Source: Coriobacteriales bacterium (GTDB taxonomy: Bacteria > Actinomycetota > Coriobacteriia > Coriobacteriales > UBA8131). Taken from it: a stretch of 64,000 nucleotides of DNA. Of this stretch, positions 1 to 64,000 are shown one piece after another. The stretch covers positions 3,038 to 67,037 of the forward strand of contig JAISGO010000038.1 in NCBI GenBank assembly GCA_031263025.1, written 5' to 3'. Numbering within the stretch: position 1 is the first letter of the stretch; each line of letters starts with the position of its first letter. Below the pieces are notes generated by a model. That model was not told the origin of the DNA and did not search any database. It worked only from the letters and a program-made list of their open reading frames with translations. The translations under genes and the position numbers were made by a program.

Positions 1-291
1 AAGGACAACGTGGTCGCCTGGATGGTGCCGATGGGAGTGGCCTATGTCACCGTAATCGGCGCCCTCATCATCGACTTCTCCAAGATCCGCCCGATCATGA
101 AGAAGGCCGCCCGCTCAAACGGCAGCCTTTCCCCCAAGCAGCTCAAGCACGAACAGGAAAAACAAGCCCAAGCCGCCGCCATCCAGGCCGAAAAGAAGGC
201 CCATCACCGCCGCCGCAGCAAGCAGGCGACCAAAGATCGGATGCGGGCCTTAGGTAAGGCAGCCGAGACGAAAGACAAGGCGGATCAATGA
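1..291 (+). CDS. partial CDS (5' end outside window): membrane protein C-terminus with Lys/Ala/Gln-rich tail
   Basis: frame open to position 1; hydrophobic helix VAWMVPMGVAYVTVIGALII; stop overlaps purS ATG (ATGA at 288). Confidence 0.4.
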   Translation, partial: KDNVVAWMVPMGVAYVTVIGALIIDFSKIRPIMKKAARSNGSLSPKQLKHEQEKQAQAAAIQAEKKAHHRRRSKQATKDRMRALGKAAETKDKADQ

Positions 292-530
292 AAGACTTCA
301 ACATCTACGTTACCGCCAAGGCCGGGATCTTCGACCCCGCCGGCGCCCAAGCCGAGGGCGCCTTGCACAACCTCGACCTGAAGATGATCGAACAAGTCAA
401 GATCGGTAAGTTCATCCAGTTGCGCTGCGACGATTCGACAAGCCTCGACAATGTCCGTCAAGCCTGCGACAAGCTGTTAGCCAATCCGGTGATCGAGGAC
501 TACCGGATCGAGCCTGTCTCCGAGGACTGA
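288..530 (+). CDS. purS: phosphoribosylformylglycinamidine synthase subunit PurS
   Basis: 80 aa, N-terminus MKDFNIYVTAKAGIFDPAG typical of PurS; directly upstream of purQ. Confidence 0.85.
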   Translation: MKDFNIYVTAKAGIFDPAGAQAEGALHNLDLKMIEQVKIGKFIQLRCDDSTSLDNVRQACDKLLANPVIEDYRIEPVSED

Positions 531-537
531 GCAAAGC

Positions 538-1185
538 ATGGCCACGCGCTACGGGATCCTCCGTTTTCCCGGCTCCAACTGTGAACAGGATGTGATGGGG
601 GCCCTCCAGGCCCTGGGCCGCAAAGCCGACTACGTCTGGCATGGTGAACTCGACATCAGCCGTTTCGATGCCCTCATCTTACCCGGCGGCTTCTCCTATG
701 GCGACTATCTACGCTGCGGCGCGATCGCCGCTTTCGCCCCGGTCATGCAGGCGGTCAAGGAATTCGCCGACCGTGGCGGCTATGTGATGGGGATCTGCAA
801 CGGTTTCCAGATCCTGACCGAGGCCCATCTCCTACCCGGCGCCCTGATCGCCAACCGCGCCCTCAAGTTCATTTGCGAAGACGTGCGCCTGCGCCTGGAC
901 AGCAATCGCTGTGCCTGGCTCAGCGATGAGGTGGGCAGCCTCTACACCATCCCCATCAACCACAACGAGGGCAATTTCATCTGTGACCCCCACACCCTCG
1001 CCGACCTCCAAGAACATGACCAGATCGTCTTACGTTACCTGGACAGCGCTCCCAATGGCGCCCTCGACGACATCGCCGGCATCTGCAATCGCGCCGGTAA
1101 CGTCTTCGGGTTGATGCCCCATCCGGAAAGGGTCAGCGAAGGTCTGGGGGGCAATGCTGACGGGGCGGCTTTTTTCAGGCTCTAG
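538..1185 (+). CDS. purQ: phosphoribosylformylglycinamidine synthase glutaminase subunit PurQ
   Basis: GATase1 motifs GFSYGDYLRCG, GICNGFQIL (Cys nucleophile), MPHPER. Confidence 0.9.
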   Translation: MATRYGILRFPGSNCEQDVMGALQALGRKADYVWHGELDISRFDALILPGGFSYGDYLRCGAIAAFAPVMQAVKEFADRGGYVMGICNGFQILTEAHLLPGALIANRALKFICEDVRLRLDSNRCAWLSDEVGSLYTIPINHNEGNFICDPHTLADLQEHDQIVLRYLDSAPNGALDDIAGICNRAGNVFGLMPHPERVSEGLGGNADGAAFFRL

Positions 1186-1227
1186 GCTTTTGTAGCCAGC
1201 TTAGGCCCAACGTTTGTCCACTCATGC

Positions 1228-1854
1228 ATGCTTCGGCTAAAAAATGAAGGGACGACTGTGACTAGGCAATCAGCCCAACTCACTTACTATGGCGATGGCG
1301 TGATCGGCCTTGACGAGGTCGGTCGCGGCCCCTTGGCCGGCCCCCTCTGCGTAGCTGCGGTGATGCTGCCCGACGGCGCATTAATCGAGGGCCTGAACGA
1401 CTCCAAGAAGGTTAGCCCAAAACGCCGTCTCGTCTTGGCTGAGCAAATCGCCGACCTCGCCACCGCGATTGGCTTAGCCTACGTCGCAGCTGGCGATATC
1501 GACCGCTACGGCATCGGGGCCTGCCTACGCAAATGCTTCAGGGGCGCACTCGACCAAGCCCTTGCCGGATATGGTGGAAGCTGCTCCCAGGTGCTCGTCG
1601 ACGGCCGGCCCCTTGGCATCGATTCCCGCGAGGAGGCCGTCGTCAAGGGCGACGCTACGATCGCCTGCATCGCTGCCGCCAGCATCTATGCCAAGGTCCA
1701 CCGTGACGCTCTGATGGTCAAATACGCCGAGGAGTATCCGGAATACGGTTTTGAACATAACAAAGGCTATGGCACCGCTGCCCACATCGCTGCCATCAAG
1801 GCCCATGGGCTTACCCCCATCCACCGGCGTAGTTTCTGCGGGCATTTTATATGA
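1228..1854 (+). CDS. rnhB: ribonuclease HII
   Basis: GLDEVGRGPLAGP and DSKK active-site motifs, ~200 aa. Confidence 0.9.
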   Translation: MLRLKNEGTTVTRQSAQLTYYGDGVIGLDEVGRGPLAGPLCVAAVMLPDGALIEGLNDSKKVSPKRRLVLAEQIADLATAIGLAYVAAGDIDRYGIGACLRKCFRGALDQALAGYGGSCSQVLVDGRPLGIDSREEAVVKGDATIACIAAASIYAKVHRDALMVKYAEEYPEYGFEHNKGYGTAAHIAAIKAHGLTPIHRRSFCGHFI

Positions 1855-1866
1855 TACAATAGCCCT

Positions 1867-2739
1867 ATGCCTGAGCAACAGACTCCTACAGCATCGCAAA
1901 GTAGCAACGACGAGTTCATCGACTTCCTCCTAAGCGACCAAAAGACCCCCGAGCACACCCTTAAGCAGCAGGCCCAGGCCGTCAAAGCAGCCAGGCATGC
2001 CGCTACCGGCAGACAGCAGGCAAGCTTTCGACCAGCCGCTAAACCGGCCATCGTCTTTGACCGGGTAACCAAGGTCTACCAAGCCCAACCGGGCAAACCC
2101 GCCCTCAACAAGGTGACCCTGCAGATTGCTTTCGGCGAGTTCGTTTTCCTGGTCGGCCACTCCGGCTCAGGTAAATCGACTTTCATCCGCCTGCTCAACC
2201 GCGAGCTTACCAGCACGCGCGGCACTATCTTGGTTGGTGGTGAGAACCTCTCTACCATTAAGAAATGGCGCATTCCCTACCTCCGTCGCAACGTCGGCTG
2301 CGTCTTCCAGGACTTCAAACTCCTGCCCAAGAAGACCGCTTTCGAAAACGTCGCTTTCGCCCTCCAGGTGATCGGCAAGTCCAAAGCAGTCATCCGCAAT
2401 CAAGTCCCTGAGGTGCTCCGCCTGGTCGGCCTTGGTGATAAGCAGCATAAGCGCCCTGACCAGCTTTCTGGCGGCGAACAGCAGCGGGTCAGCATCGCCC
2501 GTGCCATTGTCAACCGCCCGCCCATGCTGATCTGCGACGAGCCCACCGGCGACCTTGACCCCCAGACCTCGCTCGGCATCATGAAACTACTCGAACGCAT
2601 CAATCACACCGGCACCACCGTAGTGGTCGCCACCCACGATAAGCAGATGGTCAACGCCATGCGCAAACGGGTGATTACCCTCGAAGGCGGCTATCTGGTG
2701 CGCGATGAGGCCGAAGGAGAGTATTCGCTCAATGCGTAG
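1867..2739 (+). CDS. ftsE: cell division ATP-binding protein FtsE (with ~70-aa N-terminal extension)
   Basis: Walker [10 protein letters not shown], signature LSGGEQQR, Walker [10 protein letters not shown]; overlaps ftsX. Confidence 0.9.
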
Positions 2740-3646
2740 CATCGTCTACTTCATCAAAGAGGCCCTGGTCAACTCCCGGCGCAATATCGGCACTGCGATC
2801 GGCGCGATCATCACCATCTTCCTCTCCCTGCTCATCGTCGGGGTCTTCTCCATTACTTCCTTGATCATCAATAACGTGGTCAACGAAGTCGAACAAGAAG
2901 TCAACATCTCTTTCTACCTGAGTGACAACGCCGCTAACGCCAATGTCCAAGCTATGGAGGCCCAACTACGCTCCAACCCCCTGGTCTCCTCGGTGACCTA
3001 TCTGAGCAAAGACCAAGCCCTGCAGAAGTTCAAATCCATGCCTGGACAGGACAACCAGAACTTCGTCAATGAGCTCTCTGGCAACCCCCTACCGGCCTCC
3101 CTTGAGATCAACCTAGTCGATCCCGAGAACGTCCAGCAGGTCGTCGACAGTATCGAGCAAAACCCGCTCTTCACTAAGATCGCCCAAGAGCCGACCAAGC
3201 CAGACAACAGTCTGCTTTACGGCCAGGAGATCGTACCCAAGCTCTTCGCCGCCTCCAACATCATCCGGGTGGTCAGTGCGATCCTGGTGCTAATGATGGT
3301 GATCGTGGCCCTAATCTTCATCTACAACACCATCCGTCTGGCAATCACCGCGCGCAAGACCGAGATTGAGATCATGCGCCTAGTCGGCGCTTCCAACCGC
3401 TTCATCCGCGGCCCTTTCCTGATGGAGGGCGCCATCCAAGCCTTGGTCGCCGCTGTCTTGGCCATCCTAGCCATCCAGTTCTTGGTTGATTTCGGCCTCC
3501 CCCTGATCAGTAACATGATTCCCTGGCTGCCCGTCAGCATCGCTGGTGGCACGGTTACCCTGGTTTGTTTCGCCCTCTTAGTGGTCGGCCTCATCATCGG
3601 CGTGCTCGGGTCATGGTTAGCCATGCGCAAACACCTGCGAGTCTGA
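2732..3646 (+). CDS. ftsX: cell division permease FtsX
   Basis: N-terminal IKEALVNSRRN, extracellular loop, three C-terminal TM helices; ATG 2732 overlaps ftsE stop (ORF-track start 2705 less likely). Confidence 0.85.
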   Translation: MRSIVYFIKEALVNSRRNIGTAIGAIITIFLSLLIVGVFSITSLIINNVVNEVEQEVNISFYLSDNAANANVQAMEAQLRSNPLVSSVTYLSKDQALQKFKSMPGQDNQNFVNELSGNPLPASLEINLVDPENVQQVVDSIEQNPLFTKIAQEPTKPDNSLLYGQEIVPKLFAASNIIRVVSAILVLMMVIVALIFIYNTIRLAITARKTEIEIMRLVGASNRFIRGPFLMEGAIQALVAAVLAILAIQFLVDFGLPLISNMIPWLPVSIAGGTVTLVCFALLVVGLIIGVLGSWLAMRKHLRV

Positions 3647-3833
3647 TTTCCTCTTTATTCGGCACATTCGGGCTTTACCGTACCCCTCGATACCGCCAAG
3701 GTAACTTCGGCGCACGGCAAAGGCCCGACTGCACTCGAATAAAGAGGAAATCGCGCAATGGTTTATTCGGCACATTCGGGCTTTACCGTACCCCTCGATA
3801 CCGCCAAGGTAACTTCGGCGCAGGGCAAAGGCC
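3645..3833. repeat. 72-bp direct repeat (3654-3725 and 3762-3833, 1 mismatch). The first copy is enclosed by a perfect 17-bp inverted repeat (3645-3661 / 3736-3752).
   Basis: read directly: TTTATTCGGCACATTCGGGCTTTACCGTACCCCTCGATACCGCCAAGGTAACTTCGGCGCA(C/G)GGCAAAGGCC twice; GATTTCCTCTTTATTCG pairs with CGAATAAAGAGGAAATC. Confidence 0.9.
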
Positions 3834-3847
3834 TGGTAGCGACCCTG

Positions 3848-4678
3848 ATGATTGATTCTTCGCAACAAGCTCCACAGATCGAAGTCGCCGCCAAAGCCGG
3901 CGCTTGCTATGGCGTGCAACGCGCCCTTGATCTGACTGACCAAGCCCTCGCCGAAGCCGATGGCAGCAAGGTTTACAGCCTCGGCCCCCTCATTCATAAC
4001 CCCCAAGTCATCGCCGAGCTGGAGACCCGTGGCGTCAAGGTGATCGACCGGCTTGACGCAGCCGGCCCGGGCCGGCTAATCGTACGCACCCACGGCGTCC
4101 CCCCCGACCTCGCGCTCCCCCCTCACACCATTGATGCGACTTGCCCTTATGTCAAGATCGCCCAGCGCAAGACCGCCGAACTCGCCGCTTCCTGCGACCA
4201 AGTGGTAATCGTGGGTGATGACGGGCATCCCGAAGTCGAGGGGCTCAAGGGCTACGCCGGCGACAAGGGGGTAGTCGCCGCTGATACCAAGGCCGCCCGG
4301 CAGATCAAGCAGACCGGCAGCGTCGGCATCGTCGTCCAAACCACCCAAAGCCAAGCTGCCTTAAACGAAGTAGCGGCTTGCTTCGAGGCGCCTCGGATCG
4401 CCAACACTATCTGCCGGGCCACCGCCGAACGTCAACAAGCCGCAGTCGAACTTGCCCAGCGCGCCGACTCCATGCTCGTGGTCGGCGGACGCAACTCCGG
4501 CAACACCAAACGTCTGGCCGACCTCTGCGCTGCGGTCTGTCCCAACACTCATCTGATCGAAGGGGCCTCCGAGATCGACCCATCCTGGCTAGTAGGCTCC
4601 CAGCTCGTCGGCATCAGCGCTGGCGCCTCTACCCCACTCGCTCAAATCGAGGAGGTAAGGCATGCGCTTACCGACTGA
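3848..4678 (+). CDS. ispH: 4-hydroxy-3-methylbut-2-enyl diphosphate reductase
   Basis: LytB/IspH N-terminus GACYGVQRAL, HNP motif, conserved Cys positions. Start moved to ATG 3848 because 3758-3847 lies inside the 72-bp repeat. Confidence 0.88.
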   Translation: MIDSSQQAPQIEVAAKAGACYGVQRALDLTDQALAEADGSKVYSLGPLIHNPQVIAELETRGVKVIDRLDAAGPGRLIVRTHGVPPDLALPPHTIDATCPYVKIAQRKTAELAASCDQVVIVGDDGHPEVEGLKGYAGDKGVVAADTKAARQIKQTGSVGIVVQTTQSQAALNEVAACFEAPRIANTICRATAERQQAAVELAQRADSMLVVGGRNSGNTKRLADLCAAVCPNTHLIEGASEIDPSWLVGSQLVGISAGASTPLAQIEEVRHALTD

Positions 4679-5843
4679 AGTCGACGGACATCCCATCCGC
4701 GACCTAATCGACTGGCGTTGGTGGACCGACCAAGCGCGTTTCTGCGTAAGCTACGCTGACGGTAGCACCGAAGAAGTCGAGCGCGATCCCCAGACAGGTT
4801 TGTTACCCGCTCGTTTCGAGCAACTGCCGCCGATCTTCGACCAAGTAAGGCACTGCGTCAACGACTGCAACTTCTGTTTCGTCAAACAATTGCCCCCGGG
4901 GATGCGTGATTCGCTCTATGTCAAAGATGACGACTATCGGCTCTCTTTCTTGGAGGGCAACTTCGCTACCCTCTCCAATCTCTCAGAGGCCGACCTGGAG
5001 CGCATCGTAGAGATGAGCCTCTCGCCCCTCTACGTCTCCCTGCACAGCCTCGATCCGGATCTGCGCCAGACAATGCTAGGCCAAAACGCGGCTCGGGGCT
5101 TAGCCAACCTTAAGCGCTTGCTGGCAGCGGGGATCACCTTTCACCTTCAGGTGGTCTTAGTACCGGGTTATAACGATGGCGCAGACCTAGAGCAAACCAT
5201 GGCCTGGGCCGAGCAACAGACAGGGGCTTTAAGCCTGGGTGTAGTGCCTTTTGGCTATACCCGTTGGTCGAAACTGGCCAAAGAAGCTGGCGTCACCAGA
5301 CCGAAGCGGGTCAGTGGTTGTGGACTAGCAGAAAACGACCAGGTCAAAACAGCCTTACAGATCATCCGCCAGGCCCAACCCTTTGCCAAGACGATGCTGG
5401 CTGATGAGTTCTTCCTCAAGGCTTATGGCGCCGCTGCCACAGACAAACTGCCGCCAGCGGCCTACTACCATAACTACTGTCAGTACGAAAACGGCATCGG
5501 TATGCTGCGTTACTGGCTTGACCAACAGCAGCTGACAGATGATGACGGAGACTCGATCTTATACATCACCGGCGAAGCCTTTGCCGGGATCTTAAAGCGT
5601 TACCATAAGCGAGTCTTAGCGGTGCGCAACGATTTCTTCGGCGGCAACGTCAACGTGGCCGGCCTTTTGACCGGCCAGGACGTGATCGCTCAAGCCAGGC
5701 CGGTGCTTGCTGCAGAATCGGCCGATACGCTGGTCTTACCGGCCCAGATGTTCAATGACGATGGCCTGACCTTGGATGGCATGAGCTTAGCTGAGATCAG
5801 CCAAGCGCTGGCGGTGTCGGTTGAGTTAGCCAATGAAGGTTGA
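4662..5843 (+). CDS. DUF512 family (radical-SAM-like Fe-S) protein
   Basis: CVNDCNFCFV and KDDDYRLSFLEGNFATLSNL are characteristic of DUF512. Confidence 0.75.
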   Translation: MRLPTEVDGHPIRDLIDWRWWTDQARFCVSYADGSTEEVERDPQTGLLPARFEQLPPIFDQVRHCVNDCNFCFVKQLPPGMRDSLYVKDDDYRLSFLEGNFATLSNLSEADLERIVEMSLSPLYVSLHSLDPDLRQTMLGQNAARGLANLKRLLAAGITFHLQVVLVPGYNDGADLEQTMAWAEQQTGALSLGVVPFGYTRWSKLAKEAGVTRPKRVSGCGLAENDQVKTALQIIRQAQPFAKTMLADEFFLKAYGAAATDKLPPAAYYHNYCQYENGIGMLRYWLDQQQLTDDDGDSILYITGEAFAGILKRYHKRVLAVRNDFFGGNVNVAGLLTGQDVIAQARPVLAAESADTLVLPAQMFNDDGLTLDGMSLAEISQALAVSVELANEG

Positions 5844-5901
5844 TCAATCCTCATCGCTCGGGAAACGGACAGATGGGCACAGGAAGGAAAACATGTGAAC
5901 T

Positions 5902-6014
5902 TTCCATTCGACACTGCTTCGGATGCGAATTCTGCAGCCGCGCAAACGTTTGCGATAAGTTTGGATTCCATGCGGCGAAACCTGTCTGAGCAGGCGAAGC
6001 AGTGTCGAATGGAA
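5902..6014. repeat. perfect 20-bp inverted repeat enclosing 73 nt, upstream of obg
   Basis: TTCCATTCGACACTGCTTCG (5902-5921) / CGAAGCAGTGTCGAATGGAA (5995-6014); inner palindrome CGCAAACGTTTGCG. Confidence 0.85.
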
Positions 6015-6057
6015 CAGCCTGAACGACTTGGCAACGGCTTCCCTCTTACCCTTATAA

Positions 6058-7410
<1,353 letters not shown>

Positions 7411-7413
7411 GTT

Positions 7414-8013
7414 TTGCCCAGGAACAGAATCTATCGACGCTATCGCTTAGAGGCCTCTGGAATAAACGCAGAAGTGAGCGAGAAACCGGTGCGCAACCTC
7501 AACCTCAGGATCCTGCCTCCGGACGGGAGAGTGGTACTCTCCTGTCCGCCCGGCACCCCCGAAGCGCAAGTGGCCGAGATGATCGAAGGCCATCTCGCTT
7601 TGATCAAAAGGGCCAGAGACCGTTTGCAAGAAGCTGGCAGGCGCGAGTTCATCCCGCTCGACCAAGCCCGCCCTGTCCTGGCCGAGCTCCTCGAATCCAT
7701 CGCGCCGGCCCTGCTCACCCGCTGCCGCGAAACCTTTCCCAAACAAAAGGGTTATCGTCAAGCCCCACGCCTGCGCATCAAACAGATGTCATCACTTTGG
7801 GGCTCCTACAGTCGAACAAGCCATGCCATTTCCCTTAACTCCGAGCTCGCCGGGCTCGCACCTCGCTACAGTGAATATGTGTTGGCCCACGAGCTTGCCC
7901 ATGTGATGGCAAGCGGCCATGGAGCGCCTTTCCACGCCGCCCTGGATAAGATTTTGCCGCTCTGGCGCCCTGTCGAGAATGACCTTAGACATAAGCGCCT
8001 ACCTCTGCGATGA
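7414..8013 (+). CDS. DUF45/YgjP-like zinc metallopeptidase
   Basis: HELAHV zinc motif in DUF45-like context (FHAALDKILPLWR); TTG start. Confidence 0.65.
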   Translation: MPRNRIYRRYRLEASGINAEVSEKPVRNLNLRILPPDGRVVLSCPPGTPEAQVAEMIEGHLALIKRARDRLQEAGRREFIPLDQARPVLAELLESIAPALLTRCRETFPKQKGYRQAPRLRIKQMSSLWGSYSRTSHAISLNSELAGLAPRYSEYVLAHELAHVMASGHGAPFHAALDKILPLWRPVENDLRHKRLPLR

Positions 8014-10007
8014 GCACGCCAGCTACCCGATATGTCACGGTGCTGCCTGACGTCAACGCCCAGGCGCTCGATCATCCCTTCAGCTATAGTTGGCCGTCTG
8101 CGCTGGGCACGCCCCGAGTCGGCCAGGTGGTCAAGGTTGAGCTAGGCCGACGCCAGGTGACTGGCTTCCTCCTCGACGACGCCGCCGTAGTCGAAGCTGA
8201 CACGCGCGACAAGCTAAAAGCAGTGCTCTCCCTACGCGATGATGCCTGTTTGAGCGCGGGCAACATTGCCCTGGCAAAATGGATCGCCAGCGAATACCTC
8301 TGTCCTCTAGCGGCCGCCCTCCATCTCTTCCTGCCCATCACCGAAAAACCCAAACGCCCGCGTCGGGTCGAGCCTGCAACAGTCCCACCCGACCAGCCCA
8401 AGCTCCTCAACGACGAGCAGCAACAGGCATTAGAGACGATTTGCGCAGCCCTTGATGTCTCCTCCCGTCCCATCCTCCTTGACGGGGTCACCGGTAGCGG
8501 TAAGACCGAAGTCTACTTGCAGGCGATCGCGACGGTGTTGGCCCGCGGCGGTGGGGCGATCTGCCTGGTACCAGAGATCTCGCTCACGCCACAGACGGTG
8601 AGCCGCTTCCGGGCGCGTTTTGGCGACAAGGTGGCAGTGCTGCACTCCCGCATGTCCAAAGGCGCCCGCTACAGCGAATGGCAGCGCTTACGCTGCGGCC
8701 AGGCCCGCGTGGCAGTTGGTCCGCGCTCGGCCCTGTTCGCACCGGTGGCCGACTTAGGCCTTGTGATTATCGACGAAGAGCATGAATACTCCTATAAACA
8801 AGGCAACGCCCCACGCTATGTCAGCCGCGACGTCGCCGAACAGCTTTGCCGGATTGAAAGCGCTGGACTGGTCTTAGGCTCGGCCACACCATCGCTTGAG
8901 ACTCTCAGTCGCGCCGCCCAAGGCCACTACCAGCATCTTCGCCTGAGCAAACGTGCCACTGGAGCGACCGCCCCCCAGGTGCGTATAGTCGACCTCTCCC
9001 TAGAGTTCAAACAGGGCAACAAGACCATGATCTCAGTGGCCTTGGCCGAAGCCCTGCGCCAGACCATGGCCCGTCGACGCAAGGCCATCCTCCTGCTCAA
9101 CCGCCGTGGTTTTGCCTCTTTTCTGCTCTGCCGCGACTGTGGCTTCGTCCCTACCTGTGCCAACTGCTCAACCTCCCTCACCCTCCATCAAGCCACCGGA
9201 CACCTCGAATGCCATACCTGCGGCCTACAATACCCGATTCCACCACGCTGTCCTGAGTGCGGCTCGCGCTATATCGCCCGCTTCGGCAAGGGCACCGAGT
9301 TCGCTGAGGCCGACCTGCATCAACTACTCGGCCCCGACCTGCCGCTCATCCGCATGGACGCTGACTCGACCCGCCGGAGAGACGGTCACGAGCAACGCTT
9401 AAGGGAGTTCGCCGAGGCTCCCTACGGCATCCTGCTCGGCACCCAGATGATTGCCAAGGGACTGGACTTCCCCGAGGTGAGCCTGGTTGGGGTGTTGCTC
9501 GCGGACACCGGGCTGAAGATCCCGGACTTCCGAGCCGCCGAGCGCAGCTACGACCTCTTCGAGCAGGTGGCTGGGCGCAGCGGCCGCGCCGGCGACGTCC
9601 AGGGCCAAGTCATCATCCAAACCTACGAGGCCCAGCACATCGCCGTCAAGGCGGTCAAAGCCGGCAAACGCAGCCTTTTCACCGAGGGCGAGCTCACGCT
9701 GCGCCAAAGCTTGGGTTACCCTCCCTTCAGCCGTCTCTGCAACATTGTCTTCGACGGGCGTACGGAAGCAGAGGTGCAAGAACAGGCCCAAGCATTCTGT
9801 GCCAGCCTACACGCCGACGCCGCTTACGCCGATCAGGGGATTGCCGTCCTCGGCCCGGCAGCCTGCACCATTGCCCGTATCAAAGGACGCTATCGCTGGC
9901 ACGTTCTGCTCAAGGCACCACTGGGATATCATTTCAGGAGCTTCGGCTTCAAGCCGCCACGCACGGTGCGCATGACCGTCGATGTCGACCCCTATGACCT
10001 AATGTAG
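8010..10007 (+). CDS. priA: primosomal replication-restart helicase PriA
   Basis: Walker A GVTGSGKTE, DEEH box, Cys cluster CRDCG..CANCS..CHTCG..CPECGS. Confidence 0.9.
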   Translation: MSTPATRYVTVLPDVNAQALDHPFSYSWPSALGTPRVGQVVKVELGRRQVTGFLLDDAAVVEADTRDKLKAVLSLRDDACLSAGNIALAKWIASEYLCPLAAALHLFLPITEKPKRPRRVEPATVPPDQPKLLNDEQQQALETICAALDVSSRPILLDGVTGSGKTEVYLQAIATVLARGGGAICLVPEISLTPQTVSRFRARFGDKVAVLHSRMSKGARYSEWQRLRCGQARVAVGPRSALFAPVADLGLVIIDEEHEYSYKQGNAPRYVSRDVAEQLCRIESAGLVLGSATPSLETLSRAAQGHYQHLRLSKRATGATAPQVRIVDLSLEFKQGNKTMISVALAEALRQTMARRRKAILLLNRRGFASFLLCRDCGFVPTCANCSTSLTLHQATGHLECHTCGLQYPIPPRCPECGSRYIARFGKGTEFAEADLHQLLGPDLPLIRMDADSTRRRDGHEQRLREFAEAPYGILLGTQMIAKGLDFPEVSLVGVLLADTGLKIPDFRAAERSYDLFEQVAGRSGRAGDVQGQVIIQTYEAQHIAVKAVKAGKRSLFTEGELTLRQSLGYPPFSRLCNIVFDGRTEAEVQEQAQAFCASLHADAAYADQGIAVLGPAACTIARIKGRYRWHVLLKAPLGYHFRSFGFKPPRTVRMTVDVDPYDLM

Positions 10008-10020
10008 CAAAATCGCAAAA

Positions 10021-10046
10021 CGGGGACAGCTTATAAGCTGTCCCCG
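10021..10046. terminator. perfect 26-bp palindrome between convergent priA and clpX (bidirectional terminator candidate)
   Basis: CGGGGACAGCTTATAAGCTGTCCCCG, flanked by an A/T run (AAAA on plus = UUUU for clpX). Confidence 0.7.
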
Positions 10047-10068
10047 AACAATGCAGAGTTGCGGGATC

Positions 10069-11352
10069 CTAAGCGGCAGCCAGGCCTGAGCTGCCGTTTT
10101 TCACATAGGTGAGCTTGGCCTTGCCCTCCACCGCCTTGGCCGTGACGATGATCTTGTCAACCTCATGGGTACCCGGCAACTCGAACATCGCGTCCATCAA
10201 GAGCGCCTCGGTGATAGAGCGTAGGCCCCGTGCGCCCGTGCCGTGCTTAATCGCCTTCTGAGCAATCGCAGTCAGCGCCGTCGGTTTGAACTCGATTGCG
10301 ATCCTTTCATAGCCGAAGACCCTTTGATACTGTTTGACCAGGGCGTTCTTTGGCTGGGTCAGGATGTGCACGAGGTCGGACTGCTCGAGCTCATTGAGAG
10401 CGCTGATCACCGGAATGCGCCCGATCAACTCGGGGATCAGCCCGAAAGTATTCAGATCCTCTGGCTCCACCTGGGCAAACAGCTCACCGATGTTTCTATT
10501 ATCGCGCGACTTGACCTCAGAAGCGAAGCCAACGCCCTTATTACCCAGACGGCGGGCGATGATCTTGTCCAGGCCAACGAAAGCACCGCCTAGGATAAAG
10601 AGGATATTGGTGGTATCTATCTTCATCAGCTCCTGGTCGGGATGCTTGCGCCCACCCTTGGGCGGCACATTGGCCACCGTCCCCTCGATGATCTTAAGCA
10701 GGCCCTGCTGCACTCCTTCACCGGAGACGTCACGGGTAATGGAAACGTTTTCGCCCTTGCGGGTGATCTTGTCGATCTCATCGATATAGATGATTCCGAC
10801 CTGGGCCCGTTCGATGTCCTCGTCGGCAGCCAGATAGAGCTTGAGCAGGATACTCTCGACGTCTTCCCCGACATAACCAGCCTCGGTCAAAGAGGTAGCG
10901 TCTGCGATAGCGAAGGGCACGTCCAGAATGCGGGCCAGGGTCTCAGCCAAAAGGGTCTTACCCGAGCCGGAGGGCCCGAGCAACATGATGTTGCTCTTGG
11001 CGATCTCGACCTCGTTACCCTTCCAGGGTTGCTGCGCATCACCGGCGCTGGCATTGAGGAAGATCCGCTTGTAGTGGTTGTAGACTGCCACCGAAAGGGC
11101 TTTCTTGGCCTGGTCTTGACCGACTACATAATCTGAGAGCTGCTGGTAGATCTGCTTCGGCGAAGGTGGGTCGCGGAAAAGCTCGCGCCGCCTCGCTCCC
11201 TTTTTCTGCTCTACAGGGGCCTCCGGCTGGGATCCTGACACCATCTGCGCCGCCATCTGCTGCAGGAAAGCATTGAGGGTGTCATCGATCGAGCTGCCCT
11301 CTTTACCACCCTTGTCAGGAGTGTTGTTATGCGGAGTTTTACTTTCGCTCAT
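10069..11352 (-). CDS. clpX: ATP-dependent Clp protease ATP-binding subunit ClpX (no N-terminal zinc-binding domain)
   Basis: Walker A GPSGSGKT, Walker [19 protein letters not shown]; 4-nt overlap with clpP; no Cys in first ~100 aa. Confidence 0.9.
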
Positions 11353-11960
11353 TTTTTATTAGCTACGCGTTTGTAGAAAACATCATCAACCAGCCCATAG
11401 GCCTTAGCCTCTTCGGCGGTCATGTAGTTGTCGCGCTCAGTGTCGCGATTGATCACCTCAAGCGGCTGGCCGGTAGCGTCGGCCAGGATCTGGTTGATGC
11501 GCGCGCGGGTCTTCTTGATTTCCTCAGCTACGATCTCGATCTCGGTCTGCTGGCCCTGGGCACCACCAGAGGGCTGGTGGATCAGGATGCAGGAATTGGG
11601 CAGGGCATAGCGCTTGCCCTTGGTACCGCCGGCCAAAAGCACCGCCCCCATACTAGCGGAAAGCCCCATCGAGATGGTGGAGACGTCGCACTTGATGAAG
11701 TTCATGGTGTCGAGGATGGCGAGCCCGGCCGTGACCGAACCGCCGGGCGAGTTGATGTAAAGCGAGATGTCCTTGTCCGGATCCTCGCTCTCTAGGTGCA
11801 AGAGCTCCGCGACCACTACGTTGGCCACGTTGTCGTCGACCTGTTCACCCAAAAAGATGATGCGGTCGTTGAGCAGGCGGCTATAGATGTCATAGGAGCG
11901 CTCCCCCTTGGGCGATTGCTCGATGACATAAGGAATCAATGCAGCATGGGTACTTTCCAT
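11349..11960 (-). CDS. clpP: ATP-dependent Clp protease proteolytic subunit
   Basis: GLSASMGA (Ser) and ILIHQPSGG (His) motifs. ATG 11960 follows AAAGGGGA. The Arg-rich N-terminal extension in the ORF track overlaps tig and is rejected. Confidence 0.9.
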
Positions 11961-12048
11961 GATAAGGTGACGTCCCCTTTCTTTGGTCGTCCCCGTCCTC
12001 GCTTGAAAGGCTCGGGAAAGGGCGCTAGGATCCTTTCCGCCGGGGTGA

Positions 12049-13230
12049 TTATTTATCCGAGGCCTTACTCGCCGCTGCTTTCTTGGCAGCCGGTTTCTTG
12101 GCTGCGGTCTTCTTCGGCGCAGGCTCCTTGTCAGCTTTATTGTCGGACTTCTTGGCAGCCTTTTTCTTTTCCGGAAGTTTACCGATGTCAAACACCTCAG
12201 CGGTATCGACCACGTGTTTGGTCGCTTTCATGCGCAGGATGCCCTGTTTGATCTCAGCCAGGTTGCCGCGCTTCTCCCAGTTAGCATAGCTCTGCTCCGG
12301 ATCCTCTGCGCCGGCCTTCTTGAACTCTTCTACCACTTCGGACTTAGTGGCCTTGAGTTTGGCCTGGCGGGCCACTGCATCGAGCGCAAGCTCTTCTTTG
12401 ACCTGGCGCAGGGCGCTGTCATGGGTTTGTTCTTTGTACTCGTCGGCGGTCTTGCCCAACTGCTCGAGATAGGAGTCATAGGTGATCTGGTTCTGGTTGA
12501 GCATGCGGTAGAGGTCTTGGAAGATACTGACCTCTTTCTGCTCGACCAGGGCCTTGGGCGGCTCTTGCTCGACCCGCTCGCCCAGGGCGATCACGGCTAG
12601 GTTCTCCTTAAGCTGGGGCAGGGTCTGGGAATTCTGGGCCTTGATGCTGTCAGCGACCCGCTCGCGCAACTCGTCCACGCTCTCGAACTCCAAGGTGTCC
12701 TTGACCCATTGGTCAGTCAACTCAGGGAGCTTCTTCTCCTTTTGCTCGCCTTTGTCGTCTTTGTCATAGACCGCATAGAACTGACGCAGACGGTCGATCT
12801 CCTTGTCGATGTCGGCCGCGCTGGGCTCGTCTGGTGGCAACTCGATCTGGACCGGCCCATAGTCCGGTAGCTCGATCTGTGGTACCACCTCGACCTTGAA
12901 GCCGAAATTGTAATCCTTACCCTCTTCGACCATCCCAGAATCATCGAACTTGGCCTGGTCGATCGCGATGTAATCGGCCCCGTCGACTGCTTGGGGGGCG
13001 TTGCCGTTGACGACCTCGTCAGTGGCCTTAGCCAAAAAATAGTCCTTGCCGCCATAGACGCGGTTGAGGACGGGACGCGGGGCGCGACCGGGGCGGAAAC
13101 CCGGGATGCGCACCTGGGCGGCCTCTTTGTAGACGGACTTGATGGCAGCGTCGACTTCAGCGGCGGGAACAGTGATCTTGAAGACGATTAGGTTGGCCTG
13201 ATCCTTATCAGGCGTATGAGTGACTTTCAC
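12049..13230 (-). CDS. tig: trigger factor with Lys/Ala-rich C-terminal tail
   Basis: N-domain GFRPGRAPR ribosome-binding motif; tig-clpP-clpX order. Confidence 0.9.
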
Positions 13231-13503
13231 AGATAGGAACCCTTATCAGAAACGGGGATAATACCCTCTTAATATAGCATATCGCCCAGGCCGGCTCTCC
13301 CTCGCCGTACCCCATCTGATCCGGTACAGGAAGCGTTTGCATCAGGTGCTAGCTCGGCAGGGCAAAACGATAACCGCGTTGGGAAGCAGACAAAGTGACG
13401 GCGGCTGTTGTCTCGTTAAGATGTTCTTGAAAAAAACCTGAAACGCAACTGAAAAGAATGTTATAATCCCTGCTAACAGCAAAAGGACAATCCGAGGTTC
13501 GAA

Positions 13504-15081
13504 ATGTATGATGACGCTAAGAGCATAAGTCATTTCTCGCGAGCAGCCCAGTTCGGGATTTGTTTGATGTTATCTTTCTTATTAGCTGTGAGCTTGTTGC
13601 AGCTCAACCTGCGTCCTGTTTATGCCCAAACCGGGTCCCCAGTCCTGTATCAGCTCCGGCAAGCAGACGATGGGGCGACCCCGCAGGTTCATAGCAAGGC
13701 TGACATCACGAACTATATCACGGCAAACAACATACAGGTCAACACCCCGGTAAGCTACGCGGTTAGCCCCTCACTTACACCGCCCTACGCGCCGGGCAGC
13801 CTTTCGGACACGACACAGCAGCAGGCGCTCAAGACGCTTAACCTTATGCGCTACATCGCGGGCATCGACCCGGTCTCGCTCGACGACTCCTATGAGGAGA
13901 CGGCACAGGCGGGCGCCATGGTCAACGCCATCAACGGTGTCATCAGCCATTTTCCCACGCGCCCCACTCAGCTCACTGATGATGCGCTCTGGAACCTTGC
14001 CTATACTGGCACTTCCTCGTCCAACCTAGGCCAGGGTTATCCCACCCTTGGTTCTGCCATCATCGATGGCTGGGTCAATGATGGCGACCCCTCCAATATC
14101 ACCATGATCGGCCATCGACGCTGGGTGCTCAACCCGACGATGGCGGCCACCGGCTTCGGCTATGCGGGAGACCAGTCTGCCATGTATTCTTTTGACAGTA
14201 ACCATGCACTTGACTACGCCGATGTCGCATGGCCAGCACGCACCATGCCCTTGGAGTATTTCGGAAATGACTACCCCTGGAGCGTTTCAACGAACACACG
14301 GGAAGACCTGACGCAAGTTAAGGTAAGCCTGGTGCGGCTTTCCGACGGGAAGACCTGGCACTTCTCACAGGCGAGCGCGGACGGCTATTTCAATGTCGAT
14401 AACCAGGGTTATGGTCAGCCGGGCTGTATCATTTTCCGCCCAAGTGGGGTGGACTATAAGATAGGCGACAACTTCAACGTAACCATTTCCGGGCTTTCGG
14501 GCGGTACGCTCTCTTATACTGTCGATTTCGTAAAGCTGGGAATCGGCACCCTTGACGGTCATTCAGTTGGCGTCGATCTTCCGTCTAATACCAGAATTCC
14601 GAACCCGAATCTGACCTGGACGGGCACGCAGATACGGCCGACCACGCTAGAAGCAGGTTCGACAGTTCTCCGGGCTGGCGTCGATTTCACGGCAAGCTAC
14701 AGTGATAACACCGCTATCGGCCGCGCTCGCATGGAGATCACCGGCATCGGCAATTATTCAGGCAGCGGAACTATCTTCTTCAATATCCTTCCTGCGACGC
14801 CGAAGATCAAAAGCCTAAAATCGGGCAAAAAGAAGCTCAAAGTCTCTGTTGCGGGGCTTTACAAAGGAGAAAAGCTCAGCGTATACCAGCTGCGTTATCG
14901 CATCAAGGGCAAAAAAGCCTGGACGAGCAAGACGATTTCCGCAAAAAGTCCGACCTATTGGTTGAAGAAACTCAAATCCCGCAAAGAATACCAAGTCGCA
15001 GTTCGCTGCTGGAAAGCAGTTTCCGGCATCAACTATTACAGCGCCTGGAGCGGGATCAAGGCAAGCAAGCGGATAGGCTAA
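13504..15081 (+). CDS. secreted CAP/SCP-domain protein with C-terminal Ig/FN3-like domains
   Basis: signal-peptide-like N-terminus ending VYAQ; GHRRWVLNP CAP motif; C-terminal LKSGKKKLKVS..YQLRYRIKGKK domain. Confidence 0.7.
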   Translation: MYDDAKSISHFSRAAQFGICLMLSFLLAVSLLQLNLRPVYAQTGSPVLYQLRQADDGATPQVHSKADITNYITANNIQVNTPVSYAVSPSLTPPYAPGSLSDTTQQQALKTLNLMRYIAGIDPVSLDDSYEETAQAGAMVNAINGVISHFPTRPTQLTDDALWNLAYTGTSSSNLGQGYPTLGSAIIDGWVNDGDPSNITMIGHRRWVLNPTMAATGFGYAGDQSAMYSFDSNHALDYADVAWPARTMPLEYFGNDYPWSVSTNTREDLTQVKVSLVRLSDGKTWHFSQASADGYFNVDNQGYGQPGCIIFRPSGVDYKIGDNFNVTISGLSGGTLSYTVDFVKLGIGTLDGHSVGVDLPSNTRIPNPNLTWTGTQIRPTTLEAGSTVLRAGVDFTASYSDNTAIGRARMEITGIGNYSGSGTIFFNILPATPKIKSLKSGKKKLKVSVAGLYKGEKLSVYQLRYRIKGKKAWTSKTISAKSPTYWLKKLKSRKEYQVAVRCWKAVSGINYYSAWSGIKASKRIG

Positions 15082-15136
15082 GACGAAAAAGGGCAAAGCT
15101 TGTTGTCCGCTAGGACCTGGCTCGTTTCCGAAAAGT

Positions 15137-15215
15137 AACGGGGACACTCTAAATCGCTTCGGACAGGCTCAGGCCTAAGTGAGCTTAGCTGGGGCGATTT
15201 AGAGTGTCCCCCGTT
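15137..15215. repeat. long hairpin of the GGGGACACTCTAAAT family between the CAP gene and gltX
   Basis: AACGGGGACACTCTAAATCGC (15137-15157) pairs with GCGATTTAGAGTGTCCCCCGTT (15194-15215), 1-nt bulge. Confidence 0.85.
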
Positions 15216-16624
15216 TAGTCGACCAACTGCAAGGCCCGCTCGATCCGGGTCAGCACCAGGACGCGGTCGAGCAGCGCGATCGACTCGTTCAGCGGCGGCG
15301 AAACCATGTTGCCGCAGACCGCCACCCTGAGCGGTTGCCAAAAGAGCTTCGGCTTTAATGCCAACTTGGCCAATGCATCGTCGAGGGCGGCGGTGATAGG
15401 CTCCAGGGTCCAGTCCGCACTGCCGAGGGCGGCAAGGGCGGCTTTCTGCGCCTCGAGCGCGTTTTTGGCCGCAGCGGCATTGGCGGCGGCATTGTCTCCC
15501 CCGCCGCCGCGCAGTACCTTTTGCACCGACCTCTCATCCATCGCCAAGTGGTCGCCGCTAAAGAAGTAAGCGAGCTTGGGGGCGGCTTCGGCGAGGGTGT
15601 CGATGCGCTCGCAGACGAGCGCATACATCGCCTCGTACCACTCGCGCCGGGCGCTCGGGTCGGGTAGCTGCCAATCCTCAGCGTCGGCCGCCTTGATCAG
15701 ATAGGGCCACCAGGCGTCGACAAAGGCAGACGCCCCCATCTGCTTGATATATTGTTGGTTGACCCAATTCAGTTTCTTAGCGTCGAAAGTGGCTGGGTTC
15801 TTGGAGACATGGTCGAGCTTGAACTTCGCCGCTAAGGTCTCGCGCGCAAACAATGTGGTCTTCCCATCCGGGGCCCAGCCAAGCAGAGCCAGGTAGTTCA
15901 CCATCGCCTCCGGTAGGTAGCCCTCACCGCGGTAGGCCTCGACGCTGGTCGCACCGTGGCGCTTGGAAAGGCGCTTGCCGTCATCGCCTAAGATCATCGA
16001 GAGGTGGGCAAACTCTGGGATACGATAGCCGAGCGCACGGTATAACACGATCTGCTTGGGCGTGTTGGAGAGGTGATCATCGCCGCGGATGACGTGACTG
16101 ATTAACATATTAGCATCGTCGACCACCACCGCGAAATGATAAATCGGCGAGCCGTCGGAACGTTTGATGATGAAGTCCTCGACCTGGTCGCGTTCGACCA
16201 CGATGTGCCCGAAGACCAAGTCGTCGAACTCGATGGTGCGCTCCGGCCAGGCCCGGCGCACATCGAAGCGCCAAGCCGCGCTGTCGCCCTCGGGGTAGAC
16301 CAGGCCGGCATCTTGGAGTTTCTTGAACTCGCGCTCATAGAGCTCAGCCCGCTCGGTCTGGAGGTAAGGGCCAAAGTCCCCCCGGCTGCTACCATCCAAG
16401 GTCGGTCCCTCATCCCAGTCAAGGCCGAGCCAGGCCAGAGAGCGCAGGATCTGCTGGGTGTTCTCCGGGGTCGAGCGCTGCGCGTCGGTGTCCTCGATGC
16501 GCAGGAGAAATTTACCCCCGTGGGCACGGGCGAAAGCCCAGTTGTATATTGCGGTACGGGCCCCTCCTACGTGCAAATAGCCGGTCGGCGAGGGCGCAAA
16601 ACGCACCCGAATCTGATCAGACAT
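15215..16624 (-). CDS. gltX: glutamate--tRNA ligase
   Basis: HIGH-type PSPTGYLHVGGARTA, KMSKS-type RLSKR; ATG 16624 after GGAGGA. Confidence 0.9.
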   Translation of the reverse strand: MSDQIRVRFAPSPTGYLHVGGARTAIYNWAFARAHGGKFLLRIEDTDAQRSTPENTQQILRSLAWLGLDWDEGPTLDGSSRGDFGPYLQTERAELYEREFKKLQDAGLVYPEGDSAAWRFDVRRAWPERTIEFDDLVFGHIVVERDQVEDFIIKRSDGSPIYHFAVVVDDANMLISHVIRGDDHLSNTPKQIVLYRALGYRIPEFAHLSMILGDDGKRLSKRHGATSVEAYRGEGYLPEAMVNYLALLGWAPDGKTTLFARETLAAKFKLDHVSKNPATFDAKKLNWVNQQYIKQMGASAFVDAWWPYLIKAADAEDWQLPDPSARREWYEAMYALVCERIDTLAEAAPKLAYFFSGDHLAMDERSVQKVLRGGGGDNAAANAAAAKNALEAQKAALAALGSADWTLEPITAALDDALAKLALKPKLFWQPLRVAVCGNMVSPPLNESIALLDRVLVLTRIERALQLVD

Positions 16625-16695
16625 GGTTTCCTCCAATTCTCACCCGTTTATTCTAACCCGCTTTGCGAACCACCTCAAAGGAGGTCAAACTTTTT

Positions 16696-16719
16696 AGGGA
16701 CACCCTATAGAGTGTCCCT
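16696..16719. repeat. short hairpin version of the same repeat family
   Basis: AGGGACACCCTATAGAGTGTCCCT between gltX start and GNAT stop. Confidence 0.7.
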
Positions 16720-16726
16720 GCCCCAA

Positions 16727-17305
16727 CTAGGCTGCTAGGGCACGGCCCACGATCAGGACCTCGTCCGAGCTGATGCCAGCCATGGCATGAGCCCCCCACT
16801 CGACCCTTTTTCTGCCGATCAGGGAAAAACCCTGGGCCAGGTAATTACGATAACTCGCTTGGTTAGGCTCAAGCATGCTACTGATGGCGTAGTCATAACC
16901 ACGCCGGGCTAATTCATCCAGCCGATAGCGGATCATCAGTGCTTGCAGGCCACGCCGCCGAAATCGCGGATGCACCAAGTCGCCGCCCAAACTGGCCCAG
17001 CGCCTACCGCGCATGATCGAATCGGCCACCGCACCCGCGCCCAACCATTCCCCAAGGACAGGCTCGAGGTTGAGCAGGCTGCGCGCCGCCACTTCTGTCC
17101 CCACCAGGCACGCCAGGCTAAGGCGCTCCCCCATCCCATGCAGCGTCGCCGTCTCAGCGTCCAGGTCGCGGCGGAAGCTGACCATGATTGGATTGTCTTT
17201 TTCAAGACCGAAGATTACTTCCTGGTCGAAGAGCTCGACTGCCGCCGCGAGCGCGCTGTCGCTCCCATCCACTACCACCAAGCGTGGGTCAAACGTATCG
17301 TCCAT
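16727..17305 (-). CDS. GNAT family N-acetyltransferase
   Basis: acetyl-CoA motif A HPRFRRRGLQALM; ATG 17305 lies 4 nt after the KAP gene stop (ORF-track start 17344 alternative). Confidence 0.7.
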   Translation of the reverse strand: MDDTFDPRLVVVDGSDSALAAAVELFDQEVIFGLEKDNPIMVSFRRDLDAETATLHGMGERLSLACLVGTEVAARSLLNLEPVLGEWLGAGAVADSIMRGRRWASLGGDLVHPRFRRRGLQALMIRYRLDELARRGYDYAISSMLEPNQASYRNYLAQGFSLIGRKRVEWGAHAMAGISSDEVLIVGRALAA

Positions 17306-17309
17306 GACC

Positions 17310-19373
17310 TTATTTCTCGGCGTAGACATAAGCTGGATAAGCAATGGTTTGCGGGTGGAGTTGCTGGCAAAGCTCGAGGAAGCGTTCTTCGATCTGGGCG
17401 CGCAGGGGTTTGTCGATGGCGACGCCGAAAAGCTCGAGATAGCTCTGGGCGTTGGTCATGGCATAGTCTTGATAGAGCAGCTCCGGGGCAATCGTGTCGT
17501 CCTGCTCGATCTGCACTTTCAGGCTTGTACCCTTAAAACCACAATCAGCTAAAACCTGCTTTAAGCCCGCCTCGTCATAGAGATAGAAAGGCTCTGGTTT
17601 GCTTGCCAAGTCGAAGCCGAACTCCTCCATGACCTGGGCCAGCACCTGGCGCATGGCCTGATAGGTGCCCTTACTGCTCTGCTCGACCAAGAGTTTGCCA
17701 CCGGCCTTGAGCGCCGCATAGGCCTTCATATAGAAGACCTGCCCGGCCCAATGCGCCCCGGTGGTAGAGAAGACCGCGTCGAATTTTTGATCGTAGGCCA
17801 GCTGGTCGATACGCAGCTGCTCAAGTTTGACCCGTTTATCATCGATATCCGGCGCCTCATCGAGGGCTTTCTGGAAGGCCTGCAATAGATTGACCTCCGC
17901 GCTCACCGCCGTCACCTGGATCTTTGGATAGCGGCGCAAAAGCTCTAGGGTAAGCTGGCCATCGGCCGGTGTCAAATGCAGGATCCGGCCCTTTTCCGGT
18001 AACTCATATTTGTCGAGCAGCACCCGACCATAGGCCACCGTGGTCTGTACGTTCTCGGCGTAATCCTGGGCTTTCATACCGACGTTATTGCCATAGTTGG
18101 TGTTGACAAAACCGGACAGCCCGAGCACCTGGCTAAAGAGGATGTTGCGGTCGTTCTCGAGACCTTGGTTGATCTCCATCAGGGCTTGCATGATCTGGTC
18201 GACCTGGCCTTTGAAGGGCGAATGGGAAAGCGCCTGGCGGTACAGCTCGGCCCAGTTGCGGCGCAGGTCAAGGGCAGCACTTTTCTTCTCCGGCGTCTGG
18301 GCCAGAGCGTCCAAGACCAGCTGGGTCGGATGCCAGAACTCCGGAAAACGGCAGAGTTGGAGCACGAAATCAGGGCAGACCACCTTGAGGGCGATCACCA
18401 ATGCATTGACCAGTTTCTGTTCCTCTGAGCCTTGGGCCAGGAAATCATGGTTGTAGTGATCTTGCAGGACGCAGAAGCGCAGCGAGGTCAAGAAGCGCTT
18501 GAGCTTACGTGGGTTGGAGCCCACGATCCCTGCGACCGCGTCGCAGAGCCGCTCCAGCAAGGTCGGGTCGGCCTTGTCCAGGTACCCGATATCGGCCAAG
18601 CCCCGGGTCAGCATCTGTTTGCTGCGTTCCACCTGCACTGGCACGATGTAGGAGAACTGGAACAGCTTGTCGAAGTAATCACGGTAGATATGTTCGTCGC
18701 CCAGCGCCCCCGCGCCGTACTTTTGGGCCAGGCCGCGCGCAACCACGTTGAAGTCGATCGCGATCACGAAGACACAGTGCTCGATGAAGAAGACGTTCTT
18801 GAGGATCTCCAGGATATCCACCGCCACCTTTGGTTCGAGCCGGTCGAGGTCGTCGACGAAGAAGACGAAGGTCTTGCCCCCACCGCGTTTGACCAGGTCG
18901 GCGACCGCCTGGCGCAGTTGCTCGGCGGTATTGGCGGAGCTAGCCAGCGAAGCAGTCACGTTCTCCCCGTCACCACCCTGGAGACTGGCCATCACCCCCG
19001 CCCCTTTGGCGAGGAAGTCGCGCAGGTTGTGGCTAATCTTGTCCTTCAACTTGTCCTGCAGGCCGCATTTCTGCATAATCGACTGTACCAGGGAGGCGAT
19101 GATCCTTTGGGTGCCCTGTTCGCTGTCGCCGCTTACAAAATACTCCCAGGAATCGAGGTCGATCTCTTGGATGTCAGGCTCTGCCGCCAGTTTCTCGGCG
19201 ACCAGGCGCATCAGCGAGGTCTTACCGGATCCCCACTCGCCCTGGATAGAGAGGGTGAAAGGGGTGTCGACCGAGACGATCAGGTCGGCCAAAGCCTGGG
19301 CGTCGGCAGCGATGCCCAGATTGTCGTCGGCGCTGTCACAGATTGGGATATCATGGGTATAAAGGCTGCTCAT
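17310..19373 (-). CDS. KAP-family P-loop NTPase fused to a class-I-methyltransferase-like C-terminal domain
   Basis: Walker A GEWGSGKTS and Walker B FVFFVDDLDR. C-terminal ~220 aa carries FDAVFSTTGAHW and LKAGGKLLVEQ, but motif I reads ILHLTPADGQ instead of GxGxG. Confidence 0.75.
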   Translation of the reverse strand: MSSLYTHDIPICDSADDNLGIAADAQALADLIVSVDTPFTLSIQGEWGSGKTSLMRLVAEKLAAEPDIQEIDLDSWEYFVSGDSEQGTQRIIASLVQSIMQKCGLQDKLKDKISHNLRDFLAKGAGVMASLQGGDGENVTASLASSANTAEQLRQAVADLVKRGGGKTFVFFVDDLDRLEPKVAVDILEILKNVFFIEHCVFVIAIDFNVVARGLAQKYGAGALGDEHIYRDYFDKLFQFSYIVPVQVERSKQMLTRGLADIGYLDKADPTLLERLCDAVAGIVGSNPRKLKRFLTSLRFCVLQDHYNHDFLAQGSEEQKLVNALVIALKVVCPDFVLQLCRFPEFWHPTQLVLDALAQTPEKKSAALDLRRNWAELYRQALSHSPFKGQVDQIMQALMEINQGLENDRNILFSQVLGLSGFVNTNYGNNVGMKAQDYAENVQTTVAYGRVLLDKYELPEKGRILHLTPADGQLTLELLRRYPKIQVTAVSAEVNLLQAFQKALDEAPDIDDKRVKLEQLRIDQLAYDQKFDAVFSTTGAHWAGQVFYMKAYAALKAGGKLLVEQSSKGTYQAMRQVLAQVMEEFGFDLASKPEPFYLYDEAGLKQVLADCGFKGTSLKVQIEQDDTIAPELLYQDYAMTNAQSYLELFGVAIDKPLRAQIEERFLELCQQLHPQTIAYPAYVYAEK

Positions 19374-19384
19374 GGCCTGCCTCC

Positions 19385-20926
19385 TTAGGCTTGCCCCTCG
19401 AAAGCGGCCGCCTCGGCGGTGATCATACTAGCTAGGCAGACCCCGTCGTGATAACCGCTGAAGACACTTTGTCCGCTGGCCCGCACGTGGCTGCCCACGA
19501 ACTCACCCCTCACACAGAAAAGCCCGGTCAGGGTGTTAAAACTACTGAGATGATCCTGTTGGTCGGCCGCGAAGGGCGGACGCAGGGCGAGGTTTTCGGT
19601 CTGGGGCTGTCTCACGAAACGCTGCGCCAGGTAGTCGGTGTCCGCGCATTCGCGTAGGAGCTGCTCCCATTCGCTTGCCCCATAGTCACGCCCGGCATAG
19701 ACCCCGGCCGAGGCGTAGCCCTCGCAGGGCTTGATGATCCAGCGCTCCCGATGTTCAGTCAAACGCTCCAAGCTGAGCTCGTCTTCGGACAGGCGCGCGG
19801 TCAGGGGCACGTGGCGGTGCACGAAGCGGCGCTCCGAGGGGGTCAAAAGCTCGAATGTCTCAGGCAGATGCAGAACCCTGAACATCATCTTGCTGTGCGC
19901 TACTTGACTGGCGAAATGGCCGACCAGGCAGACCCGGCGGGCCCTGACCGCCTCGACCAGGGCTTGCTCACCTTTGCCAGCGCTCGCGAGCCCGTCGGCG
20001 AACTCGCTAGTCACGCAGCGCCGATAGACCAGATCGAGCGGTCGCTCGATCGCCAGGGGATCTGCCGCTAGCGCCTCGGCGCTCGGCGCCACCCAGAGCT
20101 GTTCATCGTGATAGCGCAGCTGGCCGACATCAGCTACCAGACAGGGATAGCCAGCTTCCTCGAAGCGCTGGCGGAATTGCTCGAACTCGGCCACGGTGCC
20201 GCGCTCCAGGTAGTCGATGATGGCGATGCGCGGCTTAGCGGGATGGTCGTGGACGGAATGGTCGCAGGCCCCACCATCAGCGTCTACTCCCTGCTCAGCT
20301 CGGGCCTCATCGTGGCCATGGTCTGGGCTTAGTAGCTTTGACTCCAGGTAGCAGCGCAGGATACCCGCGATGAAAGGCTGGAAGAGCTCCTGGGCACAAA
20401 GTGGGGTCTCGCCGACGAAACGCCGGTAGGCCGCGCTCTCCACCAGAGCGGCCGCACACTCGCGGTCCTCGTTCATCGCGCTGGCCCCGTCGGTATTGAT
20501 CTCACAAAAACGGAAATCACGTTTGCGGTCGTCGTAGAAGATATCAAAACGTCCGACCGGGATAGTACAGTTGTAGGTCACCGGCAGACAGATCAGCTGC
20601 TCGATGGTATCGGAGAAACCGAATAGCTTGCGGTAGTCGGGATTATCAAGATACTCCCTGGTACACTTGTCCAGGATCTGCCACATCTGGTCGATGACCT
20701 GGGCAAAGTAGAGTCGGTCGGTCAGGTCGTAAATCTTGGGCAAAAAGCCCATCTCCACCGGCTCACCGTGATAGATCGCAGTGGAATGTTGGATCTGCTG
20801 GTAAAAACGCCGTTGCGAGGTCAAATCGCCGTCCAGCTGGTAGAAGATCTCCTGATAACGTTGTTCGAGAGTATACATGGCAAAATTGTAGCTGACTTGG
20901 GACTTAGCCTTAGCGGGGACACTCAA
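19385..20926 (-). CDS. glutathionylspermidine-synthase-like ATP-grasp amide ligase
   Basis: VGRFDIFYDD..DFRFCEINTDGASAMNED pattern recalled from GspS-type ATP-grasp proteins; start uncertain (TTG 20926 or ATG 20878). Confidence 0.6.
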   Translation of the reverse strand: MSVPAKAKSQVSYNFAMYTLEQRYQEIFYQLDGDLTSQRRFYQQIQHSTAIYHGEPVEMGFLPKIYDLTDRLYFAQVIDQMWQILDKCTREYLDNPDYRKLFGFSDTIEQLICLPVTYNCTIPVGRFDIFYDDRKRDFRFCEINTDGASAMNEDRECAAALVESAAYRRFVGETPLCAQELFQPFIAGILRCYLESKLLSPDHGHDEARAEQGVDADGGACDHSVHDHPAKPRIAIIDYLERGTVAEFEQFRQRFEEAGYPCLVADVGQLRYHDEQLWVAPSAEALAADPLAIERPLDLVYRRCVTSEFADGLASAGKGEQALVEAVRARRVCLVGHFASQVAHSKMMFRVLHLPETFELLTPSERRFVHRHVPLTARLSEDELSLERLTEHRERWIIKPCEGYASAGVYAGRDYGASEWEQLLRECADTDYLAQRFVRQPQTENLALRPPFAADQQDHLSSFNTLTGLFCVRGEFVGSHVRASGQSVFSGYHDGVCLASMITAEAAAFEGQA

Positions 20927-20932
20927 AATTGC

Positions 20933-22227
20933 CTAACCCCCGACCTGATAGGGCAGGTACGTATCCTGCAAAAGCAGCGGCACCCGCAGGCTCATCAGGA
21001 TACCATCCTCGCGGTAGGTCTTGGCCAGCACCTTGCATTGTTCATAGGCGAGATGCTCAAGCTGACCTTGGGCATAAGGGATACATACTGTCAGGAGTTT
21101 GCTCAAACGGTCGGCCTCCTCCTCTAGGGCCCGAAGCAGGAGCTCCATCCCCTGGCCGCTCTCCGCCGAGATCAAGACCGCCTCGGGATAGGCCACTTGC
21201 AGGTCGGCCCGCTCCGCCGCCGCAAGCAAGTCGCATTTATTGAAGGCCAAAAGAATAGGAATGTCCTTAGCCCCGATCTGGGCCAAGGTGGCATCGACCG
21301 CCTTGATCTGACCTTCGCGCAATGACGAGGAAGCGTCCACTAGATGCAGGACCAAATCGGCCTGGGTGATTTCCTCCAAGGTGGAGTTGAAAGCTTGGAT
21401 CAGGGTAGTGGGGAGCTTCTGGATGAAGCCGACCGTGTCGCTTAGGGTAAAACGCCGCCCATCGGGGAAAGCGGCCTTACGAGTGGTCGAGTCAAGGGTG
21501 GCGAAAAGCTTGTCATCAGCATAAGCCACGCCTTTGGTCAAGGTGTTGAGCAAGGTAGACTTGCCGGCGTTGGTATAGCCAGCCAGCGCCACCTTAAAGA
21601 CCCCCGAGGCCAGGCGGCCTCGACGCTGCTGGGCACGTTCTGCCGCCACCCGGGCAAGTTCTATCTTGGTGCGGTCGATACGCCGGTGCACCATCCGCCG
21701 GTCAACCTCGAGCTGGCTCTCACCCTCGCCGAAGCGCCCGCCTACACCGCCGCCCATGTGGCCAGAGGCCAAGTGGCTCCACATTCCGCGCAGCCGGGGT
21801 AGCAGGTATTGGTCTTGGGCCAAACGCACCTGCAGGCGCCCCTCGCGGTCTGGGCCCGCATCCCAAAGATATCTAGGATCAGGGCGGTGCGGTCAAGCAC
21901 TTTGGGAGCGCCGAGCTCGCGCTCGAGGTTGTCCTGTTGGGTCGGCGACAGCTCGTCGTCGAAGATCACCAGATCGGCATCGTGGCGCAGGACTGCCGCC
22001 GCCACTTCGCGCACCTTACCGGAGCCGATGAAAGTGGCGCCATTGGGGCGTTCCAGAGCCTGGCTGAACTCCCCCACCACCTCAGCGCCGGCGGTCTCAG
22101 TCAAACGGGCCAGCTCGGCCAGGGAATCCTCTACCGGCAGCAGCTGTCCACGCTGCTTCACCCCGACCAAGATCGCACGCTCGCGCGGCGCCGCCGTCTC
22201 CTGCAGCCTTGTCCTACTTTTTGCCAT
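20933..22227 (-). pseudogene. hflX: GTPase HflX, interrupted by a 1-nt frameshift (or sequencing error)
   Basis: The N-domain ORF (21742..22290) and the GTPase ORF (20933..21829: GYTNAGKSTL, DTVGF, NKCD) overlap. Restoring one C in CAGACC^GCGAGGGG (plus 21847-21848) gives the canonical RAQTREGRLQVRLAQ. Confidence 0.8.
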
Positions 22228-22249
22228 ACCGCTATAGTAGACTAAAAAC

Positions 22250-22828
22250 ATGCGTGAATTGCTTTTCGAGACTTCTACGCCCATGGCCAACGTAATCCCG
22301 CCCTACCAGGGTCTACAGGCAGAAGAGCTAAAAGGCCATCTCGCTCCCCAGCGCTCACCCTTGCTCAACCTCTGCATGAACCTGACCTCGGATTTCAACA
22401 AGGCCCAGCTGATCCGAGCCAGCAACGCTTTCCTAGCCCGGGCGGTCTGGCTGATCGGCACACGCAAGCTCGATTGCCGGGGGGCGGTCGGGATGCAATT
22501 TCTAGAGAAGGTCTGGGAATGTTCTAGCCTCGACGAAGCCGCAGCCGTGCTTGAGGCCGAAGACTATGTCCTCTTTGCCATCGACAACCAGCCCGAGCAA
22601 CACCCACGCTCGATTCACCAAGTCGAGCTGCCCCTACGCAGCGCCTTCCTTTACGGTGAGGAACGCCTCGGCCTTAGCGCCGGAGCGGTCGCCCGTTGCG
22701 GCGGCGGTATGCTCTGCATCCCCCAGCGCGGTGCCATCGCCAGCTTAAACGTCGCCCAAGCCGCCGCCGTGGCCATGGCCGAATACAACCGCCAACACCC
22801 ACTCAAGCAATCCAACGGGGACACTTAA
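22250..22828 (+). CDS. SpoU/TrmH-family RNA 2'-O-methyltransferase
   Basis: LYGEERLGLS and IPQRGAIASLNVAQAAAVAMAEY C-terminal knot motifs. Confidence 0.7.
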   Translation: MRELLFETSTPMANVIPPYQGLQAEELKGHLAPQRSPLLNLCMNLTSDFNKAQLIRASNAFLARAVWLIGTRKLDCRGAVGMQFLEKVWECSSLDEAAAVLEAEDYVLFAIDNQPEQHPRSIHQVELPLRSAFLYGEERLGLSAGAVARCGGGMLCIPQRGAIASLNVAQAAAVAMAEYNRQHPLKQSNGDT

Positions 22829-22908
22829 AATTGCCTGGCTAAAGCTGGCACAAATGCTACAATCTGTATCAGTTGCCCAAAAGCCAGAAGAAAAGTGAGG
22901 AAAACCCT

Positions 22909-23355
22909 ATGGCCAAGATCATCAATGTCACTGCTGACACCGTCTCGATCGGACTCGACGACGGCAGCCTTAAAGACGTGCCGCGCAATGTCTTTAACTT
23001 CGAGCCCGTGATCGGCGACCAAGTCGACTATTTCGAGAGCGCCGACCATGTGGTCATCAACAAGGTCAACAACGTCCAGGCCCAGGTCATCAACAACCCT
23101 GACGCCAAGTCAAAGCTGGCCGCTGGCCTGCTCGGCATTTTCTTAGGCGAGCTCGGCATCCACAATTTCTATCTCGGCTTCACCACCAAGGCTTTGATCC
23201 AGCTCTTGGTCACCATCATCGGCGGCGTTTTCACCTTGGGCCTGGCTTCTTTCGGCATGTGGGTCTGGGGCTTGGTCGAGGGCATCATGATCTTGTCCAG
23301 CAAACCCGGCAACAAGTGGCACCAAGACGCCACCGGTCTTGAGCTCAACGACTAG
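22909..23355 (+). CDS. TM2-domain membrane protein
   Basis: GIFLGELGIHNFYLG.. two-helix TM2 pattern; ATG 22909 after GAGGA. Confidence 0.7.
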   Translation: MAKIINVTADTVSIGLDDGSLKDVPRNVFNFEPVIGDQVDYFESADHVVINKVNNVQAQVINNPDAKSKLAAGLLGIFLGELGIHNFYLGFTTKALIQLLVTIIGGVFTLGLASFGMWVWGLVEGIMILSSKPGNKWHQDATGLELND

Positions 23356-23360
23356 AAGAG

Positions 23361-23831
23361 CTAAGCCAGCGGGTCAATCCGCAGAACCTGACCAGCCAAA
23401 GCCGCCTGAGCGATCTCTGCGAGGGCGGCTTTTTTCGTGCAGAGTTCTAGATAGAAATAATCCTCCTGGTTCGCCGCCCGGCAAAGCGCTGCGTCCTCTG
23501 CCACGAAAAGCGCTCCCGAGCGCGAGATCAGGAAAACCTCTCCGCCTGGCACCTCGAGCAGCCGCCAAGCGAGGCAGCGCTCTTCTGCCACTTCGCATAC
23601 CCGTGTAAAACGCAAACCCAAGCCCTCCCCGCCATAGGCTGGCTGGTAGTCACGCACCCGGTACTCGAGGCCAGCGATTCCCTGGTTCTGCGCGGATTTG
23701 GCAAAATCCCGGCCGAACTCGGCCAGGCCCAAGCGGAAGTCACGCCGCTGCGCCTCGGCCTCAAGCTGGTTGGCTTTGGCGATGATCTCGGCCTCGGTTG
23801 GGTTGGGGCTGTCGAAGGGCGGTTTGGGCAT
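23361..23831 (-). CDS. hypothetical protein
   Basis: 156-aa ORF with normal composition; TACAAT 7 nt upstream of the ATG (possible leaderless transcript). Confidence 0.45.
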   Translation of the reverse strand: MPKPPFDSPNPTEAEIIAKANQLEAEAQRRDFRLGLAEFGRDFAKSAQNQGIAGLEYRVRDYQPAYGGEGLGLRFTRVCEVAEERCLAWRLLEVPGGEVFLISRSGALFVAEDAALCRAANQEDYFYLELCTKKAALAEIAQAALAGQVLRIDPLA

Positions 23832-23942
23832 GACCTGATTGTAGCAGAGGGGTTGCCTTAGAAACTATCGGAGACGCTTAAAACGCCCACAATCATAAAC
23901 TTCTTCTGCCCTGTATGCATTTGTTTTGTCTAGGATAGGTTT

Positions 23943-25205
23943 ATGACAAGACAACATCTGCTTCCCCTCACGGTCGCCATGCGCCGGCGCTGGCTTTACC
24001 TCGTCCTGGCCATGCTGGCCCTGCTCTTCCTCGGTTTTATCTATGGTTGGTCTATCCTCTCCGAACCGCTCGCTGGCGAGTTCGGCTGGAACGCCACCCA
24101 GCTCTCCGTCCCTTTCACCATCTGCACCAGTTGTTACTGCATCAGCGGCGTGGTCGGGGCCTACTTGACCCGGGCGACCTCGCTGCGCGTGACCATGTTA
24201 GCTGCCGCCGTACTCGGCCTAGCCGGTTATGGCCTCTGTAGCGGGCTCAATGCGAACGGCCTGCCGCTGCTCTATGTCGCCTACGGGGTGGGGGTCGGCT
24301 TTTGTTCCGGTATGGCTTATAACGCCATCCTGGGCTCTGTTAACCGTTGGTTTCCTGACCACGTGGGTTTGTCCTCCGGCCTCTTGATGATGGGCTTTGG
24401 GCTATCCAACTTGGTCCTCGGCTCACTAGTAGGTTGGCTGATCGAGGTGCTCGGCTGGCGTCCCAGTTTCCTTGCCCTCGGCATCGTCACCGCAGTGGTG
24501 CTTTTCTTGGTCTCACTGGTCTTGCGTGCCCCCGATGAAGGCCAGGAGCTCCCCCCGGTGATCAAGAGCGACGACGCGGAGGGACAGGCGAAAGCCCGCA
24601 AATGGGGTTACAGCGGCCTTGAGATCGACAGCCGCGGGATGCTCAAACGCCTACAATTCTGGCTGATCTTCATCTTCGCCACTTTCTGCGCACTTTGTTA
24701 TCTGGCCGTGGTCGGCCATGCTTCGCAGATCTCGGTGGACTCCGGTACGCCCTTTGCCTGGGCGGCCTTTACCGTGGGGATCTTGGCTTTGGCGGACAGC
24801 GTCACCCGGATCGTGGGCGGCATCGTCTTTGACCGTTTCGGCTACCGGGTGAGCCTCTTGATCAGCCCGATCGGTTTTGGGGTTGCCGCGCTCTGCCTCT
24901 TCGGCGCGCTGGTCTTACACTCCCCTGCCCTCACTATCATCGGCTTTATCGGCACCGGGGTCGGCTTTGGCAACTGGTCGACCATCTACTCGGCGATCCT
25001 GATCCGTTTCTTCGGTGGACGCTACTACGGCACCAATGTCTCCATCGCCTATCTGGACTTCGTCCCGGCATCGATCGCTGGGCCGCTTCTGCTTGGCGCC
25101 GTCGACACTGCCAGCGGCAGTTTTGCCTGGGCTTTCCCGGCGCTTTTCCTGCTTTGCGTGGCAGCTTTGATCTTTAGCCGTTTCGTGCACCCACCTAAGC
25201 GGTAG
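23943..25205 (+). CDS. MFS transporter (oxalate/formate-antiporter-like)
   Basis: ~12 hydrophobic helices with a central loop, MFS-like. Confidence 0.8.
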   Translation: MTRQHLLPLTVAMRRRWLYLVLAMLALLFLGFIYGWSILSEPLAGEFGWNATQLSVPFTICTSCYCISGVVGAYLTRATSLRVTMLAAAVLGLAGYGLCSGLNANGLPLLYVAYGVGVGFCSGMAYNAILGSVNRWFPDHVGLSSGLLMMGFGLSNLVLGSLVGWLIEVLGWRPSFLALGIVTAVVLFLVSLVLRAPDEGQELPPVIKSDDAEGQAKARKWGYSGLEIDSRGMLKRLQFWLIFIFATFCALCYLAVVGHASQISVDSGTPFAWAAFTVGILALADSVTRIVGGIVFDRFGYRVSLLISPIGFGVAALCLFGALVLHSPALTIIGFIGTGVGFGNWSTIYSAILIRFFGGRYYGTNVSIAYLDFVPASIAGPLLLGAVDTASGSFAWAFPALFLLCVAALIFSRFVHPPKR

Positions 25206-25212
25206 GAAGAGA

Positions 25213-25239
25213 AAGGGGACGCCTTATAAGGTGCCCCCC
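25213..25239. terminator. imperfect palindrome between convergent MFS and adenylation genes
   Basis: AAGGGGACGCCTTATAAGGTGCCCCCC. Confidence 0.55.
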
Positions 25240-25247
25240 GATGGTTT

Positions 25248-26801
25248 CTAGATCTGGGGTTCGCGGAGGACGAGGGGGAGGGCTTTGAGGTCGACTTTGC
25301 CGGAGGAGCCCTTGGGGAGTTCGGCGAGCTGGACGAAGAACTCGGGGACCATGAAGGCGGCCAGGTAGCTCGCGGCGTGGCTGCGCAGCGCGACCACGTC
25401 GAGCGGGGTGTCGGCGTCTTCTGCCACCACGTAGGCGGTCAGATAAGCCAGGTTGGCGGCGTCGAAATGGGCGCAGACCACCGCCTCGCGCACGGCCGGA
25501 TGGCGCTCGATCACGGCCGCCACCTCGCCGGGCTCGACCCGGCGGCCGAGGATCATCACCTGGGCGTCAGCCCGGCGCAGGAAAGCCAGGTTACCGTCAG
25601 GTAGGAGGTAGCCGAGGTCGCCGGAGGTGTAGAAGCGGCTGCCGTCCGCCGCCTCCTTGAAGGCCGTCGCGCTGGCAGGGTTGCCGACGTAGCCGAGTCC
25701 GACACCGCCGCCGTAGATGTAGATCTCGCCGGCGTCGCCCGCGGGGACCTCATGCCCGGCATTATCCATCACCTTGATCTCAGTGCCGAGGATCGGGCGA
25801 CCGACCGGGTAGCTGCCGTCTTCGAGCTCGGTGTCAGGGCGACAGTGGAAGTAACTGCAGCAGACCGTGGTCTCGGAGGGGCCGTAGGTGTTGTAGACGG
25901 CGATGCGGCCGACCAGGCGGTCGACGTAGGAGGCGCGCACGACATCGCCGCCGCTGATCAGCAAACGCAGGGAGCGGGGCAGGTCGGTGGCGACCTCGGA
26001 GGCGTTGAACTCGCGGATGAAATAGGGGAAGCCGGTGACGATGGTCACGCCATAGGCGGTGATGAAGTCGAGCAGGCGGGCGAAGTCGGCTTTGCTTTGC
26101 GGGCCCGGGATGGCGAGGCTGCCGCCGTGCAGGAGCACCGGGAAGACCTCCTCGGTGAAGATGTCGAAGCTGCAGACGGAGTATTGCAGCATCACGTCCG
26201 CTGGTCCCGGCGCGAACTCGTGGGCGAAAGCATTGACATAATGGAGCACGTTGCCCTGGCTGATCTGCACGCCCTTGGGGGCGCCGGTCGAGCCGGAGGT
26301 GTAGAGGATGTAGGCGCGGTCTGCGGCGGAGGCGTCGGCCGGGGCGGCGGTCAGCTCGAGCTCGGAGGCGGCGTCTGCATCTGAACCGTCCGCGATCCGG
26401 CGCATCTTGGCGAGCAGCTTCTCCGGCCCCAGGAAATAGAGCGGGCCGCTCTCGAAAAGGTCGGCGTACTCGTGCTGAGTGATTGAGAGGGTGCTGTCGC
26501 TTTGCGCCATCATGTTGCGGATGCGCTCGGCGGGGAAGCTCGGCTCGGCCGGGACGTAGGCGGCGCCGGTCTTGAGGACGGCGAGGATCGCGGCGATCAG
26601 CATGACCGTGTGGTCGAGCACCAACCCGATGCACTCGCCGCGGTGCTCCCAGCCGATCTCGGCGGCAATCAGGTCGCTGAGTAGGTCAAGTTCTTTGAAA
26701 GTCAACTGGCAGCGCTCATCGCTGAGCGCGATGGCCTCAGGCGTAGCCTGGGCCTGGGCCCTATAGGCGCCTGCGATACTCTGAAAATCCGAACTCTGCA
26801 T
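25248..26801 (-). CDS. stand-alone AMP-dependent adenylation enzyme (NRPS A-domain / DltA-like)
   Basis: YTSGSTGAPKG, YGPSETT, YTSGDLGY, SSGKVD core motifs; ATG 26801 after GGGGAAG; no carrier or condensation domain nearby. Confidence 0.8.
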   Translation of the reverse strand: MQSSDFQSIAGAYRAQAQATPEAIALSDERCQLTFKELDLLSDLIAAEIGWEHRGECIGLVLDHTVMLIAAILAVLKTGAAYVPAEPSFPAERIRNMMAQSDSTLSITQHEYADLFESGPLYFLGPEKLLAKMRRIADGSDADAASELELTAAPADASAADRAYILYTSGSTGAPKGVQISQGNVLHYVNAFAHEFAPGPADVMLQYSVCSFDIFTEEVFPVLLHGGSLAIPGPQSKADFARLLDFITAYGVTIVTGFPYFIREFNASEVATDLPRSLRLLISGGDVVRASYVDRLVGRIAVYNTYGPSETTVCCSYFHCRPDTELEDGSYPVGRPILGTEIKVMDNAGHEVPAGDAGEIYIYGGGVGLGYVGNPASATAFKEAADGSRFYTSGDLGYLLPDGNLAFLRRADAQVMILGRRVEPGEVAAVIERHPAVREAVVCAHFDAANLAYLTAYVVAEDADTPLDVVALRSHAASYLAAFMVPEFFVQLAELPKGSSGKVDLKALPLVLREPQI

Positions 26802-26887
26802 CTTCCCCTGCTTTCCACTTTTTTCGCAACGCAACATAGTGTAGTGCAAGGATGCTCCACCATAGTGGGGACTGGTACTCTTCTCAC

Positions 26888-26943
26888 TTGACAGCATAAC
26901 ATTGTTGCGATATTATTGTAAAACATTGTTTCGTAACATTGTT
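26888..26943 (+). promoter_or_regulatory. promoter (TTGACA-17-TATTAT) plus three copies of the 9-bp palindrome AACATTGTT
   Basis: TTGACA 26888-26893, TATTAT 26911-26916; AACATTGTT at 26898, 26922 and 26935. Confidence 0.55.
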
Positions 26944-26972
26944 TTGTCGAATGCTGGAAGAAAGGAGAAGCA

Positions 26973-27356
26973 ATGGTCAAAAAGCGAGACGCCGGCGGAG
27001 ACGAGCCTTGGATCTCGAAGAAGCAGCTGCTGGCCGAGACCGGCATCTCCTACGGGCAACTCTATCGCTGGAAACGCGAGGGGTTGTTGCCCGAGGCGTG
27101 GTTTCACAAACGGTCGGCGCCGACCGGGCAGGAGACTTATTTTCCGCGGGAGGCGGTGCTCGCGCGCATCAAGCGCATCAAGGAGCTGAAGAACGACAAG
27201 TCCCTGGAAGAGATCGCCGAGGTGCTACCCACTCCCCTCTCATACGAGGCCGAGAAGGTGGCGACGGAGCTCGCGCAGAACCAGGATTTCATCAAGCGGG
27301 TGGCCACAGCCGTCGCGGCGTTAAGGGTCCCAGCGGACCCGGACAAGGAGGCGTGA
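26973..27356 (+). CDS. MerR-like HTH protein (YhbD/DUF4004-like)
   Basis: ISKKQLLAETGISYGQLYRWKREGLLP HTH; RBS AAAGGAG. Confidence 0.65.
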   Translation: MVKKRDAGGDEPWISKKQLLAETGISYGQLYRWKREGLLPEAWFHKRSAPTGQETYFPREAVLARIKRIKELKNDKSLEEIAEVLPTPLSYEAEKVATELAQNQDFIKRVATAVAALRVPADPDKEA

Positions 27357-27358
27357 GC

Positions 27359-28108
27359 ATGTTCGAGAACGAACAACAGAAGGCCAGCTGGAAGGCGGCC
27401 AAAGCCAAGATCAAGGCCGACAAGAAGGCCTTCAAACAGGGACTGCACGTCGAGACCGGCTACGAGGGCGGCGTCGGCAACATCAACGACCAGGGCGCAG
27501 ACCGCCTGGTCGAAGGCGTCATTAACATGGCTGGCGGCGATTTCCGGCGTGTCTTCGTCGAAGGCGTCCTGAACACGAGCGGCGCGCTCACCGCCGAGCT
27601 GCTCGACGTCTCCGGCGTGGCCAATTTCAACGGCGACCTCAAGGTCGGCGATTTCGCCTGCGAGGGCACCATCAACATCCGAGGCGACGTCAAGGCCGAG
27701 CAAGTCGGCATCGAGGGCGTGGTGAATGTGAATAGTGGCAAGCTCGAGGCCACCGAAATCAACTGCGACGGCGTACTGCGCGTCAAGCAGGGCGAGGTCT
27801 CGGCGGACCGGATCGACGCCGAAGGCAGCATCTGGGCGAGCCAGATCGTGGGCGACCAGGTGCGGATCTGCAATAAGTACAAGTCCAGCTTCTGGACGAG
27901 CCTGCTCAACTCTTTCGGCCCGACCAAGGTCGACCTGATCGAGGCCACCGATATCCACCTGGAGAAGGTGGTCGCGAACCAGGTCAACGGCGAGCACATC
28001 GAAATCGGCCCGAAATGCGAAATCGACCACGTCGACTGCTCCGGCACCCTCCACGTCGACCCCTCCGCCACCGTCGGGAGCATCACTGGTGACTGCCGGA
28101 CGGTGTGA
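27359..28108 (+). CDS. bactofilin-like (polymer-forming beta-helix) protein
   Basis: repeated V.G.(I/V)...G beta-helix rungs. ATG 27359 lies 3 nt after the upstream stop. The first 140 codons of ORF-track 26939..28108 are an out-of-frame overlap. Confidence 0.7.
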   Translation: MFENEQQKASWKAAKAKIKADKKAFKQGLHVETGYEGGVGNINDQGADRLVEGVINMAGGDFRRVFVEGVLNTSGALTAELLDVSGVANFNGDLKVGDFACEGTINIRGDVKAEQVGIEGVVNVNSGKLEATEINCDGVLRVKQGEVSADRIDAEGSIWASQIVGDQVRICNKYKSSFWTSLLNSFGPTKVDLIEATDIHLEKVVANQVNGEHIEIGPKCEIDHVDCSGTLHVDPSATVGSITGDCRTV

Positions 28109-28159
28109 GCTGAGTTTTGCTAAGATGGGGCGAGTAGCCCGCAAGAGAAAGTGTGTGCC

Positions 28160-28489
28160 ATGAGTGAGAAAGTCACGGCCGGACACGACCAGCTGGGTGC
28201 CTTCGCGCCGAAATTCGCCGAGCTCAACGACGACGTCCTGTTCGGGGAGGTGTGGAGCCGCGAGAGCGAACTGGGCGCGCGCGACCGCAGCTTCGTCACG
28301 ATCAGCGCGCTGATCGCCCAGGGCGCCTTCGAGCAGCTGCCCTTCCACATGGCCAAGGCCAAGGCGAACGGCCTCACGGCGACGGAGGTCAGCGAGGCCA
28401 TCACCCATCTGGCCTTCTACGTGGGCTGGCCCAAGGCCTGGAGCGCCTTCACGATCGCCCAAGACGTCTACGGCGAGGAGGCGAAGTGA
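28160..28489 (+). CDS. carboxymuconolactone decarboxylase (AhpD-like) family protein
   Basis: RDRSFVTISALIAQG, ITHLAFYVGWP. Confidence 0.8.
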   Translation: MSEKVTAGHDQLGAFAPKFAELNDDVLFGEVWSRESELGARDRSFVTISALIAQGAFEQLPFHMAKAKANGLTATEVSEAITHLAFYVGWPKAWSAFTIAQDVYGEEAK

Positions 28490-28490
28490 G

Positions 28491-28931
28491 ATGACCGATC
28501 TTAAGACCCTACAATGCGCACAGCCATCCGGACGGTCCACCGAGAGCGGCGGCCTCTTCGGACTAGGTGAGCCGAACAGCGCCTTCGGGCAGTACTTCAT
28601 CGGCCAGAGCTATCTGAAACCGCTGGCCTCGAGCCTGGGCGTCTCCAACGTCACCTTCGAGCCCGGTTGCCGCAACAACTGGCACATCCACCACGGCGGC
28701 GGTCAGATCCTGCTGGTCACCGACGGACGCGGCTGGTACCAGGAATGGGGCAAACCCGCCCGCGAGCTCAAGCCCGGCGACACGGTCGACATCCCGCCCG
28801 AGGTCAAACACTGGCACGGCGCCGCCAAGGACAGCTGGTTCTGCCACGTCGCCATCGCCGTCCCCGGCCCAGACGCCTCGAACGAATGGCTCGAAGCGGT
28901 CAGTGACGCAGAGTACGACAAGCTGGACTGA
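28491..28931 (+). CDS. cupin-domain protein
   Basis: NNWHIHHGGGQILLVTDG..PPEVKHWHGA cupin barrel motifs. Confidence 0.8.
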   Translation: MTDLKTLQCAQPSGRSTESGGLFGLGEPNSAFGQYFIGQSYLKPLASSLGVSNVTFEPGCRNNWHIHHGGGQILLVTDGRGWYQEWGKPARELKPGDTVDIPPEVKHWHGAAKDSWFCHVAIAVPGPDASNEWLEAVSDAEYDKLD

Positions 28932-28942
28932 ACTTGCGGAGT

Positions 28943-29024
28943 CAAACGGGGACACTCTAAATAGCCTCGCCACCGTTTACTCGCTTGTGGCCATATCCAA
29001 GGCTATTTAGAGTGTCCCCGTTTG
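28943..29024. repeat. perfect 24-bp-stem hairpin of the GGGGACACTCTAAAT family
   Basis: CAAACGGGGACACTCTAAATAGCC (28943-28966) / GGCTATTTAGAGTGTCCCCGTTTG (29001-29024). Confidence 0.9.
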
Positions 29025-29027
29025 TTA

Positions 29028-29066
29028 GAACCGATCAGTGACGAAGAGTACGCCAAACTAGACTAA
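29028..29066 (+). pseudogene. 39-bp remnant of a second cupin-gene 3' end
   Basis: [12 protein letters not shown] versus the intact gene end EAVSDAEYDKLD* (28893-28931), 32/39 nt identical. Confidence 0.6.
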
Positions 29067-30394
29067 TCCAACTCCGCGAACTTAGCCTTCATGGTCTTGT
29101 TGCCACGGGTGAGCTTCTTCACGGTCAGGTCCTCGGCCTTGTTATTAGCTAAGCGCAGGTTGTTCTCCGATTTGGTCAGGGCATCCTTAATCTTCTGCAG
29201 GTGGTCGATGGACTTGTCGATCTCGAGGATCGCGGTGTCGAACTGGTTGCTGGCCAGCTCGAAGTTACGCGCGAAGCCGGTCTTGAACTTCTCTATTTTG
29301 TCCTCGAAGTTCGTCACGTCGATGTTCTGCTGACGAACCAGGGCCAGTTCCTGTTTGGCGCCAAAGGAGTTCTTGGCAACGTTCCGCAGGATGCCGATCA
29401 GCGGGATGAAGAACTGCGGCCGGATGAAATACATCTTGCCATATTCGTAGGACAGGTCCAGGATGCCCTGATTATAAAGGTCGCTCTCCTGCTCGAGCAT
29501 CGACACCAGCACCGCGTACTCGCATTTCTTCGCCCGTCTGTCCTTGTCCAGTTTGGCCAGGAAATCCTCGTTCCTATGCTTAGTGGCCGTCGTGTCGTTC
29601 TCGTTCTTCATCTCGAACATGATGGAGATCAGCTCGACCCCGTCCTCGTCGCACTCGCGGAAGATGAAATCGCCTTTGCTCCCCTCCGAGGCGTCATTAT
29701 CCTTACCGAACTCCGCCCGCGGGAAGGCCGTCGCCCGGATCTTGTTGAACTCGTCCTGGCAATAACGCTCCAGGCTCTCCCCCACCATCTTGGTCGAGAG
29801 GCTCTGCCGGTATTCCTTCAGCTGCTCGATCTGCTCGTCCTTGAGTTTGAGCGCGCCCTCGTACTTGTCGCGCTGCGCCCGCTGCGCCAGCTCGGCCTCG
29901 CTCTGCTGGGCCTTGATCTGCGCCTCCGTCGTCGCCGCCTGCTTGTCGAGCTCAGCCCGCGCCTGGTCGCGCTCTTTCTCGACGTCTTTGATGGCCTCCG
30001 CCACCGCCAACTTCTGCGCGCTCGCCCCCTCCTTCACCTGCGAGCGCAACTCTGCCAGCTCCGCCTCCCGCCGACTGATCTGTTCCTGCAATTCCTGTTT
30101 GGTTTGAATAGTGGCGAGTTCGACCTGGGCGGCTTGCCTCTTCTGATTCTCCTCCAAGGTGGTCTGGAGCTTCGACAACTCGGCCTGAAGTTGGGCATTC
30201 TCCTTTTGTGCAGCCGCCTTGGCCTCGGCTACCGCCGTCTCCTGCTGGCTTGCGGCGACTTTCGCCAGCTCAGCCTCGCGGTCTTTGACCGCCTGCTGGA
30301 ATTCCTTGTCATGCACCTGCTTGACGATGTCGGCGTAGCCGCTCTCGTCTACCGTGAACACCGTCCCGCACTTCGGACATCTTATCTCGCTCAT
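29063..30394 (-). CDS. DUF2130 family protein (Zn-ribbon, coiled coil, nuclease-like C-terminus)
   Basis: [12 protein letters not shown] zinc ribbon, ~200-aa Gln/Glu/Ala coiled coil, C-terminal [10 protein letters not shown].. region. Confidence 0.7.
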
Positions 30395-30490
30395 CTGCGC
30401 ACTCCTTTGTCTTGCTTCATGCTTTTGTACCTGTTAGTCTAGCAGTGTCTGTGTCCCATTATTAGCGCGCAGAACGGGGACAATCCTTAC

Positions 30491-30530
30491 TTGACATAGA
30501 GAAGAATCGTGTATATACTATAGTATATAC
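30491..30530 (+). promoter_or_regulatory. mazEF promoter TTGACA-17-TATACT overlapped by a perfect 20-bp palindrome
   Basis: TTGACA 30491-30496, TATACT 30514-30519, GTATATACTATAGTATATAC 30511-30530. Confidence 0.6.
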
Positions 30531-30539
30531 ACTAGGAAA

Positions 30540-30836
30540 GTGAGCACCGTTATGACCACTGCCACATTGACCCGTTGGGGCAACAGCCAAGGCATCCGTC
30601 TCCCCAAAGAACTCTGCCGCGCATGCGGGCTCCGTGTCGGCGCTAAGATCGCGATTAGCCGGGAACGCGATGACAGCATCGTGCTCAAAGCAGTCAAGGA
30701 TCCCGCGCGACCTCACTATCAGCGCAGAAGGATCATGACTACAGAAGAACTGTTCAAAGATTGGCATCCTAGCTCTGCCTCCAAGATCAAGGAAATGGAT
30801 TGGGGCGAAGACGTCGGCAGCGAGGTGGTCGAATGA
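30540..30836 (+). CDS. mazE: MazE/AbrB-type antitoxin
   Basis: LTRWGNSQGIRLPKEL swapped-hairpin motif; GTG 30540 (ATG 30552 alternative). Confidence 0.8.
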   Translation: MSTVMTTATLTRWGNSQGIRLPKELCRACGLRVGAKIAISRERDDSIVLKAVKDPARPHYQRRRIMTTEELFKDWHPSSASKIKEMDWGEDVGSEVVE

Positions 30837-31168
30837 GCGGTTATCGCCAAGGGGAGCTGATCGAGGTGAACTTCTCCCCCAGCCGGGGCCACGAGCCGCT
30901 CAAGACCCGGCCGGCCGTGGTCGTGAGCGCCGATGCCCACAACGCCATGTCCAGCCTCGTCTGCGTCTGCCCGATCACCAGCCTGGATAACGGCTACCCC
31001 CTCCATGTGAAATTGCCCAAAGGTAGCTACGCTCATGGGGCGATTTGCGTCGAACAGCTCCGTTCCGTCGACCTCGTCGCCAGGGGGGCCATCTCTTCTG
31101 GCGAGTTCCTTGACGAAGACACGATGGATCAAATCCTCGAGCGCGTTGGTGCTATCTTTAGCATCTAG
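30833..31168 (+). CDS. mazF: MazF/PemK endoribonuclease toxin
   Basis: GELIEVNFSPSRGHE, TRPAVVVS, VCPITS; ATGA overlap with mazE. Confidence 0.85.
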   Translation: MSGYRQGELIEVNFSPSRGHEPLKTRPAVVVSADAHNAMSSLVCVCPITSLDNGYPLHVKLPKGSYAHGAICVEQLRSVDLVARGAISSGEFLDEDTMDQILERVGAIFSI

Positions 31169-31332
31169 CCGCTAAGAGCGAAGCGGAGGGGTATTACAAG
31201 TTGGCAACCTACGGAAACACATCATGACAGCAGGCGCACCGCCATCCCGCGCCGTATTGCCACTTTTCGTAGAGGCGGCATGCTGCTGTATAATGGGCAC
31301 GATTTGAACGGACGATATGCGAAGGACGCACC

Positions 31333-31755
31333 ATGAAACGACAGATCATTTGCCCGAATTGTAAGACGAAGCTCGAGGTGGAACTCCAAGACGATGCGGC
31401 GACCGGCGCCACTTGCGCCACGACCTGCCCCGAATGCCAGCATGATTTCGCCTTCACGATCGACGACACGACCGAGGACCCAACAGAGCAAGCCTCCGCG
31501 TCCGATTCAACGCCCCAGGCCGCTTCCAGGAATTCCGCAAACAGCGCTTATTATTACTGCGATGACGACGATGACGATTTCGGCTACGACACGGACGAAG
31601 ATGATACAGGCGGCGCCGACTCATTCGGCTACGGCTCCTCCCAACCGGACCAACTCGACCCCAACTCCGTCAATACCACGCTGAACGCCGCCACCCTGAA
31701 CACCCTCGCCGGCAGCCCCATCCCACCCGGCGCCCCCACCTGGTCGGCGGCGTGA
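31333..31755 (+). CDS. zinc-ribbon protein with Asp-rich acidic tail
   Basis: CPNC..(22)..CPEC then DDDDDDFGYDTDEDD low-complexity region. Confidence 0.5.
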   Translation: MKRQIICPNCKTKLEVELQDDAATGATCATTCPECQHDFAFTIDDTTEDPTEQASASDSTPQAASRNSANSAYYYCDDDDDDFGYDTDEDDTGGADSFGYGSSQPDQLDPNSVNTTLNAATLNTLAGSPIPPGAPTWSAA

Positions 31756-31904
31756 GCATGGGCGAATGCAACAATGTACCAAGTACCTCGTTACATGCGA
31801 AACTTAGCGTGAGTAGCGTCTGACAAGTTTGGGAATTTTTCACAGATTATTTGCGAAGCAGCTCGGGGAGTAGAAACGGATGTTGCTTGCTGTAAAATCC
31901 AGTC

Positions 31905-32156
31905 ATGGGACCTAATGATATTCAGATATTGAAAGCACGAAGATCGGATGATTCGCCCGATTCCAGCGTGTTAGTGGTATCAGACAACCTGCTAAAGCTA
32001 AATGACGGACAGGAAGTTTATGCCTTTACTAATAGGCACGGCGGTATAACTATTATCACGGACGCAAACCAAGCAGCTGAGGCAAAGTTCTATGACAGGA
32101 ATCCAGTTGACGCGTGGCCCCCTGATGCGGCAGCGATGGCTAGGGCGGCGTGGTAA
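31905..32156 (+). CDS. hypothetical 83-aa protein, first gene of the Mrr-like operon
   Basis: stop lies 3 nt before the Mrr-like ATG; lower GC than core. Confidence 0.4.
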   Translation: MGPNDIQILKARRSDDSPDSSVLVVSDNLLKLNDGQEVYAFTNRHGGITIITDANQAAEAKFYDRNPVDAWPPDAAAMARAAW

Positions 32157-32159
32157 TTT

Positions 32160-33605
32160 ATGTATTACTATAGGCTGCCAAATCCATTTATTCAGCATTG
32201 CTACAAATGCGGCAAGAAGATCAACACTGAACATGGCCATGGTGAAAAATTTGTTTTCATGGCTGAGCTTGCAGATTATTTTAGCGATTGGGATGACTTT
32301 TTAAAGGCCAATCCAAAGGCAGCTACAAAAGAAGGACGGCATTATATCTTTTGCAAATCTTGTGCAAACCTGCTTGGCTGGCGCAGCGAAACCCAGATAG
32401 CTAAAGCACAAGAGAAAGAAAGATTGAGGGCCGTTAAGCAAGCCGAAAAGGTTGCTGTCAAAGAGGAAAAAGAACGACTGGCACAAGAAAAAATTGAGCA
32501 AGCTACTAAAGACCACAAAGCATACATTCAAGAAAACGCACCGAATTTTGAAGTTTTAGATCACTATCCAAAATTATTTGAACGGATTGAAGCAGAATGG
32601 CGGAATCCGGAATTAGCTACTTTTCTGGCGTTGAAAAATCACGGCAGAGCAACCGCAGATGAAGATAGTAAATTGTTCCCAGATATTTGCGTTATTCCAC
32701 AGGGAATTAGTTATAAGTGCGACTGCAACGATGAAAATAATATTGCAGTTATTGACATAGATTTACCTGATAGGGACTCAGTACCAAATATTCTTGGATT
32801 CCGATCGGCTGGGAACCACTTACCATTAAAAATGAATAAGTCTGAAACGAGAAAATTCTACGATGAAACCGTCTCGTGCCAAATATTGCTTGGAACAAAG
32901 ATTGCAATCGAACAAAATCTTAGTTCCAAAACAGTCGTTGCAAATGGCATAGTCAATTATGTTGACGGGGCAACTGGCCAAGATAAGCGCACATGTATTT
33001 TGTCCGTCGAAATTCCGCGTGAAAAATTTGAACGGATTAATTTCGATCGCATTGATCCTTATGAGTGCGTAAAGAGCTTTAAACCGATAATGGCAGGAGT
33101 ACTGCAAAATCTAACGCCTGTAAAACCGATTTTGACTTTTGACAAAAATGATCATCGTTTTATTGAATCTTCTGAAATCGTTGATAATTTAAGTGAAAAT
33201 CAAAACCTCGCGACTATGCTTTGGGAAGATTTTGAGCACTTGGTACGCGAGCTCTTCGAGCGTTATTTTGAGGGTGATGGAACCGAAGTAAGGGTTACGC
33301 AAGCCAGCCGCGACGGCGGAGTTGACGCGATAGCTTTTGATCCGGATCCGATCAGGGGCGGCAAGTTTGTGATACAGGCTAAGCGTTACAACAACGTGGT
33401 TCCGGTTTCTGCTGTGCGTGATTTATACGGCACAATGATTAATGAAGGCGCAACAAAAGGCATTCTTGTTACGACGGCCTATTACGGACCCGAAACCTAC
33501 GATTTTGCCAAAGATAAACCTATTTCGCTAATTGCCGGCTCCAATCTGGTTTATATGCTGGAACAGTATGGATATCACTTTCGAGTGGATTTAAAGGAAG
33601 AATAA
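32160..33605 (+). CDS. Mrr-like restriction endonuclease domain protein with ~340-aa N-terminal region of unknown function
   Basis: C-terminal WEDFEHLVRELF, DGGVDAIAF, FVIQAKRY, GILVTT (PD-(D/E)xK Mrr_cat). N-terminal CYKCG..CKSC pairs and a Lys/Glu coiled coil. Confidence 0.75.
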   Translation: MYYYRLPNPFIQHCYKCGKKINTEHGHGEKFVFMAELADYFSDWDDFLKANPKAATKEGRHYIFCKSCANLLGWRSETQIAKAQEKERLRAVKQAEKVAVKEEKERLAQEKIEQATKDHKAYIQENAPNFEVLDHYPKLFERIEAEWRNPELATFLALKNHGRATADEDSKLFPDICVIPQGISYKCDCNDENNIAVIDIDLPDRDSVPNILGFRSAGNHLPLKMNKSETRKFYDETVSCQILLGTKIAIEQNLSSKTVVANGIVNYVDGATGQDKRTCILSVEIPREKFERINFDRIDPYECVKSFKPIMAGVLQNLTPVKPILTFDKNDHRFIESSEIVDNLSENQNLATMLWEDFEHLVRELFERYFEGDGTEVRVTQASRDGGVDAIAFDPDPIRGGKFVIQAKRYNNVVPVSAVRDLYGTMINEGATKGILVTTAYYGPETYDFAKDKPISLIAGSNLVYMLEQYGYHFRVDLKEE

Positions 33606-33607
33606 AA

Positions 33608-33670
33608 ATGAAACTTTATCATTATACCTCTGCCGATGCAGCTTTAAATATTCTTGAGCACGGATTGTAA
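33608..33670 (+). pseudogene. 5' fragment (17 codons + 3 foreign codons) of the DUF2971 gene split by the 29.3-kb insertion
   Basis: MKLYHYTSADAALNILE|HGL*; continues in frame at 62955 (see findings). Confidence 0.65.
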
Positions 33671-33871
33671 AACGAACTGTCACATCCCTCCTCAACGCCC
33701 TCATGCGACTATTCCGTTGTAAATTCGAGGCATTTTGCCGCCTCGTTGCGTTAAGTATAGCGCTTATTTTTGATTTGTCAAGGCACGTATTATTTTCCGT
33801 TATGAATAACGGTGTAGTGTGGCGGTTGTTTGTATAAAGCGCCAGGTTTCGCATAATCGAAAGTCGTTTAT

Positions 33872-33920
33872 GAAGCATATTTTATACTAGCATAGTATAA
33901 GCTAGTATAAAATATGCTTC
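33872..33920. repeat. perfect 20-bp inverted repeat spanning the 3' end of the left transposase gene
   Basis: GAAGCATATTTTATACTAGC (33872-33891) / GCTAGTATAAAATATGCTTC (33901-33920). Confidence 0.8.
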
Positions 33921-35053
33921 AACTCTTCTAAGAACTTCTCCTTAGCGCTTCGATAACCAAGAGACTTGCGCCATTTGTTGTTGACCTTTTCGGTAGCCCG
34001 CGCCACGCCTTCGGCCCCGTATTCTGCGATGTTGTGGCCCTTCCTTATCCCCGCCTGGCGCAGTAGTCCGTTGCAGTTCTCGTTCGACCCTCTCTCCCAA
34101 GAATGATAAGCATGCGCATAGTAACAGCGCGTCCGGCACATGTGGATAAAGCCGAGTAGCTCGTACACGGAGGTCTCAAAGTCGTCTGGCCTCGTGAACT
34201 CGGTTCCGTTATCCCAAGTGATGCTCTTGAATATCGCCTGGAATAGCTTACTTCCGATGGTAAGCTCTAAATCATCGAACCATGCGACGACATTCTCATG
34301 GTCTTTTGATTCCAGGTAGGCAGTCAGGTATATGCGGGTCTTGCGCTCAAGTAGGGTCAAGACGACCTCTTTCCTGCCGCCGCGCTTACCGACCACTAGA
34401 TCTCCCTCCCAATGACCGAACTCCTCTCGCGCTTCTACCTCGGCCGGCCGCTCGTCGATGGATTCGCCTCGGGTATACACCTGCTTGTAGGTGTACTTCT
34501 TATGCTTCGCCTTGCGCCTCATCTCGGCCATCGGCAATTTGTCTGCCGAGTAGCCGAGCTTACCATTGTTGGCGTAGTTGTAGATGGTCTTCGTGCAGAC
34601 CGTCTCCGGCAGCTTCCCTTCCATCCTGGCCCGGCCGCAAGCCTCATCAGGCGAGCGCCTGTTCTCGATTATCTCTTGCGCGTACCAAAGCATCGCCTTT
34701 CGGTGCTGCGGTCTTTCGAGTTTGAGCTTCGGTCCCTTTCTCGCCCAACGCGCTTCTGCTCTTCTTTGCGCCACGTCCTCATGATAATAAGGAACCTCCT
34801 CCAACGCTTCACCATCTGACCGGCGTACCCGCCGCACTTCGAGGATTGAACCGCGTTCTATCTCGCGATAGATGGTCTTGCGGCACCTACCTAAGATCTT
34901 GGCGATCCTTGCCACCGGAAGATGAAGCCGGTTCAGAAACAAGTCCAGCGCGTTACGTTCCTTGTCGTTGAAGTACTTACCTTTTCGCTTTCGAACGCCT
35001 TCTTCATCGAGTCCGTCAAGGTACTCCTCCGCAAGTCCGTATATCTTGGGCAA
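33902..35053 (-). CDS. IS30-family DDE transposase (left)
   Basis: HWEGDL, TWDNGTEF, WERGSNENCNGLLR catalytic motifs; N-terminal HTH; TTG start. Confidence 0.85.
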   Translation of the reverse strand: MPKIYGLAEEYLDGLDEEGVRKRKGKYFNDKERNALDLFLNRLHLPVARIAKILGRCRKTIYREIERGSILEVRRVRRSDGEALEEVPYYHEDVAQRRAEARWARKGPKLKLERPQHRKAMLWYAQEIIENRRSPDEACGRARMEGKLPETVCTKTIYNYANNGKLGYSADKLPMAEMRRKAKHKKYTYKQVYTRGESIDERPAEVEAREEFGHWEGDLVVGKRGGRKEVVLTLLERKTRIYLTAYLESKDHENVVAWFDDLELTIGSKLFQAIFKSITWDNGTEFTRPDDFETSVYELLGFIHMCRTRCYYAHAYHSWERGSNENCNGLLRQAGIRKGHNIAEYGAEGVARATEKVNNKWRKSLGYRSAKEKFLEELKHILY

Positions 35054-35173
35054 ATCAGTTCGTTCCTTTCAATGCATAGTATATGCTTTGCTATACTATG
35101 CGGCTATCCGTTTCTTCTATCAGTTTGTCGATAAGATTTTACCCCTGCGGCGCACACCTTTAGCGTTTTCCGC

Positions 35174-35208
35174 TTGACAATAGTATAGTATATGCTATAC
35201 TATACTAT
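35174..35208 (+). promoter_or_regulatory. parA(L) promoter TTGACA-16-TATACT overlapped by the palindrome ATAGTATAGTATA-TGC-TATACTATACTAT
   Basis: TTGACA 35174-35179; IR 35180-35192 / 35196-35208; related IR GCATAGTATA/TATACTATGC at 35074-35101. Confidence 0.6.
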
Positions 35209-35269
35209 GTTAGGCTACTATAGAATAGTCTTCAATGTACTATGCTATGCGTGAGAAAGAGAGGTATGT

Positions 35270-35818
35270 ATGAAAACCGTTTTGTTGGTGAACCAAAAGG
35301 GAGGAAGCGGCAAGACCACCATCGCTGATGAGTTGGTCTTCAACCTGGAGCGAAAAGGCCACAAGGTGACCTTCCAATCGCTTGACGCCCAAGGCGGTTC
35401 TATACACTATGGCAGTATGCCAGACGAGGACACCGAGTACCGCGTGATCGACTCGCCCGGCGCCATGCCGAAAGAGTTCAAGAACTGGTGTTCGGCGGCT
35501 GACATCATCATCATCCCGACCAAACCCGGGATTCCCGACCTTGCGCCTTTCAATCGTACCTACTCCGCCGCCCGGCAGGCCGCGCCGAAAGCGCACATCG
35601 GCATCGTCGTCAATTTCTACGACGCCAGGCGGGTGGTCGATCGCAACTTCGTGGAGGAGTTCGTTAAGCCGCTCATGTTAGACGTCTTTGCCTATATCCC
35701 TTCCACCACCCAGGTGGCCCGCGCCCAGGCTGAACAGATCTCCGTCTTTGACTATGACCGCAACTCGGAAGTGGCTAAGGCGTTTGACGCTCTCGCAGAC
35801 AAGGTGTTGTCTCTATAG
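35270..35818 (+). CDS. parA: ParA/Soj-type partition ATPase (left)
   Basis: deviant Walker A NQKGGSGKTT; ~45% identical to 60782..61333. Confidence 0.85.
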   Translation: MKTVLLVNQKGGSGKTTIADELVFNLERKGHKVTFQSLDAQGGSIHYGSMPDEDTEYRVIDSPGAMPKEFKNWCSAADIIIIPTKPGIPDLAPFNRTYSAARQAAPKAHIGIVVNFYDARRVVDRNFVEEFVKPLMLDVFAYIPSTTQVARAQAEQISVFDYDRNSEVAKAFDALADKVLSL

Positions 35819-35879
35819 CAAATACTATACTTTGCTATACTATGCTATTATATAATATGCTAAGAAAGGAATATGCTAA

Positions 35880-36224
35880 ATGAGTACAGACATTTTCGCA
35901 GAGTCGGCGCAAGCTGCTTTAGACGCACAAGACGAAGCGATGTACGCACCGGTCCCTATGGATAAGCCCGATACGAGCAAGCGCCCGAAACGTGCCTCCC
36001 ACAAGACCTCAAAGCCGACGACTTCCGCCAGGAAAGCGGACACCGCACCCGGCGAGTATCACGTCAAGCCTGCGAACGAGCGACGCGACTGTAAGGTGCT
36101 CGTTGGGTTCACTCCGTCCGAGCGCGAGCTACTCGAGCTCATTAAGACCGCCGAGGAACGTCCGCTCACACAGGTGATCGTCCGGGCGGTCAAGGAATAC
36201 TATAAGAACCACTACCAAGCCTAG
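35880..36224 (+). CDS. ribbon-helix-helix (CopG-like) protein
   Basis: C-terminal RRDCKVLVGFTPSERELLELIK..VIVRAVKEYYKNHY; ~50% identical to 60170..60385. Confidence 0.6.
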   Translation: MSTDIFAESAQAALDAQDEAMYAPVPMDKPDTSKRPKRASHKTSKPTTSARKADTAPGEYHVKPANERRDCKVLVGFTPSERELLELIKTAEERPLTQVIVRAVKEYYKNHYQA

Positions 36225-36240
36225 TTGAAGGAGGGGCAGC

Positions 36241-37644
36241 ATGAGACATAAGTCTCGCGAGAAGATAACCACCTATACCCTCATGAACAAGAACACCCCT
36301 GTTCTTGAGTTCGAGTATGCTCTTGCTTCCTCCACTATAACTGCTATCACCGCTCTGATTAACCCGGCGTATGCGCCTCTCGACGCATCACGCGCTTATA
36401 GCGATGGCGTGATAACCGAGGAATCCCTCAACGAGTGGTGGAGGAAGCGGGGCATCCCCTCTTCCCGTCAACATTTAGCAAACGCAGAAGACGTACTGCC
36501 GGCTTCGATGATGGAGCTACTTGAACACAACTATGGTCTATCGCTTTCCGATCAGTATTGGCTCAACGATTCGCGCTCGCCCAAGAGATGGGCCGAAGTG
36601 AACTTCTTCACCAATCCTTTTAGTGTCGACATCGGCCGTGCGCTTTTCGGCGGGGTGTCTTCGGAGGAGGCATTAAGCAACGACTTTTCCCTTATCTCAC
36701 CCGACGTTACCACCGGCGGGGTCTTACAAAAGAAGTGGATTATCGACGAAGGCCAACGCGTTCTCGTCAAAGGCGCCGAGGGCCAAGATCGCCAACAGGT
36801 CTTTAACGAGGTGATTGCCACCGAGCTGTATAGCAGATTGCTACCGCCAGATGAATACGTTACTTATAAGCTTATCAAAGAGGGCCATAAAGTCTATTGC
36901 GCATGCGGGGACATGATAGACATTGACGAAGAACTTGTAAGCGCAAAAGCGATTCGGCTGCATTTCGCCCGAGAGGAGAAAACGAGCGACTACGAACATC
37001 TCGTAAATTCTTACGAAAAGCTCGGCGTCAGCCATGCGGTTACAGCTACTGCCTTTTCCAAAATGCTTGTCTGCGACGCGCTTATGGCAAACGAGGATAG
37101 GCATACGGGTAACTTCGGCGTCATTAGGGACGTGAACAGTCTGGAGATCAAACGCATCGCCCCCCTTTGGGATACCGGTAACTCTCTCTTCTTCGACAAT
37201 GCCAGTCTTCTTTTGACACCTGGCTACGAATGGGAGTTCCGTTCAAAACCGTTTGCGGCGCGTATGAAGACCCAACTGGAATATGTGGACGATTATTCTT
37301 GGTATGACCCCAAATCCCTCAAAGGGTTCAGAGATTACGTGGCAGAGAAACTTTCGGAGATCGCACTTTATAAATCGTCTGGCCTAGACGTAGCGATTGC
37401 CGCTAGTGTCGATTGCCGCCGCGACTATATAGACAAGCAAGCTCGCGAATGGCAACTGAATCACAGCCGGAATCATATGTACAACGAAGCCCAAATCGCT
37501 AAACCCAGCGACGGGAAAAATCAAGTTCAACCGAACCTCGGTCCGCACCACATGGAGGACCTTGTTGCCCAAACGACAAGGGTTTCCGAAGCCCGCGAAG
37601 AGACGCGCGGAGGGCATGGCGGGCACGAAGAACCTAAACGCTAG
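36241..37644 (+). CDS. HipA-like Ser/Thr kinase toxin homolog with portable C-terminal tail
   Basis: HipA_C catalytic loop MANEDRHTGNFGVI; RBS GGAGGGG; tail NLGPHHMEDLVAQTTRVSEA. Confidence 0.7.
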   Translation: MRHKSREKITTYTLMNKNTPVLEFEYALASSTITAITALINPAYAPLDASRAYSDGVITEESLNEWWRKRGIPSSRQHLANAEDVLPASMMELLEHNYGLSLSDQYWLNDSRSPKRWAEVNFFTNPFSVDIGRALFGGVSSEEALSNDFSLISPDVTTGGVLQKKWIIDEGQRVLVKGAEGQDRQQVFNEVIATELYSRLLPPDEYVTYKLIKEGHKVYCACGDMIDIDEELVSAKAIRLHFAREEKTSDYEHLVNSYEKLGVSHAVTATAFSKMLVCDALMANEDRHTGNFGVIRDVNSLEIKRIAPLWDTGNSLFFDNASLLLTPGYEWEFRSKPFAARMKTQLEYVDDYSWYDPKSLKGFRDYVAEKLSEIALYKSSGLDVAIAASVDCRRDYIDKQAREWQLNHSRNHMYNEAQIAKPSDGKNQVQPNLGPHHMEDLVAQTTRVSEAREETRGGHGGHEEPKR

Positions 37645-37656
37645 AAGGAAACGGTG

Positions 37657-38460
37657 ATGACGACCCAAGACCTCATAAACGCGCTACTGGAGCAACGCAG
37701 GTTGCAGATAAACGGTAACGTCTACTGGCAGACCCAGATCGACCTGGCCTATAACTCGAATAGGATCGAGGGTTCCCAACTCACCCACGAACAGACCCGC
37801 TACATCTTCGAGACACAGACGATCTCCGGCGAAAACGTTCCCGTAGACGACGTGGTGGAGATGAAGAATCACTTCCGCATGTTCTATTACATGCTGGACC
37901 ATTTCAAGGAACCCGTGAGCGTCGAGACCATCCAAAGCTATCAGGCAATCCTCAAGGCCGGCACCTTTATGTCGGAGGACCCGAAGATGAACGTGGGGGG
38001 ATGGAAGCTCATCCCGAACGCGGTCGGCAACACCACTACGTCGCTACCGGGACAAGTCGATAACGACGTGAGGGCGCTCCTCGCCGCCTATAACAGGCAC
38101 GTCGAATCCGGCCACGAGGTGACGCTCACGCAGATCGCCGCCTTCCATGCACAGTTCGAGGCGATCCACCCCTTCCTCGACGGCAACGGGCGTACCGGTC
38201 GCATCATCATGTTCCACCAATGTCTCCAGGCGGGACTTATCCCGCCCATCGTCATGGACAAGACCAAGGCGGCCTACTACGCCGGCCTCGACCGCTGGCA
38301 GAACCATAACGACAGCAAACCGCTTCTGGACTATCTCGAAGAATGTCAGGCTGATTATCGCTCAGAATGCGAGTTCCTCCTTGAGGGCAAAGGCAAAGAT
38401 TTGAGTGGCCGCAAACCAGCCGATGTTGGCTACGAGGACATCTTCAAGGCGGACGAATAA
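37657..38460 (+). CDS. Fic-domain AMPylase, class II (N-terminal inhibitory motif)
   Basis: HPFLDGNGRTGR canonical Fic motif; SNRIEG matches (S/T)xxxE(G/N); starts 9-12 nt after the HipA-like stop. Confidence 0.85.
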   Translation: MTTQDLINALLEQRRLQINGNVYWQTQIDLAYNSNRIEGSQLTHEQTRYIFETQTISGENVPVDDVVEMKNHFRMFYYMLDHFKEPVSVETIQSYQAILKAGTFMSEDPKMNVGGWKLIPNAVGNTTTSLPGQVDNDVRALLAAYNRHVESGHEVTLTQIAAFHAQFEAIHPFLDGNGRTGRIIMFHQCLQAGLIPPIVMDKTKAAYYAGLDRWQNHNDSKPLLDYLEECQADYRSECEFLLEGKGKDLSGRKPADVGYEDIFKADE

Positions 38461-38477
38461 GCTTTAGAAACTCCTTG

Positions 38478-38497
38478 ACGCCGCCTGCGGGCGGCGT
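38478..38497 (+). terminator. rho-independent terminator candidate after fic
   Basis: ACGCCGCC-TGCG-GGCGGCGT followed by TTCCTTT. Confidence 0.6.
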
Positions 38498-38537
38498 TTC
38501 CTTTGGCGGCTTTAGCCGCCTCATGACGTTCTTTCCA

Positions 38538-38590
38538 TTACCGTCTCAAGGTTGTATAATCACATTTAACGGTAACGCTGAATAGCCCGT
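38538..38590 (+). other. oriT candidate (left module): 7-bp IR with 24-nt loop followed by GGTAACGC
   Basis: TTACCGT (38538-38544) / ACGGTAA (38569-38575) then CGCTGAATAGCCC; same layout as the right module; upstream of mobC. Confidence 0.4.
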
Positions 38591-38810
38591 TGGTGACAAA
38601 TTAACTCCGCTAATTTTCTCCAACGGCATTCACTCCGAGTCCTGCCAGACTCGGAGAGGCAAACCGCCCGAGGCTTCGCCACCCGGTCGGTTTCGCACAA
38701 AAGACGCAGACTTTGTGCGGGCGTGTCGGCCTGAGCCGCCAACGTCAGGGGGAGACCCCTGAGACCCCTGGTAATGGAGTCCGCAACGACCGAAAGGAGT
38801 TGCGGACATA

Positions 38811-39242
38811 ATGGCAAGACCTCACTTGAAAGATAACGGCAGAAGCCGGAGGGTTCACTTCGCTGTCACTCCAAAGGAGTATTCGAAGATAAAGGTTCAG
38901 GCTAAAAGTCTGAACCTTACCATCTCCGCCTATATTCGTCAGCGTGCCCTCTCAGATGTTACTGTCTTTTACGCCGGTGACGACGAAGGTCTCGCTAAGA
39001 TCCGTTCACAGCTACTCCGCGCTTTCGCAAGGAACAATCAAGCGGTAAAGGCAATCAACTACATTAGTAACGGTCTTCGCGAAAACTACTTTCCAGATTC
39101 GATTAGGGAAGACCTCAAGAATTTCGCAAACGAGAACGCTCCTTATTTCTCCGATACCGCGAATCAAATCAGCGATTGCCTTGCCGGTATTTCTGACTTC
39201 TATCATTCATTCAACAAGCTTCTTAAAGAAGGGAGAATCTAA
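38811..39242 (+). CDS. mobC: MobC-type relaxosome accessory protein (left)
   Basis: RRVHFAVTPKEYSKIK..ISAYIRQRAL RHH; TAATG overlap with next gene. Confidence 0.65.
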   Translation: MARPHLKDNGRSRRVHFAVTPKEYSKIKVQAKSLNLTISAYIRQRALSDVTVFYAGDDEGLAKIRSQLLRAFARNNQAVKAINYISNGLRENYFPDSIREDLKNFANENAPYFSDTANQISDCLAGISDFYHSFNKLLKEGRI

Positions 39243-39742
39243 TGCTAGACATTTGCGCTAAAAGGGATACGCCTTACGTGTATCCAAGCCTGCGTAGTCT
39301 CATTTCCGAGGACTGTCGTTTCAGTCTCTTCAAGGCGGATAGTCTGCTTAAAGGAGACATAATCGGCGAGTATCATGCTAAACTTTGCGGTCTATTCTGG
39401 GGGAGGCAACCTCGTAGCGGTCGAGCTACGCCTCTAGTCGCCTGTCTCTTCCTTATCTATACGGCAGACGAAAATAACAAAATCGTTGAACTTGAAAATA
39501 AGTTCATTACCGCTTCCGCTTGGGATAATAACCTTCATAAACCTCTTTTCGACTCGCCTTCGGCACCGCCACCAGACGACACTCTAGCTTATTCTGATTG
39601 GCTCGCTTCATTGCATATTGACGAATCCGCAGAACCGCAAAAATATCTTGCACTTAGGAGCATCCCCATCGGTAGTTATATCACTTGCACATTCGCCCTC
39701 AACCGTAACGGGCATGGGGTACTTCGCGACTGGATCGTCTGA
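39242..39742 (+). CDS. hypothetical protein (left module only)
   Basis: translationally coupled on both sides (TAATG, TGATG); no counterpart between mobC and relaxase on the right. Confidence 0.5.
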   Translation: MLDICAKRDTPYVYPSLRSLISEDCRFSLFKADSLLKGDIIGEYHAKLCGLFWGRQPRSGRATPLVACLFLIYTADENNKIVELENKFITASAWDNNLHKPLFDSPSAPPPDDTLAYSDWLASLHIDESAEPQKYLALRSIPIGSYITCTFALNRNGHGVLRDWIV

Positions 39743-41244
39743 TGCCTGAACTCCGTCTTCAAGCCGCACACCGTAAATGCTTTGGCGTTGCTGAGTATCT
39801 ACGTTACGGGAAAGGCGAAAGCTACTTTACGAACAAACGTGAAGGAAAGACTCGTGTTCGCGCCTTCGGTGGTTTTAACCTTGCCGGCGACATCTTCGAC
39901 TGGGATCAGCAGATGGACGAAACTCGAGAGATGGCCGGAAACGACCTCCCGTATCGTGGGCGCCGGGCACGGACTTACAATCACTTCGTCCTCTCGCCCG
40001 ATCCTGCGGACGGGCTTTCCTATGAAGATGTCCTAGCCCTCGCGGAAGAATACGCCGCGCACTTCTTCGGCGACGGTGAAGTCCGTGGTACCATTGGCCA
40101 GTTTGAGAGCGCCATTATCATACATGACGACGGAACGAACAATGTGGTACATGCGCATGTGATTGTGAACAATACCGATCTCGATACCCTCAAGCGTATT
40201 CATCGTGACCGCAGAGACATCAAGGAAATGTATGACTTCGCGGAAGAGCTTGCGAAATCGCATGGGTATCATTCTTTTACGGAGACACATGAGTCTGTTC
40301 CTGCTAAGGTCGGCGAGTTCGAGATGGGAACAAGGATATTCTCCAAGCCTAGACCGATTAGTTTTGCCGAGCGTCACGCGATGGAAGCGCATGAAGGCTA
40401 CTCCTGGAAGGAGGATCTCGCCCAGCGTGTCCGGGTCGCCTATGAATGCGCGAGCGACATGAAGGGTTTCGTCCTTGCCTGCAAGGACCTCGGGGTGACG
40501 GTGGAGAAGTCGAAGGCGAAAAACTACGCCGGCGACTTCCTCTACCGTATGGCCGACGAGCCCACGCATTGCTGTCGTGCCAACAAGCTCGGCACAGACT
40601 ACCGCTCCGGCAACCTCACCCGCCACTTCGCCCGAAACGAGAAGCGTGGCCTCTGGAAGCCACGCGATGGCCAGGCGGCCGAAGTCGCGAAGGTGTTCTG
40701 GCCGAAGGGTATCCGCCGGGTCGGCAACATCGAGAAGGGAAGCGGTATCAGCCTCCACGAGGCCTTCCAGGTGATTGACTTCATGCGCGAAGTGCATGTG
40801 AGCGACTACACGCAGATAAAGCGGATTAGACCCTCTTCCGAGGACATGCGCGAGCGTCTGGAACGTTTCGCCTACGTCGCCGAACACGCCCACCTCAAGG
40901 TCAGGGACACCACGAAACCGGCCGCGAAGCCGCAGGCAAAGCAAAGCGCACCTATCGTCGAGGACGGCAAGATCGTCGGCACGGCGGACGCGAAGACCAA
41001 GGCGCTGTTCGCCACCGTGAACAAACAAGCGGCCGCAAGAAAGAAACAGATTGCAGCTATGACACCATCGGAGCGTGCTGCCGCAGCAGTCGCAGCACAA
41101 CGAAACGCACAACGAAGCCGGCCACAGCAAGCACAGCGCCGCGCCGCGCCTCAGCCACAACGTCCCGCGCCGCGACCCCAAGCGAGACCGCAACCGCAGC
41201 CACAGCGCAGCCGTCCGCCTACCCGCCACTCTCCGCAACGCTAA
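39742..41244 (+). CDS. MOBQ/MobA-VirD2-type relaxase (left)
   Basis: IHDDGTNNVVHAHVIVNNTD (HxDx..HxH), N-terminal Tyr region AEYLRYGKG; Pro/Gln/Arg-rich tail. Confidence 0.8.
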   Translation: MPELRLQAAHRKCFGVAEYLRYGKGESYFTNKREGKTRVRAFGGFNLAGDIFDWDQQMDETREMAGNDLPYRGRRARTYNHFVLSPDPADGLSYEDVLALAEEYAAHFFGDGEVRGTIGQFESAIIIHDDGTNNVVHAHVIVNNTDLDTLKRIHRDRRDIKEMYDFAEELAKSHGYHSFTETHESVPAKVGEFEMGTRIFSKPRPISFAERHAMEAHEGYSWKEDLAQRVRVAYECASDMKGFVLACKDLGVTVEKSKAKNYAGDFLYRMADEPTHCCRANKLGTDYRSGNLTRHFARNEKRGLWKPRDGQAAEVAKVFWPKGIRRVGNIEKGSGISLHEAFQVIDFMREVHVSDYTQIKRIRPSSEDMRERLERFAYVAEHAHLKVRDTTKPAAKPQAKQSAPIVEDGKIVGTADAKTKALFATVNKQAAARKKQIAAMTPSERAAAAVAAQRNAQRSRPQQAQRRAAPQPQRPAPRPQARPQPQPQRSRPPTRHSPQR

Positions 41245-41270
41245 TCGCAAAAGACAGAAAGGAACCTACC

Positions 41271-42014
41271 ATGCAAGTCAAGATCTACTACCAATCCGGT
41301 CGGGTCGCCGTCTTCGATACGGCGAACTTCACCATGCCCGAGCCTTTCGGTCCCAAGGACAAGAACATCCTCACCAACTTCGAGCTGAACCTCGACAGCT
41401 GCCAGAACGAGGATTCGCTCGGCCTTTACATCGACGTCTATTACTACGACATCGACCCTGGTGTCGGTAAACGACCGGAAACCGCCACAGCCCTCCGGGC
41501 CGGGAGGAAGGAATCGAAACTCACCTTTCCGAGCATCCGATCCGGCTACCGCTTGCTTTTAACTGACAAGGAGGGACTTGCGGACGTCGGTTATATCGAA
41601 GTCGATGGAAAGATAGTAATGTGGCGCCAAGGCGACGACCTCATCAACGCCAACAAGTTCGAGATCCAGCAGTTCATCTGCTACAACTCCACAACGGCGG
41701 AATCTTATAACACTAAGGTCTTAGACCTCTTCCGCTACGTCAGGAACGCCGAGGGCGGACGCGAAGAACACGGACCGACCGATAAGCAGATCGCCGAACG
41801 TCTCGGTTACACCGAGGCGGCGCTTTACAAGGCCATGCGCGACGAGGCCGCGAACGTCGATACTATCGAAGACGAGGACATGGCAGGAGTAGGGGAGGAA
41901 GATGAGAGCGAAAGCGATACTCCCGAGCCACCAAGTCCGCAAGAACAGCCCCAGGAAGCCCCCTCAGAGGCCATTGAGGGCCTTGCAGACGAATACCTAG
42001 CCAATCTCTCGTAG
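41271..42014 (+). CDS. conserved hypothetical protein with HTH-like segment and acidic tail (paralog of 56026..56742)
   Basis: MQVKIYYQSGRVAVFDT vs MKVNVYFENGRVNIFDT; TDKQIAERLGYTEAALYKAMRDE; follows the relaxase in both modules. Confidence 0.6.
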   Translation: MQVKIYYQSGRVAVFDTANFTMPEPFGPKDKNILTNFELNLDSCQNEDSLGLYIDVYYYDIDPGVGKRPETATALRAGRKESKLTFPSIRSGYRLLLTDKEGLADVGYIEVDGKIVMWRQGDDLINANKFEIQQFICYNSTTAESYNTKVLDLFRYVRNAEGGREEHGPTDKQIAERLGYTEAALYKAMRDEAANVDTIEDEDMAGVGEEDESESDTPEPPSPQEQPQEAPSEAIEGLADEYLANLS

Positions 42015-42053
42015 AACCCGTCAGGACGCCCCGAGAAGCCCTCTGGGCGTCCT

Positions 42054-42339
42054 CCTGCCCTCTTCTCTCGTTACCCTTCCCCAATTTTCCAGTCAACTTT
42101 TACCTCTCCGCTTTTCCCGCTACCTCCTCCACACCGCATTTCCTAACCCGTCACCTGCACCACCTCCTCCTTCGGACTTCCCCTCTGCCTACTCCTCCAT
42201 CTAGCCACAGGACCCGCCTACGGTCAAGGGCCGCTCGGGGCCATCACGGTTACCGCTGGACGCGCGCATACGCCCGCGCCTCAGCTCCCTAAGACGTGAT
42301 CGCCCCTGCGCTTGAACCCTTGACCGTAGGCGGGTCCTG
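42054..42339 (+). other. non-coding module: ~150-nt polypyrimidine tract plus 132-nt long-stem hairpin (left)
   Basis: perfect 23-bp stem CAGGACCCGCCTACGGTCAAGGG (42208-42230) / its complement (42317-42339); conserved loop GGTTACCGCTGGACG...CCTCAGCTCCCTAAG. Confidence 0.7.
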
Positions 42340-42397
42340 CGGCGTCATGCCGGCGTAGACAAAGGGACGAAGTCCCAAGATCAGAAAGGAGCCTCAC

Positions 42398-42817
42398 ATG
42401 CAGGCGACACAGGAAAAGCGGATGGTGAATCTGGAGGACAAGCGGACAATCGAGCAGGCAAAAGTCATTGCCATCAAATACCTGGAGAAAGGTAACTTCA
42501 AGATCGTCGCGCAGGATTACACCTCGACGGCGGGCGTCGCTGATTACGTCTTCTACGAGAAAGACGATTTGGTATTCGCAAGCGTCGGCCTCGGGGACAA
42601 CGAGGGGAACTTCCCGGAGCATGATTGCTCTAGCGAACGCAAGGCGGCCGAGAGGATCGCCCTCGACTATTTCACCTCCCACCCCCACATCAACTCCTGC
42701 CGCGTCCGCTTCGATAACATCGACGTCTGCTTCGCAGGCCCCTCCGGCCAGCAGGCGATGGTGAAGCACCACCGTGACGCCTACTCCACAGACGACGACT
42801 ACTCGCCCATCGGGTAG
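42398..42817 (+). CDS. YraN/UPF0102-like (endonuclease fold) protein, catalytic residues apparently lost
   Basis: layout AKVIAIKYLEKGNFKIVAQ..GVADYVF..LVFASVG..RFDNIDV parallels YraN; paralog of 55250..55660. Confidence 0.55.
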   Translation: MQATQEKRMVNLEDKRTIEQAKVIAIKYLEKGNFKIVAQDYTSTAGVADYVFYEKDDLVFASVGLGDNEGNFPEHDCSSERKAAERIALDYFTSHPHINSCRVRFDNIDVCFAGPSGQQAMVKHHRDAYSTDDDYSPIG

Positions 42818-42882
42818 CGCCGCCGGTGAGGGGGCGTTTCGCCCCCTCACCTTTCCTGCGCGTTTGTCGACGCTCGCTTCCA

Positions 42883-43145
42883 GGTAGAATAGGGGAGCGA
42901 GTTAGCGTTTCGCCGGGTGCGCCTAATCTTCCCGTGGGGAGAGGAGGTGATGCCCTTATGGATGTCTTACAGCTGATAACCGCAGCGATCCGGCTTTTAC
43001 TGGTCGTGGCGAAACTGCCGAAAGCGTTCAGGCGTTTACGCCAGGAAAGGAAGAAGCGTCCATAAAGGACGCTTCCTAATCTTAATCGGCGCACCCGGCG
43101 TCAGTCACAACCACGGGGCGCTAACTCGCTTGATTATACCACGGC
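42883..43145. repeat. 263-bp direct repeat, copy 1 (copy 2 = 53466-53728)
   Basis: read directly, ~93% identical, same orientation in both copies. Confidence 0.9.
42958..43065 (+). CDS. 35-aa hydrophobic/basic peptide (type-I-toxin-like candidate), copy 1
   Basis: MDVLQLITAAIRLLLVVAKLPKAFRRLRQERKKRP; SD GGAGAGGAGGTG; identical peptide in copy 2 despite 6 nt changes. Confidence 0.5.
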   Translation: MDVLQLITAAIRLLLVVAKLPKAFRRLRQERKKRP

Positions 43146-43157
43146 TTGAATAAGGAA

Positions 43158-43379
43158 AAGGCCGGGCACACTACGGCCCGGTCTTATTCGGTTGATGAAA
43201 CGTTTCAATCCACGTGCCTACTGAGGATAGACACGACGAGGCTATTATACGTCGTCTTCTCTGCCTACACCGCGCTGATTATTCCTATTCTGCTTTTGAA
43301 GGGTTCGGCCTGCTTGCGCGGCGCTCGCCCTTGTCGCTCCGGCGACTGTATCATCCATCTTTCGAGGACCGAGGTGAGG
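43158..43379. repeat. ~220-bp direct repeat, copy 1 (copy 2 = 43858-44077): tail-coding segment plus terminator
   Basis: read directly; contains hairpin CCGGGC..GCCCGG followed on the minus strand by a U-rich run. Confidence 0.85.
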
Positions 43380-43409
43380 ATAGCCTTTTTGGCTTTTTTG
43401 CTCGACACG

Positions 43410-43832
43410 CTACATCCTCGTTAAGACGTTATTTGACACATAGAGGTTGCGGCGTCTGAACTCCGGAGGACTGTCGTCTCGCATGACTTTCACGAGTTCT
43501 GGCCTCAGCTCCCCTATAGGCCTTCCAGCGAGCAAAGGCCGATCAAGGAAATACTGCGGCTTCTCGGTCCAAGTGGGTACGCGCAGGTTAAAATCATGTG
43601 CGAGCTTTTCGGCCTCTGCGGCATATTCCGCCATGTCGTCGCATGAAACGTCATAGCCATCTTGCGGGATAGGTTCATACTCGATGAACGACTGTCGCTG
43701 TCTCGGTTTGGCCGCGTAAAAAGCATCGAGGAAATTGCCGTTTGCAGTTGCCGGATCCACGCCTAATGCGCGTTGTGCCATCACTTCACGGAAGTTCAGC
43801 GGTCGCCTATGTAGCAAATCCCTCATTCGCAT
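43410..43832 (-). CDS. hypothetical 140-aa protein ending at a TAG that is in frame with a 54-codon shared tail
   Basis: ORF ..NNVLTRM-TAG-RVEQKSQKGYPHLGPRKMDDTVAGATRASAAQAGR..REDDV* (43409-43245). Confidence 0.5.
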   Translation of the reverse strand: MRMRDLLHRRPLNFREVMAQRALGVDPATANGNFLDAFYAAKPRQRQSFIEYEPIPQDGYDVSCDDMAEYAAEAEKLAHDFNLRVPTWTEKPQYFLDRPLLAGRPIGELRPELVKVMRDDSPPEFRRRNLYVSNNVLTRM

Positions 43833-43942
43833 ATTTTACCACGGCATCAAGAAAGACAAGGCCGGGCACTACGGCCCGGTCTTATTCGGTTGATGAAACG
43901 TTTCAATCCACGTGTCTACTGAGGATAGACACGACGAGGCTA

Positions 43943-44788
43943 TTATACATCGTCTTCTCTGCCTACACCGCGCTGAGGGTTCCTGTTTTGTCCTTGGAAG
44001 TCCCTTCCTGCTTGCGCGGCGCTCGCCCTTGTCGCTCCGGCGACTATATCATCCATCTTCCGAGGACCGAGGTGAGGTACAGCCGGCTTAGATTTATCCT
44101 CGTTAATTTTCTGTCCCGTTCTCTCTTTCGAGAAGTCAGTACCGACAAGGCAATCCTCATAAAGGAATAGCTTCAAGGGGGTCGGTTCGTTCGTTTCGTA
44201 GAAGTCCGTGAGCGCTTTCCTGAACCGGCTTAACTTGTTCTCCGCGATAGCGAGGATGCCGAACCCCTGAGAAATGAGGTAATGATTCGCTGCGAGTTGC
44301 GCCGTCCGTTTATTGCCGTCGAAGAAAAGCTGCTTACGACAGACCCAGCACATTATGTCGAGGCCCTTCTCGGGGCCTTCGGGTCCACGTAACATGCTCT
44401 CGAACCCTTCCTTATCCATCTGTTCGTTTGGAATGTCGGGTCGCCATGTCGTGCCGCCGATCCTCACGTCCACCGTCCTGACTTTCCCAGGTTCCCTCGT
44501 AACCCCGGCCTCGCCGATAAGCTGGTTGAACTCTTTCAGCATCCGGAAATCAAGTGGCACCTCGATTTCCTGCAAGCAATACTCCCAAGCGTGTTTGAGG
44601 TTGTTGATGGCGATGGTCTCGTTTACGGAGAGACCTGACACGGTTCTCCCCTCGAAGATCTCGGCGGTGTCCGGAAAAGTTACGTTGATTCCCTCTAGCC
44701 TGGCCTCTTTCCATATACTATCGACCACAAGACGCTTGGCGTACCAAACGTTCTCCTCTTGCGTCATATCGAACTTGTTCTCGAACAT
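43943..44788 (-). CDS. Fic/Doc-family protein with non-canonical motif (Gln in place of catalytic His) and portable C-terminal tail
   Basis: CRKQLFFDGNKRTAQLAANHYL aligns to HxFx(D/N)(A/G)NKR; N-terminal ARLEGINVTF. Confidence 0.7.
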   Translation of the reverse strand: MFENKFDMTQEENVWYAKRLVVDSIWKEARLEGINVTFPDTAEIFEGRTVSGLSVNETIAINNLKHAWEYCLQEIEVPLDFRMLKEFNQLIGEAGVTREPGKVRTVDVRIGGTTWRPDIPNEQMDKEGFESMLRGPEGPEKGLDIMCWVCRKQLFFDGNKRTAQLAANHYLISQGFGILAIAENKLSRFRKALTDFYETNEPTPLKLFLYEDCLVGTDFSKERTGQKINEDKSKPAVPHLGPRKMDDIVAGATRASAAQAGRDFQGQNRNPQRGVGREDDV

Positions 44789-44814
44789 TATCTTTCCTAG
44801 CTTATTCTAACAGC

Positions 44815-46497
44815 TCATTTAGTCTTGGCCGACTTGGTGGCCGAGGTCGCCGAGAGGGCGGCTTTGACGCCATCGGGTCCGCTATGGTAGACGACGACCT
44901 TCACGGCGTACTTCTTCTTGTTCGCGAGCTTCAGGGTCGCCTTGTGGGTGGAGTTTGCCTGGTAGGTCTTGTGAGACCATTTGGAGGAGCCGGACTTCTT
45001 GTAGCAGACCTGGTAGTAGGAGACGTTGCCTCCGCTGGTGGAGTAGTCTTTCCAGGAGACGGAGAGCTTGTTGTTACCGGCTTTGAGCTTCAAGGAAGAG
45101 ACCTTATGCGGGTAGACCACGAAGACACCGATGGCGAGCTTCGTTACCGGCTTGTAGATGCTGCTACCGGCGCAACTCACGGAGAGGGTGTAGCGGCCGA
45201 CCTTGGTGGGCGTTGTGGCAGAGCCGTTGTAATAGACGGTGAGCTTACCGACGGGAGCGACAAGGGCGGACACGTTCGCCGAGAGCGCCTTCTTGTCAAA
45301 GGTCGCTTTATGGCTGTAGCCGAAGCAAGAGGGCGTGAGGGCCTTCTTGGCCACCGTCGGCGTAGGCGTAGGGGTTGGCTCGGGCGTCGGATCCGGAGTC
45401 GGGCCAGGCGTCGGCGTAGGGTCGGGAGTAGGGGTCGGGGTCGGGTCGACGTCTGACGAGGAAACCGGCTTGTAGTAAGCGCAGAGCGCGAGGCTGCCGT
45501 CGCTTGCGACGGTGCCGGAGAGCTTGTTTGCGGCATTCGCCGCGTCGAAGGTGTAACCGCTGAAGGACGCGCTCGGGTTCCCGCTCGTGTCCTCGGGGAC
45601 GCTCACGGTCGCACCGACCGTGCCGCTAAGGGTGCCGCCGTTGCCTAAGATGGTGCCGTCGTCCGCATAGTAGGTGACGCTATAGGCGGCGGTCGCCGCT
45701 GGTGTCGGGGTGGGAGTGGGATCGGGTGTAGGGGTAGGCGTAGAATCGTCTGCTGGATCCTTCGAGATCCAGGCGTGGAGATCTGCGGGTTGGTCGGCAT
45801 AGGGCGCAGAACTCCAGGCTTCGCCATCGGGTTGGCATTGACCGGCGGCTACCTCGTCGGCCACGAAGTCGTAATAGCCGTCCGCCGTATCGGTCGGGGT
45901 AGCGGTTGTGCCACCGCACAGGCTTTGAAGCGAGCATGAACCAAAAGGAACGTCCGACCCCTTAATTACGTACCCGTCCGGGTCGGCTTTCGCCGCCAGG
46001 GCGTCCTTCTCGGAGATGGTGGCTGATCCAGCGGTTTGGTCTACCTCGTCGATTTCAGGGATAATTTCGCCGTTCTGGTCATGTAGACCAGAGATGGGGC
46101 AGTTCCAGTTATTGGGGCGCTGATCACCCAGGAAACCCATAGAGGGGTCTGCGACGTCTGCTTCTGTCGACCATGTTCCAACGTCTTCGCCTGGATGTGC
46201 TTGTATCTCAGGCAGATGTTCTTTGATGTACTTGATGGTGACCTCTGACATGTACGCCCAAGGATAAGGAGGATTCCAGATATTAGGGTCGTTTGTACCT
46301 TTATAGTAAAGGCCTATTATGGGATACCAATCATGTACATCTTGCCAATGCAAGGTATAAACCCAGTGACCTGATTCCGACCCGCTGTCATCTGCGAAAG
46401 CCGGCTGGCTCGGTTTGCCGAGAAGCGAAGCGGCGAGGAGGAATGTCAAAGCGACTGCTAGGGCGATTCCTGCGATATGTAAGAGTTTCCTTGTCAT
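44815..46497 (-). CDS. secreted surface protein with Pro/Thr linkers and C-terminal Ig/FN3-like domains (paralog of 53728..54993)
   Basis: signal peptide MTRKLLHIAGIALAVALTFLLAASLL..AFA; PTPTPDPTPTP linkers; ATG 46497 lies 2 nt after the upstream stop. Confidence 0.7.
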   Translation of the reverse strand: MTRKLLHIAGIALAVALTFLLAASLLGKPSQPAFADDSGSESGHWVYTLHWQDVHDWYPIIGLYYKGTNDPNIWNPPYPWAYMSEVTIKYIKEHLPEIQAHPGEDVGTWSTEADVADPSMGFLGDQRPNNWNCPISGLHDQNGEIIPEIDEVDQTAGSATISEKDALAAKADPDGYVIKGSDVPFGSCSLQSLCGGTTATPTDTADGYYDFVADEVAAGQCQPDGEAWSSAPYADQPADLHAWISKDPADDSTPTPTPDPTPTPTPAATAAYSVTYYADDGTILGNGGTLSGTVGATVSVPEDTSGNPSASFSGYTFDAANAANKLSGTVASDGSLALCAYYKPVSSSDVDPTPTPTPDPTPTPGPTPDPTPEPTPTPTPTVAKKALTPSCFGYSHKATFDKKALSANVSALVAPVGKLTVYYNGSATTPTKVGRYTLSVSCAGSSIYKPVTKLAIGVFVVYPHKVSSLKLKAGNNKLSVSWKDYSTSGGNVSYYQVCYKKSGSSKWSHKTYQANSTHKATLKLANKKKYAVKVVVYHSGPDGVKAALSATSATKSAKTK

Positions 46498-46499
46498 AG

Positions 46500-46892
46500 C
46501 TAGGCCCACCCTTCCGGAGCGATTACGGTGGCGATTTCCTCGCCGCTCTGGTAGATGTTCCACATGCCGCCCGGCGTTCCCGGCAGGTCTTTCAGGTCGT
46601 CGTTCCTATCGTAGATGAGGTTGATGCCGCCGGGCAGCTTCCCGTTTTCCATTGCGAGCCAGGCGCCGATGTCTTGTAGCCAGGGAGATTCGGTCGCGGT
46701 GAAGGTCTCATGAAGTCCAATGAGGGTAATGCCGAGCGGGTCAAGTCTCGGGAGGCCGTCTATAGACGACCAATTGCCGATAATCGCCTCGGCACCGTCC
46801 ATACTGCCCCCGAGACTCGTGACGCCATAGACGATGATTCCGCTCTCCTGCCCGGTGAGTTCCTGTAATGAGCTGTACTCCGTCATGTTCAT
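46500..46892 (-). CDS. hypothetical 130-aa protein
   Basis: ATG 46892 after GGAGAT; ATGA overlap with upstream ORF. Confidence 0.5.
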   Translation of the reverse strand: MNMTEYSSLQELTGQESGIIVYGVTSLGGSMDGAEAIIGNWSSIDGLPRLDPLGITLIGLHETFTATESPWLQDIGAWLAMENGKLPGGINLIYDRNDDLKDLPGTPGGMWNIYQSGEEIATVIAPEGWA

Positions 46893-47110
46893 ATCTCCTT
46901 TTCTTTGCCAGTATAGTCCTTGTTTCCGTTTTGCGCTACATATGCGGCATACGCCGCCCGCCATTCCTTCTGAGTGCAACGCTCGAGGTTTTTGCGGTAC
47001 TCGCCACGTTCGTAGTACTTCATACCGCGACGGACGAAGGTGTTGAAGCAGTCGTAACTGTCACCTTCATAGATGAAGTGACTATCCTTTGTTCTCTCTA
47101 GCCGTTCCAC
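46889..47110 (-). CDS. hypothetical 73-aa protein (first gene of operon)
   Basis: GTG 47110 preceded by AAAGGAG; promoter directly upstream. Confidence 0.45.
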   Translation of the reverse strand: MERLERTKDSHFIYEGDSYDCFNTFVRRGMKYYERGEYRKNLERCTQKEWRAAYAAYVAQNGNKDYTGKEKEI

Positions 47111-47132
47111 AGTCTGCTCCTTTCTTTAATAT

Positions 47133-47161
47133 AGTATAGTATATACTATGCTATATGTCAA
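47133..47161 (-). promoter_or_regulatory. promoter TTGACA-17-TATACT with left-module operator motif
   Basis: minus strand TTGACA (47161-47156), TATACT (47138-47133); spacer CATAGTATATAC resembles the parA(L) operator. Confidence 0.55.
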
Positions 47162-47191
47162 GTGAGAAATGCGGATTCTTACGATAAAGTG

Positions 47192-47215
47192 GGGGCCGGA
47201 CTTGCGTCCGGCCCC
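47192..47215 (-). terminator. terminator candidate after 47241..48326
   Basis: GGGGCCGGAC-TTGC-GTCCGGCCCC. Confidence 0.6.
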
Positions 47216-47240
47216 GTCTGCTTCGGCACTCCTCGCGAGG

Positions 47241-48326
47241 TCACTTCCTCGACCCCAGCTTCTTCATGCCGATGCTGGCGTAGTAGTTGTAGGCCGGCGT
47301 GAACTTGTAGTAGAGCTTCTTGTACTTCGAGCCTGAGCGGTACTTGCTCGGCACCTTGTAGTACTTATAGACGTAGCCCGCCGTCAAGGTCTTCACCTTC
47401 TTGCTCTTGTAGTATAGGGTGAGCTTTCCTTTGGGGCAGTTGTCCGTGTAGTAGATCACCTCGTGCATGGAGCGGTCGTACTTCGCGTAGAGCGCCGCCG
47501 AGTACTTCGGCGGGTTCGAGGTGAAGCTGTAGGTGAAACCTTCGTTCCAAGTCGAGGGGTTGACCACGACCTTTACGCTATAAGTTTGCGTAAGGTCACT
47601 CGCGTAAGCGTCATAGACAACCCCGTCCTGGTCCGAGAAAGGCTTCGCGTTCACGCTACTCTTCTTGTGCCAGGCACCGCCGTAGTAGAGATAGAGGTCG
47701 ATGGCGGAACCATAGATACCTGAGATGTCGATGGTCTTATCGAAGTCGTAGAAGCTGGAATAACGGGTGTAGGTGGTAGCCTTCGCCGAATAGGTCGGCG
47801 TTCCCCGGTAGAAGGTGACGTTAAACAGGATACTTTCGTATCCTCTAAGACTGGGCACCGCATCATTATCGGCGATCCCGTAGTTCACCTCGTTATCCCA
47901 GAACTCGTTATCGTTCACGTAGGCGAGCTTGATGACCGTCCCCGGCGTCCAAGCGGGATTGAAGTCGAAGGGTACGACTTTTTGCGAGGTGGCGTCGGCG
48001 GTGATGTCGGTATCGCTTCCGCTGAAGTAGTCCCCGTTCTGATAGCTCGGCGCTTCGTTCGGCAGATACCAGGCCCCGCCGTCGTAGACGACCAGGTCGT
48101 ACTCCTTTCCCACCGTAAAGCCGGATATGTTGAGGGCCGTGCCTGCCGCCTTTGCGCTAGGCACCTGAAGCTCTTGTGCTGTAAGTGACCCGGAAGCGGC
48201 ATAAGCCTCCTTGTTCCCTCTCGTCAGGCCGGCCAGATTGAGGAGACCCGCCGCCAGCGCTACCGCGAGTAGGCAGGCGACGACCCATCTCCCTGTTTTC
48301 CTTGTAAAACCCTTGCTTTCCATCAT
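47241..48326 (-). CDS. secreted protein of unknown function (Tyr/Lys-rich C-terminus)
   Basis: ATGATG 48326 after AAGGAG; signal/TM segment WVVACLLAVALAAGLL. Confidence 0.6.
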   Translation of the reverse strand: MMESKGFTRKTGRWVVACLLAVALAAGLLNLAGLTRGNKEAYAASGSLTAQELQVPSAKAAGTALNISGFTVGKEYDLVVYDGGAWYLPNEAPSYQNGDYFSGSDTDITADATSQKVVPFDFNPAWTPGTVIKLAYVNDNEFWDNEVNYGIADNDAVPSLRGYESILFNVTFYRGTPTYSAKATTYTRYSSFYDFDKTIDISGIYGSAIDLYLYYGGAWHKKSSVNAKPFSDQDGVVYDAYASDLTQTYSVKVVVNPSTWNEGFTYSFTSNPPKYSAALYAKYDRSMHEVIYYTDNCPKGKLTLYYKSKKVKTLTAGYVYKYYKVPSKYRSGSKYKKLYYKFTPAYNYYASIGMKKLGSRK

Positions 48327-48391
48327 GTACTCCTTAGTCGTTAAACCGTTTGCGTAAAACCTTCGTGTCGTCCATAGGCTCCTTTCTTTCT

Positions 48392-51358
48392 TCACCGTCT
48401 CCCCGTATTGCCCTTTGCCGGCATCTTGCGCTTTTTGCGTGATACGCGGATAAGCGCGGCCCCCGCGCAGAGCGCTGCTAAGACGGCGGCGATGAGCAGG
48501 GTGGCGAGCCGCTCTCCGGTCTGCGGCAGGTTGCCGTAAGTGCCTTCCGCCGAGCCGTCCTCGCCGAAGCTCACCTGGCGGTTCGACTGGGTGAGGTTCA
48601 GGTTGAAGGTGTCCATGAAGGCGGTCGGCGAAGTCGCGGTCGCCTGTTTGGTGAGCGCGGGATCGCCGTTCTTGGAGACCTCGGCGTGTACGGTCTGTAT
48701 CGGCGTATTGACGTTACCGGCGGCGTCGTGTGTCCAGAAACCTTTCGTGCCATACATCTCGACGTAGTTGGTGTAATTCTCGGTGTAAAGGCCACCGTCG
48801 ACCTGTACGCCGTTGGTGTGGTCGCCGTCCACGTAGGGAGCCTTCTCGTAAGGAGAGTGGTTCTGCGGCTGTTCGCTGTAGCTCTTATAGGTGCCATAGT
48901 CGTGCGACGGGTTCACGCCGTAAGGGGTGACCCCACTAGAGGTGTCCTTGAACTCACCCGGGATCATGCCGGCCGGGTTCGCGATTGTCCCCGGGTTCGT
49001 ACCTGTGAGTGTCTGATAGTGGCCGATGTAGAAACCCTCCGCGACTGCGCCGAACACGTACTTGATGGAGGTGATGTACTCCCCGGGTTGTAGGTTGAGG
49101 TCGCTCGCGTAAAGCTCGTGCGGCACCAGGGTGGAAAGCCCGTCCTCCCATACCCGGTAGCCCGCTGGGTAGGAGATCTGGCTGGTCTTCGCCGCGGGTG
49201 TGGCGATGTCGGGGTTCGCCGGATTGTCGGCGAGCGGATCGACCTTGTAGTCCGGTTTCACGTCGGGGTTTCCGGCGGTGAGATTCGTCGCATAAAGCAC
49301 CGCGAAGGTATTGTCGAAGTCAAGGCCGGGTTCCACGGTGTAGGTACGCAGCATTTTCACGCGCAGACCCCATTCGGCGCCGAAGAGGTCGTTCGTGAGC
49401 GTGAACTCGTCGACCGCCGCGTTCGTCTCGTTCCTGCCGGCGAAGAAGGTCTGGAGGTACTGGCTTCCGACCTGATTCGGCTCCCCGTAGGCGCGACCGT
49501 CGAAGGCGACGTTCGAGTTGTCTACCGTGTCCGAAAAACAGGCCACGGCATCTGATACCGCCTTATCCTGGTAAGCCGCGATCACGGTATCGGCGGTCGG
49601 TGCGGTGACCGCGTTCGCGGTCTGGGAGTCGACGATGTAGTAAGTGGCGTCCTTTCTGCCGCACTCATGCGGCAGCAGGTACGCCGGGTTCGACTTCACC
49701 TCCACGACTTTATAGATGCCAAAGGGCAGGTCGGTGAAGGTGCAGGTGCCGTCCGCACCGGTGGTGAGGTCGTCAGTCAGGGGAGTAAGCCCTGCGCTGC
49801 CGTCGTTTGCGACCACGTTTCCGGCCGCGTTATAGGCAAGCGCGGCGGAAACCCGCTCCCAGCTCGCGTTCTCCTTCATCGCGGACGAGATCCTCGTAGT
49901 CACCCGGCCCTCTGCGACTTGCGCATGGACGTCGGTGTAGAGCTGGAACTCGGTATCGGGCACCGCCGCCTTGGTGTCGGCGTCGGTCTTTTGCACCTTG
50001 ATGGACTTCAGGGTGTAATCCTGGTAAGGCGCCGCCACGGTGTCCTTCACGGTCGAACTTGAGTTCGCGGTCTTGTCGACCACGTAATAATGCGCCGACG
50101 GGAAGCCGGCTTGCTCCTGGGACTGGTAGGAGGTGTTCGGCGTCACCTCCAAGGCCATGTAATAGCCGAAGGGCAAGTCCTCAAAAGTGCAAGTTCCGTC
50201 CGGGCCGGTTTCGAGGTCGTCGGTAAGCGGCTTCAAGTTACCTTTGCTACCGATGAGCGCGACGTTTCCGTTCTTGTCGTAGCCGTAATATGCGGAAACC
50301 CTTACCCAGTTGCCGCCGGTAGAGCTATCGACTTCCCCATCTTTAACGGTAACGCCGCTCTTGACGTAGAGCTGGAAACGGGTATCGGGCACCGCAACTC
50401 CCGTGTCGGCGTCGGACTTCTCGACCCGCACCTGCTTTAGGGTGTAGTCGGCGAAGGGAACCTCCACGGTGTCCTTGTAGGCAGAAGCCGAGTTCGCGGT
50501 CTTATCGACCACGAAGAAGTGTCCGCCGGGGTTTCCGGCTTGCGCCTGCGACTGGTAGCCTTTGGTAGGCGTCACCTCGATGGCCTCGTAAAGCCCGAAG
50601 GGCAGATCCTTGAAGGTGGCCGAGCCGTCCGGCAGCGTGGTGGTGTCGTCGGATAAGGGGGTAAGACCCGCCGAGCCGTCGTTTGTAACGACGTTTCCGG
50701 CCGTGTCATAGGCGTATGCCTTCGAGACCTTGACCCAACCCGCGCTATCCGCCTGGGCGGTGGCCAGCTCGGTGGTAACGGAGCCGTCTGCTACCTTAGC
50801 CGCGGGGTAGACCATGAGCTTAAACTCGGTGCCGGCGATCGCTACCTTGGTGTCGGCGTCTGACTTCTCGACCCGCACCTGCTTTAGGGTGTAGTCGGCG
50901 TATTGTTTGGTGATTATGTTCGTGGTCTTATCCACGGTAAAGTACTGCGCTGCCTCCTGGCCTTCCTGGGCACGGGACTGATAGGCTACGTTCGGGGTCG
51001 TCTCCACGATCTTGTAAGCGCCGACGGCGACCGGCGAGAAGAGGCATTTACCGGTAGACAAGGTGGCGTGGGTAGTGGTAAGCTTCCAGTCGCCTGCCAC
51101 AGTCGCTTCCAGGTCGGTTTCTGTCGGGTTCTCGATCTGACCGGTGTATTTGTAAAGCGTGTAGGTAGTGTTCGCGACCATGACGCTAGTGTCGATGTCG
51201 GACTTCTGCACCACTAGCTCGTGCGGCGGTTCGTCATAGGTGATGGTGACGTTATCGACATCATGGTTTCCTGGCGTTACCTGCATCACCGTCGGGGTGT
51301 TATCTTTCGGGAGCTGATAGCCGACGGGTGGGTTCGTTTCCTGGATTACCAAGGTACC
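48392..51358 (-). CDS. LPXTG-anchored adhesin with >=4 tandem SpaA/Cna-B-like domains, 5'-truncated (no signal peptide)
   Basis: LPQTG (48529-48515) + hydrophobic helix + RKKRK tail; ~130-aa repeats ending DLPFG.Y..(I/V)EV.P..(G/S)YQSQ; homology stops at 51358. Confidence 0.7.
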   Translation of the reverse strand, partial: GTLVIQETNPPVGYQLPKDNTPTVMQVTPGNHDVDNVTITYDEPPHELVVQKSDIDTSVMVANTTYTLYKYTGQIENPTETDLEATVAGDWKLTTTHATLSTGKCLFSPVAVGAYKIVETTPNVAYQSRAQEGQEAAQYFTVDKTTNIITKQYADYTLKQVRVEKSDADTKVAIAGTEFKLMVYPAAKVADGSVTTELATAQADSAGWVKVSKAYAYDTAGNVVTNDGSAGLTPLSDDTTTLPDGSATFKDLPFGLYEAIEVTPTKGYQSQAQAGNPGGHFFVVDKTANSASAYKDTVEVPFADYTLKQVRVEKSDADTGVAVPDTRFQLYVKSGVTVKDGEVDSSTGGNWVRVSAYYGYDKNGNVALIGSKGNLKPLTDDLETGPDGTCTFEDLPFGYYMALEVTPNTSYQSQEQAGFPSAHYYVVDKTANSSSTVKDTVAAPYQDYTLKSIKVQKTDADTKAAVPDTEFQLYTDVHAQVAEGRVTTRISSAMKENASWERVSAALAYNAAGNVVANDGSAGLTPLTDDLTTGADGTCTFTDLPFGIYKVVEVKSNPAYLLPHECGRKDATYYIVDSQTANAVTAPTADTVIAAYQDKAVSDAVACFSDTVDNSNVAFDGRAYGEPNQVGSQYLQTFFAGRNETNAAVDEFTLTNDLFGAEWGLRVKMLRTYTVEPGLDFDNTFAVLYATNLTAGNPDVKPDYKVDPLADNPANPDIATPAAKTSQISYPAGYRVWEDGLSTLVPHELYASDLNLQPGEYITSIKYVFGAVAEGFYIGHYQTLTGTNPGTIANPAGMIPGEFKDTSSGVTPYGVNPSHDYGTYKSYSEQPQNHSPYEKAPYVDGDHTNGVQVDGGLYTENYTNYVEMYGTKGFWTHDAAGNVNTPIQTVHAEVSKNGDPALTKQATATSPTAFMDTFNLNLTQSNRQVSFGEDGSAEGTYGNLPQTGERLATLLIAAVLAALCAGAALIRVSRKKRKMPAKGNTGRR

Positions 51359-52533
51359 CCTACGAGACTGTCGTGGCTTTCGACGGGAGGCAGTGGGGCG
51401 ATGAAGACTTACGCGGCAAAGAGGAGCTGCCACTTTGGTTTGCTGGGCGAAATGAATCAAACTCAGGAGTAGACGAGTTCAGCCTGACAGAAGACTTGAA
51501 TACGCTGGCTGATACTTGGGGTATGCGGCTAGAACGTTTCAAGACTTATCCAGTTGAACCAGGTCTTGACCTGGATGGCAAGTTCGCAGTTATCTATGAG
51601 ACGAACCTCACCCGTGGCAATGTCGATATAAGACCACAATATACGACTGCACCTCTAGCCGGTAATCCCGAGAACCCCACGAACCCAGATAAGCAGAGTC
51701 TGATTTCGTACCCTGTCGGCTACAGGGTATGGCAGGACGGTTTAGATACTAGCAAAGTATATGATCTCAAGGCGAGCGCGCTGGCTTTGCAAGCAGGTGA
51801 GTACATCACCGGCGTGAAAGTTGTATATGGTGCAGTCGCCGAGGGTTTCTATGTGGGGCACTACCAGCCGCTTACTGGTCAAAATCCTGGAACCCTGGAT
51901 AATCCTGGGGGTATGGCGCCAGGACAGTTTAAAGATACTAGCGACGGCACTAAGAGCAGTGGGCTAAACCCAAGCCATAATTGGAGGGACTATGACGAAC
52001 TGCCGAATGAGGTCTTCGGTGATAAGGTATTCCCTTTCCAGGCTTATACCCACAAAGTCGATCCGATATATAACGGGCAAGTATACAATCCTGACATCTA
52101 CACGACCCGGGAAAGCCTGACCATGCGCGGCACCACAGACGGAGGTCTGCACAACGAACAATATAATCCAACGCTTTTCTTGACTTGCGTCAAGTCCTGG
52201 AACAATATCGACGACGCGGGTAATCACCAGGTGGCAACGCAGACGGTTCATGCGGAAGTGTCGAAGAACGCCTCTGAGAGTTTGACCAAACACGCAGACG
52301 CCACTTCCGATACTACGTTTTTCTCAGGCTTTAGGATTTGGACGAAGAATTATGAGGATGACGTAGCTGACACCTCCATTTATGGGAGCGAGGACGGCGC
52401 CGTACAAACAGCGGCAAACGCGAAAAGTCCTCTTTATAGCCTAATCACGATGGCGGTGATAATGATGGCGCTTGCAGCCGCGACCGGCGCGGTCGCATAC
52501 ACCAAGAAGCGAAAAGGTGGCAGTAAGAAGTAG
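51328..52533 (+). CDS. C-terminal fragment of a paralogous adhesin (no signal peptide, non-LPXTG tail); likely gene remnant
   Basis: ~55% identical to the last ~400 aa of 48392..51358 (VAFDGR..FAGRNE(S/T)N..VDEF(S/T)LT..); ends in TM helix + KKRKGGSKK. Confidence 0.55.
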   Translation: MGSFPGLPRYPYETVVAFDGRQWGDEDLRGKEELPLWFAGRNESNSGVDEFSLTEDLNTLADTWGMRLERFKTYPVEPGLDLDGKFAVIYETNLTRGNVDIRPQYTTAPLAGNPENPTNPDKQSLISYPVGYRVWQDGLDTSKVYDLKASALALQAGEYITGVKVVYGAVAEGFYVGHYQPLTGQNPGTLDNPGGMAPGQFKDTSDGTKSSGLNPSHNWRDYDELPNEVFGDKVFPFQAYTHKVDPIYNGQVYNPDIYTTRESLTMRGTTDGGLHNEQYNPTLFLTCVKSWNNIDDAGNHQVATQTVHAEVSKNASESLTKHADATSDTTFFSGFRIWTKNYEDDVADTSIYGSEDGAVQTAANAKSPLYSLITMAVIMMALAAATGAVAYTKKRKGGSKK

Positions 52534-52534
52534 C

Positions 52535-53305
52535 GTGGTTAGAGAGAGCGCCAAAAATAGAAGTACCGCAATAAAGATGGCGTTAATAGCTGCGAGCGTA
52601 TTGTTTGCGCTCGCAGCTATTCTGCTTCTATATAAGGTATGGGCGTACTGGAAGCAAACACCAGAAGGTGTGTATGCGCCTTATCAAGAGGACACTGTTG
52701 GAAACACTGAGGACACAGATAAGATGCCAAACCCAGACTGGGTGAAGTTGAAGCAGGCGAACTCTGCATGTATCGGCTGGATCTGCATACCCGGAACGAA
52801 AATCAACTATCCCATTGTCAAAGGTGGAAATGCAAACAAAGGAGAGCGGGAGTGGTGGCTACATCATGATTTCGAGGGACATCAATCAAGTTATGGGGCA
52901 ATCGCCACTGACCTTGACGGAGGCCTCGATGAAGCGAACAATTTCATATACGGTCATAACATGGCCGATGGCTCGATGTTCCACGACCTCAATAAGTACT
53001 TGGAGGGCTCTTATCTGAAAGACCACGCATACGCATATATTGTTACACCTGACAGGAGCATGAGGCTTGTAATAACCAGCGTGAGTTTAGTGCCGGGGAA
53101 TAAATCGCGGTTCTGGCTGCGTAACGACTTCGGCGATAAAGCAGAGCTAAGGCGTTATCTCGAGGAGTTCTACAAAAACTCTGAGGTGAAGTCTGCGGAT
53201 GGGAAAAACGTGATCAGGGGCAAAGGACAGAACTTCTGCTTGTACACATGTTACGGGGCAGATGATAGATACCGCGTCCTCGTGATGGCACAGCAAGAGC
53301 ACTAG
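52535..53305 (+). CDS. srtB: class-B-like sortase
   Basis: IPGTKINYPIV, IYGHNMADGSMFHDL, Cys in LYTCY, N-terminal TM anchor; start GTG 52535 or ATG 52577. Confidence 0.75.
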   Translation: MVRESAKNRSTAIKMALIAASVLFALAAILLLYKVWAYWKQTPEGVYAPYQEDTVGNTEDTDKMPNPDWVKLKQANSACIGWICIPGTKINYPIVKGGNANKGEREWWLHHDFEGHQSSYGAIATDLDGGLDEANNFIYGHNMADGSMFHDLNKYLEGSYLKDHAYAYIVTPDRSMRLVITSVSLVPGNKSRFWLRNDFGDKAELRRYLEEFYKNSEVKSADGKNVIRGKGQNFCLYTCYGADDRYRVLVMAQQEH

Positions 53306-53312
53306 AAAAGAA

Positions 53313-53334
53313 CTAGCCGCCCGAAGGCGGCTAG
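53313..53334 (+). terminator. terminator candidate after the sortase gene
   Basis: CTAGCCGCC-CGAA-GGCGGCTAG. Confidence 0.55.
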
Positions 53335-53540
53335 AAGATGAGCGCCAGAAATCAATAGTGAGTTGAGTTTGGCAGGCTCAAAATTAAAAGGTGATATAAA
53401 TATAGCACTAATTCAGAAAAAGTCAAACGAGAAGGATTAAGTCCTAGAGCCGCCGGGGACTACCAAGTAGAATAGATAAACGAGTTAGCGTTTCGCCGGG
53501 TGCGCCTAATCTTCCCGTGGGGAGAGGAGGTGATGCCCTC

Positions 53541-53648
53541 ATGGATGTCTTACAGCTGATAACCGCAGCGATCCGGCTTTTGCTGGTCGTGGCGAAGCTG
53601 CCGAAAGCGTTCAGACGTTTGCGCCAGGAAAGGAAGAAGCGCCCGTAA
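53541..53648 (+). CDS. 35-aa hydrophobic/basic peptide, copy 2
   Basis: identical peptide to 42958..43065; same SD; lies in the 263-bp repeat 53466-53728. Confidence 0.5.
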   Translation: MDVLQLITAAIRLLLVVAKLPKAFRRLRQERKKRP

Positions 53649-53727
53649 AGGACGCTTCCTAATCTTAATCGGCGCACCCGACACCAGTTACAACCACGGG
53701 GCGCTAACTCATTTGATTATACCACGG

Positions 53728-54993
53728 CTATTTGGTTTTGGCCGTTTTAGTGGCACTAGTGGAGCTTACGCCAGCGCGGACGACAGAGACCTTGACTGTG
53801 TACTTCTTCTTGTCCCTAAGCTTCAAAGTTACCTTGTGTGCAGAGCTTGATTTGAGCGATTTGGTCTTCCAAGTTGTCCCTTTGGTCTTATAGGAGACCT
53901 TATAGGAGGAGGCGTTGGCTTTACTTGACGAGAAGTTCTTCCAGGAGACAATCAGCTTGTTGTTACCTGATTTGACTTTGAGAGCGGAGACCTTATGCGG
54001 GTAAATGGTGTATGTACCAAGCTCCAGCATCATAGCCGCGTTATAAGCGTCGGATCCCGTACAAGAGACCGAGACGGTGTACTTTCCGGCCTTGGTCGGA
54101 CGTTTCGTTGACTGGTTGTAGTAGACCTTTATCTTGCCAGCTGCGACCGATGATTTGACGTCAGAGGATTGAGTTTTCTTGTTGTACGTGTCAGAGGTCT
54201 CGAAGGTGAAATCTGAAGCGCTGAGGTCGGCTTTAGTGATACCGGCAGGTTCTTCGGGAACGACTGGGACGATTGGGGCAACTGGAGTGTTCGGAGAAGG
54301 CTCAGGCTCTGGTTGTGGATTAGGATTAGGGACGGGATTAGCCGGTGTAGGCTTAGGATTAGGGGTCGGCTGAGGGTTAGCGACCCATTCACTTGTAATG
54401 TAACCGCCTTTGTCGCCGCAAGTATTAAGGCAGTTCCAACCAAGTGGATCGGGGAACATGAAAAGCTCATCGGGGTTAGCTTCAGCTTGCAGGGCTAGGT
54501 CTTCGGGTATCACAACTTCGCCGGCAGTTTGGTAAACCTGGACAATTTCGGGGATGATGTCGCCGTTCTGATCCGGAAGACCAGAGATTCTAGCGTCTAC
54601 ATTTGAGTGTTCATTAAGCTCCGATAGCAAACCCATCGAGGGGTCATTTATGTCTTCTTCAGTTGACCAACAAAGAACATCAGTAGACGTGTCTTTAAGG
54701 ATTTCGTCCATGTGTTTGTTGATGTATTTTACGGTAACTACCGACATACGCTTCCAGGGATAAGGTGGGTCGAATTGATAAGGGTCATTTGCAGCCGAAA
54801 AGTATGTTCCCCGCAGAGGAGTCGATGTTGACGCTTCCGAGTAGTGCAGGGTATAGACATAATGACCAGATTCGCTTTCGTTTGCAAAAGCAGAATGGGC
54901 GGTTTTACCAAGAAGAGCGAGAGAAAGGACAAGGGAAAGGGCGATGCAAAAGGCGGCTTTAATCGCCGTTGTACGAGCGGTGTTCTTGTTCAT
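53728..54993 (-). CDS. secreted surface protein (paralog of 44815..46497)
   Basis: signal peptide ..LLGKTAHSAFA; shared ESGH(W/Y)VYTLH, DPSMG, QNG(E/D)IIPEI; RBS AAGGAGG. Confidence 0.7.
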   Translation of the reverse strand: MNKNTARTTAIKAAFCIALSLVLSLALLGKTAHSAFANESESGHYVYTLHYSEASTSTPLRGTYFSAANDPYQFDPPYPWKRMSVVTVKYINKHMDEILKDTSTDVLCWSTEEDINDPSMGLLSELNEHSNVDARISGLPDQNGDIIPEIVQVYQTAGEVVIPEDLALQAEANPDELFMFPDPLGWNCLNTCGDKGGYITSEWVANPQPTPNPKPTPANPVPNPNPQPEPEPSPNTPVAPIVPVVPEEPAGITKADLSASDFTFETSDTYNKKTQSSDVKSSVAAGKIKVYYNQSTKRPTKAGKYTVSVSCTGSDAYNAAMMLELGTYTIYPHKVSALKVKSGNNKLIVSWKNFSSSKANASSYKVSYKTKGTTWKTKSLKSSSAHKVTLKLRDKKKYTVKVSVVRAGVSSTSATKTAKTK

Positions 54994-55038
54994 AGTAGCC
55001 TCCTTAAAGCTTTATAGATTTTATATAAGAAAGTACGG

Positions 55039-55078
55039 TATATACAAGCTATAAATATTTATTTATAGCTTGTATATA
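55039..55078. promoter_or_regulatory. perfect 19-bp inverted repeat (right-module operator type) upstream of 53728..54993
   Basis: TATATACAAGCTATAAATA-TT-TATTTATAGCTTGTATATA. Confidence 0.6.
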
Positions 55079-55249
55079 ATTATAGCATTTATATCACTTC
55101 GCGTCAACTACACTACGCTTCCAAGATTACTCGCGTCCGGGCGCTCTTCGCTGGGGGCCGTCCCCGGCACCCACGCAACATTCAGTTGGTGGCAGGCTTT
55201 CAGTTGTCAAGGTGCAAATACCCAAGTCCTGGAAAGGACGGCGGGAGAT

Positions 55250-55660
55250 TTAATCTCCCGCCGAGTAGGCATCTCGGTGATGACGAAGAAAGGCCTTACT
55301 TTTACCTAAGAGGCCAACGGCGATGATGTCGAAACGGATACGGCAGGATTCGTAGTTATGAGTGGAGAGGTAGTCGATGACGAGCTTCTCAGCGGCTTTG
55401 CGTCCTGCCCTGATCTCCTCGTTAGTCTCCTCCGGTAGCTCTCCGGTAGTGGAGGCTCTCACATCCGCGAAAACGAGTTCGTTGTCTTCTTTGTAGATGA
55501 GGTCGGCTTGACCCGATCCTGAACGCCAGTCTTTCTCTAAGACTTCGATTCCCTGCCTTTTAAGGTAAATGGTAGCTACCTCTTCTGCCTTGTTCAATTG
55601 CTCTTCAAACTCTTCTTTCCTTGCCACCCTGCTGTCAATCTGGTTTGCTACTGCCTGCAT
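55250..55660 (-). CDS. YraN/UPF0102-like protein (right)
   Basis: GQADLIYKEDNELVFADVR retains D..(D)xR positions; paralog of 42398..42817. Confidence 0.6.
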   Translation of the reverse strand: MQAVANQIDSRVARKEEFEEQLNKAEEVATIYLKRQGIEVLEKDWRSGSGQADLIYKEDNELVFADVRASTTGELPEETNEEIRAGRKAAEKLVIDYLSTHNYESCRIRFDIIAVGLLGKSKAFLRHHRDAYSAGD

Positions 55661-55715
55661 TTCAGGCTCCTTTCCTTTGGGGTCTTCCTGGCCCCGTTGT
55701 CAATGCCGATGTGAA

Positions 55716-55835
55716 GCCACGGCGCAAGTGGTTGCGTCAAGGGGACAAGGCCTCGCTTTAAGGAGCTGAGGCGATGGCCAGCCATCGTCCAGCGGTAATC
55801 GAGGTCGGCCCTTGCGCGGCCGCTCGCGCCGTGGC
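55716..55835 (-). other. 120-nt long-stem hairpin (right-module counterpart of 42208-42339), followed toward 56025 by a polypyrimidine (minus-strand) tract
   Basis: GCCACGGCGC (55716-55725) / GCGCCGTGGC (55826-55835); minus-strand loop ATTACCGCTGGACG..CCTCAGCTCCTTAAAG. Confidence 0.65.
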
Positions 55836-56025
55836 AAAACGTGAGGCTTGACAGCGGAGGCAGGAAAAGAGGGAAAGGTCTAAAAGATTGCAGGCGAACA
55901 AGATTATCGGTTCATGCAGCGGGTGTAAGAGGTTTGAAGCTGGGCGGGGAAAAGGGAGAGAGAGAGATTTGAAACCTCCCTCCCAACAGGGCAAAGTGAA
56001 GACAATGGTAATGCGTTCAGGTGGC

Positions 56026-56742
56026 TTAAAGCTGACTCTCCAGGAAGGAAGTCACGCCATCCTCGTCGGTGGAGGTCTCATCTACTGGGGCTTCAGGAGA
56101 AAGATCATCGGGGGACTTGGCCAAGATGTAGTTCTCAGGAAGGACGGGCCCGTCCTCGGCATCTGCTTCTTCCGTTGCGAGGTTTGCCTCTTCGTCGGCT
56201 AAGGCTTTCTGCAGGGCTTTCGGAGTGTAGCCGAGCTTGTCGGCGATCTCCTCGTCGCTTATGCCAAGATTGGCTTGTTGTAGATAGCGGAAGAGCTCCG
56301 CCACTTTCGCGTTGTAGGAGGCGACTGCCGGGCTCGAGTAACAGAGAAGCTCCTGGGCCTTGAATTTATTGGCGTTGATAAGCTCTCCACCTTGTTTCCA
56401 CAAGACGAGTTCGTCGTCTACGGTTACTTGTGTGATGTAGTCAACCTCGTCTTTACCGACAAGTGCGGTACGGCAGCAGAGCAGGTTGTTCGAGTAGGGG
56501 ATTTTGGTAAAGCGTCCTGGGGTGTGCTCCACTTCCGCATAATGGGGAGACTCACCTCCGCTACCGCCAGGGGCGTCGTGGAAGTAGACGTCGAGGCAAA
56601 GCCCGGTCTCGTGAATGGTGTCGAGGGTTAGCTGAAACTCAGTCACAACGTTCTGCTCGCCCTTGATCGGGTCTTTAGTCGTATAACAGTCTGTGTCGAA
56701 GATATTGACACGACCGTTCTCGAAATAGACATTGACTTTCAT
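56026..56742 (-). CDS. conserved hypothetical protein (paralog of 41271..42014)
   Basis: same position after the relaxase; SDEEIADKLGYTPKALQKALADE. Confidence 0.6.
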   Translation of the reverse strand: MKVNVYFENGRVNIFDTDCYTTKDPIKGEQNVVTEFQLTLDTIHETGLCLDVYFHDAPGGSGGESPHYAEVEHTPGRFTKIPYSNNLLCCRTALVGKDEVDYITQVTVDDELVLWKQGGELINANKFKAQELLCYSSPAVASYNAKVAELFRYLQQANLGISDEEIADKLGYTPKALQKALADEEANLATEEADAEDGPVLPENYILAKSPDDLSPEAPVDETSTDEDGVTSFLESQL

Positions 56743-56763
56743 GGTCGTTCCTTTCTCTTTGGA

Positions 56764-58185
56764 TTAACGGGCACCTCGAGAAGGCGAGCTGCGGCCTCTC
56801 GATTGCGGACTATGTTGCTGCGGCCGAGAACCGGAGGAGCTGTGGTGCCTTCCACTACCGCTTCCAAACATCTCGCGTTCCCTGTCCCGAGCCGTGCCTT
56901 TCTCATATTTGCCGACCCCTCTAGCCTTATTGCGGGCTGCAATGTCCCGAGCCTGTTCTCCAAGAGGCGATAACGGACGCTGGCTAACAGAGCGCGCCGG
57001 TAGCATCTTCGCTTCACTCGCGACTTTCTGGATGTTGGCAAGTTCGGCTTTCGCCGCCGGGTTCCGCACTTCGAGCTTGTCGAAGCCGGCAAGCGAGCAG
57101 ATACCGAAAGTGTTTATGAAGGATAGTGCTCGGGAGATGTCTTTAAGGCTGTAATTCGCACCAGGAGCGACTGTCGCGACCTTTCTTGCACCTCTAGGCC
57201 AAAGTTGTCCCGCGATGGCCGCAGCGGCGCTCTCAGGGCTCTTCTGACGCTTTATCTGGGCGTCGCGAGAGAAGTATCGTTTGATATTGCCCGAGCGAAA
57301 GTCATTGCCGAGTTTCCAGGCGCCGACCTGGCGGCTCGGCTGGTCGGTCAAGCGATAGATGAAGTCTCCCGCGTGTGCTTTCGAGGTTGAATAGTCGAGG
57401 CTTATGCCCATCACGTTCAAGGAGCGGACGTAGCCGGACATATCCTTGGCCGTCTCGTAGGCGATCCGTACCCGGTCAGCGATGTCCGACTTCCAGGAGT
57501 AGGTTCCGGTGCCTTCTGCACGTATCTCCGCGAAGCTGCGGTTACGCGGTGTCGTGAAGGCTTCCCGCTCGGGCTCCGGCACCTGGTAGTGTTCATCTCT
57601 TTCCTCCTCGGTACGTGAGAGCGTGCTCGCATAATCGTTGTTGAAATAGTGCAAGTGATGTGCGCGGGCGAGGTCGTTTAGGCTATGCCGGAGACTGCGG
57701 TTCGAGGCGTCGGAGATCTGTAGCCTCTTGCCGTTTGTGAGGTCTGTGTTGTTCACGATAACGTGGGCGTGGGCAACACCGTGGCTGCCGTCGTCATGGA
57801 CTATCACCACCCATTCGTAAAGCCCGAGGCTACCAGTATGTCCATCTGAGCCGAACCAAACCCGGCAATACTCATTCGCAAGCTCCAGCACATCATGGGT
57901 AGACAGCTTGTCGGCGGGATCAGGCGAGAGCAGGAGATGATTCGCCCTTACGCACTTACGTCCCCGCCATCCGGTATCGTTTCCGGCGGCCTTGCGGCTT
58001 GCGTCCATCTCTTTGTCCCAGCTGTCAAGGGGGTTGAGTGAGACCATGTTCTCCGCGTGAAAGGCACGGACGCGGTTACGGCCGAGGGCGAGGTTCTTGC
58101 GGTAGGCTTCCCCTTTGCCGAAGAGCAGGTAGTTGCGCACTCCAACGATAGAGCGATGCACCCTTCTTGCCCCGAACTTCGGCAT
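56764..58185 (-). CDS. MOBQ/MobA-VirD2-type relaxase (right)
   Basis: VHDDGSHGVAHAHVIVNNTD; N-terminal VRNYLLFGKGEAY. Confidence 0.8.
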   Translation of the reverse strand: MPKFGARRVHRSIVGVRNYLLFGKGEAYRKNLALGRNRVRAFHAENMVSLNPLDSWDKEMDASRKAAGNDTGWRGRKCVRANHLLLSPDPADKLSTHDVLELANEYCRVWFGSDGHTGSLGLYEWVVIVHDDGSHGVAHAHVIVNNTDLTNGKRLQISDASNRSLRHSLNDLARAHHLHYFNNDYASTLSRTEEERDEHYQVPEPEREAFTTPRNRSFAEIRAEGTGTYSWKSDIADRVRIAYETAKDMSGYVRSLNVMGISLDYSTSKAHAGDFIYRLTDQPSRQVGAWKLGNDFRSGNIKRYFSRDAQIKRQKSPESAAAAIAGQLWPRGARKVATVAPGANYSLKDISRALSFINTFGICSLAGFDKLEVRNPAAKAELANIQKVASEAKMLPARSVSQRPLSPLGEQARDIAARNKARGVGKYEKGTARDREREMFGSGSGRHHSSSGSRPQQHSPQSRGRSSPSRGAR

Positions 58186-58187
58186 GG

Positions 58188-58628
58188 CTAAAATCCTGCC
58201 TTCCGAAGCTTCGCGTCAACCGCGAACTGGAGAGCGACGACCCTCTGTTTCGCTTCCTTGATCTCTTGTTGGGTGGCGATGATCAGAGGCTTGGTGTCGC
58301 TTACGAAGTGGGCGAGGTCTTCGCTGATGGTTTCTACGGAGAAGCCCTCTTCGAGTCCGTAGGCGATCCGGTTGAGTGCTTTGATCCCTTGGGAGTTACG
58401 ATTGCCGGCAAGGGTGATGGCGTTTGACAGCTCCCTCATCGCCGCGATTAGCTGTCCCGATCCGAGTGGGTAATAATCGCCAGCGACATCGAGCGCGGAG
58501 GAACGCAGGAACTCGGAAAGAGACACGCCAGAAGCCGCTGCCGCAGCCTTTATCGCCTGGCGCTCAGCGACCGTCAAGCGAACAGCGAGGGGTGCCGTCT
58601 TAGGGGTGACTGTCTTGGGTCTCGCCAT
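58188..58628 (-). CDS. mobC: MobC-type relaxosome accessory protein (right)
   Basis: MARPKTV..LAVRLTVAERQAIK..LSEFLRSSAL; start set to ATG 58628 (both MobC copies start MARP). Confidence 0.65.
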   Translation of the reverse strand: MARPKTVTPKTAPLAVRLTVAERQAIKAAAAASGVSLSEFLRSSALDVAGDYYPLGSGQLIAAMRELSNAITLAGNRNSQGIKALNRIAYGLEEGFSVETISEDLAHFVSDTKPLIIATQQEIKEAKQRVVALQFAVDAKLRKAGF

Positions 58629-58920
58629 ATGTCTTGAAGCGACCTTTCCGTATCGTTTGCTACAAACGAACGGTCGGTCGCCAACTGGCGAGAGCTGGGC
58701 CGAATGTCTTTTGAGGGGTGTGGGGTCTCCCCCACGAAGCGCTAGGCGCTTTCCTCGGGGCGGCAAACCCGGCAGGGTTTTCAAAGCCCCCACGGCAGGA
58801 CTGCCGTGGAACCGGTCAGGGTTGCGTAGGCCCTCTCCGGTTCGCCTCCCGAGCTTTAAGCTCGAGCCAGTGGTATAAGCCGAGACGAAAACGCAGTTTT
58901 CGTATTCGGTTTATACGGTG

Positions 58921-58969
58921 CTGGGCGCGTTACCGCATAAGGGATTTTAACATAGAAATAGCGGTAACG
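58921..58969 (-). other. oriT candidate (right module): 9-bp IR + GCGGTAACGCGCCCAG
   Basis: CGTTACCGC (58928-58936) / GCGGTAACG (58961-58969). On the minus strand the IR is followed by TAACGCGCCCAG, which resembles the RSF1010/R1162 nick region GGTAAGTGCGCCCT (from memory). Confidence 0.5.
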
Positions 58970-58981
58970 TTGGTCAAGAGA

Positions 58982-59011
58982 AGAAAAAATAAACCGCCCA
59001 AAGGGGCGGTT
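58982..59011 (-). terminator. rho-independent terminator after abiEii
   Basis: minus strand AACCGCCC-CTTT-GGGCGGTT followed by TATTTTTTCTT. Confidence 0.7.
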
Positions 59012-59023
59012 CTAAGATGCTTT

Positions 59024-59779
59024 TTATATCTCTGGTGGGTCTTGAATCGGTGGGTCTACAAAGAACCCGTCGTCATCGCGGTCAGGTTGATAGTGCGCTA
59101 CGATTCTGACTTCATCTGCTCTGGCGCTAAGGCGCGAGGGCTGCATTAAGCCGACCTTATCGTAGGCGGAAAGAAAGCGTGTCTCGAGAAGGGAATTGTC
59201 GATTAGTGGGTCGTCCTGGGTTCTCACTAGATAGTCGAACTCGTTTAGGCCCTTGTATTCAAAGGCGTTGCGGACGACCTCAACAGAGGCCTTCTCGAGG
59301 TCATCAAAATACTTTGCACAAATGAACGTCAGGTCGTAGAGGTCGCGGATACGGTCGCGGTGCAGATAGGCCGAGGCCTTCATCTTGCAAAGCTCGTCAA
59401 TAGAGTAGACGAGTATCCCGTTTATGGTTCTCGTATCGGTATCAAAGTCAATATCGCGGCGGCGATAGGAAAGCTCGACTTTAAGGGGGGTCGAAGGATC
59501 GCCATAGTTGATGAGTGCGCGCTTGACAGTATTGGTGTCCTTTCCGATGCGGTAATCATAGCTACTCTTCTCGCAGAATGTTGAAACAATCTTAAAAAGG
59601 GCGTCAGAGGACTTTTCATATCTCTCCCCCTCTCCGTCCAGGTCTATGTCAACGGAGTTGCGGTCGAGATCGTAGCAGAACATCAAAGCCGTGCCGCCCT
59701 TCAAAACGAAGCGGCTTGGATCGGCGTTGATGGCCGCGACAAGTTCCCTCATCACCGAAACATGTTTATCGAAGTCCAT
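59024..59779 (-). CDS. AbiEii/DUF1814-type nucleotidyltransferase toxin
   Basis: FVLKGGTALMFCY..RNSVDIDLD motifs. Confidence 0.75.
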   Translation of the reverse strand: MDFDKHVSVMRELVAAINADPSRFVLKGGTALMFCYDLDRNSVDIDLDGEGERYEKSSDALFKIVSTFCEKSSYDYRIGKDTNTVKRALINYGDPSTPLKVELSYRRRDIDFDTDTRTINGILVYSIDELCKMKASAYLHRDRIRDLYDLTFICAKYFDDLEKASVEVVRNAFEYKGLNEFDYLVRTQDDPLIDNSLLETRFLSAYDKVGLMQPSRLSARADEVRIVAHYQPDRDDDGFFVDPPIQDPPEI

Positions 59780-60167
59780 GATTCCCCTTGAAGTCTAGCC
59801 AAGTGCAGCCATATTCCTTGCCGACGGCACGGTCTATCTTGTCCCAGTTCGGCGACTGCCTGAGCGAAGTGAGCTTGTCGAAGAAAAGCGGCGTGTACCT
59901 CTCATTGCCGATGAAGTATTCACGGGTACCCTGGAAGGAGGAATAATAGCCCTCCTGTAAGAGGTCGATCGCGGCGCGGACGTGGTTGGCGACGGGAAGT
60001 CCGCAGGGGTTGTCGATTCCGTAGTTGATTCCCCATTTGCCGAGCGGAGACTCCGTGGTGTCGAAGACGTTAGGCTTGTCCCAATGCAGGGCTGGATAAT
60101 GCCAGTCTTGGAAGGTGTCCAAGGTATCCGGCAGGTTGAAGGCGAATGTCCCGGTGAGGTACTTCAT
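59766..60167 (-). CDS. hypothetical 133-aa protein overlapping abiEii by 14 nt (not AbiEi-like)
   Basis: coupled to abiEii; no recognisable wHTH; Trp/Tyr/Gly-rich. Confidence 0.5.
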   Translation of the reverse strand: MKYLTGTFAFNLPDTLDTFQDWHYPALHWDKPNVFDTTESPLGKWGINYGIDNPCGLPVANHVRAAIDLLQEGYYSSFQGTREYFIGNERYTPLFFDKLTSLRQSPNWDKIDRAVGKEYGCTWLDFKGNHGLR

Positions 60168-60169
60168 CT

Positions 60170-60385
60170 CTAATCGGCTATATCCTGCTCATGATGATTT
60201 TGATAATACTCACGAAGCGAACGCACGATGATACGCGTCATGGGTCTATCTTCCTCCGCACTTAGGGTGTCAAGCATATCGCGTTCCTCCGGAGTGAATC
60301 CCATCGTGATCTTCGAGTCACGCCGCTCGCTCGCAGGCTTCTTGCGATGATCGCGGGGTTTGTCCTGGCTTGCAACTTGCGACAT
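60170..60385 (-). CDS. ribbon-helix-helix protein (homolog of 35880..36224)
   Basis: RRDSKITMGFTPEERDMLDTL..IIVRSLREYYQNHH. Confidence 0.6.
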   Translation of the reverse strand: MSQVASQDKPRDHRKKPASERRDSKITMGFTPEERDMLDTLSAEEDRPMTRIIVRSLREYYQNHHEQDIAD

Positions 60386-60525
60386 TACCGGCCTTTCAGT
60401 TAATAGCTTCTATTCAATCATAGTCTATCATAGAATAGTAGCTAATTTTATAGCAAGCTATAAAAGATATGTTTATTGCAAAGATATAAAAGCAATAATT
60501 ATATAAATATAGCTAAGGAGTCTTA

Positions 60526-60789
60526 CTAATCTTTCCTTATCAGGTCAGCGATGATTAGGTCGCGGACATAAGCCGAGAAAGAAGAATGGAGTTTCGCTGC
60601 CTTTGCCTTCGCCTGCCATTTGAGCTTATCAGGCATCCTTAGAATGACCGAGACATTCTCCTCTTTCGTGCCGTCCGGGGGCAGGGGCAGGCGTACCCGA
60701 CTCCCTTCCACTTTCTGATACTTGCGTTTCTGCTCTGTGGCGGCTTTCGTGAATATCTCAGCAGATTTCTTCTCAGCCATTTCAACCAA
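60526..60789 (-). CDS. ParG-like RHH partition protein
   Basis: overlaps the parA(R) stop by 8 nt; VSVILRMPDKLKWQAKAKAAKLHSSFSAYVRDLI. Confidence 0.55.
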   Translation of the reverse strand: MVEMAEKKSAEIFTKAATEQKRKYQKVEGSRVRLPLPPDGTKEENVSVILRMPDKLKWQAKAKAAKLHSSFSAYVRDLIIADLIRKD

Positions 60790-61333
60790 CCTCCTTGATT
60801 ATCCTGTCGCAAAGCTCCTCGAAAGCAGCTGCGGCCTTATTCTTCTTGTTGAACTCATATATTGACATCTGAGCGGCCTGTGCCTGGACGATAGCTGTCG
60901 TGGTAGGAATAGTCGTCCATACCGGCATCTCGCAGTTAGCGAGGTAACGGAGGAAGTCGCTATCAGCGAGGCGCCGTTTATCGTAGAAGTTCACGGCTAT
61001 GCCAAGGTGGGCTTTAGTCTTGGACTTCACTGCCTTGTCCCAGCAGCGCATAAGCGGAATCTGGTCTAAGGTGGACGCCCGTGTCGGCATCACGATGAGA
61101 TCAGCCGCGCGGCACCACTCAGCAAAGTCTTTGTGGAGTGTAGGCGGAGTATCTACGATCAAAAAATCATCGTCGTCTTTGGGGAGGGTTGGCGCATGTA
61201 GGACGCCACCTTGCGGGTCGAGGTTTTGGAAGCTCACCTTGTAGCCCCGGCGTTCCAGGGCAAACGCGATCTCATCAGAGACTGTGGTTTTCCCTACCCC
61301 ACCTTTTTGATTGGCTACAAGAACCGTCTTCAT
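60782..61333 (-). CDS. parA: ParA/Soj-type partition ATPase (right)
   Basis: NQKGGVGKTT deviant Walker A. Confidence 0.85.
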   Translation of the reverse strand: MKTVLVANQKGGVGKTTVSDEIAFALERRGYKVSFQNLDPQGGVLHAPTLPKDDDDFLIVDTPPTLHKDFAEWCRAADLIVMPTRASTLDQIPLMRCWDKAVKSKTKAHLGIAVNFYDKRRLADSDFLRYLANCEMPVWTTIPTTTAIVQAQAAQMSIYEFNKKNKAAAAFEELCDRIIKEVG

Positions 61334-61526
61334 GTCCGCTCCTCACGTGCAGATATGTATAAAAGAATAATTATATCATTTATAGAATTATAAAGAAGAT
61401 ATACATGAGTGTCAAACATGCAGGAAAAGACAAAATAATTTCAAAAATTATATAATTGCAATAAATATAGAATTATTACAATTATATAAAGCTAATAAAA
61501 TCCACTACGAACAGAGGAGGCGAACA

Positions 61527-62672
61527 TTGGCCGGACTTACCATAGAACTTGAGCAATATCTTGACGAAGGAAGCTGCAATCGTCCAGGTAAATACCTTAA
61601 CGCGCTCGACCGGCATTTCATAGACATAGCCCTAAATGAATTGAAAATGCCGGTTTCCAAAATCGCGAAGACCTTGGAACGCAGCCGACGGACAATCCAG
61701 AGGGAGATTAGGAGAGGTTCCACTTGGGAAGCGGCCGAAAAAAATACTTATGCTATTGGCAGAAAAAGTAAACAAGATAGGGTGCTGAAGTACCACTGGG
61801 AGGCAGCGGAACGCCTTTTTCGTAAAAGGCAGAAAAATAAAGGATATGGTCTGAAACTAGCCGACGAGAAGTACATGGACGCTGCCGTTTGGTATCACAA
61901 GATGATAGTCGTTGAAGGCCGGTCGCCTGATGAAGTGTGCGGTCGGGCCCGAATTGAAGGGAAGTTGTCGGCGTATGTGTGTTTTAAGACGCTTTACAAC
62001 TACTCGCATAACGGCGTACTTGGGTACAGCGATAAGAACCTGCCGATGGCAGAAATCGAGCGGAAAGCTCAAAAGAAAAGATATACCTATAAGCAGAAGT
62101 ATGTCCGAGGGGAGTCGATTGAGTTCAGGTCGGATGCGGTAAACAAAAGACAGGAGTTCGGGCACTGGGAAGGTGATTTGATTGTAGGTAAGCGTGGCGG
62201 GAAGAAGGAGGTAATCTTAACCTTGGTCGAAAGGAAGACCCGCTATCTTATCGCGGTAGTCCTCGCTTCAAAGGAACATGAGAATGTAGCCGCGTGGTTT
62301 GATCAAGTGGAGCTTATCATCGGGGAAGAGCGCTTCGCCAATATTTTCCGCTCTGTCACCTGGGACAATGGATCGGAGTTCGCCCGTCCGATTGACTTTG
62401 AGACGTCGATATTCGAGCTCCTCGGCATAAGCGGTTCATATCGCACTAGATGTTTCTATGCTCATGCCTACACGTCCTGGGAAAGAGGCTCTAACGAGAA
62501 CTGCAATGGTCTTATTCGCAGGAACGGCATTAAGAAAGGCCATGACATAGAAGAATATGGACAAGAAGTTGTAAGACAGGTTGCTGAGAAGATTAACAAC
62601 AAATGGCGCAAGATCCTAGGGTATCATTCAGCAAAGGAGTATTTCGCAAGAGAAATGAAACTTATAGAATGA
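61527..62672 (+). CDS. IS30-family DDE transposase (right)
   Basis: HWEGDL, TWDNGSEF, WERGSNENCNGLIR; TTG start after AGAGGAGG; ~60% identical to the left copy. Confidence 0.85.
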   Translation: MAGLTIELEQYLDEGSCNRPGKYLNALDRHFIDIALNELKMPVSKIAKTLERSRRTIQREIRRGSTWEAAEKNTYAIGRKSKQDRVLKYHWEAAERLFRKRQKNKGYGLKLADEKYMDAAVWYHKMIVVEGRSPDEVCGRARIEGKLSAYVCFKTLYNYSHNGVLGYSDKNLPMAEIERKAQKKRYTYKQKYVRGESIEFRSDAVNKRQEFGHWEGDLIVGKRGGKKEVILTLVERKTRYLIAVVLASKEHENVAAWFDQVELIIGEERFANIFRSVTWDNGSEFARPIDFETSIFELLGISGSYRTRCFYAHAYTSWERGSNENCNGLIRRNGIKKGHDIEEYGQEVVRQVAEKINNKWRKILGYHSAKEYFAREMKLIE

Positions 62673-62963
62673 TTGGAAATATAGCTTTATTTCTTTTCAT
62701 AAAAGTAATAATTATATAATTATAAAGAATATATACTTGCGATAAGTATATACAATCTCGCAGTAACTGCTACCTATATTGTCGTTTTTTCTTTACCAGA
62801 AAATTTTACAAAAAACCGTCTAAACGGTTGACATGTTTTCAAAAATCAGGTAAAGTACTCCGTAAATAGTGAGTTTTAATGAGCTTGGCAAAGGTATTTG
62901 AAAATTAAAGGGTAAGGTTCCGGCTGCGCCAGTTTCTTTTACAATATTCTTGAGAAACAAGAA

Positions 62964-63920
62964 ATGTGGATGACAGATACCCAATTTATGAGCGACAAGT
63001 CAGAATTTCTATACGGTAGAAGATTGGCTTTTAATCATTTTAAACCGAAACTTGAAAATTTCAGGAATCGCAAAGGAAACTGGGACGATGATTTCATATA
63101 TTTTTTAGACCGCGATTATTGCTTATATAAAAGTATTGATGAAATAGTTGATGATTTTAACTCTCAGGCAGATGTGGCCCGGCGCAGATATTTCGTAATT
63201 AGTTTTTGTGAACGCCCCGATTTACTTTCCATGTGGCGTGGATATTCGAATGATGGTGTCTGTTTAGAATTTGAGATAAACGATAGTATAGTTTCACAGC
63301 TTTGGCGGTCTAAAGATTTTATAAAAAACTATAAAGATATATATCCACAAAAGAGCTGCTTTGGCTGCTTTTTAGCTGACGCTAATTTTTGGTTATCGAA
63401 GGTAGTTTATTCGTTGAACGAGCAGAAGGCAAAGTTGGATAATTTTGCAAATAGCTTTACAAATGACTTAGATTACCCTAGCAATAAAAGAACTCCTCAG
63501 TTTGAGGTTTTTAAAGAGTATTATGAATTATTACTTTCGTTCAAAGATCATCACTTTGCTGAAGAAAAAGAATATAGATTAATCTTTGCCACGGGAAATT
63601 CAGAGTTCGGTAAAGCTCCAGCAACTGAAATAAATGAAGAAACAGTTAATAGTCATAGCTTCAATCTAGAAGTACGCTCAACTAATCATGGGGTTAAGCC
63701 ATATTTTCCAATGCCAATCGAAACTTTTGGCAAAATTACGGGAATCTTCATTGGGCCCGGACAAAATCAAGAAAATAATTTTGCAGCAATGAGACTGGCT
63801 AAAATCACTAATCATCTTGACATTCAAATTTCATCAATTCCCCTAAACGGCAGCATGAAACATGTCAGTGGCCTGCACAATCTGAAGAACCAAAGCTTCG
63901 CGACTATTGAATCATTTTAA
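62964..63920 (+). CDS. DUF2971 family protein, 3' portion of the interrupted gene (frame open back to 62916)
   Basis: FVISFCERPDLLSMWRGYSNDGVCLEF DUF2971 signature; upstream in-frame codons YNILEKQE match the fragment at 33608. Confidence 0.7.
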   Translation: MWMTDTQFMSDKSEFLYGRRLAFNHFKPKLENFRNRKGNWDDDFIYFLDRDYCLYKSIDEIVDDFNSQADVARRRYFVISFCERPDLLSMWRGYSNDGVCLEFEINDSIVSQLWRSKDFIKNYKDIYPQKSCFGCFLADANFWLSKVVYSLNEQKAKLDNFANSFTNDLDYPSNKRTPQFEVFKEYYELLLSFKDHHFAEEKEYRLIFATGNSEFGKAPATEINEETVNSHSFNLEVRSTNHGVKPYFPMPIETFGKITGIFIGPGQNQENNFAAMRLAKITNHLDIQISSIPLNGSMKHVSGLHNLKNQSFATIESF

Positions 63921-64000
63921 GCTGCCGAACCTGCTGAATTCCCCAGTTTCTTAAACCCGCACCGATCCGCTCCATTTCCGAACCAGCGGAACGGCCACAG

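Follow-up and report, generated by a model that had tools for sequence, protein, structure and literature searches.

A probable composite of two diverged integrative mobilizable elements with IS30-family transposases in a Coriobacteriales genome

The region from 33659 to 62945 (29.3 kb) of the window, by which we mean the whole stretch of 64 kb analysed here, is probably a composite integrative mobilizable element consisting of two diverged IS30-clade, DDE-type members of one family, and there is good reason to think that these two members are joined tail to tail around a block of adhesin/pilus cargo. Two mirror-image modules of about 9 kb each lie on either side of a 12.4-kb non-mirrored adhesin/pilus block. 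Each module carries an IS30-family transposase, a small ParA, an RHH-like gene, a toxin/defence pair, an oriT-like gap, a NikA/MobC gene, a PF03432 relaxase, a conserved ORF, a hairpin of about 200 nt and a YraN-like gene. The initial annotation had described two such modules, each with an IS30-like transposase, and the ORFs together with Pfam, NCBIfam and PADLOC matches bear this out, with all genes at the places and in the orientations that it listed (the right arm running as a mirror image from 62672 down to 55250). The symmetry that it proposed holds for the arms, but not for the centre at 42.85-55.25 kb, and its span of 33902-62672 has to be extended, whereas its distance of 240-270 bp between transposases and ends was right. 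The borders of the element comprise the following features:

33608..33658, plus strand: 5' fragment of the split DUF2971 target gene (MKLYHYTSADAALNILE), whose last 9 nt are the left duplication copy
33650-33658: left copy of the target duplication, ATTCTTGAG, 5 nt outside the left inverted repeat
33659..33687, plus strand: left terminus, CACGG (5 nt) and then the terminal inverted repeat ATTGTAAAACGAACTGTCACATCC at 33664-33687
33754..33781, minus strand: predicted outward-facing promoter-like site TTGACA-16-TATACT (11/12 matches), about 95 nt inside the left end
62828..62856, plus strand: predicted promoter-like site facing outward, TTGACA-17-TAAAGT, within the element at about 89 nt from its right end
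62922..62945, minus strand: right terminal inverted repeat, ATTGTAAAAGAAACTGGCGCAGCC
62946-62954: right copy of the target duplication, ATTCTTGAG, directly abutting the right inverted repeat
62946..63920, plus strand: 3' part of the split DUF2971 gene (DUF2971 Pfam match; PADLOC PDC-S31)

The element ends at 33659 and 62945, with the tips of the inverted repeats 238 and 273 nt beyond the transposase stop codons. In a local alignment, these imperfect 24-nt repeats match at 19/24 positions (33664-33687 against the reverse complement of 62922-62945), and the window contains their 16-nt core at just two places, 33664 and 62945, inverted relative to each other. The duplicated ATTCTTGAG occurs only twice in the 64 kb, bracketing the element. 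When the DUF2971 fragments 33608-33658 and 62955-63920 are joined, they give an in-frame ORF of 338 aa, whose N-terminus aligns gap-free and with identical spacing to the homologues P0122 and P0123. This gap-free rejoining, together with the 9-bp repeat, indicates that the 29.3 kb were inserted as a single unit by transposition; the last insertion used both outer ends together and split the DUF2971 gene. Contrary to IS30 itself, which makes a 2-bp target duplication (PMC9333248), the duplication here is of 9 bp; however, as the left end has 5 extra nucleotides (CACGG) with none matching on the right, it could be of only 4 bp if the right tip matches the target by chance. The outer ends of the 29.3-kb element are ATTGTAAAA... 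ends. The two promoter-like sites near them are mirror counterparts. The element is a single instance on one MAG contig; neither an excised circle nor an empty site nor a further copy was seen.

These borders bear on the view of the region as an immobile relic, that is, an integrated plasmid or decayed conjugative element whose limits come from unrelated events and whose inverted and direct repeats are coincidental. Even though the par locus is plasmid-like, and T4SS elements carry adhesin and sortase genes similar to those found here, this is very improbable: an exact 9-bp repeat accompanies the in-frame split of DUF2971, the inverted repeats lie at symmetric distances from two intact transposases, and the backbone ORFs are intact throughout both arms. 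No Rep and no tyrosine or serine recombinase was detected by Pfam in any major ORF of the element scanned, as the initial annotation had reported, and neither the DNA of either arm nor the left relaxase has a match in PLSDB, so its own alternative of a free plasmid with a Rep gene is disfavoured. The composite mobile element thus favoured is made of a left arm with these features:

33871..33921: near-perfect palindrome with 24-nt arms and the left-type repeat motif, overlapping the transposase stop codon
33902..35053, minus strand: IS30-family DDE transposase, 383 aa, reading outward (NCBIfam transpos_IS30, 207 bits; HTH_38, rve)
35071..35250: control region between the divergent tnp and parA, bearing left-type iterons CATAGTATA / TATACTATG
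35270..35818, plus strand: small ParA ATPase, 182 aa (Pfam CbiA, AAA_31, ParA)
35815..35862: second left-type iteron cluster, between parA and the RHH-like gene
35880..36224, plus strand: RHH-like small protein, 114 aa
36241-37644, plus strand: HipA_C-like kinase, 467 aa (Pfam; PADLOC)
37654-38460, plus strand: Fic, 268 aa (Pfam; PADLOC)
38461..38810, plus strand: oriT-like intergenic region with several short hairpins, a candidate oriT
38811-39242, plus strand: NikA-like MobC, 143 aa (PF21983 at 2.8e-11)
39242-39742, plus strand: orf166
39742-41244, plus strand: MobA/VirD2-type relaxase, 500 aa (PF03432 at 8.4e-17)
41271..42014, plus strand: conserved ORF, 247 aa
42181..42366, plus strand: long conserved hairpin with 50-nt arms (MFE -128.5 kcal/mol, z -9.5)
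42398..42817, plus strand: UPF0102/YraN-like protein, 139 aa (weak Pfam and NCBIfam matches)

The right arm contains:

55250..55660, minus strand: UPF0102/YraN-like protein, 136 aa (PF02021 at 2.5e-11)
55685..55866, minus strand: long conserved hairpin (MFE -110.7 kcal/mol, z -6.6)
56026..58628, minus strand: conserved ORF (238 aa), relaxase (473 aa) and NikA-like MobC
58629..59023, minus strand: oriT-like intergenic region, a candidate oriT
59024..60167, minus strand: toxin/defence cargo, AbiEii (251 aa) and AbiEi (133 aa)
60170..60789, minus strand: RHH-like protein (71 aa), ParG-like small protein (87 aa) and, at 60443-60508, a cluster of right-type iterons
60782..61333, minus strand: small ParA ATPase, 183 aa (Pfam)
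61358..61496: control region between the divergent parA and tnp, bearing right-type iterons AATTATATA as well as promoter-like sites on either strand
61527..62672, plus strand: IS30-family DDE transposase, 381 aa, reading outward (NCBIfam transpos_IS30, 195 bits)
62690..62769: right-type iterons and palindromes directly past the transposase stop

The arms share seven protein pairs in a collinear mirror arrangement, with BLASTP E-values from 1e-11 to 1e-150, which is more than chance would give. The left and right copies are 57 % identical for the transposase, 49 % for the RHH-like protein, 43 % for ParA, 38 % for the YraN-like protein, 37 % for the relaxase, 36 % for the conserved ORF and 28 % for MobC, a range lower than the 45-60 % estimated initially.

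Both transposases score well above the NCBIfam transpos_IS30 cut-off of 80 bits. The acidic residues of their HWEGD, DNG(T/S)EF and ERGSNE motifs, which we take from their position to be the DDE triad, are invariant in an alignment of 11 sequences. The two enzymes are mutual best matches, the next best being 46 % identical.

One alternative is an ordinary compound transposon, in which two IS copies chance to flank other DNA, as in Tn6330, where ISApl1 flanks mcr-1. By such an explanation, two IS30-family IS would flank an integrated plasmid-like DNA, with par and mob as passengers; the composite did move by two transposase-proximal ends, as a transposon of this kind would, and AT-rich inverted repeats bracket each transposase at IS-like spacing (33890-33917/35074-35101, 28 nt, 75 %, on the left; 61449-61489/62712-62752, 41 nt, 71 %, on the right). 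We nevertheless consider it quite unlikely. The bracketing repeats recur at other promoters of the same arm, that is, they are iterons, and the sequence there has no duplication flanking them, whereas the insertion used ends 238 and 273 nt outside the transposases and 29.3 kb apart, with a 9-bp duplication, so that the ordinary IS of 1.2-1.5 kb against which the initial annotation had wanted its reading checked is not what is found. Each transposase is single-copy among 5.8e9 database proteins, in contrast to typical IS30 relatives, which are located on contigs of 1.2-2 kb. Finally, the divergent tnp|parA layout is kept in 8/9 of the nearest transposase homologues (39-46 % identity), a synteny that a chance IS insertion would not yield. 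The transposase thus belongs to the module rather than being a stray IS, and is stably linked to par (and mob) across relatives, the cognate end of each arm being best read as lying about 240-270 nt past its transposase stop codon.

The nearest relatives all carry transposases of one clade in an NJ tree. In L001/L002, the transposase is accompanied by a ParG-like protein, by a ParA with 65 % identity to that of the right arm and by a HipA-like protein with 43 % identity to its left-arm counterpart; in L003, L118, L119, L120 and L030 it lies beside ParA. In L027-29 and L031, the transposase abuts chromosomal genes and is associated with ParA, cargo and a small ORF as well as with NikA-MobC and a PF03432 relaxase; 2 of the 8 tnp|parA homologues are in single-module elements of the kind that the initial annotation had suggested searching for. 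One of them occurs at two different chromosomal sites, since L027 and L028 are identical over 9817 nt and, from 230 nt beyond the transposase stop, run into host genes that differ between them. The ninth homologue, L004, lies terminally in a T4SS element, next to whiA. Several relatives have a similar end motif, CAGTT..TTTTACAAT, about 230-290 nt past the transposase. Transposase homologues at <=40 % identity from JGI metagenomes lack par/mob neighbours, which confines the linkage to a narrow clade, and relatives of the relaxase in isolate genomes have no IS30-like gene nearby.

It could also be that the family is natively two-armed, its members normally having a transposase/par/mob module at either end, with no secondary fusion. 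Such an origin would fit the full intactness of both arms, the absence of inner-end remnants from the window and the fact that no distal end of a single-module relative appears within 9.8-10.9 kb of the transposase end. The last observation reflects that these contigs start inside the elements and never reach that end, so that the fusion of two complete elements is deduced from architecture rather than observed. We hold a native two-armed form to be unlikely, given that the arms are only 28-57 % identical and that L001, a third relative, mixes features of both, which points to independent lineages; moreover, the centre is not mirrored and contains recent duplications at 93 % identity, and L027 and L031 give no sign of a second arm. 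The reading of two fused, DDE-transposase-driven integrative mobilizable elements, as first put forward, is therefore supported. Its comparison with TnGBS stands in function only, since the TnGBS transposase is of a different family (PMC3942029).

Along its entire length, the left ParA shares 37 % identity with the 183-aa ParA of the Collinsella plasmid pCaero1, where parA is followed by a CopG-family RHH gene, and the right one is 65 % identical to that of L001 and 41 % to that of pCaero1. The earlier labels RHH and ParG-like correspond to a weak profile match in the right-arm region 60170-60789 (RHH_9, E 0.1); the L001 homologue of the ParG-like protein matches RHH_10 at 3.7e-4. The left 114-aa protein has no significant Pfam match, and an RHH fold is suggested for it by its sequence. 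Iteron motifs are 5-6-fold more frequent than in shuffles (24 vs 4.1 and 19 vs 4.0) and occupy mirror-equivalent intergenic positions overlapping consensus promoters: those at 35071-35250 overlap a TTGACA-16-TATACT promoter-like site, and the minus-strand site at 61358-61496 matches 12/12. Arm-specific iterons overlap the promoters of parA/tnp and of the surface-protein operon. As for the cargo, the HipA_C-like/Fic pair matches PDC-M03A (2e-14) and PDC-S04/SoFic (3e-86) in PADLOC, and AbiEii is recognised by Pfam (9.5e-23) and PADLOC (5e-62); the unnamed ORF that the initial annotation had placed beside abiEii is AbiEi (PADLOC 1.7e-39).

Among the mobilization genes, the right MobC likely starts at M56 of a 201-aa ORF, at 58628. 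The intergenic gaps upstream of mobC, previously called oriT-like, are hairpin-rich candidates for an oriT. The conserved ORF also adjoins related relaxases in Atopobiaceae loci, thus travelling with this relaxase type; among these loci is a T4SS element that encodes TrbL, NlpC/P60 and an adhesin of TQ/SpaA type. The left relaxase has no phage match, and a Pfam scan of the major ORFs found no T4SS gene in the element. The apex sequence of the long hairpin is conserved between both copies, with no match in Rfam.

The centre comprises a sortase/SpaA-LPXTG pilus-adhesin block and direct repeats:

42877..43146, plus strand: direct repeat D2 copy a, with an ORF for a 35-aa hydrophobic-basic peptide at 42958-43065
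43943..46979, minus strand: operon with a 159-aa ORF, an fn3/MBG surface protein of 582 aa and another Fic
47241..53305: pilus/adhesin block, 384-aa ORF and 1022-aa SpaA-domain LPXTG protein (minus), 401-aa ORF and sortase (plus)
53460..53729, plus strand: direct repeat D2 copy b, in which the 35-aa ORF recurs at 53541-53648
53728..54993, minus strand: 421-aa MBG-domain surface protein, paralogue of the 582-aa protein

Pfam identifies SpaA (5e-35), Gram_pos_anchor and Sortase in the pilus/adhesin block. The D2 copies are 93 % identical, their 5' and 3' ends pair, and the nucleotides that differ within the ORF do not alter the peptide. The 43943-46979 operon is predicted to be driven from a left-type iteron promoter at 47124-47165, and right-type iterons are located at the promoter of the 421-aa protein (55033-55095).

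According to the mechanism that we propose, one or both transposases would join the two outer ends into a circle, possibly, by analogy, through the copy-out/paste-in route by which IS30 moves (PMC9333248). The circle would then be nicked at either oriT by the cognate relaxase and exported via a type IV secretion system that a conjugative element in the same cell would supply; in Atopobiaceae, related relaxases are located in T4SS elements. Both ParA/RHH and the toxin systems may stabilise the excised or integrated form, and the RHH proteins would repress the iteron promoters. The composite itself may go back to the insertion of one element at, or close beside, the other's distal end, after which the inner ends would have been lost and the centre rearranged.

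With the interruption of DUF2971, a defence-island gene, 29 kb of foreign DNA are found in a gut-type actinobacterial chromosome. The use of a transposase in place of an integrase, with the pair moving as one unit, would represent a rarely documented route for such elements to move and merge.

The element is bounded by one terminal inverted repeat, the sole inverted match when the sequences outside the two transposase stops were aligned locally. The left copy (ATTGTAAAACGAACTGTCACATCC) and the reverse complement of the right copy agree at 19 of 24 positions, with 14 of 16 matching in the outer part, and the 16-nt core has no other occurrence in the 64-kb window. The tips stand 238 and 273 nt past the left and right transposase stops, in agreement with the 240-270 bp put forward in the initial annotation. 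The left outer end reads (CACGG)ATTGTAAAACGAACTG... and the right one ...CAGTTTCTTTTACAAT, and ATTGTAAAA represents the terminal inverted repeat. Just outside both tips lies the 9-mer ATTCTTGAG, present in these two copies only within the 64 kb. The features of the termini and of the target are the following:

32160-33605: Mrr-type type IV restriction gene
33608 onwards and 62946-63920: DUF2971 gene, split by the element
33650-33658 and 62946-62954: left and right copies of the 9-mer
33659-62945: the element (29.3 kb)
33664-33687: left terminal inverted repeat
62922-62945: right terminal inverted repeat, compared as reverse complement
33754-33781 (minus strand) and 62828-62856 (plus strand): outward promoter-like sites
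33902-35053 (minus strand): left transposase gene
61527-62672 (plus strand): right transposase gene

The left copy of the 9-mer ends a short ORF (MKLYHYTSADAALNILE...), and the right copy shares the reading frame of the annotated DUF2971 protein. Removal in silico of the element and one repeat copy yields a 338-aa ORF, with the reconstructed target junction GCTTTAAATATTCTTGAGAAACAAGAAATGTGG, and its N-terminus matches the two detectable homologues with equal spacing (MKLYHYT, 14 residues, W). Because the inverted repeats match, a 9-bp repeat flanks them and the gene halves can be rejoined in frame, we conclude that the whole 29.3 kb entered an intact DUF2971 gene in a single event using both outer ends. 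Five nucleotides, CACGG, separate the left repeat from the left inverted repeat and have no counterpart on the right; the duplication would be of 9 bp, or of 4 bp if the right tip extends 5 nt more and matches the target by chance, and the reconstructed target is identical in both cases. IS30 itself duplicates 2 bp, unlike the 9 bp seen here (PMC9333248). When inner ends were sought with the 16-mer (3 mismatches) and the 9-mer (1 mismatch), nothing above chance was found. About 90 nt inside each terminus lie mirrored, near-consensus outward promoter-like sites, each preceded by a small hairpin, and the right one could drive the truncated DUF2971 ORF starting at 62964.

The window is chromosomal, with obg, priA, a ClpX-type AAA+ ATPase gene and a class I Glu/Gln-type aminoacyl-tRNA synthetase gene at 6-17 kb, and no tRNA gene was present in it. 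The G+C content is around 0.59-0.63 across most of the flanking chromosome and 0.40-0.55 over 31-64 kb, with minima at both transposase regions. The target is a small islet of low G+C (about 0.40-0.42), made up of the Mrr-type and DUF2971 genes. The DUF2971 protein corresponds to the PADLOC candidate defence family PDC-S31, and the element, which brought in AbiE and Fic/HipA-like systems, has inactivated this candidate defence gene. A further defence locus, unrelated to the element, may lie at 17310-20926 (minus strand), where a 687-aa protein joining a KAP-family P-loop NTPase and a methyltransferase domain is encoded beside a circularly permuted ATP-grasp-like protein (513 aa). The structure is known from one instance, from a MAG. 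Misassembly is an unlikely cause of the two arms, since these are too diverged to be mixed up and the two halves of one gene flank the whole; gene order inside the centre, where repeats reach 93 % identity, could have been affected by assembly.

Every gene listed in the initial annotation was found among the ORF calls, in the order and orientation given there. In both arms, profile searches identified an IS30-type transposase (HTH_38 plus rve), a small ParA, a NikA-like MobC, a MobA/VirD2 relaxase (PF03432) and a UPF0102/YraN-like protein. The pairing of genes between the arms is real for all pairs by BLASTP, and it is the proposed identity of 45-60 % that has to be lowered, to 28-57 %: 57 % for the transposases, 49 % for the RHH-like proteins, 43 % for ParA, 38 % for the YraN-like proteins, 37 % for the relaxases, 36 % for the conserved ORF and 28 % for MobC. 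The left-arm cargo consists of HipA_C-like and Fic proteins, both matching PADLOC candidate defence families. The right-arm cargo includes AbiEii, and PADLOC identifies the preceding ORF as AbiEi; with matches of 1.7e-39 (AbiEi) and 5e-62 (AbiEii) and a gene overlap of 14 nt, the pair qualifies as an AbiE abortive-infection/type IV toxin-antitoxin system. The labels 'RHH' and 'ParG-like' rest on sequence pattern plus weak profile matches, and the gaps termed oriT-like are hairpin-rich, putative oriT. For the conserved ORF, an AF2 model from a two-sequence alignment was unusable (pLDDT 45.7).

Both transposases belong to the IS30 family, scoring 207 and 195 bits with NCBIfam NF033563 (IS30 transposase) against a cut-off of 80, and their best tblastn matches in plasmids, none exceeding 36 % identity, all carry an IS30-family annotation. 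In both enzymes HTH_38 passes its cut-off; rve is also found, with 24.7 and 30.1, below the Pfam gathering score of 32.6. In an 11-sequence alignment the acidic residues of the motifs HWEGD, DNG(T/S)EF and ERGSNE are invariant, and by their position we take them to be the DDE triad. A PDB sequence search with the relaxase and the transposase gave no significant match. Each of the two enzymes is single-copy in a collection of 5.8 billion proteins and is the other's best match (57 %), the next best standing at 46 %.

AT-rich inverted repeats bracket each transposase gene at an IS-like spacing, the arrangement that the initial annotation had named as the sign of two ordinary insertion sequences. 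These repeats recur at other promoters of the same arm and are without flanking duplications, and each transposase gene as an insertion sequence of its own was rejected on these grounds and, decisively, on the comparison with relatives given below. Further clusters of the left-type motif (CATAGTATA/TATACTATG) lie between parA and the RHH-like gene and at the cargo-operon promoter at 47124-47165, and those of the right-type motif (AATTATATA) between the genes for the ParG-like and RHH-like proteins and upstream of a gene for a 421-aa surface protein. Left-type motifs number 24 against 4.1 expected from shuffles and right-type motifs 19 against 4.0, and they overlap near-consensus promoters; their distribution is like that of arm-specific operator or centromere iterons. 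Nor does the whole correspond to an IS30-family insertion sequence (1.0-1.7 kb, close inverted repeats, 2-3 bp duplication), as 29.3 kb separate its ends, which lie 238/273 nt beyond the genes, and the duplication is of 9 bp (minimum 4 bp). A compound transposon of near-identical, complete IS copies is likewise set aside, the transposases being 57 % identical and the arms 9-kb multi-gene modules. A perfect palindrome (GTGTATATACTATAGTATATACAC) at 30508-30531, just past a DUF2130 gene and 3.1 kb outside the element, holds the left-type iteron core; it may be a coincidence, or the operator of another related element.

Among the scanned ORFs there was no Rep and no tyrosine or serine recombinase, as had been noted from the sequence, and no T4SS component, VirB4, T4CP or TrbL. 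Two intact DDE transposases, two outer ends with inverted repeats, a target duplication and a split gene are accompanied by two sets of NikA-like MobC and PF03432 relaxase, with oriT only predicted and no mating-pore genes, and this combination supports the proposal of an integrative mobilizable element (IME) that uses a DDE transposase as its integrase. An origin as a free plasmid, which the initial annotation had considered should a Rep gene have been overlooked, or as a phage is not supported: megablast of the DNA of both arms against PLSDB gave no match, and neither did tblastn of the left relaxase against plasmids and phages.

The partition locus has plasmid counterparts. In type Ib plasmid partition, a small ParA acts with an RHH centromere-binding protein, as in ParF/ParG of TP228 or delta/omega of pSM19035. 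The ParA proteins of the element (182 and 183 aa), in which the CbiA, AAA_31 and ParA matches start at residue 1, are of this type, and they are 37-41 % identical over their full length to the 183-aa ParA of the nearest plasmid match, the 23-kb Collinsella aerofaciens plasmid pCaero1. In that plasmid, ParA is followed by a CopG-family RHH gene, and neither a relaxase nor an IS30-like gene is present. The putative RHH partner in the element has weak profile matches (RHH_9 at E 0.1; RHH_10 at 3.7e-4 in the homologue of L001, a related locus). The iterons are enriched and extend over several promoters as omega sites do. Contrary to type Ib systems, the locus lies in an integrated, transposase-bounded element rather than in a replicon with Rep, and its iterons, for which binding is predicted, also bracket the transposase gene.

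The 12.4 kb between the two YraN-like genes are not mirrored. This central block encodes a sortase, a 1022-aa LPXTG protein with a SpaA domain, a second Fic protein and a pair of paralogous surface proteins of the MBG/fn3 type, and its left-type adhesin operon has the opposite orientation to the right-arm layout. The repeated structures in and beside it are the following:

42181-42366 (plus strand) and 55685-55866 (minus strand): stem-loop of about 200 nt
42877-43146 and 53460-53729 (both plus strand): direct repeat of 270 nt (93 %)
43133-43379 and 43833-44077: direct repeat of about 245 nt (91 %)

The 270-nt repeat flanks a 10.6-kb pilus/adhesin block that would be lost if the copies recombined. 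Both copies code for one and the same 35-aa peptide, hydrophobic and then basic (MDVLQLITAAIRLLLVVAKLPKAFRRLRQERKKRP), left unchanged by the nucleotide differences, and the ends of the transcript can pair over about 25 nt (GAGTTAGCGTTTCGCCGGGTGCGCC ... GGCGCACCCGGCG..CGCTAACTC); the repeat looks like a type I toxin-antitoxin-style cassette. The shorter repeat lies on both sides of a 140-aa ORF that comes after the second Fic gene, and part of the repeat is an inverted match of roughly 72 % to the 3' end of the left-arm HipA-like gene (37530-37582), which suggests that the HipA/Fic cargo and the central block have recombined. The stem-loop stands between the conserved ORF and the YraN-like gene of each arm, with z of -9.5 and -6.6, a conserved apex (TTACCGCTGGACG, CGCCTCAGCTCC) and compensated stems, and could be a single-strand DNA element (a priming site or ssDNA promoter) or an RNA. 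No Rfam match was obtained over 30-64 kb at E<=0.1, its exact core motifs were absent from all loci, the stem-loop was not found beside related relaxases elsewhere, and sliding-window folding of 16 relaxase loci revealed no equivalent structure downstream of the conserved ORF.

Relatives of the transposase indicate that its association with partition genes is not restricted to this element. Eight of the nine nearest homologues examined (L001/L002, L003, L118, L119, L120, L030, L027-29 and L031) are divergent beside a ParA gene, and L001 also has a ParG-like and a HipA-like gene, combining traits of both arms. The ninth, L004 (38 %), closes a T4SS element that adjoins whiA. In a neighbour-joining tree without bootstrap, the context-linked transposases form one clade, apart from many relatives of around 354 aa on contigs of 1.2-2 kb, as is usual for multi-copy IS. 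Several relatives show a terminal motif like that of the element, CAGTT..TTTTACAAT, 230-290 nt after the transposase gene.

Single-module versions, for which the initial annotation had proposed a search, exist as far as one transposase with MobC and relaxase is concerned: L027-29 and L031 carry, in this order, the transposase gene, ParA, a small ORF, cargo, NikA-MobC and a PF03432 relaxase, with the transposase reading outward into chromosomal genes. The second end expected of them was not found in their contigs: local alignment of the transposase-proximal ends with the rest of L027 and L031 gave no match, a protein search with the outermost L027 gene gave no contig reaching further, and the L028 contig is not circular. 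L027 and L028 (SRR26940865, SRR27226256; L031 comes from SRR29713741) are identical over 9,817 nt and part 230 nt after the transposase stop, beyond which L027 has a short-chain dehydrogenase gene and L028 an ABC-permease gene. The same single-module element thus occupies two chromosomal sites, its end lying as far from the transposase as in the window, and this is the one indirect sign that elements of this kind may excise and be mobilised. On the far side of L027 (66-1211; related loci L115-L117) there is an AcrVA2-like gene (anti-CRISPR family PF26125), and a 55 % homologue of it at another place precedes an Rrf2 regulator, an arrangement also seen in L031.

A metagenome scan with the 11-sequence transposase alignment returned, among the matches listed, only relatives of <=40 % identity without par or mob neighbours, and L001 and L003 (JGI) were not recovered. 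A genome scan with a relaxase alignment gave 22 loci, from Atopobiaceae and relatives, none with an IS30-like gene within 10 kb. Pairs of relaxase and conserved ORF, at 30-38 % identity, occur in Atopobiaceae genomes. The pair in Tractidigestivibacter scatoligenes (SK9K4) belongs to a T4SS element that encodes TrbL and an NlpC/P60 hydrolase, together with a UPF0102 protein and an LPXTG adhesin of the TQ/SpaA type. Such Atopobiaceae T4SS elements are likely both the evolutionary source of the mob module and its helpers. In several of the Atopobiaceae relaxase loci (L006, L012 and L017), the 220-nt stretch that folds most stably is found where the relaxase gene has its 5' edge, around 2.2 kb upstream of the end of the conserved ORF, and may be their oriT.

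Among described systems, the nearest functional analogue is ICE6013 of Staphylococcus aureus. It was reportedly characterized by Smyth and Robinson in 2009 as inserting with low specificity, with terminal inverted repeats and a short duplication. ICE6013 serves as the reference for conjugative elements that carry an IS30-like transposase (PMC3942029, PMC7563843). In both, an IS30-family transposase replaces the integrase on an element spread by conjugation, and a relative of the present transposase (the 38 % homologue) also ends a T4SS element. However, the element lacks a T4SS and a coupling protein and is therefore mobilizable, not conjugative, and its relaxase is of the MobA/VirD2 type (PF03432), whereas ICE6013 uses MobT (Rep_trans, PF02486) (PMC7563843). 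It further differs in its ParA/RHH locus, its two arms with two transposases, its duplication of 9 bp versus 3 bp, and its Coriobacteriales host. Since it has no T4SS and a relaxase of another family, it is not a member of the self-transmissible ICE6013 family.

MTnSag1 and tISCpe8 were the only DDE-transposase IMEs in a 2017 review (PMC5704250), and a 2023 survey found DDE enzymes to be rarely used by IMEs and ICEs (PMC10484663). Like the present element, these two are mobilizable and bounded by inverted repeats, with a short target duplication (8 bp) and a circular intermediate; contrary to it, they measure 1.7-2 kb, belong to the IS1595 family and have neither relaxase nor par, relying on an accidental oriT in a resistance gene, whereas each arm here is of around 9 kb with its own MobC, relaxase and IS30-family enzyme. 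Compound transposons of the IS30 family, such as Tn6330 (ISApl1-mcr-1-ISApl1) (PMC6349718), share the cooperation of two transposase arms whose outer ends move everything between them. Their arms are copies of a simple IS, whereas those of the element are 9-kb modules of 28-57 % identity, inverted, with outward transposases, ends around 250 nt beyond them and a duplication of 9 bp rather than 2 bp. Composite or tandem ICE-IME accretions are also islands of related conjugation-dependent elements able to act as a unit, but they are joined head to tail by site-specific recombinases at att sites (PMC9585547, PMC5704250); here the arms are tail to tail and DDE-based, the inner ends are lost and a single target duplication is shared.

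IS30 transposes by copy-out/paste-in through circles and can join the ends of two distant copies (PMC9333248). By analogy, one or both transposases would link the outer ends to form a circle of 29 kb, either relaxase would nick its oriT for export of the strand by a helper T4SS, and the circle would re-insert with low site specificity. ParA with its RHH-like partners, together with the HipA/Fic and AbiE pairs, may stabilise the excised or integrated state, and the RHH-like proteins may repress the iteron promoters, including those of parA/tnp and of the adhesin operons. As for the origin of the composite, IS30 has inverted repeats among its targets, and the IR-IR junctions formed in this way are unstable (PMC9333248); most plausibly, one element would have inserted at or beside the distal end of another. 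The inner ends would then have been lost, with inversion or duplication of the centre, and this whole history is speculative. We regard as rather improbable that the two-armed form is a working design, a mobilizable transposon with two ends that each depend on a cognate transposase of their own (the enzymes being 57 % identical, and the ends alike only in the terminal 16 nt), in which the two oriT/relaxase sets permit export by two helper systems and the arm-specific RHH/iteron circuits couple transposase expression to the partition state of the circle after excision.

We define the element as representing a family of IMEs that combine an IS30-clade transposase with a par locus and a relaxase; here the family takes the form of a two-armed composite, for which there is direct evidence of transposition as a unit. 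To our knowledge, integrated elements that depend on conjugation rely almost always on tyrosine or serine recombinases, and DDE-type IMEs are a scarcely documented class. In at least nine loci from Coriobacteriales and metagenomes, an IS30-clade transposase is stably tied to a plasmid-type partition locus, joined by a full MobC/relaxase set in three of them (the window, L027-29 and L031), and the window indicates that two diverged members are able to fuse, after which the pair moves by transposition as a single unit of 29 kb with adhesin, sortase and defence genes. The concrete ends, target site and regulatory repeats provide a basis to study how transposition, partition and mobilisation are coordinated, and detection tools centred on recombinases probably under-count this route for large cargo in gut Actinomycetota.

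Follow-up and report, generated by a model that had tools for sequence, protein, structure and literature searches.

A locus in a gut Coriobacteriales bacterium (GCA_031263025.1, contig JAISGO010000038.1) contains two homologous modules in which related small-protein genes precede different gene pairs, which raises the question of what the small protein does and whether the genes behind it act together. In the left module, the small protein RHH114 is followed by a HipA-superfamily kinase and a class II Fic enzyme, with neither a HipB-type nor a VbhA-type gene beside them. The initial annotation of this DNA proposed that the kinase and the Fic enzyme might control each other, or that the ribbon-helix-helix (RHH) protein might be a common antitoxin and regulator of an exchangeable toxin cassette. 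We analysed the whole 64,000-nt stretch (the window; Table 1), in which the four genes claimed (the small proteins of both modules, the kinase and Fic) are present where they had been placed and the composition of the left cargo is as described. Our preferred reading, to which we give a probability of about 0.6, is that this is an ordinary mobile-element cargo site, with RHH114 as an omega/ParG-like regulator and the kinase and Fic as independent, self-contained cargo.

Table 1. Coordinates of features in the window, left to right
Feature	Position	Strand	Description
IS30-family DDE transposase, left	33902..35053	-	NCBIfam transpos_IS30, 207 bits (cutoff 80)
Divergent transposase/parA promoter region	35072..35250	.	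Clusters of TATACTATGC-type repeat
Small Walker ParA ATPase, left	35270..35818	+	182 aa, type Ib size; Pfam CbiA, AAA_31, ParA
Second TATACTATGC-type cluster, parA-RHH114 spacer	35811..35878	.	Holds exact 16-mer at 35830-35845
RHH114	35880-36224	+	114 aa; ~60-aa low-confidence N-terminal region, then probable ribbon-helix-helix C-terminus
HipA/CtkA-superfamily Ser/Thr kinase	36241-37644	+	467 aa; HipA-like N-domain, kinase core, low-confidence C-terminal tail
Class II Fic, AMPylase-type	37654/37657-38460	+	Cis inhibitory motif; Pfam Fic 1.4e-14
GC-rich hairpin ACGCCGCC-tgcg-GGCGGCGT, then T-rich tail	38479..38505	+	Read directly from the sequence
Mobilization genes, left	38811..41244	+	NikA-like, orf166, MobA/VirD2-type relaxase; Pfam
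Third promoter-like site, TTGACA-N17-TATACT	47125..47161	-	Carries left-element repeat
AbiEi (orf133) and AbiEii	59024..60167	-	AbiEi 60167-59766, AbiEii 59779-59024; PADLOC
RHH71	60385-60170	-	RHH114 homologue; preceded by an AT-rich repeat region of its own (140 nt)
ParA, right, with overlapping small RHH-like orf87	60526..61333	-	
orf87	60789-60526	-	Second small RHH-like gene of the right module, directly after ParA
IS30-family transposase, right	61527..62672	+	NCBIfam transpos_IS30, 195 bits

Two diverged copies of a mobilizable element

Sequence comparison identifies the two modules as diverged, inverted copies of one mobilizable element type, integrated 20 kb apart. Each copy has a backbone of an IS30-family transposase, a small ParA, a small protein, cargo, a NikA-like protein and a relaxase, so that an IS30 DDE transposase, a relaxase and an accessory protein occur as one unit; identity between left and right is 57% for the transposase, 43% for ParA, 49% for the RHH proteins, 37% for the relaxase and 28% for NikA. 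The left ParA matches NCBIfam ParA_partition at E 4e-19, which is under the cutoff, and Pfam identifies the left NikA-like protein (2.8e-11) and relaxase (8.4e-17). Homologous small-protein genes thus stand ahead of different cargo in two homologous modules, as had been noticed from the sequence, and a variable cargo position therefore exists. Matching backbones were found in two further loci, L082 and L139. Homologues of RHH114 or RHH71 occur in none of 80 relaxase-based metagenome loci (E<0.01), and the cargo slot is therefore comparable only in L082 and, loosely, in L139. No DNA nearly identical to the window was found in the plasmid collection. Scanning all 64 kb of the window for Rfam families and tRNAs gave no matches, and hence neither an RNA antitoxin nor a tRNA attachment site is indicated within it. 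Repeat clusters at 33871-33921, 47125-47161, 55039-55095 and 62696-62752 were considered as terminal inverted repeats; they resemble operator/promoter sites or palindromes more than clean transposon ends.

The order of genes within the slot is not fixed. L082, the closest full-length relative of the kinase with a readable locus, belongs to the same element type and reads kinase, terminator, RHH60, NikA and relaxase, with Fic absent. Its kinase thus lies upstream of the small-protein homologue, from which it is separated by the terminator hairpin and 140 nt, contrary to the proposed invariable arrangement of an RHH gene followed by a slot.

The small proteins

The RHH114 gene begins 61 nt after parA, immediately downstream of the small Walker ATPase, with a ribosome site (AAGGAA) 8 nt 5' of its start; the JGI annotation has an 88-aa version that starts at M27. 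A homology of about 50% between the two small proteins had been claimed and holds: over 57 residues, RHH114 shares 49% identity and 82% similarity with RHH71 (E 1e-24). A ribbon-helix-helix fold for RHH114 is probable and short of proof, with indirect support from structural modelling and distant relatives. The AF2 model is poor (pLDDT 66, with ~50-65 in the N-terminal part) and has an extended segment followed by helices at 79-92 and 96-111. Foldseek matches to this poor model include the RHH proteins ParG (1p94, the top match), Arc, TacA2 and CdbA, which make up four of five matches and both of the top two, all with E >=4. RHH114 itself has no match in Pfam or NCBIfam; two distant relatives, P0246 and P0249, score high enough for Pfam RHH_1.

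The family is tiny. Protein searches of the plasmid collection with RHH114 found none, a word-indexed search with the RHH alignment recovered only the proteins of the window itself, and an exhaustive HMMER search of 1.84 billion representatives gave strong scores to the two window proteins only, the rest being weak, generic RHH proteins. Comparative support therefore comes from three members. RHH71 has no direct adjacency to ParA, with orf87 intervening, and no similarity was detected between orf87 and either RHH114 or RHH71. Since orf87 rather than RHH71 holds the ParG position of the right element, a partition role is not general to the RHH114/71 family. The initial annotation does not mention orf87.

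Repeats and predicted transcription units

The 16-nt repeat CTTTGCTATACTATGC is present, as reported earlier, in exact copies at 35086-35101 and 35830-35845. Its core TATACTATGC has 14 sites in the window with at most one mismatch, against 1.3 expected; these include promoter-like sites at 35174 (+) and 47161 (-) and a position just before the RHH114 gene. The first of these promoter-like sites (TTGACA-N16-TATACT, 35174-35201) lies between the transposase gene and parA, and the site at 47125..47161 faces leftward genes from 46979 to 43410, among them a degenerate Fic. The right element has its own distinct motif at equivalent places, with nine sites against 0.04 expected. The most likely role of RHH114 is that of an omega/ParG-like DNA-binding regulator and partition adaptor of the element, an analogy-based assignment made because repeats specific to each element lie across the parA promoter and at other intergenic places; these repeats could instead be bound by the helix-turn-helix of the transposase or by orf87. 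Downstream of fic, the hairpin with its T-rich tail is likely to end a parA-RHH114-kinase-Fic transcription unit, although the consensus terminator scan does not list it.

Kinase, Fic and AbiE cargo

The kinase gene has a GGAGG upstream and starts 16 nt past the RHH114 stop. Its product carries the catalytic loop NEDRHTGNF noted earlier, and a family alignment of 23 sequences shows no variation at D286, R287, H288, N291 or D311; the DRHxxN loop and the DxG metal site align with FDRHNGNW and FDCGS of CtkA. Sequence matches are modest (Pfam HipA_C 26.5 bits, below the 30.5 threshold, E 5.9e-6; CtkA E 1e-6 in a PDB sequence search; NCBIfam YjjJ weak, E 0.029). The AF2 model (pLDDT 80, pTM 0.82) has the HipA/CtkA fold over its full length, with Foldseek matches to CtkA (1.3e-9), S. 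oneidensis HipA (3.1e-9 across 480 columns) and HipA of E. coli (1e-6), each with probability 1.0. An exact look-up of this kinase (P0001) returned no record, and a family search gave 856 matches. We surveyed kinase neighbourhoods in 81 genome loci of the family and 3 metagenome loci of close relatives (84 in all). No neighbour is conserved in the 81 genome loci, where every neighbour family occurs in at most nine, and the window contains no HipB, HipS or HIRAN-type partner gene. About one quarter of family members seem to bear an extra N-terminal domain; among 10 relatives tested this is HTH_17 in six and Bro-N in two. On a Selenomonas plasmid, a HicB-family gene overlaps a kinase of this family, and some members may therefore form toxin-antitoxin pairs. 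The family as a whole is large, mobile-element-borne and normally without a partner gene.

Class II Fic enzymes are, by definition, inhibited in cis. The publicly called Fic protein has 267 aa, from an ATG at 37657 that lies 12 nt after the kinase stop. Both motifs attributed to it earlier are borne out: the active site is intact (HPFLDGNGRTGR at 38167, which fits HxFx(D/E)GN(G/K)RxxR), and SNRIEG at residues 35-40, N-terminal to the core, matches SNKIEG in the alignment with CdFic, a class II enzyme (PDB 4x2e; E 7.6e-23). PADLOC assigns the protein to the single-gene candidate PDC-S04 (3.3e-86). Its relatives number at least 5,677.

The AbiE pair occupies the position that the left element gives to the kinase and Fic. 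It had been described as orf133 and abiEii; the gene pair is as stated, while orf133 is no unassigned reading frame but the AbiEi antitoxin (PADLOC 1.7e-39), and the pair is therefore a complete AbiE system. AbiEii is identified by PADLOC (5e-62) and Pfam (81.8 bits, cutoff 22.5; 9.5e-23). Both components match the AbiE type IV toxin-antitoxin/abortive infection system, from which the right-hand AbiEi departs by its shortness (133 aa). On a Megamonas plasmid, an AbiEi homologue with 43% identity stands before a CtkA-like kinase rather than AbiEii. The idea that orf133 is a detached kinase N-domain, by analogy with HipS/HipT, was rejected (hhalign probability 1.4%, no PDB sequence match).

Is kinase-Fic a functional pair?

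The kinase and Fic genes share a strand, are separated by 9-12 nt and have no intervening terminator, an arrangement that would suit a two-enzyme module in which one partner modifies or licenses the other (the kinase phosphorylating the inhibitory helix of Fic, for example, or Fic AMPylating the kinase) or both strike one pathway during phage infection. Comparable neighbourhoods exist. A Bifidobacterium angulatum assembly (L068) has an independent tandem, with a 37% identical kinase and a 30% identical class II Fic 31 nt apart; in the metagenome locus L083, the start of an orthologous Fic, 63% identical across its N-terminal 35 residues, is 123 nt away from that of a divergent orf501-kinase-kinase run holding the nearest kinase relatives, among them P0006 (43% identical); and a VbhA-Fic pair lies beside a CtkA-like kinase operon on the Megamonas plasmid. 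The survey nevertheless does not support the two genes as a conserved unit, with the tandem in one of 81 genome loci (L068) and a divergent neighbour in one of three metagenome loci (L083). No Fic lies within 6 kb of the kinase in 78 of the 81 genome loci, and it is adjacent in one only; the frequency of Fic-bearing loci does not differ between kinases (3/84 loci, 858 kb) and relaxases (2/80 loci, 1,033 kb). The L082 kinase has no downstream Fic. Among Fic relatives, the three nearest with an examined neighbourhood lack an adjoining kinase and are solitary or beside other Fic genes, and PADLOC classes this type of Fic as a one-gene candidate. Moreover, the L068 Fic is 30% identical to that of the window, against 42-59% for the best 120 solo relatives, and this far greater divergence suggests an independent, possibly chance, juxtaposition. 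A functional two-enzyme module is thus very unlikely, and we hold it equally improbable that the kinase and a class II Fic constitute a mutually regulating defence/toxin module of Actinomycetota that was assembled repeatedly, in the window, in L068 and among the neighbours in L083.

Role of the small protein

The RHH114 gene ends so close to the kinase gene that it might encode a HipB-like antitoxin and autorepressor of the kinase, in which case a type II toxin-antitoxin pair would stabilize the element. The L082 kinase again neighbours an RHH homologue, and the HicB-family gene on the Selenomonas plasmid offers a further parallel; the N-terminal DNA-binding fusions (HTH_17, Bro-N) in many kinase family members make a DNA-binding partner a recurrent theme. 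Against this, RHH71 is placed equally before AbiEi/AbiEii, where the kinase is absent, and RHH60 of L082 lies downstream of its kinase, past the terminator hairpin. No small upstream gene is conserved among the 81 loci, and RHH114 also follows ParA and has repeats in common with the parA promoter. We consider this explanation quite unlikely. The broader proposal of a common antitoxin for both cargo pairs is not supported, because the right pair has its own AbiEi, the Fic is a cis-inhibited class II enzyme and the kinase family has no conserved partner in 81 loci.

That RHH114 is purely a ParG-type centromere-binding partner of ParA, with cargo merely inserted downstream and no regulatory link, is unlikely but comes close to our reading of RHH114 itself. 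The gene lies directly after that of a 182-aa ParA with repeat clusters on both sides of parA, its N-terminal region is modelled at low confidence, and ParG is the top, non-significant fold match. RHH71 does not fit: the unrelated orf87 takes the ParG position in the right element, and RHH71 comes with a separate promoter region. The initial annotation had named such a partition-only role as a possible outcome, which therefore agrees with the data for RHH114 and not for RHH71. The repeat also occurs at the 47161 promoter, which is unrelated to partition, and no separate promoter-like site was found ahead of the kinase gene, so that the cargo would be co-regulated anyway.

Under the preferred reading of a regulated cargo site, RHH114 would bind the repeats at the divergent transposase/parA promoter, in the parA-RHH114 spacer and at the third promoter at 47161, and would thereby repress a predicted parA-RHH114-cargo operon. 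Its flexible N-terminal tail would probably make it a ParA adaptor. The kinase and Fic would ride in the operon as two independent cargo genes of defence or toxin type, with a putative role in defence, and Fic would be held off by its own SNRIEG helix.

Relation to known systems

In ParF-ParG type Ib partition (TP228), a small Walker ATPase comes before a small RHH protein that has a flexible tail at its N-terminus, and iterated repeats lie close to the promoter. The window differs in that the fold match is non-significant, the sister element has orf87 in the ParG position and additional genes downstream appear to be co-transcribed. From CdFic, PDC-S04 and SoFic the Fic protein differs in nothing of substance: it shares HxFx(D/E)GNGRxxR, an N-terminal SxxxEG in the same chain and a length of ~240-270 aa, and its apparent co-transcription with a kinase is unusual for the family and not conserved. 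In contrast to HipA, CtkA and YjjJ, the window kinase is under the HipA_C threshold and has no HipB, HipS or HIRAN partner. YjjJ (HipH) is monocistronic and has an N-terminal helix-turn-helix (PMC8262856); many relatives of the window kinase are likewise solitary, some with a fused helix-turn-helix.

The closest parallel is with delta-omega-epsilon-zeta of the Inc18 plasmid pSM19035, in which omega is a global regulator. Omega is an RHH ParB with 7-bp repeats lying across the promoters of copS, delta and omega; RHH ParBs touch their ParA through the N-terminus (PMC9499535), and there is linkage between the delta-omega and omega-epsilon-zeta determinants (PMC3074150). The window resembles this arrangement in the order of a ParA-type ATPase, a small RHH gene and toxin-type genes, in short direct and inverted repeats placed across the ATPase promoter and ahead of the RHH gene, and in the flexible RHH N-terminus (PMC9499535, PMC3074150). 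An RHH protein as common antitoxin and regulator of an exchangeable toxin cassette had been thought unusual; control of a co-transcribed toxin cassette by an RHH protein that also serves ParA is not, and omega of pSM19035 is a case in point (PMC9499535, PMC3074150). The host here is an integrated, transposase-borne mobilizable element rather than a plasmid, binding and regulation are predicted, and the cargo is a kinase with Fic, or AbiE, rather than epsilon/zeta. When the RHH profile was searched against PDB sequences, no RHH protein came up, omega included.

Implications

If our reading is true, the locus would be a further case of a familiar pattern, in which a regulated cargo site beside partition/regulatory genes is filled with interchangeable, self-contained defence or toxin genes; a new mechanism would follow only if the kinase and Fic truly cross-regulate. 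The analysis also has by-products of modest value. These are a large, uncharacterised family of HipA/CtkA-like kinases, mostly solitary and sometimes fused to HTH_17 or Bro-N; a short AbiEi-like protein paired with AbiEii or a CtkA-like kinase; and a small family of IS30-transposase-borne mobilizable elements of gut Coriobacteriales with a putative omega-like regulated promoter set.

Two copies of one mobilizable element

All four genes described in the initial annotation are present where it placed them, the motifs that it quoted for the kinase and Fic are all found, and its 16-nt repeat is exact in both copies. The window has a chromosomal composition (~59% GC) and contains two mirror-image gene sets. 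On the left, an IS30-family transposase diverges from a forward run of genes for ParA (182 aa), RHH114 (a small protein of 114 aa), the kinase, Fic, a NikA-like protein, orf166, a relaxase and orf247. On the right, an IS30-family transposase and ParA are followed by orf87, RHH71 (the homologue of RHH114), AbiEi, AbiEii, a NikA-like protein, a relaxase, orf238 and a UPF0102 protein. Because the gene sets mirror each other with pairwise identities of 28–57% (IS30, 57%; RHH, 49%; ParA, 43%; relaxase, 37%; NikA, 28%), the two modules are divergent copies of a single type of integrated mobilizable element, and in both the variable genes lie between RHH and mobilization genes. The extra small RHH-like gene of the right element, orf87, overlaps the end of parA and occupies the place where ParG classically lies; it has no relation to either RHH114 or RHH71.

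A pilus/surface-protein cluster with a sortase and a 1022-aa SpaA prealbumin-fold repeat protein lies between the two mobilization modules (47241-53305). The outer flanks carry an Mrr-type restriction endonuclease (PADLOC type IV methyl-directed enzyme, 1e-44) and a DUF2971 protein (PADLOC PDC-S31), and the entire region from 32 to 64 kb resembles a defence island.

Features of the two elements (window positions)
Feature	Position	Strand	Remark
Outer-flank genes	32160-33605; 62964-63920	+; +	low GC, ~37-42%
Left repeat	33890		next to transposase stop, within 24-nt perfect palindrome
Left IS30-family transposase	33902-35053	-	207 bits
Left repeats	35074-35101; 35183-35250		216-nt region between divergent transposase and parA genes
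TTGACA-N16-TATACT promoter-like site	35174-35201		overlapped by left repeats
Left repeats	35826-35860		directly ahead of RHH114 gene
RHH114	35880-36224	+	ATG at 35880; AAGGAA 8 nt 5' of ATG
Kinase	36241-37644	+	GGAGG ahead; start 16 nt past RHH114 stop
Fic	37657-38460	+	alternative GTG start at 37654; start 9-12 nt past kinase stop
GC-rich hairpin, T-rich tail	38479-38505		3' of Fic stop
Promoter-like site	38532-38560		between Fic hairpin and NikA-like gene
Repeat/promoter-like site region	47125-47161	-	far from parA; faces leftward genes 46979-43410
Left repeats	47134-47151		overlap TTGACA-N17-TATACT site (-), near-identical to parA promoter-like site
Right ParA	61333-60782		
Right motif copies	55072		also at parA promoter (12/12 consensus promoter at 61415-61387), ahead of RHH71 and next to transposase end
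Right IS30-family transposase	61527-62672		

Cargo proteins

The kinase falls under the Pfam HipA_C threshold (26.5 against 30.5 bits), and the single match in a PDB sequence search is CtkA of Helicobacter pylori (E 1e-6). Its AlphaFold model, based on 23 homologues, is good (pLDDT 80, pTM 0.82) and matches CtkA (1.3e-9), full-length HipA (3e-9 over 480 columns) and HipT. Residues D286, R287, H288, N291 and D311 do not vary in the family alignment. The protein is thus predicted, from sequence and model, to be an intact HipA-superfamily kinase with a HipA-like N-domain. The family comprises 856 matches and, among the matches listed, about one quarter of the reading frames have an N-terminal extension of at least 55 residues. 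Ten extended members were tested; six have HTH_17 (L169, L079, L077, L069, L080, L055) and two have Bro-N (L031, L054). These are DNA-binding domains fused N-terminally to the HipA-like body, hence the database labels "excisionase" and "DNA-binding protein". The architecture resembles that of YjjJ/HipH, a monocistronic kinase with an HTH at its N-terminus (PMC8262856).

Fic matches the Pfam Fic family (1.4e-14) and, among solved structures, is closest to CdFic (4x2e), where SNRIEG pairs with SNKIEG and HPFLDGNGRTGR with HPFQDGNGRIGR in the alignment. It is by sequence a textbook class II enzyme and fits the PADLOC single-gene candidate PDC-S04 (3.3e-86), so a separate Fic antitoxin is not expected. 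A second Fic-domain gene in the left element (43943-44788, minus strand) has a degenerate active site, QLFFDGNKRTAQ, in which the catalytic His is replaced by Gln. On a Coriobacteriales contig (L167, 1241-2896), a 44%-identical homologue of this degenerate Fic lies in tandem, directly 5' of a 46%-identical homologue of the active Fic, which could represent a pair of pseudo-enzyme and enzyme.

On the right, orf133 matches PADLOC AbiEi (1.7e-39) and its neighbour matches AbiEii (PADLOC, 5e-62; Pfam, 9.5e-23). With orf133 assigned by homology to AbiEi, the two right-hand cargo genes make up a full system of known type. A Megamonas funiformis plasmid (NZ_CP048628.1, 4930-7385) has the order VbhA, class I Fic, second VbhA-family gene, AbiEi-like gene, kinase; its AbiEi-like protein is 43% identical to orf133, and the gene is overlapped by that of a 325-aa CtkA-like HipA kinase. 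The partner of the short AbiEi-like protein is AbiEii in the window and a kinase on the plasmid, which suggests a promiscuous antitoxin-type partner.

Neighbourhoods of kinase and Fic relatives

Kinase neighbourhoods were compared at 81 loci, 80 from a scan of genomes of different species and one from a metagenome contig (L001). The commonest neighbour family is a VirB4-like conjugation ATPase, no family occurs at more than nine loci, and no conserved small gene was found 5' of the kinase among the 81. At a single locus, L068 of a Bifidobacterium angulatum assembly, Fic directly follows the kinase, 31 nt apart; the kinase and the Fic there, the latter also class II, are 37% and 30% identical to those of the window. 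At L024, an unrelated Fic lies 2 kb from the kinase. No Fic enrichment was found, with any detectable Fic at 3 of 84 kinase loci (858 kb) versus 2 of 80 relaxase loci (1,033 kb).

Four loci (L082, L083, L001, L084) hold the closest relatives of the kinase. L082 belongs to the same type of element, in the order kinase, hairpin, 140-nt spacer, RHH60, NikA-like protein, relaxase, orf247-like protein and UPF0102; RHH60 is 34-37% identical to RHH71 and RHH114, its gene is 3' of the kinase, and the locus has no Fic. L083 has two tandem kinases, and a Fic orthologue (63% identical over the first 35 residues) on the opposite strand, 123 nt away from where the divergent orf501-kinase-kinase run begins. 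Tandem kinase-family pairs occur at two unrelated loci (L005, 5953-8693; L083, 1814-4601). Kinases are solitary in L001 and L084 and, with an HTH, in an annotated Collinsella record; on a Selenomonas plasmid, a HicB-family gene overlaps the kinase.

The Fic family has >5,600 matches. Three of its closest members (L165, L166, L167), whose neighbourhoods were compared, have no kinase next to Fic. An unrelated 65-aa gene lies 5' of Fic in L165 (the nearest homologue, 59% identical), Fic is close to the contig end with an oxidoreductase on the opposite strand in L166, and L167 has a tandem of Fic2-like and Fic-like genes. Direct repeats of ~110 nt (~215-330 and ~1575-1690; ...CTCTTCTCGCGCGCCGGCAGCCA...GGATAAA.AT.CGGAGAAGAACGG...CACCCGTCACGCTT.CAAGA) bracket Fic and the 65-aa gene in L165, which may be a cassette-type mobile unit. 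By these neighbourhoods, the two enzymes do not form an obligate pair, and neither has the small protein as a conserved partner.

The small protein and the repeats

Over 57 residues, RHH114 shares 49% identity and 82% similarity with RHH71 (60385-60170, minus strand; E 1e-24), in agreement with the ~50% first reported. Neither protein matches Pfam or NCBIfam. The AlphaFold model of RHH114 is poor (pLDDT 66), with helices at 79-92 and 96-111 after an extended VLVGF segment and low confidence over the N-terminal 60 residues; the JGI gene call has a shorter form of 88 aa. RHH proteins (ParG, Arc, TacA2, CdbA) make up four of five Foldseek matches and take the first two places, but none of the matches is significant. 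An exhaustive HMMER search of 1.84 billion representatives gave strong matches to the two window proteins only and nine weak matches, two of which pass the Pfam RHH_1 threshold. An RHH fold is probable for both proteins. A metagenome contig with a related IS30-transposase/ParA/relaxase element (L139, 8278-8667) encodes, just 5' of its NikA-like gene, a 129-aa protein arranged like RHH114: its N-terminal region is long and basic, and its C-terminus is RHH-like by eye; it has no detectable sequence similarity to RHH114 and no Pfam match.

The left-element core TATACTATGC occurs 14 times at up to one mismatch, versus 1.3 expected. The right element has its own motif, ATAATTATATAA (nine matches versus 0.04 expected), at equivalent positions. 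Further left-repeat copies at 47125-47161 indicate that the left element may extend to ~47.2 kb; the leftward genes that they face include the degenerate Fic. A 24-nt perfect palindrome (TGAAGCATATTTTATACTAGCATA / TAAGCTAGTATAAAATATGCTTCA, 33871-33921) overlaps the left transposase stop, holds a left repeat, and could be an element end, terminator or binding site. At 55039-55095, a right-element repeat copy forms a 19-nt perfect palindrome 5' of orf421 (54993-53728).

A proposed partition regulator with toxin cargo

All the parts are of types already described: a class II Fic, a HipA/CtkA-superfamily kinase, an AbiE pair, a type Ib ParA with a probable RHH partner, an IS30 transposase, and a MobA/VirD2-type relaxase with a NikA-like protein. 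Their layout, with element-specific repeats over several promoters, a ParA gene and a small RHH gene, then toxin-type genes, matches that of delta-omega-epsilon-zeta in pSM19035, the nearest precedent. Omega is an RHH ParB whose 7-bp repeats overlap the copS, delta and omega promoters, and the N-terminus of such ParBs contacts the cognate ParA (PMC9499535); delta-omega is linked with omega-epsilon-zeta (PMC3074150). By this analogy, the arrangement appears to be an omega-type "partition regulator plus toxin cargo" cassette in variant form, here borne by an integrated mobilizable element. RHH114 is taken to be an omega/ParG-like regulator, probably also a ParA adaptor, and would bind the left repeats; the transposase HTH and, on the right, orf87 are alternative binders. 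As the stretch from parA to the Fic terminator showed no promoter-like site, kinase and Fic would be passengers co-transcribed with parA-RHH114.

That RHH114 is purely a ParG is unlikely, given orf87 and the promoter-like site at 47161. A role as antitoxin of the kinase has slightly less in its favour and is quite improbable: the RHH gene adjoins the kinase in the window and in L082, and DNA-binding fusions recur in the kinase family, but RHH71 precedes AbiE and a terminator is present in L082. True cross-regulation between kinase and Fic is the most doubtful reading. Tight gene spacing and recurrence in L068 and L083 speak for it; the neighbourhood statistics speak against it, as does the divergence of the L068 Fic from that of the window, which suggests independent juxtaposition of the two genes. 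If true, such cross-regulation is the sole reading that would raise the locus above a known kind.

Follow-up and report, generated by a model that had tools for sequence, protein, structure and literature searches.

The FIC toxins VbhT and Bep of Bartonella have a type IV secretion signal, BID, at their C-terminus, and this arrangement is known from a conjugative plasmid (PMC5675462, PMC6509941). The locus described here lies in a window of 64 kb (the whole stretch of DNA that was analysed) and resembles Fic-BID in that a Fic toxin of toxin-antitoxin (TA) type is found on a conjugation-related element, with an add-on C-terminal module that is missing from ordinary homologues and common to several cargo proteins, and with an adjacent antitoxin or immunity gene. 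The BID module is relaxase-related, folds as a domain of ~100-140 aa and has a basic tail behind it. In contrast, the window tail has ~45 aa, is predicted to be mostly disordered with one helix, is not basic overall, lacks a Pfam match and is absent from the relaxases; it comes from a MAG of the Gram-positive Coriobacteriales, and a role in translocation is putative.

Xanthomonas and Stenotrophomonas X-Tfe effectors carry a C-terminal XVIPCD domain (PMC6536674, PMC6759196). As at the present locus, variable N-terminal toxin bodies from unrelated families precede one constant C-terminal module, which in X-Tfe serves for recognition and defines the substrate set of one type IV secretion system (T4SS), and a cognate immunity gene is nearby. 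However, XVIPCD is a conserved ~120-aa domain recognisable across genera, whereas the tails reported here are short (in the window, far below the length of BID or XVIPCD), element-specific, and borne by the cytoplasmic TA toxins HipA, Fic, AbiEii and HepT. C-terminal translocation signals have also been described on plasmid-encoded proteins of F-type conjugation systems, where such signals let cargo and maintenance proteins of the plasmid travel together with the DNA (PMC8406263, PMC11288057). F-type systems belong to Gram-negative bacteria, and a motif common to unrelated cargo has not been reported for them, whereas a recognisable shared motif, known from sequence alone, is present here.

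Polymorphic toxin loci (CDI, Rhs; cf. PMC5576092) contain orphan toxin-immunity modules, and offer a likeness in their constant segment, in toxin modules exchanged by recombination at its junction, and in leftover orphan fragments that keep a piece of the constant segment, as tail B does here. The polarity is reversed in our case, the constant part being C-terminal and of ~45 aa only, and small cytoplasmic TA toxins stand in place of large secreted multidomain toxins. Finally, Bordes et al. are said to have described in 2016 the ChAD C-terminal tails of antitoxins in toxin-antitoxin-chaperone systems. These too are short, portable, disordered C-terminal extensions of unrelated TA proteins, clients of one partner, but they are antitoxin-borne and need an adjacent SecB-like chaperone gene, whereas it is the toxins that bear the tails considered here, and the scanned neighbours yielded no SecB-like gene. 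No description of one tail shared by unrelated toxins of an element was found in the searchable literature.

All three homologous tails claimed in a preliminary description of the window were located (Table 1), position 37537 being the Leu of LGP in tail C and position 44071 the same residue in tail A; no fourth copy was found in the six-frame window by tblastn.

Table 1. Positions of the tails, of the genes that bear or adjoin them, and of the neighbouring repeats in the 64-kb window
Feature	Position	Strand	Remarks
HipA-like kinase gene with tail C, 467 aa	36241..37644	+	weak PF07804 HipA_C match
Tail C, DGKNQVQPNLGPHHMEDLVAQTTRVSEAREETRGGHGGHEEPKR	37510..37641	+	residues ~424-467 of HipA-like protein
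Canonical Fic gene, 268 aa, HPFLDGNGRTGR	37654..38460	+	PF02661, E = 1.4e-14
Repeat D2	42877..43146, second copy 53460-53729		family D2, 93% identity
Repeat R copy B	43133..43379	-	families D4, D14; terminator 43181-43162
Tail B (orphan), RVEQKSQKGYPHLGPRKMDDTVAGATRASAAQAGRTLQKQNRNNQRGVGREDDV	43248..43409	-	in frame, after ORF140 TAG stop; stops TAA TAG at 43247-43242
ORF140, 140 aa	43410..43832	-	no named family; tblastn to plasmid homologue
Repeat R copy A	43833..44077	-	tail core, 3' UTR hairpins, terminator (43879-43862), extended -10-like box; UTR fold z-score -3.65
Tail A, KSKPAVPHLGPRKMDDIVAGATRASAAQAGRDFQGQNRNPQRGVGREDDV	43946..44095	-	residues 232-281 of Fic-fold protein
Fic-fold gene with tail A, 281 aa	43943..44788	-	PF02661, 24.7 bits

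The bodies are unrelated (HipA_C, Fic and no family), as had been proposed, and their homologues are normally without a tail, the HipA-like and Fic-like relatives mostly stopping before it. The HipA-like protein (identical to NCBI MDR1016657.1) has a body predicted by AF2 with pLDDT >90, and its 856 homologues are mostly ~400 aa long. Directly 3' of its gene, in the same frame across the TAG stop, lies the canonical Fic gene, which matches PADLOC PDC-S04. The Fic-fold protein (NCBI MDR1016664.1) has Gln at the position of the catalytic His (QLFFDGNKRT), as do 115 of 116 relatives; its body is predicted with pLDDT >96, FICD and BtFic rank first among its PDB matches, and plasmid homologues cover residues 1 to ~230 only. 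ORF140 is 38% identical (E = 8e-9, tblastn) to a homologue on Brevibacillus plasmid NZ_CP144923 that stops at the same aligned residue, and the TAG of ORF140 is the native stop. The third tail is thus placed just behind ORF140, as had been noted, but also in frame with this native stop. Downstream of the plasmid homologues of ORF140 is a gene for a DUF6036/AbiEii-like nucleotidyltransferase, and tail B is most likely an orphan from cassette exchange. Repeat D2, which adjoins repeat R copy B and lies outside the tail, encodes an identical 35-aa peptide in both copies (hydrophobic/basic ORF at 42958-43065, + strand, with a strong Shine-Dalgarno sequence visible).

Over 50 aa, tails A and B have 82% identity. 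Tails A and C have 39% identity over 44 aa (E = 3e-5 in a tblastn search of the six-frame window), with a BLOSUM62 score of 69 against 20 +/- 3.8 (maximum 47) for shuffled tails; the A-C similarity is far above chance. Their core consensus is L-G-P-x-x-M-[DE]-D-x-V-A-x-x-T-R-x-S-x-A, within a layout of flexible linker, short helix-forming core and charged end, and tail A extends 8 residues beyond "PQR". The homology in DNA that had been claimed for all three copies holds for A and B, which belong to the 245-nt direct repeat R (~91% identity), and is limited to ~60 nt of coding sequence for C, where mismatches with A over-represent third codon positions and one Ser is kept despite AGC versus TCC codons. 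Between A and B, pN/pS is 0.144/0.412 in the tail frame (ratio of distances ~0.27), and at or above ~1 in the remaining sense frames. Values of 0.23-0.28, restricted to the tail frame, were obtained for four independent pairs (window A/B and loci L005, L009 and L010), a substitution pattern which indicates that the tail is a translated peptide under purifying selection. In the AF2 models the tails are predicted to stand outside the Fic and HipA folds as a linker and a detached helix (tail A, pLDDT 51-57, disordered linker 233-244 and low-confidence helix 245-265; tail C, pLDDT 38-62, low-confidence helix at residues 435-456).

The exact window tail had no match elsewhere among 1.84 billion protein representatives, nor in scans of genome, metagenome, plasmid and viral DNA. 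The preliminary description had taken absence of the motif outside this locus as grounds for rejecting its proposal, and the exact motif is indeed absent; since the same phenomenon recurs with diverged tails in at least three other Gram-positive mobile elements, each with an element-specific tail, the idea still stands if taken more broadly. The shared tail is uncommon, being found in four element families only (~90 loci with Fic-like relatives); in L016 and L017, HipA-like and Fic-like genes lie beside a relaxase with no shared tail. In L005, a 68-aa tail (74% identity) is common to a Fic-like orthologue with 59% identity and to a HipA-like kinase, only distantly related, that is encoded next to it, the repeat being confined to coding DNA and the similarity ending at the stop codons. 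In L009 the common tail is on AbiEii and Fic-like proteins, and in the conjugative element of L010 and L011 it is on HipA-like, HepT, Fic-like, 152-aa and GGDEF proteins. The tails of the L010 pair are 52% identical in protein and 56% in DNA, with saturated synonymous sites, and a terminal GQER is kept with different codons in the two genes. Homology of the window tail to those of L009 and L010 is only suggestive from the sequences, and a link to the L005 tail is weakly indicated by orthology of the Fic-like bodies and a weak LG..KM.D[VI] match.

L010 and L011 are ~99% identical save for one cassette, in which the HepT body is swapped for an unrelated body and the tail retained. The right junction of this cassette (9839/9841) falls exactly at the start of the otherwise identical tail, which is the most direct evidence that the tail is portable; with the recurrence on unrelated bodies, it bears out the earlier view of the tail as a transferable module. 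Taken as a whole, the reading of the tail as a modular, selected recognition handle is considered probable.

As for what the handle would be recognised by, we tentatively favour the machinery of conjugative transfer, through a coupling protein belonging to the element or to its helper, as the most likely partner, although with less than even probability. Relaxase, ParA/ParB or T4SS genes are beside the tagged genes in all four elements, and the tagged genes follow one architecture, with the antitoxin gene upstream, the toxin body N-terminal and the shared signal C-terminal. The same layout is known in T4SS effectors such as X-Tfe/XVIPCD, and a T4SS signal would fit both architecture and context. 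The tails of relaxases from Coriobacteriia-type elements are hydrophilic, with Arg as the last residue (..SPQR, ..GAR, ..KDR, ..SPGR), comparable to the toxin tails (..EPKR, ..NPQR). The core motif had no match in the two window relaxases or in the Coriobacteriia-type element relaxases examined, no T4SS genes of its own were found in the annotated parts of the window element, and each element has a tail sequence of its own instead of one conserved among elements.

The last of these features is also what co-evolving cognate pairs typically show, similar within an element and specific to it, and would suit a handle for a shared intracellular regulator instead of transfer. One neutraliser, adaptor or chaperone encoded by the element could dock on the tail, or a housekeeping protease could use it as a C-terminal degron, and the toxins of one element would be silenced, released or degraded together. 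A disordered linker with one helix resembles a binding motif, the conserved extreme C-terminus of L010 (GQER) recalls C-terminal degrons or PDZ-type recognition, no obvious antitoxin gene separates the back-to-back Fic-like and HipA-like genes of L005, and the portable ChAD tails of toxin-antitoxin-chaperone systems reportedly provide a precedent. This explanation is nevertheless doubtful: no candidate partner gene is common to all four elements, neither a SecB-like chaperone nor a protease was found by Pfam among the scanned neighbours, several tagged toxins already have an upstream antitoxin (MNT, the cognate antitoxin of HepT; a 134-aa cognate protein for AbiEii), and in classical TA logic degrons are on antitoxins, not toxins.

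Matching amphipathic helices might alternatively pair with one another, co-assembling the toxins of an element or holding a toxin and a His-less Fic-fold protein in one complex; self-complementarity would then make the tails of one element evolve in concert. The tails are alike within and divergent between elements, the L010 tails have hydrophobic residues spaced 1-4-8-11-15, as read from their sequences, and a Gln-variant Fic-fold protein, maybe a non-catalytic partner, is among the tail bearers in three of the four elements. Such homotypic association is improbable, however, as the window core MDDIVAGATRASAA is Ala/Gly-rich and weakly amphipathic, tails A and C have diverged as given above and are encoded 6 kb apart, and the L010 motif is on five proteins of very different kinds.

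Repeat R could also be a DNA- or RNA-level element whose translation is incidental, such as an antisense-RNA target, a recombination site or, as the preliminary description had offered, a mobile 3' gene-end cassette, which would comprise UTR, terminator and next promoter. The A/B repeat reaches 115 nt past the stop codon, across ~70 nt of 3' UTR that contain two hairpins, and across a terminator hairpin and a box resembling an extended -10 element, GCCGTGGTA(T/A)AAT; it adjoins a type-I-toxin-like module with an antisense promoter, and copy B is behind a stop codon. The part past the stop (~97% identical) is better conserved than the middle of the tail, and DNA-level processes (gene conversion, regulatory UTR) therefore act there too. 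Evidence against this as a general explanation is nonetheless strong, and we regard it as very improbable: purifying selection is frame-specific in the four independent pairs, the similarity in L005, L009 and L010 ends at the stop codon or exists at peptide level only (in L010 the peptide is kept despite the divergence of its DNA), copy C and A/B have only coding sequence in common, no Rfam matches were obtained, and no promoter-like site was found on either strand in 42000-45000. A terminator cassette would accordingly describe the A/B pair only. Read-through or recoding of TAG, making fusions of ORF140-TAG-tail B and HipA-like-tail-TAG-Fic with the tail as inter-domain linker, is scarcely credible, since the two in-frame coincidences are expected by chance about 1 time in 9, ORF140 stops at the native C-terminus of its family, no suppressor tRNA, or any tRNA, is in the window, and the L005, L009 and L010 tails end at ordinary stops with no in-frame ORF behind.

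Under the preferred reading, a selected recognition handle, the tail would be a modular 3' gene segment common to the toxin cargo genes of one mobile element, appended to enzymes of toxin type whose folds do not depend on it, and the toxin body would be exchanged by recombination at the body-tail junction while the tail is retained. The HipA-like and Fic-fold proteins of the window would carry functional copies; copy B would be what remained of a former tail-bearing gene once replacement or deletion had removed its body, and ORF140, with its own stop codon retained, may be an antitoxin-like partner of nucleotidyltransferase toxins. As a short helix, the tail would bind one common partner, by which all tagged toxins of the element would be handled alike. 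If this partner is the coupling protein, the tagged toxins would be transfer-associated substrates.

The three shared tails claimed in the preliminary description, at the end of a HipA-like kinase (tail C), at the end of a Fic-fold protein (tail A) and behind a 140-aa open reading frame, ORF140 (tail B), were confirmed by coordinates, tblastn and a shuffled control, and the bodies concerned are, as had also been stated, unrelated (HipA_C, Fic and, for ORF140, no named family). NCBI accessions MDR1016664.1 and MDR1016657.1 lie on the 86-kb contig of the Coriobacteriales MAG that contains the window. Tails A and C are 39% identical over 44 aa, match with E = 3e-5 in tblastn against the six-frame window, and reach a BLOSUM62 score of 69 (shuffled tails: 20 +/- 3.8, maximum 47); by these measures their similarity is well above chance. 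No fourth copy was found across the 64 kb.

Positions of the tails, repeats and neighbouring features (window coordinates unless another locus is named)
Feature	Position (nt)	Strand	Remarks
HipA-like protein, 467 aa	36241-37644	+	C-terminal end ..PNLGPHHMEDLVAQTTRVSEAREETRGGHGGHEEPKR (tail C)
Fic-family protein, 281 aa	43943-44788	-	C-terminal end ..PHLGPRKMDDIVAGATRASAAQAGRDFQGQNRNPQRGVGREDDV (tail A)
Tail B	43409-43248	-	right behind 140-aa ORF140 (43410-43832); 82% identical to tail A
Repeat R, copies A and B	43833-44077; 43133-43379		245-nt direct repeat, ~91% identical
TAG junctions	37642-37656; 43410-43412		each followed by an open in-frame reading frame
D2 repeat	42877-43146; 53460-53729		270 nt, 93% identical; first copy adjoins repeat R copy B
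Small ORFs of D2	42958-43065; 53541-53648	+	identical 35-aa hydrophobic peptide with basic end, MDVLQLITAAIRLLLVVAKLPKAFRRLRQERKKRP; strong Shine-Dalgarno upstream
Mobilization modules	33902-42817; 62672-55250		two paralogous modules in inverted orientation
Relaxases, window	39742-41244; 56764-58185
Relaxase, L005	8210-9676
Relaxase, L008	2751-4289
AT-rich TATAGTATA-type repeats (family D6)	35173-35204; 47124-47155		84% identical; flank the 12-kb segment containing all three tails
Further D6 repeats	30496-30539; 33880-33911; 35218-35249
Surface-protein/pilus island	44815-54993		1022-aa protein with SpaA-type domains; sortase
Paralogous fn3/MBG surface proteins	44815-46563; 53728-54993		each followed by a D2 module
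72-nt direct repeat	3654-3725; 3762-3833		99% identical, 108 nt apart; chromosomal-looking left part of the window
Swapped cassette	L010 8740-9838; L011 9094-9840

Homology of the tails at the DNA level, likewise claimed, holds for tails A and B, which lie in the direct repeat R, but copy C has only ~60 nt in common with them, all coding DNA. Within repeat R, identity is ~97% in the tail core and 3' UTR and falls to ~60% in a mid-tail patch of 33 nt, where 7/11 residues are yet kept, among them an Arg whose codons are AGG and CGA in the two copies. Beyond the stop codon the repeat contains two hairpins, a terminator hairpin and an GCCGTGGTA(T/A)AAT box. The repeat could accordingly be read as a cassette working at the DNA or RNA level, which the preliminary description had listed as a mobile 3' gene-end/terminator cassette; this is less likely, since pN/pS is specific to one frame (0.144/0.412 for A vs B in the tail frame, at or above about 1 in the other sense frames), the similarity extends into non-coding DNA in the A/B pair only (compared with copy C and with the elements L005 and L009 described below), and Rfam gave no matches at either gathering or E-value thresholds. 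Between A and C, third-position differences are in excess, and one retained Ser is encoded by AGC in one and TCC in the other. The tail is a translated, selected peptide outside the enzyme folds. A tRNA/tmRNA scan of the window returned none. A variable repeat of a diversity-generating retroelement was rejected (the differences between A and B are not specific to adenine, and a non-exhaustive check of the proteins scanned showed no reverse transcriptase), as was an inversion or shufflon acting between C and A, which are inverted copies (no adjacent recombinase, DNA identity only ~65%).

Tail B continues the reading frame of ORF140 beyond its TAG stop. On a Brevibacillus plasmid, a homologue of ORF140 has its last residue at the position aligned with that of ORF140, and a DUF6036/AbiEii-like nucleotidyltransferase gene comes after it; by this comparison the stop is native, and tail B therefore lies outside any normal gene product today. 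ORF140 itself, which has kept its own stop codon, resembles an antitoxin-side partner of a nucleotidyltransferase toxin. Most simply, tail B is an orphan, left when a toxin gene that once bore it lost its body or had it replaced, an origin that would mirror the exchange seen between L010 and L011 (below). Two in-frame pairs are separated by TAG in the window, HipA-like-TAG-3 codons-Fic (268 aa) and ORF140-TAG-tail B, which may be coincidence (about 1 in 9) or a hint of read-through fusion products; read-through of TAG is one of the less likely explanations of the tail.

In AlphaFold2 models the enzyme bodies are confidently folded (pLDDT >96 for the Fic fold, with FICD and BtFic as best PDB matches; >90 for the HipA-like body), and tails A and C each consist of a disordered linker and a single detached helix of low confidence (residues 245-265 and 435-456, respectively; pLDDT 38-62). 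Tail A measures ~45 aa with a single helix at pLDDT 51-57, and net charges counted from sequence are about +1 for tail A and -2 for tail C. Homologues of the HipA-like protein are mostly ~400 aa and end upstream of the tail, other members having unrelated tails, and relatives of the Fic-fold protein in 579 plasmid records cover only residues 1 to ~230. An origin as a C-terminal extension of the HipA family was rejected, the tails of other homologues not being significantly similar.

The Fic-fold family (the window protein and its relatives P0128-P0246) has Gln in place of the catalytic His in 115/116 members (QxFxDGNKRT, with a Doc-like NKR) and an invariant N-terminal ..LEG.., and is common on Gram-positive and Campylobacter plasmids; its members may be non-canonical enzymes or pseudo-enzymes. 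C-terminal Arg is in excess in both toxin families (40/119 Fic-fold and 33/120 HipA-like relatives, often as ..ER or ..P-x-R; ~17/37 of the Fic-fold tails of at least 9 aa). All four relaxases tabulated, which belong to Coriobacteriia-type elements, end in R after hydrophilic tails rich in R/Q/S.

Shared tails were found on other elements. The closest relative of the window Fic-fold protein, P0128 (59% identical), is encoded on L005 together with UPF0102, relaxase and NikA; L005 is a related mobilizable element, and P0128 is directly followed there by a HipA_C kinase only 24% identical to that of the window. These two proteins have a 68-aa end in common, ..ERYGDxDDSKxASGTLGKMRDVLDT..AAGSLxQRGDSA..KPEPxHGHT (74% identical as protein, ~88% as DNA, the repeat ending at the stop codons), with pN/pS 0.23 in the tail frame only and a weak resemblance to the window tail (LG..KM.D[VI]). 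On L009, LDER..RASKDS.RQ occurs both in an AbiEii nucleotidyltransferase toxin and in the Fic-fold protein next to it (E = 2e-4, pN/pS = 0.25). On L010/L011/L012, a conjugative element with ParA, ParB, TrbL, PrgI and VirB4-like genes, ..[IV]ADKI..A[IL]..GE[IL]D....GQER is common to a HipA-like kinase, a HepT RNase and a Fic-fold protein, a 161-aa protein and a GGDEF protein giving weaker matches. The HipA and HepT tails of L010 retain 52% protein identity at 56% DNA identity with synonymous sites saturated, and the codons for their terminal GQER differ. When random Fic-like and HipA-like homologues taken from different contigs were compared, their tails matched no better than in the shuffled control, the window pair excepted; the tails are therefore specific to their element.

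L010 and L011 give direct evidence of an exchange of toxin bodies that leaves the tail in place. The two loci are ~99% identical save for one cassette, which comprises MNT plus a HepT body in L010 and, in L011, an unrelated gene of 116 aa together with a body of 152 aa that belongs to no named family; its right junction coincides exactly with the first residues of the unchanged tail. With the recurrence on other elements, this swap supports the earlier proposal that the tail is a portable module. To estimate frequency, the last 60 aa of all ORFs were compared within each locus, unrelated bodies being required, in ~90 loci with Fic-fold relatives (80 fetched from metagenomes plus the named loci; ~2200 ORFs). 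Four element families (the window, L005, L009 and L010/L011/L012) and one ordinary dockerin pair were recovered and nothing more: apart from that domain pair, no additional case came from L016/L017, L014, L008 and the 80 further metagenome loci, and in L016/L017 the HipA-like and Fic-fold genes adjoin a relaxase and have no common tail. The feature is recurrent, not general. Many of the loci are short, so partner genes may be off-contig.

The exact window tail, by contrast with the phenomenon, was recovered nowhere else. A word-indexed protein search with tail A gave no candidates, and an HMM of the three tails run against 1.84 billion protein representatives returned the two window proteins and only a spurious third, P0122, an FMN_bind repeat protein of 1128 aa whose score sums 6 weak stretches (DVVAGATYTS). 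Its flavinylation-site region DVVAGATYTSNA resembles the tail core DDIVAGATRASA; the match was judged to be chance because tail C has AQTT at that position. Substrates of ApbE carry D-x-x-[ST]-G-A-[ST] within an extracytoplasmic FMN_bind domain, and such a motif was rejected for the tails (AGAT in tail A, AQTT in tail C; no FMN_bind domain, no signal peptide). A codon-degenerate DNA pattern had one match in 596 Gb of genomes (~0.5 expected by chance), in a Polyangiaceae MAG sharing the pattern's fixed residues only, while metagenome and viral contigs gave no match. Neither the region nor the L010 tail found anything in plasmid DNA and tblastn searches, and at E <= 10 the tails had no meaningful match in Pfam or PDB. 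As far as these searches extend, the exact tail is unique to its contig. Absence outside the locus, which the preliminary description had named as refuting its proposal, thus holds for the exact motif but not for the phenomenon, which recurs with other tail sequences.

We infer that the tail is a recognition handle read by one partner per element; several unrelated toxins of one element would be read through this one C-terminal handle. We read it so because the linker-plus-helix peptide is short and lies at the extreme C-terminus, because purifying selection acts on it, because a kinase, a Fic fold, a nucleotidyltransferase and an RNase, of unrelated chemistry, carry the same tail, and because tails are similar within elements and divergent between them. 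A pseudo-substrate and a membrane-targeting helix were rejected (motif not conserved or charge wrong; tail also on an RNase and nucleotidyltransferases).

As partner we tentatively favour, by analogy, the conjugative coupling protein, because layout and genomic context match those of T4SS effectors and relaxase ends resemble the tails. The tails stand at the extreme C-terminus, as T4SS substrate signals do, and conjugation-related genes are encoded on the same elements (relaxase and NikA in the window and L005; TrbL, PrgI and VirB4-like in L010); relaxases of Coriobacteriia-type elements have hydrophilic ends ..P-x-R or ..R, resembling tail C and the 'NPQR' of tail A. Against this partner, the core motif is lacking in relaxases (tblastn found it in neither window relaxase nor that of L005, the loose P-x-R / ..R end alone being in common), the tail is small and element-specific, and tail A runs 8 residues past PQR. 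The main rival is a handle for a shared intracellular regulator, adaptor or degron, which appears rather unlikely; a tag for homotypic association is among the less likely readings. It is conceivable, if somewhat doubtful, that mobilizable and conjugative elements in Gram-positive bacteria of the gut (Coriobacteriia, Firmicutes) tag unrelated toxin-antitoxin (TA) toxins, namely HipA-like kinases, Fic-fold proteins, AbiEii nucleotidyltransferases and HepT RNases, each element using a C-terminal peptide of its own. This peptide would be recognised by the coupling protein, toxins and DNA would go into recipients together as effector delivery or 'addiction on arrival', and new toxin bodies would plug in through recombination at the tail.

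By analogy, the nearest known kinds are the BID and XVIPCD secretion modules, the ChAD tails of TAC antitoxins and orphan polymorphic toxin modules, with which the tails would share a constant, exchangeable recognition segment and from each of which they differ in size, fold, carrier protein or polarity. The BID-type T4SS signal is a folded domain of ~100-140 aa with a positively charged C-terminal tail; the window tail, ~45 aa with low pLDDT, one helix, charge +1/-2 and no Pfam/PDB match, is unlike that of Bartonella Bep/VbhT. ChAD tails sit on the antitoxin with a SecB-like chaperone gene adjacent, whereas here it is toxins (HipA, Fic, AbiEii and HepT) that bear the tails; the neighbours scanned gave no match to the SecB family. 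Polymorphic toxins combine a constant N-terminal trafficking region, a variable C-terminal toxin, a downstream immunity gene and orphan modules. Polarity is the opposite here (variable N-terminal body, constant C-terminal tail, upstream antitoxin), junction exchange and orphans being the only likenesses. In class III Fic proteins a C-terminal inhibitory helix, [S/T]xxxE[G/N], blocks ATP binding; this was rejected for tail A, whose TRASAA lacks the Glu and whose counterparts are on non-Fic proteins, and the Fic-fold body has its own N-terminal ..LEG.. with E32 and G33 invariant. Likeness in layout and genomic context is found with VbhT Fic-BID (upstream antitoxin gene, toxin body, shared C-terminal module; PMC5675462), XVIPCD effectors (PMC6536674) and F-plasmid cargo proteins (PMC8406263). 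No description of shared tails on TA toxins was found in the full-text literature searched.

Each mobilization module of the window comprises ParA, a small RHH-like gene, a toxin slot, NikA-like, relaxase, a ~240-aa protein and UPF0102, with an IS30-like transposase gene on its outer flank; the slot holds HipA-like + Fic in one module and a 133-aa gene + AbiEii in the other. The D6-type repeats could be element ends or iteron-like sites. In the surface-protein island, comparison with the second copy shows the segment Fic-fold gene-R-ORF140-R as an insertion that separates the first surface-protein gene from its D2. On the strand opposite to its small ORF, D2 has a convergent extended -10 box GTGGTATAAT just downstream, and it looks like a two-copy type I toxin / antisense-RNA module.

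TA toxins are usually regarded as purely intracellular, each under its own antitoxin, and a tail shared among them is surprising for TA biology; it is drawn from a handful of metagenomic contigs, its function is putative, and it is directly testable. The tail explains the shuffling of toxin cassettes on these elements, and a short, selected, exchangeable tail on unrelated toxins points to a further tier of control or delivery that acts at the level of the element on its whole toxin set. With a regulator or protease as partner, toxins would be controlled in a coordinated way that is new. Were the conjugation machinery the partner, the tail would be the first recognisable sequence tag on protein substrates of Gram-positive T4SSs and would open a route of interbacterial toxin delivery in the gut. 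Under either partner the tail would be of practical use, as a marker of new toxin cargo and as a handle for engineering.
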